Shown here one piece after another: positions 1-43,449 of a DNA stretch of 43,449 nucleotides. The DNA comes from an uncultured virus (IMG/VR IMGVR_UViG_2576861739_000001) (taxonomy: Duplodnaviria; Heunggongvirae; Uroviricota; Caudoviricetes). The DNA is taken from IMG/VR virus record IMGVR_UViG_2576861739_000001. One strand, given 5' to 3'. Each line of letters begins with the position of its first letter. Position 1 is the first letter of the stretch. Below the pieces are notes generated by a model, which made no database searches, had not been told where the DNA came from, and saw nothing but the letters and a program-made list of their open reading frames with translations. A program made the translations under genes and the position numbers.

Positions 1-570
1 TCAGGCCAGCAGAAAGGGCTGGCCGGTGGAGTTGGTGAGCACACCTTGCGGGGTCAGCACGGCGTTGGGGGGTATGGGTGTGCCATCTGCCAACGTGGGC
101 ATCTGTGGTGGTGGCGTGGCGGCACTTTGCGCGCTGATGTAAAGCTGCACATTTACCGTAACGCTGCGCCCCTGCACGGTATGCAGCACCATCTGCACCG
201 TCTGCACCGTATCTGGCGGGCCGCTGCCCAAAAACACGCAGGCCATGCCTTGAATAACTGTAACCCACAGCACGGCCAGGTCTGTATTCTGCCCGGTGGC
301 TGTGGGCACGCTAGCCTCCACCTTGGCAAGTGTATCCCCCGTGCTCTGCAACCATGCAGCGGGGGTAAGCGTATAATCCAGCGCATCTGCACTGCTGCGC
401 GCGGGCCATGCCTGCACCACCTGCTCCGCCAATTGGCCCCGCAGGCACAAACCCGGTGCAATCATAACTGGCAGCACGCGTGCGCTGGCAGGCTGCCACC
501 CAGGCGCTAGCACCGCACCCTGCGGTAAAAGGGTGCAGGATGTATCTGCAATATTACAAGAACATGTCAT
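1..570 (-). CDS. Putative phage fibre-tail adaptor protein
   Basis: Directly downstream of the tail fibre; DALDYTLTPAAWL..GD motif and beta-rich core resemble fibre adaptor proteins; TGA stop at 1-3. Confidence 0.55.
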   Translation of the reverse strand: MTCSCNIADTSCTLLPQGAVLAPGWQPASARVLPVMIAPGLCLRGQLAEQVVQAWPARSSADALDYTLTPAAWLQSTGDTLAKVEASVPTATGQNTDLAVLWVTVIQGMACVFLGSGPPDTVQTVQMVLHTVQGRSVTVNVQLYISAQSAATPPPQMPTLADGTPIPPNAVLTPQGVLTNSTGQPFLLA

Positions 571-576
571 GGTTTT

Positions 577-1674
577 TTACCTTGGCCCAATGGCGGTAAC
601 CCATACCGTTATGGGGGTGGAAACCGCGCCATCATGGTCATCCACCACGTAGCGCACACCCACAGCGCCAATGCCTGTGGCGGTGGGGGCCTGTTCTGGC
701 ATGGCCAGTGTCATGCGTTGTTCATACTGCATGCACTGCAACTGCACGGATGTGGGCACCCCCGCAAAAGCCTGCGGAAAGGTAATGGCATCTCCATCCT
801 GAATATTTACGGAAAAGGACTGAATGCGCTGCCCGTATGGCAGGTTGATAACCCGCCCATCCTGCGTGGCAAAATCGGCCTGATACGTGCCCTGCCCCAC
901 ATAGCTGCCCGCGGGCTGAAACACCCCGTTGGCCCAACCCTGCGTGGCCACCACCGCACCATCTGGCATATGGATGGTGCCATCTTGGCGGAACTGCCAT
1001 TCATGCCACCCGCCTGCGGCATCTGTTAACTGCACGCTGGCAAAAGCATATTGCTCAAACGCATCGCGCAGGCAGAACAGCGCCTTCATGGTGGCGCTAT
1101 ACCCCAGACGAGAAATAAACTGCGGCCCCCACGGCGTATCGCCCGCCTGCGGTGCACCATTGCTGCCGCTGCCGCCCCATGTGCCCGTGCTATCATAATA
1201 GCCATTGCTAATTTTGCCGCCTGTGAGCGGAAAAAAGCTTTGCGCGGCCTGGGCGGATGTCAGCAACCCGTTAAACAGGTTTGTCCACGCTGCCCCCTGC
1301 GCGCCGGGGGTGGAAAGGTTGTTATCCTGCCCGGAAACCCAGAACGTGCCCGCAACGCTGCCCGCCACCACGGCCCCGGCGGGGTAACCGCCAATGACTG
1401 CGGCAAAGCTGGCATCAAACGGGCCCACATAGCCTGTTTGCAAAACCTGTATGGCGGCAGAAAGTGTTTTTAAAAACCCGTTCATATCCGCCCCGCGCGG
1501 GGGCACACCACCGGCGGCGCGTTCTGTAAAGGTTTCTGGCGGAAAGCCCAGCGCCATGCTGGCCGAGCCATCGCCCACCGTGCTTTGCGCTGCGGGAATA
1601 TCCGCACAGTTGGCCGCTGTGGCAGAGGCCGCAATAGGCGTTGTAAACCGCCCGGAAATATCTGCTTGTTTCAT
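577..1674 (-). CDS. Tail fibre protein (baseplate-anchoring N-terminus, gp53-like C-terminal domain)
   Basis: N-terminal ASMALGFPPET..AGGVPPRGADMNG..IGGYPAGA is typical of fibres that follow DUF2612; C-terminal ITFPQAF...VWVTAIG; start set at ATG 1674 (MKQADI). Confidence 0.8.
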   Translation of the reverse strand: MKQADISGRFTTPIAASATAANCADIPAAQSTVGDGSASMALGFPPETFTERAAGGVPPRGADMNGFLKTLSAAIQVLQTGYVGPFDASFAAVIGGYPAGAVVAGSVAGTFWVSGQDNNLSTPGAQGAAWTNLFNGLLTSAQAAQSFFPLTGGKISNGYYDSTGTWGGSGSNGAPQAGDTPWGPQFISRLGYSATMKALFCLRDAFEQYAFASVQLTDAAGGWHEWQFRQDGTIHMPDGAVVATQGWANGVFQPAGSYVGQGTYQADFATQDGRVINLPYGQRIQSFSVNIQDGDAITFPQAFAGVPTSVQLQCMQYEQRMTLAMPEQAPTATGIGAVGVRYVVDDHDGAVSTPITVWVTAIGPR

Positions 1675-1681
1675 AAGTGTT

Positions 1682-2260
1682 TCAGCCCCTGATGCTGTAG
1701 GAAACCGCAACCCCGGCAGGGCGCGGCAGCACGCCGGCGTTTTCGATAATGGAAACCTGCACATCTGTTGGCACAAAGCCAAAGGCGTAGGTCATGCTCA
1801 TGTTGGCGTTATCTTCCACCCATGCATCGCCCTGCCCGGCAAACAGCGTGCGCAAAATGGCGTTGAGCGAAAGCACGGAACAATCCGTAATATTGGCCAG
1901 CGCCTTGGCATAAATAAGCTGCCGAAACCCAGAATCTGACAGGCTGCAATTTGCAAAATCACCCACCACAACACGGCCCGCATACCACGGGGCGGTGTTA
2001 AAGCCCTGCTCTGTTAAGTCGTTGGCCTCGGCAAAGCCTAAATACTGGCCCGATGCCATGCGCAACACGCGTGATACCCCAACAATGCGGCCCCATACAT
2101 CCAGCCCGTAACCCTGGGCTGTTTCTATATTCCATATGTTAGAAAACCAATTTTCTATACTTTGTGCAGGATCAAAACACTGGTTCCAGCCTTCCAGCAG
2201 CGCGTTCAGGCTGGGCGAGCATGCATATTGCGAAAGCACCGTTTGCCCCACATTCTGCAT
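1682..2260 (-). CDS. DUF2612 baseplate wedge protein
   Basis: TVLSQYACSP, WNIETAQGYGLDVWGRIVGVSR and LPRPAGV motifs; follows baseplate J; start ATG 2260 overlaps the upstream stop. Confidence 0.85.
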   Translation of the reverse strand: MQNVGQTVLSQYACSPSLNALLEGWNQCFDPAQSIENWFSNIWNIETAQGYGLDVWGRIVGVSRVLRMASGQYLGFAEANDLTEQGFNTAPWYAGRVVVGDFANCSLSDSGFRQLIYAKALANITDCSVLSLNAILRTLFAGQGDAWVEDNANMSMTYAFGFVPTDVQVSIIENAGVLPRPAGVAVSYSIRG

Positions 2261-3495
2261 CAGGCAAACTCCACGGTAATAGCGGCCAGTTCCAGCGTGA
2301 AAATCTGGTTGATATTGGCCTGCGCCGTAACATCCGTGGGGCTGGCCGCCGTGCCCACCCGAATATCCACCACCTGCGCCCAACGGCCCACCGCCGCCAC
2401 GCAGGCGTAAAACCGGCTGGCATACAGCGTGCCGCCAATGCCCACACGGGCCGCGCCATCCTGCCCCAAAAAGCACGCCAGAACGGCCTGTTGAATGGCA
2501 GATGTTGCCGTATCTGGCACCTCTGCGCCTGCTGCCAGTGTGAGCGCAACATAAAGCGGCGTGGGCTGCGAGCGCTCAAACGCCACTGTATAGCTGGGCG
2601 GCGTGGTATAGGTACCGGATGGATCTGTTACCGTTACACGGGTGCTGCCGGTATAGGCGCAACCGGGCGGCTTTTTGCGCAAAATGGCCAAGGCGACATC
2701 GGCATCCGCGCCACCATTTACGCACACATACAGGCTATAGGGCGCCAGTGTGACGCCTCCCTGCGTTTCTGCAACATTGCTGCTGTTATCTGCAACATAT
2801 GCATCTGTTACGCCATCCGCTGCCTGCACGGCGGCCAGAATGGCAGCCAATGGCCCTACGGAATTAACAGCTACAGCAGCCTGCCTGCGGGCTTCAAACG
2901 CCGTGCGGCCTTCTACCTCACGCCCTGTTACCCCCGCCACGGCGTTGCTCACGCCAGACCACCCGGCAACAGACTGGCACAGCCGCACGCTGCCCGCCGG
3001 GCAGGATACCTTCCCCACCGTGGTGCAGGAAAACGTGCCAGCACCTGTGCCTGTGGTATCCAGCGTAATGGCGGCATCTGCCGCATAGGTGTTGCCTGCG
3101 GCATCTGCCACCAAGGCCCCTTGCGGAATAACCGTGCCCTCCACCCCCGTGCACTGGCATGTTACCACCGTGGGCGTGGCGGGTTTGCGCTCCATAAAGT
3201 AAATGCGGCCAATGGCATCCTGCATCCGGCCAGAAGCACGCGCGGGGTCCACCCCGTTAAACACGGCCAGCATCTGATCATACGCATCGCCCAAAATGGC
3301 GGTGAGCGATGTCGCCAACTGCCCCTGTGGGGTGGATAAATCCGTATTGAGCGTATTGCCAAAAGCGGCGTTGATATCTGCCAGAACATCGGCCAGCATA
3401 TCTGCCTCCTGCGGCAGCACAAAGCCGGTATCATCCAGCGTGGGCGCGGGCACGGATGTGGTGCCCGCTGCAAATGAGGTTTCAGAAACTGGCAA
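2260..3495 (-). CDS. Baseplate J/gp47-family protein
   Basis: TPQGQLA, DPARASGRMQDAIGRIYFMER and GREVE..FEARR motifs; TTG start. Confidence 0.9.
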   Translation of the reverse strand: MPVSETSFAAGTTSVPAPTLDDTGFVLPQEADMLADVLADINAAFGNTLNTDLSTPQGQLATSLTAILGDAYDQMLAVFNGVDPARASGRMQDAIGRIYFMERKPATPTVVTCQCTGVEGTVIPQGALVADAAGNTYAADAAITLDTTGTGAGTFSCTTVGKVSCPAGSVRLCQSVAGWSGVSNAVAGVTGREVEGRTAFEARRQAAVAVNSVGPLAAILAAVQAADGVTDAYVADNSSNVAETQGGVTLAPYSLYVCVNGGADADVALAILRKKPPGCAYTGSTRVTVTDPSGTYTTPPSYTVAFERSQPTPLYVALTLAAGAEVPDTATSAIQQAVLACFLGQDGAARVGIGGTLYASRFYACVAAVGRWAQVVDIRVGTAASPTDVTAQANINQIFTLELAAITVEFA

Positions 3496-3835
3496 GGGTT
3501 GTGCTTCCGTTTTGCAATGTCAGATAAATCTGGCCGCTGAGTTTGCGGTCTGCCCCAAGGCTGGCCAGCACACAGGTGGCGCGCGCCACGTTGGGCACGG
3601 CAAGGGCCGCCTGCGCCACATCGGCCCGAAACAGCGCGGCAGACTGGTTGCGCCCCAAAACACCCGCCAGATAGGGCAGGCCAAGGGCCGTGTTATACCA
3701 GCACTCCCCCCGAAACACGCGCACCGCGCTGGAAACATCCTGCGCGGTGGCATAGGGCACATCCGCCACGGCAATATTGCCCTGTGCATCCACGGCCAGG
3801 TCCCACGTTGCGCGGTCCAGCAACAAGGTTTTCAT
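3482..3835 (-). CDS. Baseplate wedge / sheath initiator (gp25/gp46-like)
   Basis: 117 aa, WDLAVDAQGNIA..AQDV..FRGECWYNT.LGLPY; between spike and baseplate J. Confidence 0.75.
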   Translation of the reverse strand: MKTLLLDRATWDLAVDAQGNIAVADVPYATAQDVSSAVRVFRGECWYNTALGLPYLAGVLGRNQSAALFRADVAQAALAVPNVARATCVLASLGADRKLSGQIYLTLQNGSTTLASF

Positions 3836-3846
3836 ATGTGCTTCTC

Positions 3847-4536
3847 CTAACCCTGCGGGGTGCTGGTGCTGCCACTGCCGGGCATAACCCCGCCATGCAC
3901 ATGCGACGTGAGGGATACACCACCAGCCTGCACATCCTGCCCCACATTCAGGCTGCCGCTTATGCTGGCATCTCCTGAAATCCTGAGTGATTGTGCAGAT
4001 ATTTCCACAGTTCCGGGTGTATGTATCACCACCCCATCGGGCGTGAACTGAATATACTGGCTGGGGGCCGCGTTTAAAAAACCGCCTAGATACAGCGCAT
4101 CTGCCATATTGTTGTGGCGGAAACTGGCGGGGGGTGCGACGGCACGCGCAGTTTTAACGTTCAGGATATCCCGGTCCGCCATTACGGCCAGCCCGATATC
4201 CCCCACCGCCGGGTCCAGCACCACAGCGCTGCTGCCGCCCTGAAGCCGAAAATACGGCACGTTATACAAAACCCCATGCGGCGTGGTCTGGCCTGTGGCA
4301 TCCTGCTGGTGCACCATGGGCTGCACATCCACAAACCCCACGGGGGCCAAACCTGCGCCCCAAACCGCACACACCTTAACGGGTATGGCGGTGCGCACCT
4401 CCACCAACATGCGGCGCATAACGGCCACAAGTGCGTTGTAATCCGATGCCGCAGCCCCTGCCCTGTCAAACACCGCCTGCCCGGATGCAGGCATGTTGGG
4501 CGGAAAGCCGGATGCAAAACTGTTTTGATCTGTCAT
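3847..4536 (-). CDS. Baseplate central spike (Gp138/gp45-like, membrane puncturing)
   Basis: OB-fold-like VDVQP..VPY...DPAVGDIGL, beta-helix repeats and C-terminal SLTSHVHGGV (HxH metal tip); start set at ATG 4536. Confidence 0.85.
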   Translation of the reverse strand: MTDQNSFASGFPPNMPASGQAVFDRAGAAASDYNALVAVMRRMLVEVRTAIPVKVCAVWGAGLAPVGFVDVQPMVHQQDATGQTTPHGVLYNVPYFRLQGGSSAVVLDPAVGDIGLAVMADRDILNVKTARAVAPPASFRHNNMADALYLGGFLNAAPSQYIQFTPDGVVIHTPGTVEISAQSLRISGDASISGSLNVGQDVQAGGVSLTSHVHGGVMPGSGSTSTPQG

Positions 4537-5459
4537 GCGTTTTCTGCCCCCACAGCCTGCGCCACCACATGTGTAAACCACGGGCCATCTGGCATGTGTG
4601 CGCTTAAACTGTGCCGAAGCTGCAAAACCTGCCACAGCCCCACATCACCCCCGCCGGGCTGATACCGGCTTTGCAACGCCAGCACGCTGCCGTAGCTGAT
4701 GCGCGGGTTAAACAGCATGTTCAGCGCCACCCCACCGGCAGACCATGTGGGATACCCCACCAGCCCCGTGCTGGCCGAAACCGCAATGGCGGCAGATGTT
4801 TCCACCATTGCGTTGGCCCCACCCGTTCTGGCAGGCCATGCTGCCAAACGCCCCCGGCCCAATGCGGCCTGAAAAGGCTGTGTGTTCCAACACTGGCTGA
4901 TCTGCTGCCCCGCCGTGCCATGAAAATACGGATCATGCAGCATGGTGTTTAGCCCGTTATTTTCAAACGCCAACCCGGCCTGTGCGGCAATACGCGCCAA
5001 TACCTGCGCCAGTGGCACAGCCCCCCTAAACCCGGTAGGCGCGGCAGGCAGTGCGTTTGGCAGCACTGTAGAAAACGCCTGCACCACAAAGGCAACATCT
5101 GGTGCGGCGCTGTAATCTGCAAAAGCCAGCGTAACCCCACCTTGAAATACAAGTGCCTGCGCGCCGGATGCCCCATCTGGCACCATCAGCAGCACCTCGC
5201 TGGCACTCTGGCTGGTGGGGTCTGGCGCGCTCAGGCTCAGGCGGTTCATCAAATCCGGGGGCAGACCGGTTAGGCGTATCTGCGCGGTTTCTCCCGTTGG
5301 GTACGGGGCCTGCATGATCTCCGCCTGCACCTGCAAGCCAGAAAGGGTAACCGTATCCACCCCATCCGCCGTGCCAAACACGCCATTGAGCAGCCGGAAT
5401 GTCACCTGCACATCTCGGCTGGCCCAATCTGGCGTTTTTGTGGTTTGTAAGTCGATCAT
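4533..5459 (-). CDS. Baseplate hub protein
   Basis: Position before the spike; VSASTGLVGYP, LFNPRISYG and W.V..L.H.L motifs; start set at ATG 5459. Confidence 0.75.
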   Translation of the reverse strand: MIDLQTTKTPDWASRDVQVTFRLLNGVFGTADGVDTVTLSGLQVQAEIMQAPYPTGETAQIRLTGLPPDLMNRLSLSAPDPTSQSASEVLLMVPDGASGAQALVFQGGVTLAFADYSAAPDVAFVVQAFSTVLPNALPAAPTGFRGAVPLAQVLARIAAQAGLAFENNGLNTMLHDPYFHGTAGQQISQCWNTQPFQAALGRGRLAAWPARTGGANAMVETSAAIAVSASTGLVGYPTWSAGGVALNMLFNPRISYGSVLALQSRYQPGGGDVGLWQVLQLRHSLSAHMPDGPWFTHVVAQAVGAENA

Positions 5460-5776
5460 GCGGGCCAGCCTGTGCGCCACAGCAGCACATAGCGCGTGCC
5501 AATCCCGGTGCTTTGCGGGTCCTGCACACCTTGGGTATCCATAAATGCCAGATCACCCGGCAGGCCAGTTGCGGCAGTGCGCGCCAGCCATGTGCGATCC
5601 TGGCACAACACGCCAGAAAGCACGCGCCTGCCTGCACACCATATATCTGCATACAGGCCGGTGGCCCGCTGGCGCAGGGCTATCTGGAGTGTCTGTTCGG
5701 CCAGCGTGATCTTAAACATTTGTGCAGGCACAGCACTTATGGGCACCTGCACCAGTGTGGCACCTGTGCTGCTCAT
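5456..5776 (-). CDS. Small baseplate (plug-like) protein
   Basis: VPISAVPAQ.F.I.L..Q...LRQ..GLYADI..GDLAFMDTQG..DP...G.G.RY.L pattern; start set at ATG 5776. Confidence 0.7.
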   Translation of the reverse strand: MSSTGATLVQVPISAVPAQMFKITLAEQTLQIALRQRATGLYADIWCAGRRVLSGVLCQDRTWLARTAATGLPGDLAFMDTQGVQDPQSTGIGTRYVLLWRTGWPA

Positions 5777-6486
5777 GCAATTTCTCCGGCATCTGCGGTG
5801 CTGGTGGTGGCATAGGCCATGCCGCCGCACTGTATCTGCTGGCCCTGCGGCATGCGTGTGCTGGCAAACTGCGTGCTTCCGGTTATGCGCACTTCCTGCA
5901 AGGCAATTTCTACAACTGGCATGGTAATGCCCTGCCGGGCTTCCCGCATCCAGCGGTGGCCGATAATGTTCACGCTATCGTATTTCTTTTCCGGGGTTAT
6001 TACGGCATACAGGTTTGTATCGGCCTCCAATGCCTCCAGCGTGGCAAAAAAGCCTGCACGCACATATAGCGCGCCCGCCTGCCCGGCCCCGGCCAGAACA
6101 TCCAGTGCAAGACTGGTGGCGCTGGCATCTTCCATCCCGGCTTCAGACCCATCGCACACCATCATAATCCGATGTTGCCGAGACATGCGCACCTTGCTGT
6201 AAGATAAAAACGCACCATCCTCCAACGGGGCTTCTGCAATACGCCATGCACTTTGCATATCTGCAGAAAGCACATGGGCAGATGTTAAAACCCGCTGCCC
6301 GTCCTGCGTAAAAATACCCCACTGGCTGGCCGCCTGCGTAATTTGCAGATCATCCAGCAAACTGCCCACCGTAACAGAGGCCGAAGCCTGCACCCCGGCA
6401 GAAACAGATTGCCCCATAAGGGCAGGCACCCCCGCCGCCACGGGAATATTCCATACAGATGGCAGGCTAACTGGCAACATGGGCAT
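5773..6486 (-). CDS. Baseplate organisation / Dit-like protein
   Basis: QWGIF..G, IAEAPLEDGAFLSYSKV, VITPEKKYDSVNI and LQEVR motifs; follows the tape-measure slot. Confidence 0.7.
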   Translation of the reverse strand: MPMLPVSLPSVWNIPVAAGVPALMGQSVSAGVQASASVTVGSLLDDLQITQAASQWGIFTQDGQRVLTSAHVLSADMQSAWRIAEAPLEDGAFLSYSKVRMSRQHRIMMVCDGSEAGMEDASATSLALDVLAGAGQAGALYVRAGFFATLEALEADTNLYAVITPEKKYDSVNIIGHRWMREARQGITMPVVEIALQEVRITGSTQFASTRMPQGQQIQCGGMAYATTSTADAGEIA

Positions 6487-6521
6487 GAAACAGAACTCTT
6501 TACTGAACAGAAAACAGGTTT

Positions 6522-7520
6522 TTAAATGGAACCAAGCGTGGAAAGTGCTGCCAAAGTGGTGCTATCTCCCCCACCAAGCCCCTGCATGGCTGCGCGCGAT
6601 GGCATGGGTGCGGGGTGTGGAGCAGGTGTTGCAAACGCTCTGGCAGATGTTTGCGGTACATACGCAGCCGGTGCAGGCCGCGCCACGGCCACAACAGGCT
6701 GAACCGCCGCCCGCATAAACAAAGATGACGGCAAAAATGCCCCCACCATATTGCGCGCAACAGGCTGGACTTTGTCTGCCACAGCAACATGCTGAAAGGT
6801 GCGTAAGCCACCACGCCCAGCCTGTTGCGGAATACCCTGAAAACCCTGCCCTTGCACCAGAACGCTCTCTAAACCAGTTGTGCTTTCAAGGGGTTTTGTA
6901 TCACGCACCCTTCCCTGCCTGGGCACTGGCGTGGGGCGGGCAGATATAGGTGTGGTAACCAGAGCACCTTTCCCTTCGGCCAGTATGCGCGGCACAGACC
7001 TCCTGCCCCTTGAGGCACGTACGGGCAGCATAGAAAAGGGCCTGCGCGCCAGAAGATCCACCGTGTTTTTGGGTTTGTGTTGGCGGGCCTTTCCGGGTTG
7101 CGTAAACTGTAAAGCGCCTTCCGCCGCCTGCGCCGTGCTGGACACCAACACAATGCGCCGAGATACTGAAAGGCTATTTTGCAAAATACCTTTCTGCCTA
7201 TAAGGCACCGCCCTAATAGCCACCACGCCCGCCTTATGCCGCACGCCACCACCCGTTCTGGCTGCAAACACAGGTTGCACACTCCCCTGTAGAGCGTGCA
7301 CAACGGGCAACACGGGTGCTCTCATACCCAAAGGCGCATACCCCGCCCCCATGCTGTATTGGCGCAAAAGCTGCAATAATGCCAAAAGCCCCTTGTGCTT
7401 GGCCTTTTTTGTGTGTTTCTGGCTTTGCATAAAGCGTTCCAACACACGGCGCAGGCGTTCCAGCAGCGGCAGCGTTGCGCGCGCCTTGCTTTGGGGCAAT
7501 GTATTTACAGTTTGGGCCAT
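6522..7520 (-). CDS. Hypothetical basic protein in the tape-measure position
   Basis: 332 aa ORF filling the gap between the chaperone extension and the Dit-like gene; preceded by AGGA; no recognisable family motif. Confidence 0.5.
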   Translation of the reverse strand: MAQTVNTLPQSKARATLPLLERLRRVLERFMQSQKHTKKAKHKGLLALLQLLRQYSMGAGYAPLGMRAPVLPVVHALQGSVQPVFAARTGGGVRHKAGVVAIRAVPYRQKGILQNSLSVSRRIVLVSSTAQAAEGALQFTQPGKARQHKPKNTVDLLARRPFSMLPVRASRGRRSVPRILAEGKGALVTTPISARPTPVPRQGRVRDTKPLESTTGLESVLVQGQGFQGIPQQAGRGGLRTFQHVAVADKVQPVARNMVGAFLPSSLFMRAAVQPVVAVARPAPAAYVPQTSARAFATPAPHPAPMPSRAAMQGLGGGDSTTLAALSTLGSI

Positions 7521-7771
7521 GTTTGCGGGCTTTCCTGCGCGGGCGTGTGCGCCATGTTCCAGTTGCGCACAGAAAGTATTTCTAAAAGCGTGTAAAAATC
7601 TTCGCTGTCATAAACTGTTTTCAGTTCATGCAAACTTGCAAGGCCGGATGCCACAACCGCCGCCATGGCGGGTGAGATGTTTACGCAGTTTACAACGGGG
7701 CCTGTGCGGCCTCGTCCCCCAGCAAAGCCGCCACCAGGGGGAAAAGCTGGTGCGCGGCGGCCCGCAAAAAA
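7505..7771 (-). CDS. Tail assembly chaperone C-terminal extension, read in the -1 frame (absent from the ORF track)
   Basis: Manual translation from the T-TTT-TTG site at 7765-7771 gives an open frame ..NISPAMAAVVASGLASLHELKTVYDSEDFYTLLEILSVRNWN.. ending TAA at 7505-7507; an internal ATG at 7666 would give 53 aa. Confidence 0.75.
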   Translation of the reverse strand, partial: FFAGRRAPAFPPGGGFAGGRGRTGPVVNCVNISPAMAAVVASGLASLHELKTVYDSEDFYTLLEILSVRNWNMAHTPAQESPQTWPKL

Positions 7772-8145
7772 CCCACATGCAGCCTAAAGGCCTCGGCCCG
7801 CACCATGCCCAGGGTTTCGGGTTCTGCAAAATCGGCGGAAATAACAGCGCGTGTCACTTCTGTCCGGTGTGGGTCTGGCCGTATTTTCACGCACTGCATC
7901 AACCGCGCCAAAGCAGCGTCCAGATCAGCTTCTTCCATAAAGCCAAAAATTTCCAGCCCAAAGGCGGCAAGCCCGGCAAGGCCCGCCTCTGCCATATCTG
8001 CCCCCACACGTGCGCCACCACGTATGGCGGCCTGCAACACATGGCGCGCCCAACTATCTGCGGCAAAGGCATCCATGCGTGTCAGCACAAACACCTTGCC
8101 CTGATCTTCCCCCGGCAGGGGGTGCGTATAGTCCACGGTTTTCAT
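7690..8145 (-). CDS. Tail assembly chaperone
   Basis: 151 aa after the tube gene; GEDQGKVFVLTRMDA and LHVGFL motifs; slippery heptamer near the 3' end. Confidence 0.8.
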   Translation of the reverse strand: MKTVDYTHPLPGEDQGKVFVLTRMDAFAADSWARHVLQAAIRGGARVGADMAEAGLAGLAAFGLEIFGFMEEADLDAALARLMQCVKIRPDPHRTEVTRAVISADFAEPETLGMVRAEAFRLHVGFLRAAAHQLFPLVAALLGDEAAQAPL

Positions 8146-8183
8146 GCCTGCTCTTTCCTGTCATTTTCAAAAACACATCTGTT

Positions 8184-8621
8184 TTACAGGGCAGCAGGCA
8201 GCACGCGTTCCCACACAATTTCAAAACTGCGGGCTTCCAGCACGCGGCCTGCGCTGGGCATTGCGGCCACGGCCTGCAACAACCCGCGCACCATGGTGTA
8301 TTTACGCCCAATGGAGGGAAGCTGGATTTCCGCCCCCAGCCGATACAACCCGCGCTGTGCATCCTGTGCGGCGGCAATGGCCTCAAACACCAACCCACTT
8401 TCACTACTGGCGGCAAGGGAGATTGTCTGCCTCACGGGTGTAGGAATCCAGCCTGCGTTCAGGTAGCCATCAATGCTCATGGCGGTTTCTGCCAGTTCCC
8501 GCGCGGTGGTTTCAAAAGCGCGGTCGGCAGAATAGTTTTCCAGCGTAATGGGCGTGTTGTACAACCCCGGAACCGTAATGGTAAAAACCGAGTTGGCGGC
8601 TGTAATATCGTAATCAGACAT
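8184..8621 (-). CDS. Tail tube protein (putative)
   Basis: About 145 aa directly after the sheath; ITAANS..TITVPGLY..P..LENYSAD, MSIDG.L.AGW; start set at ATG 8621. Confidence 0.75.
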   Translation of the reverse strand: MSDYDITAANSVFTITVPGLYNTPITLENYSADRAFETTARELAETAMSIDGYLNAGWIPTPVRQTISLAASSESGLVFEAIAAAQDAQRGLYRLGAEIQLPSIGRKYTMVRGLLQAVAAMPSAGRVLEARSFEIVWERVLPAAL

Positions 8622-8623
8622 GC

Positions 8624-9778
8624 TTACTGCACCTCTACCGTAGCCAGAGAGATAGACTGGACAGACTGCCCATCCATATAAAAGAACCGTGCCTGCACCG
8701 GCCCGCGCTTGGCCCGGGTGGCGGCAGATGCGGTGGAAGCACCGGGCAGCAGATACCACCCGCGTGTGGCCAGCGTATCTGCAATGCTGCGCCCTGCCTG
8801 TGCATTCACCACCTGCGCCTGTGCGGCAGAAAGTGCTACATTGGGCTGGATAGCGCCAAAAGCCACAGCTGTATCAATGGTGTTTTGCACGGCAGTGGCC
8901 AGCAGCGTATCACCCTGCACGGCATAGGGAATTTGCCCCACGGCAGAAAACAGCGTGAGCAGATCAGACTGGAAGGAGGATGTCATCCAGATCTGGTTCA
9001 GATAACTGTCTGCCCATGTAAACGCGCCGGATACGGCCCCGTTGTTGAGAAAACTGAATGTGGAATCCCCACTTTTATAGGACCCATAAAAGCTGTAGCC
9101 ATTTTGCAGCAAGGCCTGCGCCTGTGTGGCCGTAATATCCGCGGCACTCACGCCGCCATTGTTGCGGAACATCAGCGTGGTGCGCCCGGCATTGCGCTGC
9201 GGGTTTATGCTGGCTGCCCAGCCCAAACACAGGGCCGCAGCCAGTGTGCCGTTGCCATCCGTATTGCACAGGCATGTAAGCCCCGGCGTGGACTGCGCCA
9301 TAACGGTTCTGCCAAAACACATAGACTCTGCCTGCAAGATACTCGTCTCACTATCCTGCACAATGCCCCAGTAACGGTTGGGGTGTGTGGGCATCCATGC
9401 GGCAATGGCGGCTTTGGCCGTGGCGTCTGGCTCCTGCGCAAAGGCAAAGGCGCACCAATCTGCGCTGGCGGCGGCAGCGTTTGTAAGGGCTGCGGTGTAA
9501 TCCGTATCTTCCGGGGTGGCGGGCAATTGGTAAAAATACAGTGTTTGCGGCAGATCCTGCGCATTGGTGTAGCCTGCAAAATAAATACTGGCCATGCGGG
9601 CTTCCATACTTTCCGCGCCGCATGTGGCTGCCACTTCCGCCGCGGTTGTAAATGTGGAAAGGCCGGAAGAAAGCGCTGTGTTTGTAGAAAACACAAGCCC
9701 GTTCAGCAGGTTTGTGGTGCCCCCCGCCGCCAGCATACCCGGCGTGACAGACACAAGGGAAGAAACAGGAAGGATCAT
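8624..9778 (-). CDS. DUF3383 contractile tail sheath protein (short form)
   Basis: LVSVTPG.L.AGG, E..MASIYF.G, GRTTLMFR, WADSYLNQIW and FFYMDG.SVQSI motifs. Confidence 0.85.
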   Translation of the reverse strand: MILPVSSLVSVTPGMLAAGGTTNLLNGLVFSTNTALSSGLSTFTTAAEVAATCGAESMEARMASIYFAGYTNAQDLPQTLYFYQLPATPEDTDYTAALTNAAAASADWCAFAFAQEPDATAKAAIAAWMPTHPNRYWGIVQDSETSILQAESMCFGRTVMAQSTPGLTCLCNTDGNGTLAAALCLGWAASINPQRNAGRTTLMFRNNGGVSAADITATQAQALLQNGYSFYGSYKSGDSTFSFLNNGAVSGAFTWADSYLNQIWMTSSFQSDLLTLFSAVGQIPYAVQGDTLLATAVQNTIDTAVAFGAIQPNVALSAAQAQVVNAQAGRSIADTLATRGWYLLPGASTASAATRAKRGPVQARFFYMDGQSVQSISLATVEVQ

Positions 9779-9796
9779 GCAGGAAATACTCGCATT

Positions 9797-10335
9797 TCAA
9801 AGCCTGTCTGCGGCCACGCTGTGCACTGTGGCAGCGGTGGCTGTGGCGGCTGGCAGGGTAATGGAAAAAGTAAGCTGGCTGTGCAGGCTAAGCTGCCAAT
9901 GGGGTTCGTATTGCTGTTGCGCGTTAACATAAGGCAGACATTCGGCGTTATCTGCATACAAGGGGGCTAGGCGCGGAATGTCTTTTTGCTGTACCGCAAG
10001 GTTTGCAAAAAACGTGGTGCTCCATACATCGCGCCATAGGGTGAACAGCGTTTGTGCGGCATCTGCTGCCCCTGCGCCAAAAAGGCTGATCTGGGTGGCC
10101 AGTTGCTCCTGCCGCAACAGGGTGCAGCTTTGCGGCCCATAGCGTGTGCTGCCCGTGCCAATAAGCTGGCGAGAAAGCGGGATAATAAGCACCAGCATAT
10201 CCCGTGGCGGTGGCGTGCGGTTTTGCCGAGTTTGCAAAACGGTTGTGCCTGTAGGCAAAACTTCCAGCACAAAGGCACGCAGGGCAGCAAATAGCTGTGC
10301 CTCATCTGGCTGTTGCACGCTCTTGCTCTTGGTGC

Positions 10336-10339
<4 letters not shown>
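9797..10339 (-). CDS. Neck / tail terminator protein
   Basis: QNRTPPP, QISLFG, APLYAD and QQYE..W motifs; directly before the sheath; start set at ATG 10339. Confidence 0.7.
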
Positions 10340-11252
<913 letters not shown>

Positions 11253-11570
11253 TTACGCGGGCGTAATGCCGGGGGCTGGCGCTGCGGGGTTAAGCGGTTC
11301 CATACCCGTGCGCAGGCTGGCTTGTTCCTTGGCTTGGCCTGCGGCTTTTTCTGGCGTGGTCTGGGCAAAAATCAGCCCGGCTTCCAGTGGGGGAAAGCCT
11401 GCGTATTTTTGCGCCCATGCCTGCCAGAAATCTGCTGGCACGGGGGTAAGCCCATACCCGCCCGCTTTGGCCGTGCGTGCGCCTGCCAGCTCGTGCCGCT
11501 GGCCTGCCAGTTCCAGCACAAGCCCGTTGGGCAGTTTGCACCCAACGGTAACTGTTGATGATGTTGCCAT
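11253..11570 (-). CDS. Conserved small phage protein after the major capsid gene
   Basis: VTVGCKLPNGLVL..GYGLT.V..DFW.AW..GLIFA..TGMEPLNP pattern; position after the capsid. Confidence 0.65.
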   Translation of the reverse strand: MATSSTVTVGCKLPNGLVLELAGQRHELAGARTAKAGGYGLTPVPADFWQAWAQKYAGFPPLEAGLIFAQTTPEKAAGQAKEQASLRTGMEPLNPAAPAPGITPA

Positions 11571-11615
11571 GTGTTTTTCCGTTTTTATGTGTGCGTGCCC
11601 TGTGGGCTGTGTGTT

Positions 11616-12653
11616 TTACAGGCCGGTCATGGTGGCAATGCCTGCGGGCATGTAAATAACGGCTCCCCATGTGCCCTGGGAGAGCTTCTGCTTCCATGCC
11701 GAGGCCTCGGTAACCACAGCGTGGGCCCGCAGTTTTTCTGTAAACGCGGCTTCGGCGGTTTTTTGCACATCCACATGGTCCGCCATGATCTGCATGGTCT
11801 GCACACCATTGGCGGCGGCATCTCCATACTCCACAGCCTGCACAAAGCGCAGGTTGGGGTAGGTTTCTCGCAGCATGGTCAGGGCGGAAAGGCCAAAACT
11901 GTTGCGGCGTGTCAGCAAACCCATGCGGGTTGGGGCAAGGCCCAGCACCATTGGCGTATCCGTATCCACCAGCCCGGCCGTTTGTTTGCGTAGCTGGTTG
12001 ATAAGGGCAATTACGTCATCCTGCCGTTCTTCCGGGGTGGCGTTTTCCCACGCGGTGCCGCCTGCGGTTTTGGTGGCAGGCGTAATGGCGGCAGGCAGGC
12101 GCGGGTCATTCAGATACCCGTAAAGTTTCAGCCCACTGATACCAAAAAAGTATGTCTGGTTCTGAAACTTGTTCAACTTTAGGGCTGCGGCCTCTCGCAG
12201 GCTGGCGGCCCATTGCAGGCGTGCCTGCCCGGCCAGAGCCAGTTCCTGCTCACCCCACGCCACAAATACCTGATAATGGTAGGACTGGCGTTCGGGAAAA
12301 CTGGGGTTGAGGCTGACCGTGCCATTCTGGTTCCAATCCCCGTAGGAGGAAACCTGCCCTGCCGTTTCCAGCATGGGGAAGACGGCTGTTTTAGAAACCC
12401 AATCCCCCTTGCGTACCTCGCCCAGCAGTTCGGCGGCACGCATGGGGGCAAAAGCCACCTTGATAAGCCCCGTATCCACCCAGGCGGACATAAAGGCCGG
12501 AATACCGGCATTGGCAGTGGTGGAAAGCGCAGGCTGGGCATCCATCGCCATGGTGTCTGATACCAGATGTTCGGCGCCAATCAGGCCGCGCGCATCGGGC
12601 ACCACAAAGCCAAGGCGGTTGAGTTCCGCCAGTTCTGAATGAGAAGTCAGCAT
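11616..12653 (-). CDS. DUF2184 major capsid protein
   Basis: AMDAQPAL.T.AN.GIP, KGDW, YGDW, RQSYHYQ, LYG.LNDP and QGTWGAVIY.P motifs; start set at ATG 12653, coupled to the upstream stop. Confidence 0.9.
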   Translation of the reverse strand: MLTSHSELAELNRLGFVVPDARGLIGAEHLVSDTMAMDAQPALSTTANAGIPAFMSAWVDTGLIKVAFAPMRAAELLGEVRKGDWVSKTAVFPMLETAGQVSSYGDWNQNGTVSLNPSFPERQSYHYQVFVAWGEQELALAGQARLQWAASLREAAALKLNKFQNQTYFFGISGLKLYGYLNDPRLPAAITPATKTAGGTAWENATPEERQDDVIALINQLRKQTAGLVDTDTPMVLGLAPTRMGLLTRRNSFGLSALTMLRETYPNLRFVQAVEYGDAAANGVQTMQIMADHVDVQKTAEAAFTEKLRAHAVVTEASAWKQKLSQGTWGAVIYMPAGIATMTGL

Positions 12654-13153
12654 TATGCGTGCATCCATGTAGAAATCCGAACCAGCTCACCCGCAGCACC
12701 GGCGGAAGCTACAAAAAACCCTGTGGCCACCGCACCTGTTACAGAACTGCCTGTGGCGGCGGTGCTGATGGTGCCATCACTCAAACTGGCAAAAACGGCC
12801 TGCCCCGGCGTGGCCTGCGTGGTGGGCTGCACCCAAAAATCCCCCGCCGTAAACAGCGTTACGGGAAAGCCCTGCGGAATAACCATGCTTTCCGATGCCG
12901 TAAAATCCGTGATCTGGGCAGTCAGATCCCGATGCACAAAGCCATCGGGCGCGGCAGTGCTGCCAGATGGCGGCATGTTGGCCACACTTACGCCATCGGG
13001 CTGCACCCAGCCAAAGGCAGCCACCGTGCAGCCACCCGCAGCCGCCACCAATGCGCCCTCACCCGCCGGAAAGGTGGCCGTGGGGTTGAGGGATGCAAAA
13101 TCACCCGGCACAGCAGGCGCTGGCTGGATGTTGACCTGATTTTGAAAAGACAT
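12653..13153 (-). CDS. Head decoration / cement protein
   Basis: FQ.QVN.QPAPAV.GDFAS.NP, GFVHR and VTL..AGDFW motifs; between protease and capsid. Confidence 0.75.
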   Translation of the reverse strand: MSFQNQVNIQPAPAVPGDFASLNPTATFPAGEGALVAAAGGCTVAAFGWVQPDGVSVANMPPSGSTAAPDGFVHRDLTAQITDFTASESMVIPQGFPVTLFTAGDFWVQPTTQATPGQAVFASLSDGTISTAATGSSVTGAVATGFFVASAGAAGELVRISTWMHA

Positions 13154-13190
13154 TTACCTGCCTTGTATCATGCAAAAATAAAAAAGGCTT

Positions 13191-14192
13191 TCAGCCGCGC
13201 ACGCCAATGCGTTCCAGCCCAAAGCGCTGCCGAAAGCCCTGTGTGGCCGCAGTATCCTGCCCCATTACGGGGGCCGTGCCACCAGCACGCGGCTGCATGC
13301 GCGCAAAGCTTTCAAACAGCGGCTTTAGCCCCTGTTCAGGCACGCCCGTGACATCAATGCCTGCTTCCTTTAAGGCAAAACCGTAAACGGCGGGGGCGCT
13401 ATCCATCGCCACATCGCCCACAAAGGGGCGCACGGCGGCGCGGGCTGTGTGCAGGTCTGCCATCTGGCGCACGGTACGTTCTTCCGCCTGCTGCACGGCC
13501 TGGGCAATGGCGGCATCCATGGCCGCAACGGTAATGGGCGTTTGATCAGGCATGGCCTGAAAGCTCCTGTTGTTAAAAGGCATGTTGGGGTTTGGTGCGG
13601 CATCACCAATAATGGCGGCAGGCACACGAGGCTGAGCCACAAGGGCCAGATGGTTAAAGGCAATATCCGCCATTATCAGCGTATAGGGGGTGCCCATATA
13701 GGTGCCCGCCTGCCTGATGGCCGTGTACCGATACCCGGCAGAAACCGCACGCTGTGTGCCGTTTTCTATGGCCGCAATGGTTGAGGCATCCCATATCGTC
13801 AGGCTGCCTGTCAGGTTGGGTGGGGTAAAGCGTACATCGCTGCCCACCGCGCCAACGGTTATGCTGGCTGGGTGATCCTGCGCGCTTACGGGGGTATGCT
13901 GCATAAGCACCGGTTTGCCGCACAGGCTGGGGGCGGCGCGCATAAGTGCATCTGGCGGGCGAAAAACGCTGTAAACGCCATCATCTTTCAGGCCCAGCGC
14001 AGCGGCTCCCGGTATTTCGCGCCCATAATAGGGGCTAACGGTTGCGGCGGAGAGAATGCAGTGTGCAATGTGCAAATGCCCATCTGCATCCACCCGGCGC
14101 ACGCTGGCCCTGTCCAGCGCCAAAGGCTGCGTATCGGGCGCAACAGCAGCGTGCGGGCTGGCGCGGGCCTGCCCGGTATTGCGTGTGTTCAT
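13191..14192 (-). CDS. DUF2213 prohead protease/scaffold
   Basis: DADGHLH..A.VSPYYGREIP, GKPVLMQH, VSAGYRY and NHLALV motifs; helical C-terminal scaffold region. Confidence 0.9.
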   Translation of the reverse strand: MNTRNTGQARASPHAAVAPDTQPLALDRASVRRVDADGHLHIAHCILSAATVSPYYGREIPGAAALGLKDDGVYSVFRPPDALMRAAPSLCGKPVLMQHTPVSAQDHPASITVGAVGSDVRFTPPNLTGSLTIWDASTIAAIENGTQRAVSAGYRYTAIRQAGTYMGTPYTLIMADIAFNHLALVAQPRVPAAIIGDAAPNPNMPFNNRSFQAMPDQTPITVAAMDAAIAQAVQQAEERTVRQMADLHTARAAVRPFVGDVAMDSAPAVYGFALKEAGIDVTGVPEQGLKPLFESFARMQPRAGGTAPVMGQDTAATQGFRQRFGLERIGVRG

Positions 14193-15568
14193 GGTGGCGT
14201 ACTCTGTTTTTTGGCGTCTATATCCGCCTGTTCGGCCTCATCCATCTGCCAGAGCGGGCGGAAGGTGAACGTAATGTCCGTATCCACCGCGCCCCACAGG
14301 TTCAGCATCACCATGTGCAGAATGTGCGTAAGGTTGGGGCGCAGGAAGGATTCCTGATAAGCGCTGATCCGATCATAAAAAACCCGGATCTCGCCATCAG
14401 CCGAGGCATTCAGCCCGGAAGGGGAAATACCGGCAAACTTTACCAGCGGCTGTTGTGCCACGGTGCAGATCTGCTCCAGCGCCTGTGCCTGCAAACTGTC
14501 CAGCCCGGAAAGGGGCGCGGCCAGAAGTTCCAGCTTTTCGCGCTCCTTATCCAGCACAAACGTGCCCCGGTTGGAACGAAAGCGGTTAAACGCCTCCACC
14601 CGCGCCAAAAGTCCTTCGGGGTCCTGCGCATAGGCCGCCATATCGGTGGACAGCGCGACAATGGAAAACGCATTCAGCAAATCCGAAACACTCTGGCGCG
14701 TGCGCAACCAGTTTTCCACATAGGGCCGCGCCATTTGCGTAAGGGAAACACCGCCGAAGTTATAAGCGGGTTTAAGAATATCCGGCACCTCCCGCGCGCA
14801 AAACCGCAACAGGCGCGTAGCGTGCAACAGCGTGCCCTGCACCCACCAGCTTTGCGGTTTGTAAAAGGCAGGGTGCAGCGGGTTTACGGTTTCATACATG
14901 GCGGGGGTTGTCCACACCGGTTCCACCGGCACCAGTGCGCGCAAACTGCCTTTGCGGAAGGTTTCTGGCCGCAACAGCAAGGGCGATGCCAAACCACCCG
15001 CCACGGGGGAAAGCCTGGTATCTACATACAGCAGGCCCATGCCGTAATGGCCGTCCATTTCCGCCATGCGGCGCAGCACATCGCGCACATTCAGGCGGGT
15101 AAACTCGGCCTCCAACTGGTTAATGCGGTCTGCCTTGCCCGCCCCCTGCCCGGAGCGAGAGGTAAACACCAGCCATTGCCGCGTGGCCTCGGTGGCAATG
15201 GTGTCCACCATGTGCCGGTATTCCGCCCGCTGGGCCATTTCCGCCAGCCGCGCATAACCGGGAAACACCACCCCATCCGCCACGGCATTGCGCAGCCAGT
15301 CCAGCAAACCGGGGGCGTTTTGCGCAGCGGCACTATCCATGGCCAGCGGGGCGGTGCTGCCATTGGCCCGCACCCCGCGCGGGGGCCGATACGGTGCAAA
15401 CACATCTGCCCGCGCCACGGCTGCCGGGGCCACCTTGGCCACATCTGCGGCAAAGGTGCCTTGGGGTAGCATCGGCTCCTTACGCGGCAGGGGCACAGGG
15501 GCATGCCGCCCGCGCAAACGCTGCCACCACCCCAGCCGAGCGCGGGAAGAAAAAGACAAACCAGACAT
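14189..15568 (-). CDS. DUF1073 portal protein
   Basis: FPGY..LAE.AQRAEYR, FYKP..WWV, LKPAYNFGGVSL.Q, GISPSGLNAS.DGEIRVFYD and F.F.PLW motifs; start uncertain, ATG 15568 chosen. Confidence 0.85.
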   Translation of the reverse strand: MSGLSFSSRARLGWWQRLRGRHAPVPLPRKEPMLPQGTFAADVAKVAPAAVARADVFAPYRPPRGVRANGSTAPLAMDSAAAQNAPGLLDWLRNAVADGVVFPGYARLAEMAQRAEYRHMVDTIATEATRQWLVFTSRSGQGAGKADRINQLEAEFTRLNVRDVLRRMAEMDGHYGMGLLYVDTRLSPVAGGLASPLLLRPETFRKGSLRALVPVEPVWTTPAMYETVNPLHPAFYKPQSWWVQGTLLHATRLLRFCAREVPDILKPAYNFGGVSLTQMARPYVENWLRTRQSVSDLLNAFSIVALSTDMAAYAQDPEGLLARVEAFNRFRSNRGTFVLDKEREKLELLAAPLSGLDSLQAQALEQICTVAQQPLVKFAGISPSGLNASADGEIRVFYDRISAYQESFLRPNLTHILHMVMLNLWGAVDTDITFTFRPLWQMDEAEQADIDAKKQSTPP

Positions 15569-15726
15569 ACCCTGCCCTTTGTTGAAAATTGGAAAAAAAC
15601 TTGTCTGCCCCCGCTGCGGGCGGGTAAATGGGCGGCATTGAAATGCAACCTGATTGCGGTGCTGTAAGCCGTGGCGCGGAACGGATGATCTGCAATCACC
15701 CAACAGGCCCAAGGAACTTGCCGAGC

Positions 15727-16779
15727 ATGACTGCCCAGCCCTCTGCCCCCACGCCCGATACCCAAAACGCAGCCCTGCCCATTTGCGTGGCGGCCCTTTA
15801 CCGCTTTACCCCATTTGCAAACCCGGCTGATCTGCGCGGGCCGTTGCAGGATGTGTGCACCGCCAACGGGGTAAAGGGCATTCTGCTTTTGGCATCCGAG
15901 GGCATTAACGGCACCATTGCAGGCACAGATGCCGGTATTGAGGCCGTGCTGGCGCATATCCGCACCCTGCCCGGCTGCGCGGATATTGAGGTCAAGTTCT
16001 CCCGCGCGCCAGAAATGCCCTTCCTGCGCATGAAGGTGCGGCTGAAAAAGGAAATTGTCACAATGGGTGTGGAGGGCACAGACCCCAACCACATTGTAGG
16101 CACCTACGTACCCCCCACAGAATGGAACGACCTGTTAAAAGACCCCGACACCATTCTGATAGACACGCGCAATGATTACGAAGTGGCCGTGGGCACGTTT
16201 GAAGGTGCGATAGACCCGCAGATTAAAACCTTTCGGGAATTTCCTGCATGGTTCCGCCAGCACCGTGAGGAGCTTCTGGCAAAGGGCCGCAAGCCGCGTG
16301 TGGCCATGTTCTGCACCGGGGGCATTCGGTGCGAAAAATCCACCGCCTTTGCCAAGGCCGAAGGGCTGGATGAGGTGTACCATCTGCAAGGGGGTATCCT
16401 GAAGTATCTGGAAACCGTGCCAGAGGAAGAAAGCCTGTGGCGGGGTGAATGTTTTGTGTTCGACCAGCGCGTAACAGTCGGCCACGGCCTTAAACCCGGT
16501 GAGTTGGAACTGTGCCACGCCTGCCGCACGCCCATTACGGCGGAAGACAAGGCCAGCCCCAAGTTTGAAACCGGCGTATCCTGCCCGCACTGCTACGGCC
16601 AGTGGGACGAGGCCCGCCGCGCTCGCCATGCGGAGCGTGAACGCCAGGCCCGTTTAGCCGAACAGCGTGGCGAGGCCCACTTGGGCGCCAACATGGCGGA
16701 AGAACGCGCCCGCAAACGCCAGCAGCGCGAGGAAGAAAAGCGCCGCCAGCAAGCCTTGCGCCAGCAGCACACGCCCTAA
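15727..16779 (+). CDS. trhO: tRNA uridine(34) hydroxylase TrhO (rhodanese-related, UPF0176)
   Basis: [64 protein letters not shown] and GECFVFDQR motifs; start set at ATG 15727. Confidence 0.93.
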
Positions 16780-18230
16780 ATCCGGGCCAGAAAATCCGGC
16801 CCAAAGCGCGGCAGGGGGTGCACCTCTGCCAGTGCGGCAAAAGCACCGGATGCAGCGTCCACCTGGTCATCATGCATGGCGGCGGGAAAAGCCGCCAGTT
16901 CCTCCATAAACGCATGCACCCACGGGGCGCGTAGCAGCAGCACGTTGCCAGCATTTACCTGCGCGGCAAACGGGGCTGCGCGGGTGGCTTTATCTCCTGT
17001 TTCACGCACGCAGCGCACCTTGTAACCGGCCAGCCTGCCGGTGAGGTACCGCGCCTGCGCCACACCGGCCTGCCCGGGGTCTTGCGGCAGCACAATGTCC
17101 ACCCCCACACCATCACGCGCGGCGGTGGCCAGCAAGGCGGCTTCTACCTGTGCGGGGTCTCCACGCAGGCGGGTAATGTCCGCCACCACAAAGCGCCCAT
17201 CTGGCAGGTGGTGCATTTTTACGCCCACTGTCCAGTCCGGGTTGTTGCTGCCGGTCTGGCGGGTGGCGGCAAGGTCCCACCTCCGCACGGCGGGGCCGGA
17301 TGCTGCGGGCAGTGCCTCCTGCACCCCCAGCATGTGGGTGTGGAACAGATTGCCAGAAAGCGGCACCGGGTTTTGCTGGTACAGTGCGGCCCATTCCCGC
17401 TCCCCCACGGCCTGACGTATCCGCGCAAGTTCCGCCGTATCAAACGCCTGCGGCCATAGCGCCTGCCCCGGTATGCGGCCCAGTGCATCGGGTGCGGTGG
17501 CCAGGGCGGGCAGGTCCAGCACATGCCATGCCTCGCCCGTTTTGTTCTGCATATCATCCAGCAGGCGGCCTGCCAGATCATCCATGCTCCAGCGCGTCAT
17601 CACCAGCACAATGGCGCCGCCGGGCATCAGGCGGGTGCGCAGCACGGCGCGGTACCAGTCCAGCACAGCGGCACGGCGGGCGGGGCTTTCGGCCTCCTGC
17701 CTGTCCTTTACGGGGTCATCTATAATGGCCAGATGCGCGCCACGGCCCGTTAGCCCGCCGCCCACACCCATGCCGGTGTACCCTCCACCCTGTGCGGTGT
17801 GCCATACATCACGCGCGCTGCTATCTGCCGCCAACTTTGTTGCGGAAAACAACGCCCCATAGCGGGAGGACGCCACAATATTGCGCACATCGCGCCCAAA
17901 ATCCTGCGCCAGCGTGGCCCCGTAAGAGGCCCCGATAATCTGCCGCCTGGGGTGCCGCCCCAGATACCATGCGGGAAAGCGGCGAGATGTCAGCTCCGAT
18001 TTTCCGTGCCGGGGCGGCATAAACACCATCAGCCGCGTAATACGCCCGGCCTCCACCTGCTCCAGCGTGCGGGCCAGCAGGGCATGATGTGCGCCTGCTT
18101 TGTAATCTGGCAGCGTATAGCGGGCAAAATCCAGAACATGCTGGCGTGCGGCTTGCCTGCGTGCCAGTTCTGCCCGCGCCACCCGGCCCGCCTGCATGAT
18201 ACGTGCAGGTTGAGGCAAGGAATGCCGCAT
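16776..18230 (-). CDS. terL: Terminase large subunit
   Basis: Walker A MPPRHGKS, Walker [13 protein letters not shown] coupling motif, nuclease WDLA and HDDQVDA, all intact. Confidence 0.95.
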
Positions 18231-18287
18231 AAAGCCCCCTGAACATCATAAGAAAAAACACTTTCTGGCAGGGTTGCCCGCGCCTGT

Positions 18288-18638
18288 TCAGCGCCCTTCG
18301 CTTTCCGGCGTCTGGCCTGCGGCTGCCTGCGCCCCATGTTGCGGCGGCACGTTGTTTTCCTGCGCAAGAGCGGCCAGCTCCTCATCCGTAAAGGCATCGG
18401 CGCTGCAGCGTGGTTGGGCATCTGCGGCAAGCCCCGCAAGTTTAGGGTGCATGTAGGGGGCAGCCACCTTTGCGGCATCAAACTGGCGCTCTGTTATACT
18501 TTCATCCCCCTGCATGATGCGGATAAAGATATCCAGCGGCGTTACGGCCCGTGTACTGCGCCGCCTGCGGCGTGGCGGCGGCTCCAAAGCTGATGGCCCG
18601 GATACGCCCGGCGCGGGTGCTGGTGTCTTGCGTGGCAT
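18288..18638 (-). CDS. Terminase small subunit-like protein
   Basis: TPLD.FIRIM...RQFDAAKVAAPYMHPKL pattern typical of small proteins preceding TerL; start set at ATG 18638. Confidence 0.65.
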   Translation of the reverse strand: MPRKTPAPAPGVSGPSALEPPPRRRRRSTRAVTPLDIFIRIMQGDESITERQFDAAKVAAPYMHPKLAGLAADAQPRCSADAFTDEELAALAQENNVPPQHGAQAAAGQTPESEGR

Positions 18639-19050
18639 GGGCGCCCCCACTGTGCGGGTTATCAAAAAAACGGCTGCACCGCGTATTTGCGCGGCGCGTG
18701 ATGGTGGCAAAGAGGTGGCCTGTTTCATCCCTGTGGCGGCGCAGCTCCTGCACAAGAGTGGTGAGCATGCGCTGGCGTAGGGGGCTGTTCAGCCAGCCTA
18801 CACCATGCAGCCCCGCCACATTGGCCCGCCATACGGGGCGGCAGCGCAGCACGGCCTGCGCGGGGCAGCCCAGTTGCAGCGCCTGCACCCAACCTATGCA
18901 GATATCCGCCCGATGGTGATGGCGAGGCACGCATACCAGTGGGCACACAACAACACCCGCCCCCACCGGCTGCGCCACAACCCACCAGCACCGTGCGCCG
19001 CGCAGCACTTTGCCACACGCCGCCTGTGCCATGCGCGTTGCTATGGGCAT
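18502..19050 (-). CDS. Hypothetical protein, possible degenerate PemK/MazF-like fold
   Basis: AAGGA RBS before ATG 19050; VVVCPL..HRADI.I..LG...AVLRC..VG.L pattern; last 137 nt overlap the TerS-like gene. Confidence 0.45.
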   Translation of the reverse strand: MPIATRMAQAACGKVLRGARCWWVVAQPVGAGVVVCPLVCVPRHHHRADICIGWVQALQLGCPAQAVLRCRPVWRANVAGLHGVGWLNSPLRQRMLTTLVQELRRHRDETGHLFATITRRANTRCSRFFDNPHSGGAHATQDTSTRAGRIRAISFGAAATPQAAQYTGRNAAGYLYPHHAGG

Positions 19051-19253
19051 ACGGAATTTCCTTGGCTTTTTACAATTTTCGGGATGATGAGCAGGAATTA
19101 GAATTGACCACGCAGCCTGTCAAAACCCGATGATCTGCGATGTGAACACGCAGTTAAGAACCAATAACAATCAGGACTGGCAAATATGGCGGACGCTGAT
19201 ATAGTGCGCCGCGCGTGACAAAATACTTTGGCAAACTGCGTGATGGGGAGGTC

Positions 19254-19865
19254 ATGGACAAAGCTTGTGCATGGTGTGACCGACTCTACCATACCCCCAC
19301 CTATGCGCCCTATTGCAGCGCCAGATGCCAAAAAAAGGCAGAAAAGGCCCTGCGCGCCGTTTCGGCAGAGCCTGTCTCCCACACCACGGATGAAACACGC
19401 GCCATACGTTTTGGGCTTATAAGCCTTGTGGGCATTGCGGCTGCGGGCTTTGCCATGCTGCTGCTGGCAGGCCCCGTGCCGCTGGAACCACCCCCGGGGC
19501 ACAGGCCGCCGGGCGTGCCCTATGCGCTTAACACGGCGCCACCCCCTCCGCCGGGTTTGCAAACACAGGCCACCGCCACCACACAGGCAGACATACCGCA
19601 GCTGACCCCCGCACAGGATATGACGGCGTATCATGAAGGGCAGAATGCCCGCCGCGTCTGGAACCGCTGGATTGCCGGGCTAAGTGGTGAGCGCAAACGT
19701 GGCGCCCTGTTTTGGATGCAGGGTGCGCTGCACCACCGCACCAACCCGTGCGATGGCACAACCGGCTTTGCCATGGGCTGTTTTCAGGCCCGCAGGCATC
19801 TTTCCCCCATATTGAACAGGTGGGATGATGCCCCGGATTTCTGGCTGGGGTGGAACGCCTCCTAA
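19254..19865 (+). CDS. Hypothetical membrane protein (N-terminal Cys cluster, one TM helix, Pro-rich linker, Trp/Cys C-terminal domain)
   Basis: GGGGAGG RBS before ATG 19254; CAWC..YCSARC; hydrophobic FGLISLVGIAAAGFAMLLLAG. Confidence 0.6.
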   Translation: MDKACAWCDRLYHTPTYAPYCSARCQKKAEKALRAVSAEPVSHTTDETRAIRFGLISLVGIAAAGFAMLLLAGPVPLEPPPGHRPPGVPYALNTAPPPPPGLQTQATATTQADIPQLTPAQDMTAYHEGQNARRVWNRWIAGLSGERKRGALFWMQGALHHRTNPCDGTTGFAMGCFQARRHLSPILNRWDDAPDFWLGWNAS

Positions 19866-19872
19866 ACGCGGG

Positions 19873-21897
19873 CTAACGGGCCAGCACGTTATCTAAAAAC
19901 GTGGCGTGCTGGCTTACAAAACCGGGCCTTAAATGCTTGTCATCGGCATATTTTGGGGTGGCTGGCGGGGTGATGACCGCACAGGTGGGGCCGGTGCCGC
20001 AAATATCGGGCCACGCATCCAACACGCTGGCCCCGGCCTGCGCAGCCACCTGCCGTATAAAGGCTGTTTCCGCCGCCATATCCTGCCGTAGCTGTTCAGC
20101 CAGAATGCCCTGCTCCAGCAAGGGGGTGTTGATGGCAATATGCATCAGGCTGCGTGTTACCAATCTGTCGGGGCTGAAGCGCGCATCTACCGGGGTGGGC
20201 AGCACCAGCCATACAGGCCGCGCCCCGTTGGCGGAAAGGCTGCGTAAATCACGCACAAAATCCGCCTGTTTTTGTGCCATCGTGCCCGGTGTATGCTGCA
20301 CCACACGCGGCCAGAATGCCCCCACAACCACGGCCTGCACCTTCTGCCGCTGTATGATGCTCCGCTGCACGCTTTGCATATTTTGGCAATATGTAAAGGA
20401 TTTTTCATAAACCTCGCCCGCAAAGGGGCTGCAACTGGGGCCTGCCACAAAAATAACCGTGTGCTTCAGCCGCCCCTGCTGCAACAGGGCCTCCACCCTT
20501 GGCGCCCACTGAAACAGCAGGCTATCCCCCGTAAACAGCACCGGCTGGCCCGCATGGCCTATGGTGGCCACTGTCAGCCCACCTTCGTGCATGATGTGCA
20601 TATGGGGCGTGGGGGCAAAAATGCCATCACGCACTGCCAGATTGATGGCGGAAAGATCCGTGCCCGCAGCGGTATGCGCAAACCGCCCCGGCCAGCCGGC
20701 ATTGTGCCATGTGGCCAGCCCCGCCACGCCTATGGCTGCCAGCCCGCCCACAAGTGCTGCCGTTTTGCCACGCCGAAAGTGCCCACCACGCAGCGGGTTT
20801 TCCGCCCCTTTGGTTGTCAGCCACGCCAGCGCCAGTGCTGTGCCTATAAGCGCAAACCCCGCGCTGTTGTGGATAACCCCCACCCCACGCACGATATGAA
20901 ACCACGAAACCAGCGGCCAGTGCCACAGATACAGCGGGTAGCTCACAAGCCCCACCGCCCGCACAGGCCGCGCGGCCAGCACATGCCGGTTCACCCACGC
21001 GCCCGCTCCGGCCCAAATCAGCAACGCCGTGCCCCCGGTGGGCAACAGCGCCCAAGGGGCGGGAAAGCCCATGCCCGGCCGCAGCACCACAAACCCGGCC
21101 AGCACACAGGCCAACCCCAACGCCGCCGCCCCCTGCCGCACCGCGCCTGCATCTGCTGTGCTACGCCCCACGCCATGTACGGCAAGGCCCGCCCCCAGCA
21201 TAAACTCCCACCCCCGGCTGAGCGGAGAATAAAACCCCGCCCCCGGCCACCATATGCTGCACGCCAGACTATATATAAAGCATGCCACCCCCGTGGCCCC
21301 CACCAGCACACCCGCACGCACCCGCGCGGCAAAGCCAAGTGCCAGCACCAACGGCCACAGCAGATAGAACTGCTCCTCCACCCCCAAAGACCATAAATGC
21401 AACAGGGGCTTGAGCACGGCGGCGCGGTCAAAATACCCCTGTGCGTGCCACATCTGCAGATTGGCGAGGGATGCCGCCCCCGCTGCGGCATCTGCCCCCA
21501 CGGCGGCAAATTCGGTGGGCAGCAGGGTGAACCACCCGGCCAGCAATGTTGCGGCCAGCACCACCAGCAATGCGGGGGCCAGCCTGCGCACGCGCCGGAC
21601 CAAAAACGAGGCCACAGAAAAACGCCCCGCCCCAAAATGCGCCACCAGATGCCCGCTGATTAAAAAACCGGAGATGACAAAAAACGCATCCACCCCGCCA
21701 AACCCACCGACCAACACGGCGGGAAAAACGTGGTACACCACCACCCCCACCACAGCCAGCGCGCGCAGGCCATCTATATCTGCCCGCCACCCGCCGTGGG
21801 GCCGGGCAGCAAGCTGGGCGGCGCTGCCGGGCCACAGCCACGCCATGCCCCGCGCCGCAGCCTGCGTAACAGGCCGCAAAAAGCCAAACCCAATCAT
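19873..21897 (-). CDS. Acyltransferase family 3 fused to SGNH domain (OafA/YrhL-type O-acyltransferase)
   Basis: RADIDGLRALAV, GVDAFFVISGFLI, HLWSLGVEEQFY, SYPLYLWHWP; SGNH GDS and DDKH catalytic motifs. Confidence 0.92.
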   Translation of the reverse strand: MIGFGFLRPVTQAAARGMAWLWPGSAAQLAARPHGGWRADIDGLRALAVVGVVVYHVFPAVLVGGFGGVDAFFVISGFLISGHLVAHFGAGRFSVASFLVRRVRRLAPALLVVLAATLLAGWFTLLPTEFAAVGADAAAGAASLANLQMWHAQGYFDRAAVLKPLLHLWSLGVEEQFYLLWPLVLALGFAARVRAGVLVGATGVACFIYSLACSIWWPGAGFYSPLSRGWEFMLGAGLAVHGVGRSTADAGAVRQGAAALGLACVLAGFVVLRPGMGFPAPWALLPTGGTALLIWAGAGAWVNRHVLAARPVRAVGLVSYPLYLWHWPLVSWFHIVRGVGVIHNSAGFALIGTALALAWLTTKGAENPLRGGHFRRGKTAALVGGLAAIGVAGLATWHNAGWPGRFAHTAAGTDLSAINLAVRDGIFAPTPHMHIMHEGGLTVATIGHAGQPVLFTGDSLLFQWAPRVEALLQQGRLKHTVIFVAGPSCSPFAGEVYEKSFTYCQNMQSVQRSIIQRQKVQAVVVGAFWPRVVQHTPGTMAQKQADFVRDLRSLSANGARPVWLVLPTPVDARFSPDRLVTRSLMHIAINTPLLEQGILAEQLRQDMAAETAFIRQVAAQAGASVLDAWPDICGTGPTCAVITPPATPKYADDKHLRPGFVSQHATFLDNVLAR

Positions 21898-22357
21898 CCC
21901 GCCCCTTTACGCCGCCAGCCCATTACGCCCCTGCCCTTACGTATATTCTGCACCGCCGCCTGCTTCGTATATCCTGCATTGCGCCCTACACGCAGGTTTT
22001 ACACGCAAGCCTCTTGCCTTGGCCGCCACATCTGCCACGCACCCCGCAAAGCGCACGCCCCACGGCCCCAACATGCCAGCATGGGTGCCATGCCAAAAGC
22101 CCGGCCCCGCCGCATTGCAGCGCACGCATGGATATGCCAAATCCATGCCCTGTGTGCATCCCTGTTATTACGGGGTACACCACACCCTACCGCCACCCCG
22201 CAGGCCAGCTTAGGGGCTGCGTTTGGTTACGGTGGGCACACATCCGCCATGCTTGAGCGGAGGTGGACAGCCCCCCACCCCTGCTTATGTATATTCCGTA
22301 ACAAAGGGGCACCATCTGCCCATTTTTTCTTTTAATCCAGCAGATCCTGATACCCAC

Positions 22358-23701
22358 ATGCCAGCAAATGACCTACGCCTTCTGATCATTCAGCCCACGC
22401 ATTATAAAGCCCCTACAGACCGAACGCTGTTTAAAACCAAGCGCCGACAGATGGTGCCGCTTGCCCTGCCGTACCTTGCCGCCCTGACCCCGCCAGAGTG
22501 GAAAGTAACGCTGCTGGATGAACAGCTTGAAGATATAGATTTTGATGCGCCGGTGGATGTTGTGGCCCTTACGGCCTGGACGCTCCATTCCTACCGCGCT
22601 TACGATATTGCCAAGGAATTTCGTAAACGCGGCGTAAAGGTGATTATGGGTGGCCCCCATGTGTATTTTAACGCCGAAGAAGCCGCCGAGCACGTAGATG
22701 CCGTGGGCGTGGGTGAGGCCGAACCCATCTGGAAGGAAATGCTGGAAGATGCCGCCGCCAACCGGCTGAAAAGCATTTACCGCGCCACACCGCTAAAGGA
22801 ACTGAACGGCCTGCCCGCCCCAAGGTATGACCTGCTGGACCTTAAAAAGTTTGGCCCCTTCCGCACCTTTGCCGTGCAATCCTCCCGCGGGTGCCCGTTT
22901 GTGTGCGATTTCTGCTCCGAACGGTTCTACCTTGGCGGCCGCTACCGCTGGCGCCCGGTGGACGAAATGGTGAATGAGCTCAAGCTCATCAAGAACCGTG
23001 GCAGCCACTTCTTTTTTGGTGAAAGCAACTTTGGCGGCAAGAAAAGCCGCGCCATGGAACTGATGGAAGGGCTGGTGCCGCTGGGCATTCGCTGGTCCAC
23101 CCTGTGGTCTTCCAATTTGTGTCTGGATAAGGAGTTTCTGGATCTGGCGCGCAAATCCGGCGTGATGCACGTGAATATCGGTATTGAAAGTATTGATAAG
23201 GATATTCTGGACGGCATGCGCAAAGGCTGGAACAAAGCCAGCCGCTACCACGAAATGTTTGAAAACCTGCGCCAGCGCGATATCAGCTACTCGCTCAACT
23301 TCATCTTCGGTTTTGATGATGAAGACCACGATATCTACCGCGCCACCATCTCCTTTCTGGAGGAGCACAAGGTGCCTGCGGCGTATTTCAACATTCTTAC
23401 GCCCACCAAGGGCACGGCGCTGTTTAACCGTATGGAAAAGGCAGGCCGTATTATCAACGCGCCAGAAATTGACCGCTGGCCCGGGCAGATCTGCCAGATC
23501 TGGCCCAAAAACTGCTCCCCCAAGGAAATGGAAGCCCGCATTCAGTGGATGTATAAAAAGTTCTACTCCATGCGCTCCATCTTCAAGCGGCTGCCTTTTC
23601 CGCCGCGCACCCGGTCTGACATGTCATCGTGGATTCTGGATCTTACAGAACGCCGCATGGCGTTTTCCTCCACCGGTAATAACGACTTCGATATCTACTA
23701 A
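22358..23701 (+). CDS. Cobalamin-binding radical SAM protein (class B type), substrate unknown
   Basis: PLALPYLAALTP and VIMGGPH B12-domain motifs; SRGCPFVCDFC (CxxxCxxC); IGIES; FIFGFD; start set at ATG 22358. Confidence 0.9.
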   Translation: MPANDLRLLIIQPTHYKAPTDRTLFKTKRRQMVPLALPYLAALTPPEWKVTLLDEQLEDIDFDAPVDVVALTAWTLHSYRAYDIAKEFRKRGVKVIMGGPHVYFNAEEAAEHVDAVGVGEAEPIWKEMLEDAAANRLKSIYRATPLKELNGLPAPRYDLLDLKKFGPFRTFAVQSSRGCPFVCDFCSERFYLGGRYRWRPVDEMVNELKLIKNRGSHFFFGESNFGGKKSRAMELMEGLVPLGIRWSTLWSSNLCLDKEFLDLARKSGVMHVNIGIESIDKDILDGMRKGWNKASRYHEMFENLRQRDISYSLNFIFGFDDEDHDIYRATISFLEEHKVPAAYFNILTPTKGTALFNRMEKAGRIINAPEIDRWPGQICQIWPKNCSPKEMEARIQWMYKKFYSMRSIFKRLPFPPRTRSDMSSWILDLTERRMAFSSTGNNDFDIY

Positions 23702-23718
23702 CACCCTTGTTAAATCTC

Positions 23719-23749
23719 GCTTTCCTCTGCCATCAGGGCGGAGGAAAGC
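23719..23749 (+). terminator. Stem-loop after the radical SAM gene
   Basis: GCTTTCCTCTGCC / GGCGGAGGAAAGC, 13 bp stem with one G-U pair and 5 nt loop, 18 nt after the stop; no U tract. Confidence 0.55.
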
Positions 23750-24010
23750 ACAGAACCATCCCCTCCAAAAATACATTACAGCCATAATATAATTGCATAC
23801 GTAAATAAGCCTCAAACATGTTTTACAGTTATTGTTGTTAAATAAATGCACACATATCAAAATATCCCACTTTCAGCCTTTAGCCTTACATTATAACTTT
23901 ACATTTCTGGGTTTTTTAGCTTTGCCACATCTTTTACACTGCAAAACAATAACAGAAAAACAAGAACAAACGCTTAAATAAAGAAAATATTATAAGTATA
24001 GTTTTTTATT

Positions 24011-24025
24011 TTAACAGTTTGTTAA
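24011..24025. promoter_or_regulatory. Palindrome matching the CtrA consensus TTAA-N7-TTAA
   Basis: TTAACAGTTTGTTAA in the AT-rich intergenic region upstream of the Hint-domain gene; could be chance. Confidence 0.3.
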
Positions 24026-24324
24026 TGCTTTTCACACTTAGTATTGAGAATCTATATAGCCTTGCCAATTATATCCACCAAACCTCACGCACTTTATTTA
24101 TTTTTTACCACTTGGCAAAATCTGGCTTCTTGGTCAGTATAGCGGCAAGCAAAGCCAGATAAACGCGGTGGGCGCACGGGCCTTTGGGCGTTTGCACCCT
24201 ATGCGGCACAGGCATTGCAAAAAAGTTTCTAAATGCCCCTTATCCTTTCGCGGGGCAGGACGCATTTAAGTTTGAAACACATGTGAGGGAAACACCTTTC
24301 CCCTGTGTCAGTCAGAAGGAAGAA

Positions 24325-25422
24325 ATGACAGCGCTTCCCCGCCATGCGCTTGTGCATGATATTCATAAACCAGATGAGCCATCCCTCCCCAAGGGAGAGA
24401 TGCATGTACCTTCCCCTTCCCTTCCGGGCGTTTTGCACGGCACAGACATTTATACCCAAACGGGCCATGTGCCTGTTCAAACCCTAACACCCACGCAAAA
24501 GCTGATAACGTATGACCCCGAAATGGCCGAGGTTTGCGCCACCATTACCAAGGTTGCCGCCCAGCACGTAAATGTGCAGCCCACCCAGCCAGAGGATGAG
24601 GCCGGCTACCCCATAAGAATTATAAAACACGCCATTGCAGATAACCTGCCCACGCAGGATGTGCTGCTTACACCCGACCAATGCCTGTTTTTTGAAAACA
24701 AATTTGTGCCCGCGGTCCTTCTTACAAACCGCGTTTCCATTTTTTATGATCACAGTTTTCAAAAATACACGGCCTACCCTATCCAAACACAAACCCCGGC
24801 CATTATTGTGGCCCAGGGCCTTTTGGTGGCCAGCGCCCTGCCGCCATGCCCCAACAACACGCACTGGCACACCCGCACAGATGTGCCCGTGGTAACAGAG
24901 CGCGCTGTGGTGGCCCCGCTGTATCACCGCCTGCTAGACCGGGCAAAACACTGCGGGCTGCAAAGCAAATTTTCAACATCTCATGCCATAACGCATGAAC
25001 ATGAGCTCAGCCTGATAACAGATACGGGCAAGCTTATCCGCAAAGCGCGGAAGCAGGATAATCTGGCCATGTTTATGCTGCCGCCCAATGTGCATGATGT
25101 GCATCTTTCCTCCCGCGCCAGCAGGCCGGTGGATGTTCTTGCCCCATACCTGCAAGACAAACGGCGGCTGGGCGTGCGCGTGGGCAACATTACCTTGCAG
25201 GAAAATGCAAAGCCCAAGAACATTTCTACCCATTTGCAAAAAAACCTGCCCGGATGGCACCCGCATGATGGCCAGCCCGGCCGCTGGACAGACGGCCACG
25301 CCCACCTGCCTTTGGAGCCAGAGCGCGGTAAAAACAGAATGGGCCTTTTATGCGTTCAAATATTGGAGAGCATTCCCTACCGGCATCATGATTTTCATGG
25401 ACCGCGTAAAAATTATAAGTAA
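24325..25422 (+). CDS. Hint-domain protein (degenerate) with conserved C-terminal domain
   Basis: DEAGYPIRI...AIADNLP.QD.L.TPD.CLFFE.KFVP...L.N..SIFYD and SRASRP.DV..P...DKRRLGV.VG motifs; AAGGAAG RBS before ATG 24325. Confidence 0.8.
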   Translation: MTALPRHALVHDIHKPDEPSLPKGEMHVPSPSLPGVLHGTDIYTQTGHVPVQTLTPTQKLITYDPEMAEVCATITKVAAQHVNVQPTQPEDEAGYPIRIIKHAIADNLPTQDVLLTPDQCLFFENKFVPAVLLTNRVSIFYDHSFQKYTAYPIQTQTPAIIVAQGLLVASALPPCPNNTHWHTRTDVPVVTERAVVAPLYHRLLDRAKHCGLQSKFSTSHAITHEHELSLITDTGKLIRKARKQDNLAMFMLPPNVHDVHLSSRASRPVDVLAPYLQDKRRLGVRVGNITLQENAKPKNISTHLQKNLPGWHPHDGQPGRWTDGHAHLPLEPERGKNRMGLLCVQILESIPYRHHDFHGPRKNYK

Positions 25423-25448
25423 GAATAGGCAGTTTTGAAAAGCATTGC

Positions 25449-25489
25449 CATTCCGCAGCTTTTTGGCACACGGGCTGCGCTGCGGAATG
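25449..25489. terminator. Inverted repeat between convergent genes
   Basis: CATTCCGCAGC (25449-25459) and GCTGCGGAATG (25479-25489), 19 nt spacer, between stops at 25422 and 25501. Confidence 0.45.
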
Positions 25490-25500
25490 ATGTAAAACTT

Positions 25501-26055
25501 TTATGATATCACTTTAAGTTTTTGCAATATGCGTGAAACCATGCTGATACTTACATTATGCTGCTGGGCAATTTCGCGCAGCGTCAGCCCTTTGGCACGC
25601 GCCTGCGCCATGGCCTGAAAGTGCTGTTGTGTCAGTTTTCTGGGGCGCCCTATGCGGCACCCGGCGGATATGGCTTTTTGCCGCCCGCAAGACATTCTGT
25701 GGCGTATAAAGCGTTTTTCAAGATCTTCAATGCCAATCAGCACTTCCAGCATCAGTATGCCACGCTCGGCTGTGGTGTTGGCCCATGGCTCATCCAGAGA
25801 GGTGAGGGTACAGTTTTTTTGCTGAACCTGCATAATAATATTACGTAAATGCCGCCAACTGCTGACTATACAGTCCATCCGCGCCACAACAATGGTTGAC
25901 CCGGCCTTAAGCTGGGCAACAAATTGCACAAATGGTAAACCTGTTTTTGCAAAACTCTTTACTATTATACTACTACATCCAAATTCTTCCAGTTTTTTTA
26001 CCTGTTCCTTTTTACTAATAAAAGGGCAATCTGCACTTATATAACCCACAACCAT
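25501..26055 (-). CDS. Resolvase/invertase-family serine recombinase homologue with degenerate active site and C-terminal HTH
   Basis: Q...L...GC, SLDEPWANTT..RG.LM, E...IR.R...GR..A...G...GRPRKLT and HTH; GYISAD replaces GYARVS; GGAG RBS before ATG 26055. Confidence 0.8.
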   Translation of the reverse strand: MVVGYISADCPFISKKEQVKKLEEFGCSSIIVKSFAKTGLPFVQFVAQLKAGSTIVVARMDCIVSSWRHLRNIIMQVQQKNCTLTSLDEPWANTTAERGILMLEVLIGIEDLEKRFIRHRMSCGRQKAISAGCRIGRPRKLTQQHFQAMAQARAKGLTLREIAQQHNVSISMVSRILQKLKVIS

Positions 26056-26075
26056 AATTTTCTCCGCATGCAGAT

Positions 26076-26122
26076 TGTAGCGCGCCAAATGGTTTGAGAC
26101 CACGGGACGTATAGTTTGACAC
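26076..26122 (+). repeat. Candidate Mu-type right end: terminal TG plus two tandem transposase-binding repeats
   Basis: TGTAG followed by CGCGCCAAATGGTTTGAGAC (26081-26100) and CGGGACGTATAGTTTGACAC (26103-26122), 14/20 identical, 22 bp period. Confidence 0.6.
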
Positions 26123-26194
26123 TCTAAAAGATACACCCGCAAATCTTTTTGAATGCTTATTCGAACGCTTTTTTAATACCCATTTAACACCTTT

Positions 26195-26572
26195 TTACGT
26201 CCCTCCTTTGGGAGGTTCTTCATCAGCAAATGGATATGGCGGCAACGGCCGGAACATTCTCATCGGTCTGCCTGCGGCGGCATCCATATCATGCACAATG
26301 AGCCTCACGGCAATTGCTTCTGCATACACGGCTTCAACAGCATCAAAACCCTGCCACTGTCGTTGCCGCAACCGGTCAATCTCATCAGAGAGTGCTTTTT
26401 CCCTGGCATTAGCCAGCACTGTTGAACGCAACAGCTGCTCACGCTCCAATACCTGCGCTCGCACCAACTGGGCTTTCAGAACGAGCAGACGCCCATACCA
26501 TCCTCCAACAATACCGCCTCCGGCCGATATCAGCTCTCCATATTTCTGCCAGAACAGCGCAATATCAATCAC
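26195..26572 (-). CDS. Hypothetical phage protein with N-terminal hydrophobic segment and coiled coil (holin-like architecture possible)
   Basis: LISAGGGIVGGWYG followed by a charged helical region; GTG start coupled to the upstream stop. Confidence 0.5.
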   Translation of the reverse strand: MIDIALFWQKYGELISAGGGIVGGWYGRLLVLKAQLVRAQVLEREQLLRSTVLANAREKALSDEIDRLRQRQWQGFDAVEAVYAEAIAVRLIVHDMDAAAGRPMRMFRPLPPYPFADEEPPKGGT

Positions 26573-26922
26573 AGCGCATTCTTTATGATAGTAGGTTGCG
26601 CATTTAGTTCTGAAAGTAATTCGAGGGCCAGCACAAATTGTGCCAGAACAATCTTGGCAGCGTCCGCAGGTAACATATGCGGAAAATGAGATGCACCGAT
26701 TTGAGCAAAGGATCGGCCATTTAACAAAACATCATACAGTCGATCATAGACCGCACGTGGCATTCTTCCCGGTCGGCATACTCCAAATCTCTCTTGCTGC
26801 CATCTCTGTCCAGCTACCCACTTTTGAGCACGTTTTACGTTCTCATGATCAATAAGGGAGGCATTTAGCAATTGCTGGAGAACAGGGATTTTCTGCTGAG
26901 GTTTGTTTTTGTTTATTGCCAC
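26569..26922 (-). CDS. Hypothetical phage protein, possible C-terminal HTH
   Basis: LYDVLLNGRSFAQIG resembles a sigma-region-4-like HTH; coupled to both neighbours; GTG start 26922 chosen. Confidence 0.45.
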   Translation of the reverse strand: MAINKNKPQQKIPVLQQLLNASLIDHENVKRAQKWVAGQRWQQERFGVCRPGRMPRAVYDRLYDVLLNGRSFAQIGASHFPHMLPADAAKIVLAQFVLALELLSELNAQPTIIKNAL

Positions 26923-27257
26923 TTTTCCAACCCCTTCCACAGTCCGCGCATAGCAATAGGGTGTCCTGGCGGTAATGGTTCACGGCCACCGTTAGAAACA
27001 ACCAGAAACACGTCTTCTGGTGCGCCATTATCCTGTTTGGCTTCTTCTTCCTGATACGCATCGGCATAGCGATTTAGGGCTTTTCTTACGCCTTCCATCA
27101 CCCTCCCAACCTCAACAGCAATCGCACGCAGGCTTTTCCCCGATTTACGGAGTTCTACCATGCGTTCAATTACGGCGGCATCCGTCCGTGGGCGCACGGC
27201 CGCAGTTACTGCTTTTCTATGCGCGTCAGAGGCGGTGAGCCGCACAGAACTAGCCAT
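26913..27257 (-). CDS. HTH DNA-binding protein
   Basis: MVELRKSGKSLRAIAVEVGR...VRKAL HTH; C-terminal GREPLPPGHPIA..GLW; start set at ATG 27257. Confidence 0.65.
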   Translation of the reverse strand: MASSVRLTASDAHRKAVTAAVRPRTDAAVIERMVELRKSGKSLRAIAVEVGRVMEGVRKALNRYADAYQEEEAKQDNGAPEDVFLVVSNGGREPLPPGHPIAMRGLWKGLEKWQ

Positions 27258-27276
27258 AATTGAGGGCGCGCAGTCC

Positions 27277-27684
27277 TTAGCCAAAGATGCTCGTCCCGTA
27301 ATAACGGGATGCACCATCCCACATGATTTCCACACAGCAGATAGCTCCAATGCGGCTATCCACAAAGGCAGCTCCTTTAGGCCAGGTCACATTGCTGGGC
27401 CATTTAATTTCACAATTTCCGCCAAAGGGCTGTTGGATCACAATACGCATGATCTGTAGTTCACCAAGATTCCCTCCGCTTAAAGAGAGTGCGCAGTATT
27501 GGTCAGGAACAATGCGGTATCCAATATTCCCACGCTCTGCGAACTTCAGTTCACATGTAGGTCCAGGGACTACCTTGGTAATGATGGGAACGCCGCTGGT
27601 TGCAGCATCAACAAGCTGCCCTCCTGAGAGGATCTTTCCACCGGCTCCAGTCGCTACCCAATTTGAAAAATCTAAGGTGCGCAT
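27277..27684 (-). CDS. Tail-fibre-associated beta-sandwich protein
   Basis: IVIQQ..GG...IKWPSNVTWP.G..DG..YYG pattern seen at the C-termini of phage fibres. Confidence 0.5.
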   Translation of the reverse strand: MRTLDFSNWVATGAGGKILSGGQLVDAATSGVPIITKVVPGPTCELKFAERGNIGYRIVPDQYCALSLSGGNLGELQIMRIVIQQPFGGNCEIKWPSNVTWPKGAAFVDSRIGAICCVEIMWDGASRYYGTSIFG

Positions 27685-28043
27685 AGAACACCCCCGTTAT
27701 AGTACGCGTTTTCATATAGACGGCTACCGTCTGTCATCACGATGCCGCCGTTACTGCTGAGATCATCGGGCAACGCCACACCGTCAGGGCACATATAAAT
27801 ACTGCCATTCAGCGTCAGACCGTCTGGCAATGGGGATAATGTAACCTGCTCCAAAAGGCCTGTTCGTGGATTGATCGCGTAGCTGCCACTGCTGAGCAAA
27901 ACTTCGCCTACCAGAGCAGCCATACTTTCCAATGTGACTGCGCCAGCGCCTGACCCCACACTTGATTCAGGGTGCAGGTTATCTGCGCGTATTTCTTCAA
28001 AATATGGCTTGCCGTATGGGGCATCAGGCATTTGATCAGCCAT
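27672..28043 (-). CDS. Hypothetical fibre-cassette protein with LP.D...NGG repeats
   Basis: 123 aa, GGAG RBS, three NG(G/S) repeats at the C-terminus. Confidence 0.5.
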   Translation of the reverse strand: MADQMPDAPYGKPYFEEIRADNLHPESSVGSGAGAVTLESMAALVGEVLLSSGSYAINPRTGLLEQVTLSPLPDGLTLNGSIYMCPDGVALPDDLSSNGGIVMTDGSRLYENAYYNGGVLCAP

Positions 28044-28045
28044 TT

Positions 28046-28477
28046 TTATTCTCCCGCTGTGCTTTTCTGAATGATCACGCCGCCATTACTGATGTATCCA
28101 TCCGGCAGCGGTGTAGGGCCGGCCATAATCACGCCGCCGTTGTTGACGACATCTACTGGGAGCCCGGATTTTCCGAGTGCAGCCTGTGCGACATCAGCCA
28201 TCGTGTATGGTCCGATAACCGCCTTGCTCAGGTCGATATTCGGTAATCCACCTGTTTCAAGCGTGTTCAATGCACCTTCAGATGCGGCTTCCGCTAATGC
28301 AGAGGCATCAACAATTTTTTGGGTGCCATCTGTCAGAGATACCGAAAGGTTACCATCTGCTGTTATCTCGACATCAGCTATCCCGACACCTGGATCGCCC
28401 TTTGCGCCTGGAGCGGAACCGGCAATAACAACAGTGCGTGGTGCATTGCTCAGATCTGGATTGATAACTGTGCTCAT
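28046..28477 (-). CDS. Hypothetical fibre-cassette protein with short collagen-like motif
   Basis: PGAKGDPGVGI.DV.I..DG.L...LTDG motif; two LP.D...NGGVI repeats; start set at ATG 28477. Confidence 0.55.
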   Translation of the reverse strand: MSTVINPDLSNAPRTVVIAGSAPGAKGDPGVGIADVEITADGNLSVSLTDGTQKIVDASALAEAASEGALNTLETGGLPNIDLSKAVIGPYTMADVAQAALGKSGLPVDVVNNGGVIMAGPTPLPDGYISNGGVIIQKSTAGE

Positions 28478-28791
28478 TGCGTCACTCTGTTTACGATTGC
28501 GATTGTCAGTGTTTCCGTTTGCACCACAGTCCCGTTCAGCGATGTGAAACGGATATCTGTGCGTAGCAGCGTCAGCGGCCATCCAGATGTGTCACCGGGA
28601 AACGACAGGGTGTAGGTGCCCGGCTGCTCAGGAACCGCCTCGGCAATCAGTGGCGCAATCAACATGTTTTGCGGATCTCTCAATTCCGCATCAACAATCG
28701 TATTACCCAGATCCAAAGGCGCCCCTGTGGCATCTTGCGCGATGCAGGTAATCAGGAACGTGGTGCCACGCTTGAATATGAAGTCGCTCAT
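28474..28791 (-). CDS. Fibre adaptor / BppU-like Ig-fold protein
   Basis: FKRG.TF....D..G.PLDL......ELRD...DT..WP....DIRF....TET pattern; start set at ATG 28791. Confidence 0.55.
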   Translation of the reverse strand: MSDFIFKRGTTFLITCIAQDATGAPLDLGNTIVDAELRDPQNMLIAPLIAEAVPEQPGTYTLSFPGDTSGWPLTLLRTDIRFTSLNGTVVQTETLTIAIVNRVTQ

Positions 28792-29216
28792 GCTGCTGGC
28801 ACCTGCGGCAACTCTGTCGCCACGGTATCTGTGCCTGCAATAATCGCCCGGAGTGTCTTTTGGTATTGCACCCACTCTGCTGGAGGAACCTCACCAATAG
28901 ACAGGTATTCCCTCATCACATGATCCTGTGCGATGCGCAGAGCAATTTCAGCACGCGCTACCAGAGAAATTTCCAGATCGACAGCGGCACGTTCTACAAC
29001 TTGCCCATTACGCACCTCGAACCCATTGGTGTTCAGAAGGCGTTTTTCCCATTGTTCTGCCGTAACAGGCACCAAATGCCGGTCTTCCGGTAAGTGGTCA
29101 TGGCTGGACATCATCCCAGGCTCACACCATCCGATACATGGACGCGGCTCAGGAACATCGGCATCCACAATGGCATAGAATGGATGCGAGTATTGTTTCT
29201 TGATCTGATCAGACAT
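28788..29216 (-). CDS. Tail fibre assembly protein
   Basis: Follows the fibre; VT.EQW and P.EWV.Y...LRAI......LP..P motifs. Confidence 0.65.
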   Translation of the reverse strand: MSDQIKKQYSHPFYAIVDADVPEPRPCIGWCEPGMMSSHDHLPEDRHLVPVTAEQWEKRLLNTNGFEVRNGQVVERAAVDLEISLVARAEIALRIAQDHVMREYLSIGEVPPAEWVQYQKTLRAIIAGTDTVATELPQVPAA

Positions 29217-30214
29217 CAAAGCACTCCGAAAACGCCAAATGTTTGAGTCATCGTGGCGTTTTGAGGTGCGCCAGTATGGTAAGATGCGACAGTCACGTTC
29301 GCTGTATTATTCGTCCAGCCGGTAACATTGGTCATCCCGGTCCCATTGCCGTCAGTCCCTGATTGGGGCCAGACTAGCAATGTCTGAGAATACGTTCTGG
29401 GAAGGTTTACAGTGCCTGAACTTGAAACAGTGGCTGAAAACGTCTCTATGATTGTTCCGGCCCGTGGCCCAACAATATAGTTGCCTGCAGGCTGATAATT
29501 TCCTGCTGCCTGATAATTTCCCTTAGGCTGCGCATAATCAATTAATGATTTAGAAACATATGCAATCGTTGGAACAGCTAATGAAACTCCTCCGGCCGTA
29601 ACCTGCACGTATGAATTATCGGCATCATTTGCCCAATTGACGCCCTGCAAGTTCGTGATTGTTGTATTTTCTGATCCAGATGCGGCTGAGAAATAGGCTA
29701 AGATTGTGCTGGCCAAAGACGAAATAAGTTGATTGACTTTCGCCACGCCATAGAACCCATATGAGGTCCTATTTTTCCCCATAATACCTAATCGTGGGTA
29801 TCCCTCTTCTGTTGTAAGATCAATCCACGCTGCCGTTGCTGATGTATCACTGGAAATAGTTATGCCTTGGGCAACATATCTCGCATCAGCATCCAAAGCA
29901 TTTACCAACTGACGTTTGGTCCAATCAGTAACAGCAACTCCGGTTACCGGGCCAGTTAGAATACCACCAGAAAGCGGCAAAAAGGCACTCTCAGATCCTG
30001 TAGCTATCTGACTGATGGCTTTAAACAACTGCGTCAGATCACTGGCATCAGGCTTCAAACCCGCACCTTCAATCACAGCCATGATCTCTTCTTGGATCGC
30101 GGTGCGATCAAGTGCGATCAGCGATGTTCCAGCAATTCCGTTCGGCTTGTCGCGATCCTGATAAACGCGCTTTCCATTAACTGTGGTGTAACCTGCGGCT
30201 GTTGTCCTATCCAT
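29216..30214 (-). CDS. Tail fibre protein (Mu gp49/S-type N-terminus)
   Basis: AIQEEIMAVIEGAGLKPD.SDLTQL.KAI anchor, FLPLSGG.LTG and QPAGNY repeats. Confidence 0.8.
   Translation of the reverse strand: MDRTTAAGYTTVNGKRVYQDRDKPNGIAGTSLIALDRTAIQEEIMAVIEGAGLKPDASDLTQLFKAISQIATGSESAFLPLSGGILTGPVTGVAVTDWTKRQLVNALDADARYVAQGITISSDTSATAAWIDLTTEEGYPRLGIMGKNRTSYGFYGVAKVNQLISSLASTILAYFSAASGSENTTITNLQGVNWANDADNSYVQVTAGGVSLAVPTIAYVSKSLIDYAQPKGNYQAAGNYQPAGNYIVGPRAGTIIETFSATVSSSGTVNLPRTYSQTLLVWPQSGTDGNGTGMTNVTGWTNNTANVTVASYHTGAPQNATMTQTFGVFGVL
29477..29530 (-). repeat. Three 18 bp / 6 aa tandem repeats (QPKGNY-QAAGNY-QPAGNY) in the fibre
   Basis: Read directly from the DNA and the translation. Confidence 0.75.
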
Positions 30215-30768
30215 CAGGCTGCCTCATCCGCATATTCAAATACAATTTCTGTTTCCGCCTGTTTGTTACGCAAAATCGGGCATTCCAGACCGGTGTTGCG
30301 GTTGGGCAGCGTAATCACGACAACAGCCAGATCAGCGGGCGTGCTGCACACAGCGTCACCGCAAACAGCGTCATCACCGTCACAGACATACGGTTCTATC
30401 TCAGTGATTGTGATGGAATATCCGGCTGCTTCTGCCATTTGCTGGTAGTAGGCAAGTGACTGTCCACCCGATGCAATCCAGCGCTGAAACGCCAGTTGCT
30501 GGCGCTGCTCAATCGTCAGCGTGCCTTGGTCACGGCCGCATGGATCTGGACCCAAAACAGCCTCATAATCAGCCAGCAATTTCGTAGAGTTTTGCGGGCT
30601 GATTTCCAGAGCCAGAGATTCAATGTCCGCTTCAATCTGCGCCAACGTTACGCAGAACGGCAGCAGCAATTTGGCTAGGTTCCCATCAGCACTGCGGTTC
30701 CATGGCGCACCTGGGGGAATGAAGTCCTGCAGCCACTCAGCGCGGATCTGTTCAGCCGTCCTGCTCAT
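30214..30768 (-). CDS. Mu gp48/YmfQ (DUF2313) baseplate protein
   Basis: PPGAPW, E.SP.....LL.DYE.VLG, GGQSLAYY..AE..GY.ITITE and LEC motifs; start set at ATG 30768. Confidence 0.85.
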   Translation of the reverse strand: MSRTAEQIRAEWLQDFIPPGAPWNRSADGNLAKLLLPFCVTLAQIEADIESLALEISPQNSTKLLADYEAVLGPDPCGRDQGTLTIEQRQQLAFQRWIASGGQSLAYYQQMAEAAGYSITITEIEPYVCDGDDAVCGDAVCSTPADLAVVVITLPNRNTGLECPILRNKQAETEIVFEYADEAA

Positions 30769-31838
30769 GATGCGGTCTGCCACGTAATCGTGCCCAGAAC
30801 GGCCATCTCATTGTTCGGCAATGTTTCATCAGCAGTCGGGTTCAGCAGGTCATTGCTGTTGCCGTTGATAGTGCTGATGATGGCATCAATCTCTTCGCGA
30901 TAGATCCGCCCACCAATGCCTTTGCCCGGATAATACACTGTCAGCTGCGCGGTAATCTGATCGCGTGCATCAACCGTGTCTGGGTCTAGCTGTATTGTCA
31001 CATCACGTGTGACAATCTGAGCCGCAACCACATACGCATTCCCGCGCACAGGCCGCACACTGTCAATGTAGGCCTGTATGTCTTGCACCTGGGCATCCGT
31101 GGCCGCAACAGGGCCGCTCATAGCCACAATAATGCCAACGGTGCCTGCACCCAGCCAGCCAGACACGACATTCACATATGCCGCACCGGCTTCCTGAGCC
31201 CATTTCTCATAATCGGCAACTGTTCCGCCACCATCGGGGTTGCGAATATTGGCGATAATGCGCGCACGCCACGCCTCTACCGGTTCTATGGCTGCGCCGC
31301 CCGCAATCCCTTGAGGATCTACAATGGCAGATGTCACGCCCGTTACAGGCGTTACCAGGGTAAGTTCCGTCCCTCCGGCCAGATTTCCAGATGTGCCAGT
31401 AGCACTCGCCTTGACAGGAACAGACACAGTTGCACCCGCAGCAATGCTCGTGGCAGTTGTTACCAGCCACTGAATGCTGCCGTCAGAAACGAATGCCGTA
31501 TTGATTGGGAGTGTAACGGCTGCACTGGCTGTTACCAGCACGTTGCCGATAGCAGCCGTTGCAGCTTTGCGCGGTGTGCTCCATTCCTGTGCATGTTGCG
31601 GCAACAGCCCGTTTTCTGTGGCCGTGGTAACCATCAATTCCAGGCAATAATCGCGCTGCCATGCGTAAATCTCCCGCATAGCGAGCGCCCATACAGTGCC
31701 CAGAACCTGCTCCAGTGTTCCCGGAGCATTTGGGTCCAGACGTACAATCGTGCCGTCATCGGCAACAAACTGCTGCGCCAGCATCGCGGATGCCAGACGT
31801 TGAACCAGCTGCTTGGTTGTGGGGATTGCTAAGGGCAT
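30765..31838 (-). CDS. Mu gp47 baseplate J protein
   Basis: RKAATAA.G, G..GNL..G..L, GGA..E.VE.WRARI, GG...DY..WA and G.GTV motifs; start set at ATG 31838. Confidence 0.9.
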   Translation of the reverse strand: MPLAIPTTKQLVQRLASAMLAQQFVADDGTIVRLDPNAPGTLEQVLGTVWALAMREIYAWQRDYCLELMVTTATENGLLPQHAQEWSTPRKAATAAIGNVLVTASAAVTLPINTAFVSDGSIQWLVTTATSIAAGATVSVPVKASATGTSGNLAGGTELTLVTPVTGVTSAIVDPQGIAGGAAIEPVEAWRARIIANIRNPDGGGTVADYEKWAQEAGAAYVNVVSGWLGAGTVGIIVAMSGPVAATDAQVQDIQAYIDSVRPVRGNAYVVAAQIVTRDVTIQLDPDTVDARDQITAQLTVYYPGKGIGGRIYREEIDAIISTINGNSNDLLNPTADETLPNNEMAVLGTITWQTAS

Positions 31839-32320
31839 TACGCAGTGCCCACTTGGCGGGTGACAGACAAAGCCCCAACAGAGCATGTCACGGCAATACC
31901 ACCAGTCCCTGCAAAGGCTGCACTGGTGGCAATTTCAACATTCCAGAAGGATGCAATGCTGGCAGTTGCTTCAGCCGCGTAGGACGCAGCATGCAGTCGA
32001 TCAACGTCTGACATTTTGCCGCGAGACAGAAGCCAGCTTCTGCTGCCCAGTCGCACGCCATCTTCCAGCAAAATATCGCCAATCCATCCGCGCCGGGCCA
32101 GAATTCCCTGACTCTGGCCCGGCAGTAACGGCAGATCTGTAGGCAATACGTCATCCGTTGCCGCGCGCCTGTCTGAACACAGGGCAATCAGCATGGAGGT
32201 GCCCAAGGTGCGATCAACCGCGAGCGTGCCCCGGCCTGCGCCGGATGGCTGAATAACAACATCCAGCTTGCCGGTCGCATCGGTCTTCATTTTCAGGGTT
32301 GTCGGGGCACTACTCTGCAT
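31838..32320 (-). CDS. Mu gp46 baseplate protein
   Basis: L.T..LIAL.SDRRA...D, RRGW.GD, GSRSWLL.R.K and YA.EA motifs. Confidence 0.88.
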   Translation of the reverse strand: MQSSAPTTLKMKTDATGKLDVVIQPSGAGRGTLAVDRTLGTSMLIALCSDRRAATDDVLPTDLPLLPGQSQGILARRGWIGDILLEDGVRLGSRSWLLSRGKMSDVDRLHAASYAAEATASIASFWNVEIATSAAFAGTGGIAVTCSVGALSVTRQVGTA

Positions 32321-32370
32321 ACCCCACTCATGAAACGCCTGCGGTATTTATGGGATTGTGCGTGCTTTCG

Positions 32371-32946
32371 TCAGCCGGTTGGCGCTGAGGTGGGAGATCC
32401 CGGTTCGCCGCTGGTATGCGTGTGGTTTTTCAGGCTGATTGCACCAGCCATAACATCTTTCTTGCCTGTCACAGTGCCACCAGATGTGACGTCACCTGAT
32501 ACGGACAGATCGCCCTGCACGGAAGCCCCATCTTCGGTGACTTTCAAAACAGGCTGTCCGGCAACGCGCACCAACATTTGTTGGGCAGCATCTACCATCA
32601 CAATCTTACCGCCTTGCAGGAAAATCTTCTGGCCGACGCTGTCATACAGCACTGTTTCGCCTTCAGCCAGATTACCCATACGGGCTTTTTCAGGATTAGA
32701 CGGAGGCAAGGCAATAGGGTCGCTATGGTCTCCGCCTGCGTGCAACATGACTGTAATGGCACCATCATGCGGAACATGGCTGGCCAATCCGTAAATTTGA
32801 TAAACGGGCACCTGTGTGCGTGTGCGCCCCACATGGGTATCAACCGTTAGCGTCTGGTTTGCGCCACTGTCATCCAGATCACGGACAACACCGCGCACAA
32901 ACAGATTGCGCACCCCCATAAACAGACTTTGCAGCATGCGGCTCAT
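32371..32946 (-). CDS. Mu gp45 baseplate spike
   Basis: Q.YGLAS.VP, GG..SD, L.EGE..LYD..G and SLKNHTH motifs. Confidence 0.88.
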   Translation of the reverse strand: MSRMLQSLFMGVRNLFVRGVVRDLDDSGANQTLTVDTHVGRTRTQVPVYQIYGLASHVPHDGAITVMLHAGGDHSDPIALPPSNPEKARMGNLAEGETVLYDSVGQKIFLQGGKIVMVDAAQQMLVRVAGQPVLKVTEDGASVQGDLSVSGDVTSGGTVTGKKDVMAGAISLKNHTHTSGEPGSPTSAPTG

Positions 32947-34304
32947 TTGGCGCTCGCATTTATCAGGCCGCTGCGTCGCGATCCTTTTTTTACGCGGTCG
33001 GCATCACCTGTCAGATCATACGTGTCAGGTGGCACAACGCTGATGCGCGTGGTGTATCCTTCCTGATCTGCCACGTAGGTTACAGCCGCAATCAGCATGT
33101 CCTGATCTAATCCGGCATACGGGTCTTTCACATAAACCAGTGCGTTAGGCAGCCACAAATCACCATTCGCGCCTGCATATCCCTTCACTGTGTAAACCCG
33201 CATTGTACCGTGCGCACGTGTTGTGCGCATGCGCCAATCGGCCTGATCCTGCACCGTCCACGGCGTTGCATCCGTGCGCGGTTTCCGTGCCTTACGTGAC
33301 GGCCGACGTGTGCTTCCATGATAGGCGGCAGCAACCGGACCCGGATCTGCTGTCAGCCCTGAAGCACTGCTGTCCAATTGTATTTCAGGTGCTGTTTGCG
33401 CTGCAACAGATCCTCCAGATTGTGTGGCAGCCTGAAAAACGGCAGGACGGTAGCGCCGCATGGATGGATCTATGGCATGCCCCAAACACAGCACGGCACG
33501 TGCTTCATTGTGCGTTGCAGTAGGCTGTGCTGGCGCCGTGCCATCATCATCGGACAAAGGGGATGCTGTTGCATCTAGAGCAGCTTTTTTGGGCCTTAAA
33601 AGGCTCTTAAAAGCCCCTTTAACAAAGATGTCGGAATAATGCTGCCGCACATCAATGTTGAAATCCAAACGGGTAATATTAACACCGACCCGCAAATCTT
33701 CAGGCGCGCGTGTTGTTCCTGCCTTGGTCAGTTTCAGGCCGCCTATGCCATCAGAAACAACCAAAACACCGCGCTGACGGCTCAGCTTCTCAATGGTGCT
33801 CATGGCCGGTTCCGATGGCTCAACGGCAACCAGAGTGAACGGTGCGCCTGGGTCAATATCGCTGGAAACGGCAATCCCAAATGGCTTTACCAAATTGCCG
33901 ACAACTGTTGTCAGATCAATCTGTCTGTATTCACCTGGTCCCAATGGGGCTGCACAGCAGTCCACCAGATCCCCAACAACGTCACGGCCCGAAAATATCA
34001 TGCCTTCGTCATCGCCGCCGCCGTTGTCAGAAATCGCGCCCTGAATATTGTCCACATAGCCACGCAGGACAGTCTGCCCCGACACTTTTATGAGAACCTC
34101 ATCATTCTCCCGAATACGCGCAAATTCAGGCACGTCTCCGCCAAATGCTTCATACAGGCGTTCTGTATCCAGATATCGGATACGGAAGGCACCGGCGATA
34201 TCTGCCAGATCCCGACCGACCTCACAGGCTGTCCAGTCGTGTAGCGTCACGCCATTGACCTGAACCGTCATCAGGCGGGTTTTTGTTGTTACCGAAACTG
34301 TCAT
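32943..34304 (-). CDS. Mu gp44 (gpP) baseplate hub
   Basis: W....V.R.L..IAGAF, GYVD, GRD..GDLVDC, L..G.NI and LW.PN.LV.V.D motifs; start set at ATG 34304. Confidence 0.88.
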   Translation of the reverse strand: MTVSVTTKTRLMTVQVNGVTLHDWTACEVGRDLADIAGAFRIRYLDTERLYEAFGGDVPEFARIRENDEVLIKVSGQTVLRGYVDNIQGAISDNGGGDDEGMIFSGRDVVGDLVDCCAAPLGPGEYRQIDLTTVVGNLVKPFGIAVSSDIDPGAPFTLVAVEPSEPAMSTIEKLSRQRGVLVVSDGIGGLKLTKAGTTRAPEDLRVGVNITRLDFNIDVRQHYSDIFVKGAFKSLLRPKKAALDATASPLSDDDGTAPAQPTATHNEARAVLCLGHAIDPSMRRYRPAVFQAATQSGGSVAAQTAPEIQLDSSASGLTADPGPVAAAYHGSTRRPSRKARKPRTDATPWTVQDQADWRMRTTRAHGTMRVYTVKGYAGANGDLWLPNALVYVKDPYAGLDQDMLIAAVTYVADQEGYTTRISVVPPDTYDLTGDADRVKKGSRRSGLINASAK

Positions 34305-35713
34305 GCCACGTCCGTTGGCTGCAGCACCTGCACGGTGCCCGGTCCGCACAATGCTGGGTGAGAGAGCTGATTGCGCACAATCAGATCAGCCCATACATCC
34401 TCAACTTCATCCGGGTTTTCACCGGCAATCGCATACGCAACCAACCAAGCGCTCATCTGGCGCGAAACAGGAACATTCAGAACTGCAGGCAGACGGCCAA
34501 GACGTTCCGAAATATCGGCCGTGATTGCTGCCTTGGCATCCTGCAGGGCTGCCAGCAGTCCACTGGTTGGAATGCTGGCACCAGTGGTTGCGTCTAGCGT
34601 TTCAATATTGTCGGCCAGCGTATCCAGAGCAGCCAGTAACGTATTACGCCAGGACAACGCATCCTCTTGGCTCGTGTAATCAATGCCAGAAGCCACAGCC
34701 ACAGCCTGCGTCACGGTGAAAACCTGTGACGCCAGAGACAGAGAGAGCACAGCAGCCGGAGACGCCCCTTGAGCGGCGGCACTTTGGCCTGCACTTTGCA
34801 ACTGATCACTGCCTGATAACAGCAACGAGGCTGTGGTGCGCGGATCTAGGGCATCATTCTGCGTTCCGCTCACTTCCTCGGCCGGAGCAATGGCGGCCGT
34901 GGCATCGGGAGAGGCAGCCGCGACTAATGCAGCCGGAACACCCACCAACAAATCCGAAACCTGATCAGCAAACGTGGTGTCTGTGTTTGAAACAGGAACC
35001 GTCACGCCTGTGCTTAACGCATTCAATGGGGTTGCTGCTGCACTCTGCACATTCAGCTGTGCAGTAGATCCGGTCAAACCATCCCACACCCCATGCGCCT
35101 GATTGATTGTGCTACTCACAGCACTCACCAGAGCCAGTGGCAGCGTTAATGGTGACAGCACATTCCGCACCGTTAAAACCGCCTGATCCACCAGCGCGTC
35201 CGCCTGTGTCAGAACATTGGTCAGCGTATCCGTAATGCTGCTGAATAGCCCCTTATCTGCGGTAACTTGGGGCGCACGCACGAAAATGGCTTCAAACGTG
35301 GCAACACGGAGGGAACGGTCAGAAAATGAAACTGTGCCCGGCTGCAACAGCTTACATTGCAGAACACCCCACCATGGATGCACCAATGTGCCAGTTCCGG
35401 CCGTCATCAGAGCAGCACGCATCCGCTTGGCGCGAATAACGTAATCATCTCCAACAATAATGCCCTGCACACGAATTGGCCCGTCAAATGCGCCAAAATC
35501 CTGTGTGCGAAAATCATCACGGCCAGGAAACCAGATCTGCACAATCCGGCGGCCTGCCTGATCCTGCGAATTCGGCATGAAAAATGTCACACCGCGCCAG
35601 CTGGCCGTAGCCAGAGCAGATCCGATCAGGCCAGCACCCAAACTGCCTACAAGGCCAAGCTGGCTACCAAGGGAACCCGCACCAAGCCCTGCCATACTTA
35701 ATGCACCGCTCAT
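34301..35713 (-). CDS. Mu gpN DNA circularisation protein
   Basis: ASWRGV.F, GRR......PGRD....DFG, G.GTLVHPWWG and C-terminal RN...HP motifs. Confidence 0.9.
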   Translation of the reverse strand: MSGALSMAGLGAGSLGSQLGLVGSLGAGLIGSALATASWRGVTFFMPNSQDQAGRRIVQIWFPGRDDFRTQDFGAFDGPIRVQGIIVGDDYVIRAKRMRAALMTAGTGTLVHPWWGVLQCKLLQPGTVSFSDRSLRVATFEAIFVRAPQVTADKGLFSSITDTLTNVLTQADALVDQAVLTVRNVLSPLTLPLALVSAVSSTINQAHGVWDGLTGSTAQLNVQSAAATPLNALSTGVTVPVSNTDTTFADQVSDLLVGVPAALVAAASPDATAAIAPAEEVSGTQNDALDPRTTASLLLSGSDQLQSAGQSAAAQGASPAAVLSLSLASQVFTVTQAVAVASGIDYTSQEDALSWRNTLLAALDTLADNIETLDATTGASIPTSGLLAALQDAKAAITADISERLGRLPAVLNVPVSRQMSAWLVAYAIAGENPDEVEDVWADLIVRNQLSHPALCGPGTVQVLQPTDVA

Positions 35714-37833
35714 GGATTGTTCACCATGCGCCCACGGTCAGGCGCGATGCTGACAGATCCACGCGGCCCCGATGTCTGGCGTACAGCCAATCCCGGATCA
35801 TGCGTCACGTGCAGCCCAAACTGCGCACCGCTGCCCGCAGGCATTCCGGCCGGAACTGTAGATGGCGCACTGGGATGCGCCAGCCAGGAATCCATGGCAT
35901 GCCCAATTTTGGTAGAGGCAAACCATTCGTCCATGGCATGCAACGGCTGCATCAGGATGTGGCCAAGCCACTGCGCCCATCCGCTGATCCAGTTTCCCAG
36001 ACTGGTCAGCATGGGTTTGATTTTATCCCAGTTTTTCCACGCCAGATAACCTGCTGCTACGGTTGCAGCTACAGCAGCAATGGCAATGCCAACCGGCCCC
36101 AGAGACGTTACGAGCAACGGTAGGCGCGCAATCTTTAGCAACCATCCGCCCGTCAACGCATTCACCAGTGTCAAACCGGCCTTCAGCGGAATCATTACAG
36201 CACCCAGCGCACCCAATGCAGCCGTGAGACCAAGAACACCTCCGATTCCTGTCACCAGTATGCTGCCGGTGCCGTGCAGGTTTTTGTTTAGCCAGTCAAA
36301 CCCAACCGTCATGCCATGCAGTGCTTTTGTTCCCAGGTTCAGAACAGGCACAAATGCTGTGCCAACCCTGCGTTCCATCTGGCTCAGTGCATCCTCAAAT
36401 GCCTGCACCCGGATCAGTGTTGACTGCAGCCCGGTATCAAAATCCTCACTGATAACTTTGGGTGTTGCACCGGAGGTCTTTGCCTTAATGGCCTGATACT
36501 GGTCCAGATGTGCCAGCATGGCCTGCACAAATGCACGGTCCTGCTCGTTATTGAACAGCTCTCCCAATGCCTTCCGGTCAGCACCGCCGCGCGTAATCCG
36601 GTTCACCTGCTGCATGACGGCCTCAATGGGGTCGAGATGTTGCCTGCGGGCATTTTCTTCCACGCCAAACAGATCCACGCCATATTTTGCAAACCGCTTT
36701 GCTGTATGTGGCGATGTCACGGCCTGAATGAACGCGCGTGTATCAGTTGCGGCTTCGCCTTCTGTCCCTGTCGATTTACGAACAACTGCCAGTGCCGCAG
36801 CCAGATCGTTGACGCCACTTCGGCCAGAAACCCCCAGCATGCCAGCAGCGGCAGCAACCTGTGGGAACAAAGGCGCGAGTTTTTCAAACGGCAAATCGGC
36901 AGACTTACCCGCAATTGCGATAGACGCCAGAGATCCTGCCAGATCCTGATCACCAATCCCCAAGTTTTCCTGCAGTGCGAATGTTGTTTTCGCAACGGCA
37001 TCAGGTGCCGCATTATATGCGGTGGAAATGCGCGCCACCGTTGGTAGAACAGCATCCAGCTTCCGGCCGGAATATCCTTCACGGTTAAAGAACGCTGCAC
37101 CCGCCGCCAGATCAGTGCTGCGTTGTCCGGTTTGTCGCGCCAACGCATCCAGCTTCCGGCCGTAATCGGCAATAAACTGCTGGTTGGCTGCACCGTGCAG
37201 ATCCAGACCAATCCCGATATGTGTCAGATCGTTGTCATATTCAGCCGCGGCGTGCACAGGTGCCAATACACCAAACCCGGCAGCTGCCGCACCAAATGCG
37301 CTGCCCATGCCTTGCTGAACAGCATCATGAAAGCCCTGTCCGGCGCTTTTCACTCCGCCCGTATAGCTTCCAGCACCGGAACGCACGCGCGATACGGCCG
37401 CCTGCAGGCGCTCCATTGCAGTTACGCCCTGCGTTGCGGCTTCTTCTGCTTCTACACCGATTTTGCCAATGCTCGTTGTGGCTGTGGCAGCAGATGCACC
37501 GGTTTCGTTCAGTGCTTCATTCAGTCCTGTCACGCCCTCGGTTGCAGCCTCAGCAGCACCTGTTGTGCGTGTCAGTGTTTCGTTAAGAGCTGTTGCGCTT
37601 TCAGTTACCGCTTCCGTGGCTCCCGTAGTGCGCGTCAGCGTTTCATTCAAACGCTGTGTTGCCTGGGTGGCGCGTGCAACGGGCTGGGTGAATTCGTCAA
37701 ATGGGTTTGCTGCCCGCTGCATACGCGCCAGCGTTTCATCAATGCGGGATAAAACAGCCTCAACACGCTGCAATGGCTCGGCAGAACCAACTGCAAAATC
37801 GAGTTGAAACTTGGCGCGTAGATCAGATGACAT
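35710..37833 (-). CDS. Tape measure protein (TP901 family core)
   Basis: 707 aa, Ala-rich and helical; position after the chaperone; AYLAWKNWDKIK motif. Confidence 0.9.
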   Translation of the reverse strand: MSSDLRAKFQLDFAVGSAEPLQRVEAVLSRIDETLARMQRAANPFDEFTQPVARATQATQRLNETLTRTTGATEAVTESATALNETLTRTTGAAEAATEGVTGLNEALNETGASAATATTSIGKIGVEAEEAATQGVTAMERLQAAVSRVRSGAGSYTGGVKSAGQGFHDAVQQGMGSAFGAAAAGFGVLAPVHAAAEYDNDLTHIGIGLDLHGAANQQFIADYGRKLDALARQTGQRSTDLAAGAAFFNREGYSGRKLDAVLPTVARISTAYNAAPDAVAKTTFALQENLGIGDQDLAGSLASIAIAGKSADLPFEKLAPLFPQVAAAAGMLGVSGRSGVNDLAAALAVVRKSTGTEGEAATDTRAFIQAVTSPHTAKRFAKYGVDLFGVEENARRQHLDPIEAVMQQVNRITRGGADRKALGELFNNEQDRAFVQAMLAHLDQYQAIKAKTSGATPKVISEDFDTGLQSTLIRVQAFEDALSQMERRVGTAFVPVLNLGTKALHGMTVGFDWLNKNLHGTGSILVTGIGGVLGLTAALGALGAVMIPLKAGLTLVNALTGGWLLKIARLPLLVTSLGPVGIAIAAVAATVAAGYLAWKNWDKIKPMLTSLGNWISGWAQWLGHILMQPLHAMDEWFASTKIGHAMDSWLAHPSAPSTVPAGMPAGSGAQFGLHVTHDPGLAVRQTSGPRGSVSIAPDRGRMVNNP
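37495..37650 (-). repeat. 63 bp / 21 aa tandem repeat in the tape measure (LNETLTRTTGA.EA.TE..T.)
   Basis: LNE starts at 37650, 37587 and 37524, exactly 63 bp apart. Confidence 0.8.
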
Positions 37834-38012
37834 CAGTTCCTCTGGGCTTGCTCAATGGCTTGCCTCTGCCGTTCACACAGCCCCTGCAGCGATACACTCC
37901 AGAAAGCGATATCGCGCGGCCGCATCTCCAAGATTTCAGCCGCGCTCAGTCTTAGTTCGCGGATGAGGCCTGCGAGGATGATGTTCCACTCGTCTGGCCA
38001 TTGTCCAAAAAA
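37833..38012 (-). CDS. Chaperone C-terminal extension (gpE'/GT-like), read in the -1 frame
   Basis: T-TTT-TTG at 38006-38012; -1 frame FFGQWPDEWNIILAGLIRELRLSAAEILEMRPRDIAFW..RN ends at a TGA overlapping the tape measure ATG. Confidence 0.75.
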   Translation of the reverse strand, partial: FFGQWPDEWNIILAGLIRELRLSAAEILEMRPRDIAFWSVSLQGLCERQRQAIEQAQRN

Positions 38013-38317
38013 GTGCCTGCAACCTGAGACAGCAGCAGATAATCAGATGCCGTCACGTTATTGACGAACGCATCGCCCATTGGGCCAGACAACTGCATGG
38101 ATGCCAAAATCATGGACTCAGTGCGCGAGCCTTCGCCTTTGGCATTCAGCATCGCCACCATGTCTTTCCCCTTCAGGGGCATCATCGTGACAGCGGTCAC
38201 TGGCGCGCCGTCAGTAGTGAGCTGCACAGGTGTTGACAGCTGAACAATAACAGCACCCGTGCCATCAGTGCTTTTCGTAACGGCAGGATTAGAGAACACG
38301 TCTGTTTTATCGGTCAT
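37952..38317 (-). CDS. Tail assembly chaperone (Mu gp41-like)
   Basis: L.TPV......V..V.M.P..G.DM..D Y pattern; between tube and tape measure; start set at ATG 38317. Confidence 0.75.
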   Translation of the reverse strand: MTDKTDVFSNPAVTKSTDGTGAVIVQLSTPVQLTTDGAPVTAVTMMPLKGKDMVAMLNAKGEGSRTESMILASMQLSGPMGDAFVNNVTASDYLLLSQVAGTFLDNGQTSGTSSSQASSAN

Positions 38318-38673
38318 TTTACGATCTCTGAATATGTTGAGAAATTCCACGTGACAGGGCATTTGCCGCCATCATCTGTCATTGTGGGCGCATCGGTGAT
38401 GAACGCATCCGGGCTTACCCATGTCTGCCCGGTATCGGCTTTGAATTGCAGTTCGCCTTCATCGCCTGGGCTGAACGTCGCCAACGACTGCCCCTTCAGG
38501 AGCAGCGTGGTGGCCTTTACTTCACCTGCCTGAAATTCCTGACTGCGATGCGCTGTCATGCCGGCCACCTGTGTCACGTTGCGGACACCGGACAGCCGAA
38601 GGGAACTACCTTTCTGGCAATCGTATTTCTGGCCATTCCACCAGACGGCAACAATACCTACGGCCTGAGCCAT
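38314..38673 (-). CDS. Tail tube protein (Mu gpM-like)
   Basis: 119 aa directly after the sheath; DTGQTWV..DAF motif. Confidence 0.8.
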   Translation of the reverse strand: MAQAVGIVAVWWNGQKYDCQKGSSLRLSGVRNVTQVAGMTAHRSQEFQAGEVKATTLLLKGQSLATFSPGDEGELQFKADTGQTWVSPDAFITDAPTMTDDGGKCPVTWNFSTYSEIVK

Positions 38674-38675
38674 TC

Positions 38676-40163
38676 TTACACCTGCAATTCAATGGAGCTG
38701 GCGAGAACAATCAGGCTACCAATCACTTTAATCGGCAGCTGGCAGTTCACGCGGTCTCGGTCTGTCGCGTCGCGCTCAAAAACAGCCTGGGCACCAAGCG
38801 CATCCGCATCTTCAATCCAGCCTGCGGCCTCATACAGCTTCGTCTGGCCAACCCATGATCCCAGCAAACTGGATGGCGTCACAACATTCGCGCCCGCGAC
38901 ATTCACCAGCACAGACCCATCATCTGCCAGTTTTGCGCGTGGATAGGTTTCTGTAACGTAGGTATTCCATTCATACCGCACACGGCTGGCCGTTTTCGGA
39001 ACCATGATATCCAGCCATGCCGTAGTAGGCACACCTTCATCATCCGTCTGGCGTGTTGTCACCACACGTTCCAGAACAACGCGACCATCCTGCGTCACGT
39101 TGAATGTGCTCATGCCTTTGCTCAACAGCACATTGCGCATGTCATCATCAAACAGATCCGCATCATCCGGCGCCATGCCAGCCAATGCCGTCAGTTCCAG
39201 TGTGCGCAACTGGCGTGCGGGGTCGGTATTCAATGCGGCAGATGCAACAGCACACAGAGAAGCAGCTGCTGACCACGGCGAGAACCGGGCATTGGCGGCG
39301 GGCAACACAGACATGAACTCACAGTTCAGGCTGGCTGCCAGCGTCAGTGCTTCGCCATATGTCGCACGCACGCCAACGTAAACGTGCGTGTCCAGCTTTG
39401 CCATCGCACCAAACCGACGGCGGCTTTCGGTTGCCAGTTCAGTCAGGGTGTTTCCGTCATTCGGCAAGCACGCAATGTCGGTGTACCAAGTGTTGCTGAC
39501 CGCAGCGAGCGCACCGGAAATATCTACTTCACCTGCGCCTGCGGCAGTTTGTGCAACAGTCAGGTTCATACCTGCAACGCCATCGCCATATTGCGTGCTC
39601 ACCCGCACATCAATATCGCCCGTCCACGCGCCTTTATCGACAGATGTCAGTGTCAGAACACCAGATGTGGCATCTGCTGTCGCTTTCACGCCAGTGGAAA
39701 CCACCAGATCATCAGTCCAAGCGGCAGCCAGAGCAGCCCCAACATCAGCGGCTTTCATGCCACTGGTCACAGTAGCGGCAATGCGTAGGCCAGACACATA
39801 CAACGCCACAGTGCCAGAACCCGTTGCGGTTCCATCAGGCGTTACAGTCCATGTGGCAGCCGCAGCTCCCGATGGCGCTGAAACCATGATCAGATCCGCA
39901 AGTGTGTAAGGCGCATCTGTCACAAAGTCAGAAACCATCCGTGCCGTGGCAGATCCTGCTCCAGCCAAAGCTTGAGCCTGAGCTGCGCCAACGTTGGGGT
40001 AAACCGTCAGCGGCTTCCCAGTGCCAGATGTGCCAACCACACCAATCAGCAAAACACGCAGGGGCATATCCGTAAGTGCGGTGCCTGATGTTTTGGCAAC
40101 AACCTGTGCATATGCTCCAGGCACGCGATAGCCTGTTGGCACCTGTGATACGGTAATCGTCAT
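38676..40163 (-). CDS. Tail sheath protein (Mu gpL-like)
   Basis: VP...RVPG.Y, G.GS...RM, DPARQLRTL.L, RN.LL..G.ST and YPRAKLADDG motifs. Confidence 0.93.
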   Translation of the reverse strand: MTITVSQVPTGYRVPGAYAQVVAKTSGTALTDMPLRVLLIGVVGTSGTGKPLTVYPNVGAAQAQALAGAGSATARMVSDFVTDAPYTLADLIMVSAPSGAAAATWTVTPDGTATGSGTVALYVSGLRIAATVTSGMKAADVGAALAAAWTDDLVVSTGVKATADATSGVLTLTSVDKGAWTGDIDVRVSTQYGDGVAGMNLTVAQTAAGAGEVDISGALAAVSNTWYTDIACLPNDGNTLTELATESRRRFGAMAKLDTHVYVGVRATYGEALTLAASLNCEFMSVLPAANARFSPWSAAASLCAVASAALNTDPARQLRTLELTALAGMAPDDADLFDDDMRNVLLSKGMSTFNVTQDGRVVLERVVTTRQTDDEGVPTTAWLDIMVPKTASRVRYEWNTYVTETYPRAKLADDGSVLVNVAGANVVTPSSLLGSWVGQTKLYEAAGWIEDADALGAQAVFERDATDRDRVNCQLPIKVIGSLIVLASSIELQV

Positions 40164-40369
40164 TTCGGAGCAGCCTCCTTATTCGCGGAGACAGACACAG
40201 GCTTTGTCTCGGTCACAGGTTTGGCGTCAACAGGCACGATATCGCCAAAACGCAGCAGACGTGCCCAGAACGGATCACGCTCGTTTACGCTGAACACCTC
40301 CGCAGGACATTTTCTCCCACGCGCATCCAGCACCGTGCGTCCCTTTGGCACGGTTACTTTTACAGTCAT
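40160..40369 (-). CDS. Mu gp38-like (DUF2635) protein
   Basis: P.GR.V.D..G...P....V....FW.R....GD pattern just before the sheath. Confidence 0.75.
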   Translation of the reverse strand: MTVKVTVPKGRTVLDARGRKCPAEVFSVNERDPFWARLLRFGDIVPVDAKPVTETKPVSVSANKEAAPK

Positions 40370-40995
40370 GTTTGGTCTCTCACGTTCAGAACGGTATCGG
40401 GCGCTGCCTGACCGTTCACCTGGGCTTTCTCTGCCAATCGCAGGAAATCATTCAGTCCATCCTGCATGGCCGCATCAGAACCGGCGTCAAAACCCACATC
40501 TGGAAACACGATGTTCAGGGCAACAAGCGCCATGCGTTCTTCCAGCCAGTCCGCTGTGGGAGGTAATTCAGCAACCTGCATTTCGGCAGTGCCAACACCC
40601 TTTAGCGTCCATCCATCCAGCATGGCGGCCGCCATGGACATAACGCCCGCAACGCCCATGCCGCGCAGCTGGCCGCTGCCTAGCATCAATGCTTCAGGCG
40701 TGGTGTGTTGCAGGGCAATAAAGACAGGGAACGTCATGTCACCACGGAAAAATCCCGAACTCAGACGGGAAGATCGCTTCCATGATGCAAATGATACTGC
40801 CACCAAGGGACTGGTTTTTAAGACCGCATCCCACATTTTCTTGCCCGCATTTGGCGCAATGATGTGATGTGTAAAAAACTTTTCCTGAAAGGCAATTTTA
40901 AGCCTCTTCGAAAGAGCTTTCAGCACATACGCAATCGGTCCGCCATTCAGCAGAAAGTCTGGATATTGGTTATCTGGCAGCTGTCGCGTTACCAT
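40366..40995 (-). CDS. Mu gp37-like tail terminator
   Basis: Position between the gp36 and gp38 homologues; weak motif match; start set at ATG 40995. Confidence 0.6.
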   Translation of the reverse strand: MVTRQLPDNQYPDFLLNGGPIAYVLKALSKRLKIAFQEKFFTHHIIAPNAGKKMWDAVLKTSPLVAVSFASWKRSSRLSSGFFRGDMTFPVFIALQHTTPEALMLGSGQLRGMGVAGVMSMAAAMLDGWTLKGVGTAEMQVAELPPTADWLEERMALVALNIVFPDVGFDAGSDAAMQDGLNDFLRLAEKAQVNGQAAPDTVLNVRDQT

Positions 40996-41411
40996 AGTTT
41001 GTTTGCCCTTATGGAGCACGGGCGCGCAGCCACACGTGACCAGGTGTTTGAACTATCGTTCACAGCAGTTACATCCAGTGTGGCGCGGCCCGCACCAATA
41101 TCCGCCAACCATTGCAGGGCATCCTTGCGGCCAATCCTGATTTTATCGGATGGATCGACTGCTTCTCCCTGACACAGCTCGTAGCGTGCCAATGCGCACA
41201 CAGCGCGAACAAGAGAGAGCTGACGCGGCCGAATTGGTAACGCATACCGGCGCTGGAGGTAGCTATCTGCAACAGCAGAGGCTTCTTCCAGGGCACGGTT
41301 GATACGATCCACATCCATACTACCGCGTTCACGGTCCAGCGTGGATGTGGCATCGCACAGTTCCTGCTGGCCGAAGCGGTCAATCATGTCCTGAATGGTG
41401 GCGTAGGCCAT
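40989..41411 (-). CDS. Mu gp36 (DUF1320) head-tail adaptor
   Basis: MAYAT..DM..RFG..EL, AS...DSYL..RY.LP, C.LARY.L and AL.WL..I..G motifs. Confidence 0.9.
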   Translation of the reverse strand: MAYATIQDMIDRFGQQELCDATSTLDRERGSMDVDRINRALEEASAVADSYLQRRYALPIRPRQLSLVRAVCALARYELCQGEAVDPSDKIRIGRKDALQWLADIGAGRATLDVTAVNDSSNTWSRVAARPCSIRANKLW

Positions 41412-41806
41412 CAGGAAACTTCCACGATTTCCAGCAGCGGCTCTTTCCGCATCGCATTAAGCTGCTTTTCGGTCAGTTTTCGCTTCGGGTAAATGGCCAC
41501 AGATGGATGTTCGATACCGGCACGCCGGAAGCCGGGATCACGGCACACCACAATAATTTCCCCTGGGCGAACAACACAGCGGTGCCCATTGGAGGTCACA
41601 CAAACTGCATGCTCAAAGGTTTCCACCGCTTCTTCAAGCGCCTTTTCACGCAGATCCGTAGTCCGGTCTGCCCCTTCTTCAGGAACTGACGAGGAAAGAT
41701 CAGAAATCTGTTCCTGAACTTCCTTATTTACCAGATCCTGCAATGCTTCGTCCTGGTCAGGAGGCGTGACGCCAGCTGGAAGTTTACGTTTTGGAGAATG
41801 TGCCAT
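41411..41806 (-). CDS. Mu gp35 / HI1506-related protein
   Basis: GFRRAGI.H......LT..QL.....EP.L motif after the capsid gene. Confidence 0.75.
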   Translation of the reverse strand: MAHSPKRKLPAGVTPPDQDEALQDLVNKEVQEQISDLSSSVPEEGADRTTDLREKALEEAVETFEHAVCVTSNGHRCVVRPGEIIVVCRDPGFRRAGIEHPSVAIYPKRKLTEKQLNAMRKEPLLEIVEVS

Positions 41807-41808
41807 GT

Positions 41809-42759
41809 TTATGCTCCATTACCACCGTTCAAGCGCGGCGCTACAACCGGCGTCACAATGTCCTCAGCCGGGTTGGAACCCGGCAACCATGTCTTGCCAT
41901 CGGGAGCCAGCACTGGAACCATGCCGCCCTTCACCACAGCATTCGCCTGACGCCTAAGAGTGGACGGCACAAACAAATGTGTTGGCTGAATGCCATAAGG
42001 CTCACCATCCACGCGGCGTTGGAGCGCCATGGCCGCAATAGCATCAGAAAGACTTTCAACCGTCAGGGGACGGATGGAACGATAGGCAAATTGATACATG
42101 CCGCAGCCTGCGGCACACCGGCCGTCAATGCCCCACACGAATTCCTTTTCGTTGAAAACATTTCCGTCTGTGAGCTGTGTCTTGGGCGTAATCGTGAACG
42201 GCCGGCGGTTCTGGTAAATGATCGGCTTCAGAGGATCATCACATTTGAACAGATACCATGCAGGCCCGGCGGTTTCGCCTTCCTGCGGGGTAGCATTGTT
42301 TGAATAGGATATTTCCTTGCCATTCTCATCATAAGTGGTGTGATCAGCATCAAAGAAATACTGACCGTCCATGCACTTTGTGGTCGTACCACTGTTGATG
42401 ATCCCATATGCCAGCTTATCCGGCATGATGGCAGCCTCTTTACCCAGCTGAGCAAGAACAGGCTTGTAGATCCCGAACTGATCATCTTCCAGATCGTCCC
42501 GGTCAATTGCCAACGTATTTTCATATGTCTCGTTGACGACAGAAAACGCACCTGCCTTGAGACGATTGATGACGCGCGAACCAACCCATTTCCGCATGCC
42601 AGGAAATTCAGCCAGACGCGGATAGAAATTCGCGCCAGATTTGGACGGCACGTTCATGACAAACGGCCCGCTGGTGGGCGTCGCCACCTGAAGGAACTTA
42701 TTAAATTCAGTTCTGATCTCAGTTGTCAGACCCTGAATATTTGGAGAATTGATTTCCAT
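41809..42759 (-). CDS. Mu gpT major head protein
   Basis: L.EFPGMR.WVG.R, N..YE.T..I.RDD.EDDQ.GIY.P, DGQYFFD.DH and KPIIYQ.RR motifs. Confidence 0.95.
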   Translation of the reverse strand: MEINSPNIQGLTTEIRTEFNKFLQVATPTSGPFVMNVPSKSGANFYPRLAEFPGMRKWVGSRVINRLKAGAFSVVNETYENTLAIDRDDLEDDQFGIYKPVLAQLGKEAAIMPDKLAYGIINSGTTTKCMDGQYFFDADHTTYDENGKEISYSNNATPQEGETAGPAWYLFKCDDPLKPIIYQNRRPFTITPKTQLTDGNVFNEKEFVWGIDGRCAAGCGMYQFAYRSIRPLTVESLSDAIAAMALQRRVDGEPYGIQPTHLFVPSTLRRQANAVVKGGMVPVLAPDGKTWLPGSNPAEDIVTPVVAPRLNGGNGA

Positions 42760-42762
42760 ACT

Positions 42763-43209
42763 TCAGTCCACCAGCACGAACGGCGTGCCGTTTTCATCAA
42801 ACCCAACCAGAGTGCCGACCTGCAGACGGGCAGCACCACTGGTGGGTGTTTCGGTCAAGGAGACGGTTTCATCATCCACGGCGTAAACGGGCTTTTTCAC
42901 ATCAGCCCACGTGGGTTCCGTATCAAACGGCAATGCCCAGGCACCTTTTTCCAACCAAACATGGCCAGCGCCCACAGCAGGGCCAAACGTGTTGGGAGTG
43001 CCTGTATTGTCCTGCCCATGCCGAGCAATGCCGCCAATCGCCACAATAGCCTTGGGCGTGCCAGTAGCTCCGGCCTGCACAATGGTTCCATCTGCGCACA
43101 CGCCACAAATGGATCCACGATACACTTTGAAACCCGCAGCAACAGGCAATCCGAATTCAGGATTGGCTGCAGACTTCTTTTCCTGAAGGACGCGATCAGA
43201 GGTTAGCAA
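42763..43209 (-). CDS. Putative head decoration / cement protein
   Basis: LT.DR, PVAAG..VY.GS, DNTG and VYAVDDETV motifs; TTG start with GAGGAGG RBS. Confidence 0.7.
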   Translation of the reverse strand: MLTSDRVLQEKKSAANPEFGLPVAAGFKVYRGSICGVCADGTIVQAGATGTPKAIVAIGGIARHGQDNTGTPNTFGPAVGAGHVWLEKGAWALPFDTEPTWADVKKPVYAVDDETVSLTETPTSGAARLQVGTLVGFDENGTPFVLVD

Positions 43210-43449
43210 GGCTTTTCACCTCCTCATCACTGAAGACGAGGCCAGGCGCGATAGGTTTGCCCTTCGCATCTTTATTCGGCTTATCTGCACCGCTGGAATG
43301 GCGGCTCAACTGGTCGTCAGGAACATCAGGCAAGTTCGCAATGATGCTTTTCGCCAGATCAACCTTGCCTTCAGCATGCAACGTGATCAGGTCGGCCTTC
43401 AGCGTGTCATTGATGACCTTTCGGGTCATTTCATTCTCGACGCGGATTT
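43196..43449 (-). CDS. C-terminal part of the Mu gpI protease/scaffold (5' end outside the window)
   Basis: Frame is open to the window edge; position upstream of the decoration and capsid genes; ends FSDEEVKSLANL. Confidence 0.6.
   Translation of the reverse strand, partial: IRVENEMTRKVINDTLKADLITLHAEGKVDLAKSIIANLPDVPDDQLSRHSSGADKPNKDAKGKPIAPGLVFSDEEVKSLANL

What the first reader, a model, noticed from the sequence alone, without database searches (positions are those of the whole stretch)
1..19050. Candidate domesticated phage-particle system (GTA-like) with head, terminase and contractile tail
Seen: a near-complete packaging, head, neck, sheath/tube, baseplate and fibre operon with no internal stops and intact TerL motifs. 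Upstream there is only one small ORF and then ordinary host genes, with no integrase, repressor or replication module. A housekeeping gene (trhO) is embedded in it, and several genes look trimmed rather than randomly broken. Known: gene transfer agents such as RcGTA are virion operons without replication or integration genes, held at fixed loci; R-type tailocins and eCIS lack capsid and terminase. Inference: this may be a host-maintained particle that packages chromosomal DNA, from a lineage (DUF1073/DUF2213/DUF2184/DUF3383 myovirus) unrelated to RcGTA. A recently crippled prophage is the alternative, and the left boundary is not visible.
Basis: partly seen in the sequence, partly recalled or inferred. 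Interest (0 to 1): 0.85.

Follow-up and report, generated by a model that had tools for sequence, protein, structure and literature searches.

The report
Domesticated phage-particle locus in Acetobacter
A complete set of phage head, DNA-packaging and contractile-tail genes sits at one fixed chromosomal site around a host tRNA-modification gene in many Acetobacter species and has been kept intact like a host gene, so it looks like a phage the bacteria have tamed to make particles for their own use.

Summary
Observation confirmed: window 1-19050 (minus strand) holds 21 intact structural genes, TerL and a TerS-like gene of an E217/Pam3-type myovirus. The single-copy host gene trhO lies on the other strand between TerL and portal. 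The window is from Acetobacter (TerL 98% to A. pomorum).

The same cluster, with trhO embedded and the same host flanks, occurs in two Acetobacter clades: 14 of 56 genus genomes, plus 3 partial. All structural gene cores are uninterrupted in 13 loci checked. Concatenated dN/dS is 0.08-0.14, against 0.07-0.15 for host genes. Cluster and flanks have diverged equally (dS about 1.6-1.9 between clades), and the structural-gene tree matches the rpoB tree. No integrase, att, replication or lysis genes were found. A wild relative in the same genus carries integrase, a CI-type repressor, cro and a Holliday-junction resolvase.

It is not visible in this window.

The orthologue was published as "phage phiAO1": mitomycin-induced myovirus-like particles, called merely "incomplete".

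Verdict: an old, host-maintained particle system of GTA/PBSX type. Whether it moves host DNA or kills is untested. Two relatives have deleted it.

The parts
1..570 (-). gp77-like fibre-tail adaptor, last gene of the cluster; its stop codon is at window base 1-3
   Evidence: PF23148 E 5e-15, phrog_4137. In A. pasteurianus LMG 1262 it is followed by host genes f148-NhaP-TonB receptor.
577..1782 (-). tail fibre; conserved part starts near residue 37
   Evidence: phrog_12796 E 8e-28. 93-97% identical in the P clade, 39-56% in the O clade.
1682..3835 (-). DUF2612 protein (1682-2476), Baseplate J (2260-3495), wedge W/gp25-like (3482-3835)
   Evidence: PF11041 E 3e-53; PF04865 E 3e-16 with phrog_6 E 1e-58; phrog_120 E 4e-27.
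3847..6486 (-). central spike with GpV apex (3847-4635), hub (4533-5480), Pam3 gp18-type plug (5456-5830), phrog_1830/Dit-like protein (5773-6486)
   Evidence: PF18946, PF22759, PF22479, phrog_1830 E 2.5e-56.
6522..7520 (-). ORF in the tape-measure position, 332 aa, fast evolving
   Evidence: No family hit. The frame is open in 5 P-clade genomes and every indel is a multiple of 3. Differences fall 42/38/52 by codon position. dN/dS is 0.46-0.57. The phiAO1 counterpart has 526 aa with weak tape-measure PHROG hits; the wild relative has 664 aa.
7690..9778 (-). tail assembly chaperone (7690-8145), tube (8184-8759), DUF3383 sheath (8624-9778)
   Evidence: phrog_1932 E 9e-38; PF22764 with phrog_1964 E 4e-50; PF11863 E 4e-65 with phrog_205.
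9797..11570 (-). neck terminator (9797-10387), head protein phrog_1912 (10336-10815), DUF4054 (10707-11216), phrog_2085 (11253-11570). The Neck1/tail-completion gene present at this point in O-clade orthologues and wild relatives is missing here.
   Evidence: phiAO1 12252-12746 is phrog_222 Neck1 (E 1e-39). It has tblastn matches in 9 O-clade composites besides phiAO1 itself and in 4 wild-type loci (L007, L022, L106, L107). It has none in the window or in the P-clade composites G003, G033, G009, G034 and A. pomorum L002.
11616..15712 (-). major capsid (11616-12668), cement/minor capsid (12653-13153), DUF2213 protease/scaffold (13191-14192), portal (14189-15712; probable start near 15571)
   Evidence: phrog_264 E 2e-77; PF23982 E 4e-33; phrog_2229 E 3.5e-101; PF06381 E 1.5e-74. 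MCP dN/dS is 0.02-0.08.
15628..16779 (+). trhO (rhodanese-type tRNA hydroxylase family), a host gene; probable start near 15724. It runs convergent with TerL (the ORF ends overlap at 16776-16779) and divergent from portal.
   Evidence: PF17773 + PF00581. One match in each of 4 of 4 genomes searched by handle, and matches in 50 of 56 genus genomes whether or not the cluster is present.
16776..18230 (-). large terminase
   Evidence: PF03237 + PF17289, phrog_38 E 3e-105. 98% to A. pomorum, 75.7% to phage record phiAO1, next best phage 45.6%.
18288..18638 (-). TerS-like small protein: basic N-terminus and a conserved core
   Evidence: phrog_15261 E 5e-12 (function unknown in PHROGs). It lies directly before TerL in all 17 loci examined, wild relatives included. 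The name is inferred from position only.
18502..19050 (-). conserved unnamed ORF upstream of the TerS-like gene (counterpart of phiAO1 ORF 020); coding status uncertain
   Evidence: tblastn 33-86% to ORFs at the same place in 13 loci. No family hit. Atlas features gave only unnamed clusters.
19215..25422 (.). host context: membrane protein p19215 (19215-19865, +), AT3-SGNH acyltransferase (19873-21897, -), B12/radical SAM protein (22223-23701, +), Hint-domain protein (24184-25422, +)
   Evidence: A p19215-like gene lies next to trhO in 7 cluster-free loci (L090, L098, L100, L101, L102, L108, L184). An AT3 homologue lies next to trhO in cluster-free G058.

Best explanation
Window 1-19050 is one copy of an old, vertically inherited, non-autonomous phage-particle locus of Acetobacter. 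It is the head, packaging and contractile-tail module of a temperate E217/Pam3-type myovirus. It has lost integration, replication and recognisable lysis genes, and it is now kept by selection as part of the chromosome, wrapped around the host gene trhO.

Proposed working, with status of each step:
1. DNA damage inactivates a CI-like repressor that carries a LexA-type S24 self-cleavage domain. The gene is shown in relatives and is not visible in this window. Cleavage is inferred. Mitomycin induction is published for the orthologue.
2. This releases a small divergent operon whose last gene has a sigma-region-4-like fold and sits directly before the terminase genes in wild relatives. A role as late-gene activator is inferred.
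3. The structural segments, separated by host genes, are expressed. Heads, necks and contractile tails assemble (inferred).
4. The TerS-like protein and TerL fill heads with DNA cut from the chromosome, the locus itself included. DNase-protected DNA of the locus is published for the orthologue. The share of other host DNA is unknown.
5. Particles leave by lysis, using genes not identified here.

Head, portal and terminase are as strongly constrained as host genes. I therefore take DNA packaging and delivery (GTA-type transfer, SOS-triggered as in PBSX) as the selected function. Killing of competitors is the main alternative.
For: - Synteny: all 21 structural genes keep the same order in 13 loci of two clades. 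Host genes sit at the same insertion points: trhO, with or without peroxiredoxin and SOD, between TerL and portal; catalase between spike and wedge in 7 O-clade loci. The downstream host flank is the same: f148-NhaP-TonB receptor-APH-PnuC.
- Empty sites: cluster-free genomes have p19215-like, trhO, f148 and the TonB receptor next to each other.
- trhO gives a single match in each of the 4 genomes searched by handle and is present in 50 of 56 genus genomes.
- Selection: concatenated structural dN/dS is 0.08-0.14 in 12 pairs. Host genes in or near the locus give 0.07-0.15, with similar dS in each pair.
- Between the clades, structural genes show 63-66% amino-acid identity and dS 1.6-1.9. Host flanks show 63-69% and dS 1.6-1.7.
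- No stop codon falls in any conserved core.
- The tree of 18 concatenated structural proteins has the same topology as the rpoB tree for the shared taxa.
- Distribution is clade-bound: 4 of 4 genomes in the pasteurianus clade and 13 of 14 in the orleanensis/malorum/tropicalis clade have it. Among the other 36 genomes on the rpoB tree there is none.
- No integrase, att, replication or lysis family was found in 10-20 kb of flanks in several genomes.
- A related prophage in G033 (MCP 74% identical) has integrase, CI, cro, a Holliday-junction resolvase and a 664-aa tape measure.
- The CI-like repressor (HTH_3 + Peptidase_S24, phrog_4 E 1e-35 to 1e-38) co-occurs with the cluster in 17 of 17 genomes, against 1 of 39 others.
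- Published (PMC8566455, passages and sections 5-8, 15, 19, 21 read): A. orleanensis NBRC 3170 treated with mitomycin C releases myovirus-like particles. DNase-treated particle DNA gave the 34.1 kb record phiAO1. That record is this locus with its host genes and has no integrase.
Against: - Nothing here shows what DNA the particles of this organism carry, or that they are made at all. The published orthologue yielded its own locus, not demonstrably random host DNA.
- The window version lacks a Neck1/tail-completion gene and four distal tail genes that orthologues keep, so its particles may differ or be incomplete.
- The regulatory module is not in the 43 kb window.
- Two relatives deleted most of the cluster: G034 lost head and baseplate genes, and G010 lost portal to fibre. 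The whole aceti-like sister clade lacks it. It is therefore dispensable.
- No lysis genes were identified.
- Purifying selection could partly reflect transfer of the element between strains rather than benefit to the host.
- RNA-library contigs cover the cluster, but they cannot separate transcripts from carried-over DNA.
Confidence: 0.65

Rival explanations
1. PBSX-type killer particle. The locus is domesticated as above, but the benefit is killing related strains through the contractile tail. The packaged DNA is a by-product.
For: SOS-type control fits: a CI-like S24 repressor and mitomycin induction of the orthologue. The tail-tip genes and the neighbouring acyltransferase are the most diverged parts among close relatives: gp77 85-88% and AT3 79-82%, against 93-99% for most structural genes. 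That pattern suits an arms race over surface receptors. From recall: PBSX of Bacillus subtilis keeps head and terminase yet is known as a killer.
Against: MCP, portal and TerL are among the most constrained genes (dN/dS 0.02-0.14). Tailocins selected only for killing have lost these genes (recalled). No killing data exist.
Confidence: 0.2
2. Selfish integrase-less element. The particles preferentially package their own locus with its host flanks. In a new cell the element is installed or renewed by homologous recombination through those flanks and the embedded host genes.
For: The phiAO1 particle DNA assembled into the locus bounded by host genes on both sides (sorbosone dehydrogenase, MutT) and with host genes inside. 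Occupied and empty alleles share flanks that could serve as recombination arms.
Against: The structural tree is congruent with rpoB at species level, and dS is equal for cluster and flanks. Transfer between species is therefore not seen. How the published contig ends were set is not stated in the methods section.
Confidence: 0.1
3. Inert remnant of a prophage that is simply decaying slowly.
For: There are no integrase, replication or lysis genes. PHAST called phiAO1 'incomplete'. Deletions occur in G034 and G010. The tape measure evolves fast (dN/dS about 0.5).
Against: All structural gene cores are uninterrupted in 13 loci after dS of up to about 2, with dN/dS near 0.1. Even the fast tape-measure ORF keeps its frame, with only 3n indels. 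Particles are published for the orthologue.
Confidence: 0.05
4. A still autonomous temperate phage, as the GenBank title 'phiAO1, complete genome' implies, with its missing functions among the unnamed ORFs.
For: Particles and DNA were recovered after induction. Several ORFs have no assignable function.
Against: The chromosomal site and the embedded host genes are the same in species with saturated dS. There is no integrase or att. In G009 the regulatory module lies 1.85 Mb from the structural genes. The tree is congruent with the host tree.
Confidence: 0.03

Closest known systems
Acetobacter phage phiAO1 (GenBank LC644971; Omata et al., Sci Rep 2021, PMC8566455)
   Same: This is the orthologous locus. 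It has the same gene order from the TerS-like gene to the gp77-like gene, and trhO ('sulfurtransferase') lies on the opposite strand between TerL and portal. There is no integrase. Identities are TerL 75%, MCP 81%, portal 73% and sheath 69%.
   Different: phiAO1 carries more host genes inside (peroxiredoxin, Cu-Zn SOD, catalase). It also has a Neck1 gene, four extra distal tail genes including an 820-aa pectate-lyase-like spike, and a 526-aa tape measure. It was published as a temperate phage with an 'incomplete' PHAST call, not as a conserved chromosomal system.
PBSX-like defective prophages of Bacillus subtilis (recalled, not compared by sequence here)
   Same: Works alike: a chromosomally fixed, SOS-inducible, repressor-controlled locus that makes small-headed, contractile-tailed, DNA-containing particles unable to propagate.
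   Different: The host phylum and, as far as the family names go, the phage lineage are unrelated. Here the repressor is CI/LexA-like with an S24 domain, and host genes are interspersed among the structural genes. Killing and 13-kb random packaging, known for PBSX, are untested here.
RcGTA-type gene transfer agents of Alphaproteobacteria (recalled)
   Same: A head-tail-terminase cluster without replication or integration genes, inherited vertically under purifying selection in an alphaproteobacterium.
   Different: The families found here are those of an E217/Pam3/XM1-type myovirus with DUF3383 sheath and baseplate, whereas RcGTA is tail-tube only (recalled). Control here appears SOS/CI-type, not CtrA/GafA-type. 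The regulator-like protein of the Acetobacter element is not hit by PF20057. Random packaging and transfer are not shown.
Wild temperate relatives in Acetobacteraceae (for example the prophage in genome G033, contig C1, about 359-407 kb; loci L007, L022)
   Same: They share the same structural families in the same order. MCP is 74% identical, and the phrog_16492 regulator-like gene lies before the terminase.
   Different: They have integrase, CI, cro, a Holliday-junction resolvase and other early genes, and a 664-aa tape measure. TerL lies directly next to portal with no host gene between. They sit at other chromosomal sites.
Pseudomonas phage E217, cyanophage Pam3, Vibrio phage XM1 (source phages of the Pfam families hit)
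   Same: Hub, tube, plug, cement and minor capsid proteins fall in families named after these phages (PF22759, PF22764, PF22479, PF22758, PF23982).
   Different: Those are free-living phages, with only family-level similarity. The full 19.1 kb has no megablast match in 50,697 phage records.

Membership tests
Gene transfer agent (GTA), functional class (criteria recalled from reviews) | Particle genes reside in the host chromosome, are inherited vertically, and lack their own replication, integration and excision | tested here: met
   The locus is fixed with shared flanks. The structural tree is congruent with rpoB. dS is equal for cluster and flanks. No integrase or replication family was found in the flanks.
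Gene transfer agent (GTA), functional class | Structural genes are kept by purifying selection in the host lineage | tested here: met
   dN/dS is 0.08-0.14 over 21 genes in 12 pairs. No stop codon falls in any conserved core in 13 loci.
Gene transfer agent (GTA), functional class | Particles package essentially random host DNA rather than their own genome | not testable with these tools
   The only data are published: particle DNA of the orthologue assembled into its own locus. The share of other host DNA is not reported in the sections read. The supplements were not opened.
Gene transfer agent (GTA), functional class | Head capacity is smaller than the DNA needed to encode the particle | tested here: inconclusive
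   Published head diameter is 43.1 nm. A phage judged active in the same table measures 47.4 nm, so no capacity can be inferred.
Gene transfer agent (GTA), functional class | Transfer of markers to recipient cells | not testable with these tools
   No data were found. Searches (listings only) found no paper on a GTA, PBSX-like or tailocin-type system in Acetobacter.
PBSX-like defective prophage (criteria recalled) | SOS-inducible production under a resident repressor | tested here: inconclusive
   A CI-like HTH + S24 repressor is tied to the cluster in 17 of 17 genomes. Mitomycin induction is published for the orthologue. The repressor is not seen in this window, and cleavage is not tested.
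PBSX-like defective prophage | Particles kill sensitive strains and do not form plaques | not testable with these tools
   No data.
Intact temperate prophage | Integrase with att sites, replication and lysis modules | tested here: not met
   None were found in the window or in 10-20 kb flanks of the orthologous loci. Only a small Gin-type invertase lies nearby. A wild relative has integrase, CI, cro and a Holliday-junction resolvase.
R-type tailocin / eCIS | Contractile tail without capsid, portal and terminase | tested here: not met
   Capsid, cement, protease, portal and TerL are present and strongly constrained.
Pfam DUF6456 (PF20057), suggested for the regulator-like gene by Atlas features | Match to the family profile | tested here: not met
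   In 5 genomes no PF20057 match lies at the gene's coordinates. No Pfam hit was found with E up to 5 on 11 members. The fold search gives only middling Z of 5-6.5 to sigma region 4 domains and to phage 21 Q.

The most novel reading that the evidence does not exclude
Acetic acid bacteria carry their own gene transfer agent, of independent origin and derived from a myovirus. It is switched on by DNA damage through a retained CI-type repressor. Its particles start packaging at the locus and run into neighbouring chromosome. The host genes embedded in it (trhO, peroxiredoxin, SOD, catalase) and its host flanks then act as recombination arms, so the locus and linked stress genes are exchanged and repaired among Acetobacter strains.
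Probability: 0.2. Interest if true: 0.85.

Novelty: new variant of a known kind. Interest (0 to 1): 0.72.

Why it matters
Only a handful of independently domesticated head-and-tail particle systems are known (recalled: RcGTA-type agents, the Bartonella, Brachyspira, Desulfovibrio and Methanococcus agents, and PBSX). This would add another:
- It comes from a different phage lineage, with a contractile tail.
- It is found in industrially used, genetically tractable, harmless bacteria.
- It has an unusually clear evolutionary record: empty sites, intact copies in two clades, deletion variants and wild relatives, all within one genus.
- One member has already been seen to make particles.

It offers a direct test of what selection keeps such systems for, DNA transfer or killing. 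It also bears on strain stability and gene flow in vinegar and cocoa fermentations, and on the annotation of 'phages' such as phiAO1 in databases.

Tried and rejected
- Megablast of window 1-19100 against phage records gave no match.
- No whole genome is held for the window. The left flank and the regulatory module therefore had to be read from relatives. A. pomorum, the closest, is not held either.
- Alphaproteobacterial LexA-type direct repeat (recalled consensus): 28 one-mismatch matches against 19.4 expected, reached by 4 of 100 shuffles. None is exact and none lies in the region upstream of the TerS-like gene.
- CtrA-type box (recalled): 3 exact matches, all outside the cluster.
- A crude shared 8-mer search in the regions upstream of the four structural segments, across 16 loci, found nothing recurrent (best 5 of 16).
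- Head-size argument: the 43.1 nm head looked too small for the cluster. I dropped this because a phage judged active measures 47.4 nm in the same table.
- Base composition: cluster GC 0.58-0.63 equals that of host genes in the locus (0.57-0.60) and exceeds rpoB (0.50-0.56). This is not informative.
- Regulator-like protein: there was no Pfam or PDB sequence hit and Foldseek had no match at E of 0.001 or better. The Atlas lead to DUF6456 was not confirmed.
- Atlas features for the unnamed ORF 18502-19050 gave only unnamed clusters.
- RNA-library contigs of 4 runs from 3 studies cover 24, 29, 29 and 28 of 30 bins of window 1-19900. One run has far higher depth over trhO. Contigs cannot show transcription or exclude DNA carry-over.
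- Earlier notes of this scan: three look-ups returned nothing.
- The "trimmed" claim was tested gene by gene. Most genes have the same length as in wild relatives.

Full report
**What is there.** The first 19 kb of the window is a gap-free run of minus-strand genes. Pfam and PHROGs name them as a complete virion module of an E217/Pam3/XM1-type myovirus. In order: a TerS-like gene, TerL, portal, DUF2213 protease/scaffold, cement protein, major capsid, four neck proteins, DUF3383 sheath, tube, chaperone, an ORF in the tape-measure position, a Dit-like protein, plug, hub, spike, wedge, Baseplate J, DUF2612, tail fibre and a gp77-like adaptor. The adaptor's stop codon is at window base 1-3. trhO (UPF0176/rhodanese) lies on the plus strand between TerL and portal. 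TerL shows Walker A-like PPRHGKS and Walker B-like LAIIDDP. No tRNA gene is present.

To the right come an unnamed conserved ORF, a membrane protein, an AT3-SGNH acyltransferase, a B12/radical SAM protein, a Hint-domain protein and a Gin-type invertase. From about 26 kb to the window end lies the late region of a separate Mu-like prophage.

**Whose DNA, and the nearest record.** TerL is 98% identical to Acetobacter pomorum LHT 2458 and 96% to A. pasteurianus LMG 1262. Among 50,697 phage records the full 19.1 kb has no megablast match. By protein the best TerL hit is 'Acetobacter phage phiAO1' at 75.7%; the next is 45.6%.

The annotated phiAO1 record (34.1 kb, 40 genes) is the same cluster. A 'sulfurtransferase' (trhO) lies on the opposite strand between terminase and portal. 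Peroxiredoxin, Cu-Zn SOD and catalase lie inside it, sorbosone dehydrogenase and MutT lie at the ends, and there is no integrase.

The paper (PMC8566455; passages and sections 5-8, 15, 19 and 21 read) obtained it from DNase-treated particles of mitomycin-treated A. orleanensis NBRC 3170. Those particles had heads of 43.1 nm and contractile tails of 46.6 nm (n = 3). The authors noted the lack of integrase and called it 'incomplete' by PHAST.

**Two kinds of relatives.** Of the 79 loci returned for TerL, I compared loci L001-L035 (phiAO1 and the first 34 of the 79) with the window's proteins. Fourteen loci from Acetobacter species share the order TerS-like, TerL, trhO on the opposite strand, 0.1-5 kb of host genes, then portal. 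They come from pomorum, pasteurianus, tropicalis, farinalis, orientalis, senegalensis, malorum (two strains), orleanensis, persici, indonesiensis, thailandicus, cibinongensis, and phiAO1.

Another set has TerL directly beside portal at 55-64% identity. These are second copies in A. senegalensis and A. thailandicus, plus A. lovaniensis, Komagataeibacter, Commensalibacter and Saccharibacter. One such relative in genome G033 (MCP 74% identical) was annotated over 48 kb. It has integrase, a CI-type repressor, cro, a Holliday-junction resolvase, the regulator-like phrog_16492 gene, a 664-aa tape measure and the same baseplate set. That shows what the wild phage looks like.

**Fixed locus.** No whole genome is held for the window, so I read flanks in relatives.

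- In A. pasteurianus LMG 1262 the gp77-like gene is followed by a 148-aa membrane protein (f148), a Na/H exchanger, a TonB-dependent receptor, an APH-family kinase, PnuC, RcnB, PurU and further host genes.
- The same f148-NhaP-TonB receptor-APH-PnuC flank follows the cluster in A. orleanensis and A. thailandicus.
- trhO gives one match in each of 4 of 4 genomes searched by handle. It is found in 50 of 56 genomes of the genus, with or without the cluster.
- In cluster-free genomes trhO sits directly beside f148-TonB receptor-APH-PnuC. On its other side is a homologue of the window's membrane protein 19215-19865.

The two phage segments (TerS-like with TerL, and portal to gp77) thus lie on either side of a host gene, between host neighbours that are adjacent elsewhere. 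How that arrangement arose I cannot say.

**Intactness, selection, co-divergence.** In 13 fully or almost fully recovered loci all 21 structural genes are present in the same order. For two loci the last gene lies beyond the fetched range. Twenty-seven stop codons occur inside BLAST matches. All are at query positions 65 or lower, upstream of the conserved cores, because I had taken the longest possible ORFs.

| Comparison | Structural genes | Host genes in or beside the locus |
|---|---|---|
| dN/dS, 12 pairs (Nei-Gojobori, concatenated) | 0.08-0.14 | 0.07-0.15 |
| dS in example pairs | 0.187; 0.339; 0.757; 1.14 | 0.254; 0.291; 0.889; 1.14 |
| Amino-acid identity between the two clades | 63-66% | 63-69% |
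| dS between the two clades | 1.6-1.9 | 1.6-1.7 |

MCP (0.02-0.08), portal (0.02-0.15) and TerL (0.02-0.16) are among the most constrained genes. The tape-measure ORF is relaxed (0.46-0.57). Even so, its frame is open in five genomes and every indel is a multiple of three.

A tree of 18 concatenated structural proteins has the same topology as the rpoB tree for the shared taxa.

**Distribution and losses.** On an rpoB tree of 54 of the 56 genus genomes (two lacked an rpoB match), the cluster is distributed as follows.

| Group | Genomes | With cluster |
|---|---|---|
| pasteurianus clade | 4 | 4 |
| orleanensis/malorum/tropicalis clade | 14 | 13 |
| aceti-like sister clade | 16 | 0 |
| lovaniensis-like clade | 11 | 0 |
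| remaining lineages | 9 | 0 |

The minimum is three changes.

For three of the genomes counted as full the check was not complete. Two of them (G052, G037) rest only on MCP and TerL matches in fragmented or frameshift-rich drafts. In the third (G032) the contig ends after the hub gene. Two more (G011, G051) stop at contig ends, and no MCP was found in them.

Two losses are seen directly. G034 (trhO 99% identical to the window's) has a portal fragment fused next to a sheath fragment, and a Dit-like fragment next to a fibre fragment. Its head and baseplate genes are gone. G010 keeps trhO, peroxiredoxin and SOD, followed by a fibre fragment. The system is therefore old and conserved, but dispensable.

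Five to thirteen kb upstream of TerL, all O-clade loci and three P-clade genomes carry a CI-like repressor (HTH_3 + Peptidase_S24; phrog_4, E 1e-35 to 1e-38). It is transcribed divergently from an operon of three to four genes, and the last of these belongs to phrog_16492 (E about 1e-57 to 1e-60).

The repressor is found in 18 of 56 genomes. That is all 17 with a full or partial cluster, plus one other (63% identical, beside another prophage). It is absent from G010, which lost the cluster. In G009 the module lies 1.85 Mb from the structural genes.

The phrog_16492 gene sits immediately before the terminase genes in wild relatives. An AlphaFold model (pLDDT 75) has no significant Foldseek match. 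A wide structural scan gives Z of 5-6.5, mostly to sigma-factor region 4 domains and to phage 21 Q. I take that as a lead to a late-gene regulator, not a finding. It is not a member of DUF6456 by profile.

In the window itself no repressor is seen. Identity to A. pomorum stops at base 26076, inside the invertase gene. Beyond it lies the Mu-like prophage, with only distant homologues of two operon genes.

**What the window's version lacks.** Compared with O-clade orthologues and wild relatives, the pasteurianus-clade cluster has no Neck1/tail-completion gene (phrog_222). It also lacks four distal tail genes, among them an 820-aa pectate-lyase-like spike. It has the shortest tape measure and the shortest protease/scaffold protein. 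These losses are shared by the whole clade, and selection has stayed strong since then (dN/dS 0.10-0.14 within the clade).

**How it most likely works.** The steps are given under Best explanation. Shown here are the anatomy, the fixed site, the age, the constraint, the absence of mobility genes and the link to a CI-like repressor. Published for the orthologue are mitomycin induction, myovirus-like particles and DNase-protected locus DNA. Inferred are repressor cleavage, the activator role, chromosomal headful packaging, release, and the benefit to the host.

I lean to DNA delivery rather than killing because head, portal and terminase are as constrained as host genes. PBSX (recalled) is a warning that heads can be kept in a killer particle. 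RNA-library contigs from 4 runs of 3 studies cover nearly the whole cluster, but they cannot prove transcription.

**Known or new.** The locus has been sequenced and even named as a phage. In the library searched I found no paper that treats it as a conserved chromosomal particle system.

- 'Gene transfer agent' with 'Acetobacter': 17 papers, of which I saw 12 in the listing, none on this topic.
- 'Acetobacter' with 'PBSX': 3 papers, unrelated.
- A mixed search on domesticated prophage, tailocin and acetic acid bacteria: nothing relevant among the 10 listed of 549.
- A survey of Acetobacter prophages mentions phiAO1 only as a known phage (passages).

I file it as a new variant of the known kind 'domesticated head-tail particle systems'.

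**Limits.** There is no genome for the window's own strain. The species tree rests on one gene. Gene calls are my own longest ORFs. dS between the clades is near saturation. The function is untested. The supplements of the key paper were not opened.

Noticed in passing
window 25501-43449: Late region of a separate Mu-like prophage on the minus strand: gpT capsid, Gp36, sheath, tube, 707-aa tape measure, DNA-circularisation protein, gpP, Gp45-48, fibre genes and a Gin-type invertase. GC is 47-57%. It runs off the window's right end.
   Followed up: partly
window 26076 (inside invertase gene 25501-26142): The 99.3% identity to A. pomorum ends here, 22 codons into the invertase. A. pomorum has Hint-like sequence upstream instead of the Mu-like genes. 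In G009 the invertase, the Hint gene and the repressor module are absent from the cluster's side and lie 1.85 Mb away. This suggests repeated invertase-site rearrangements.
   Followed up: partly
window 19873-21897, 1-570 and 24184-25422: Among close relatives, the acyltransferase (79-82%), the gp77-like tail tip (85-88%) and the Hint protein (69-73%) are much more diverged than most other genes of the region (93-99%). The acyltransferase matches the PHROG O-antigen acetylase family. This may reflect surface-receptor diversification.
   Followed up: no
window 16776-16779 and 15572-15723: The TerL and trhO ORF ends overlap by 4 bases (convergent). Portal and trhO are divergent across about 150 bp. 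The structural genes therefore cannot be one simple operon. In the O clade host genes split them into four or five segments.
   Followed up: partly
G057:C156 and G006:C58; G032:C52 and G022:C160 (TerL): TerL of four O-clade species carries in-frame insertions (open frames of 518-579 aa against 484-492) at two different positions, without stops.
   Followed up: no
L025, L009, L012 (Commensalibacter intestini, communis, papalotli): A related cluster (TerL 56-59%) is collinear over all 21 kb in three species. It includes an S24 repressor-like gene, a small divergent operon and host-type genes (HlyD, PAP2, AraC/DJ-1) before the terminase. In L025, four large unnamed ORFs lie between portal and protease. 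It may be a second tamed lineage.
   Followed up: partly
L014:11814-19050 (Commensalibacter sp. Nvir): 8.7 kb is inserted between TerL and portal. It holds three ORFs with Pertussis_S1/Scabin-like ADP-ribosyltransferase domains and a MazE/MazF pair. Described only.
   Followed up: no
G033:C1 about 359-407 kb and G034:C1 about 2.13-2.15 Mb: Complete-looking prophages of the same structural type (MCP 74-75% to the window) coexist in genomes that also carry the fixed cluster or its deleted form. Exchange between the wild and tamed copies is possible and was not examined.
   Followed up: partly
phiAO1 L001:23390-25513; G057, G022, G006, G025, G026, G004 composites: A catalase gene lies on the opposite strand between the spike and wedge genes in 7 O-clade loci, with peroxiredoxin and SOD beside trhO in several. 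The host genes caught inside the cluster are mostly oxidative-stress genes.
   Followed up: no
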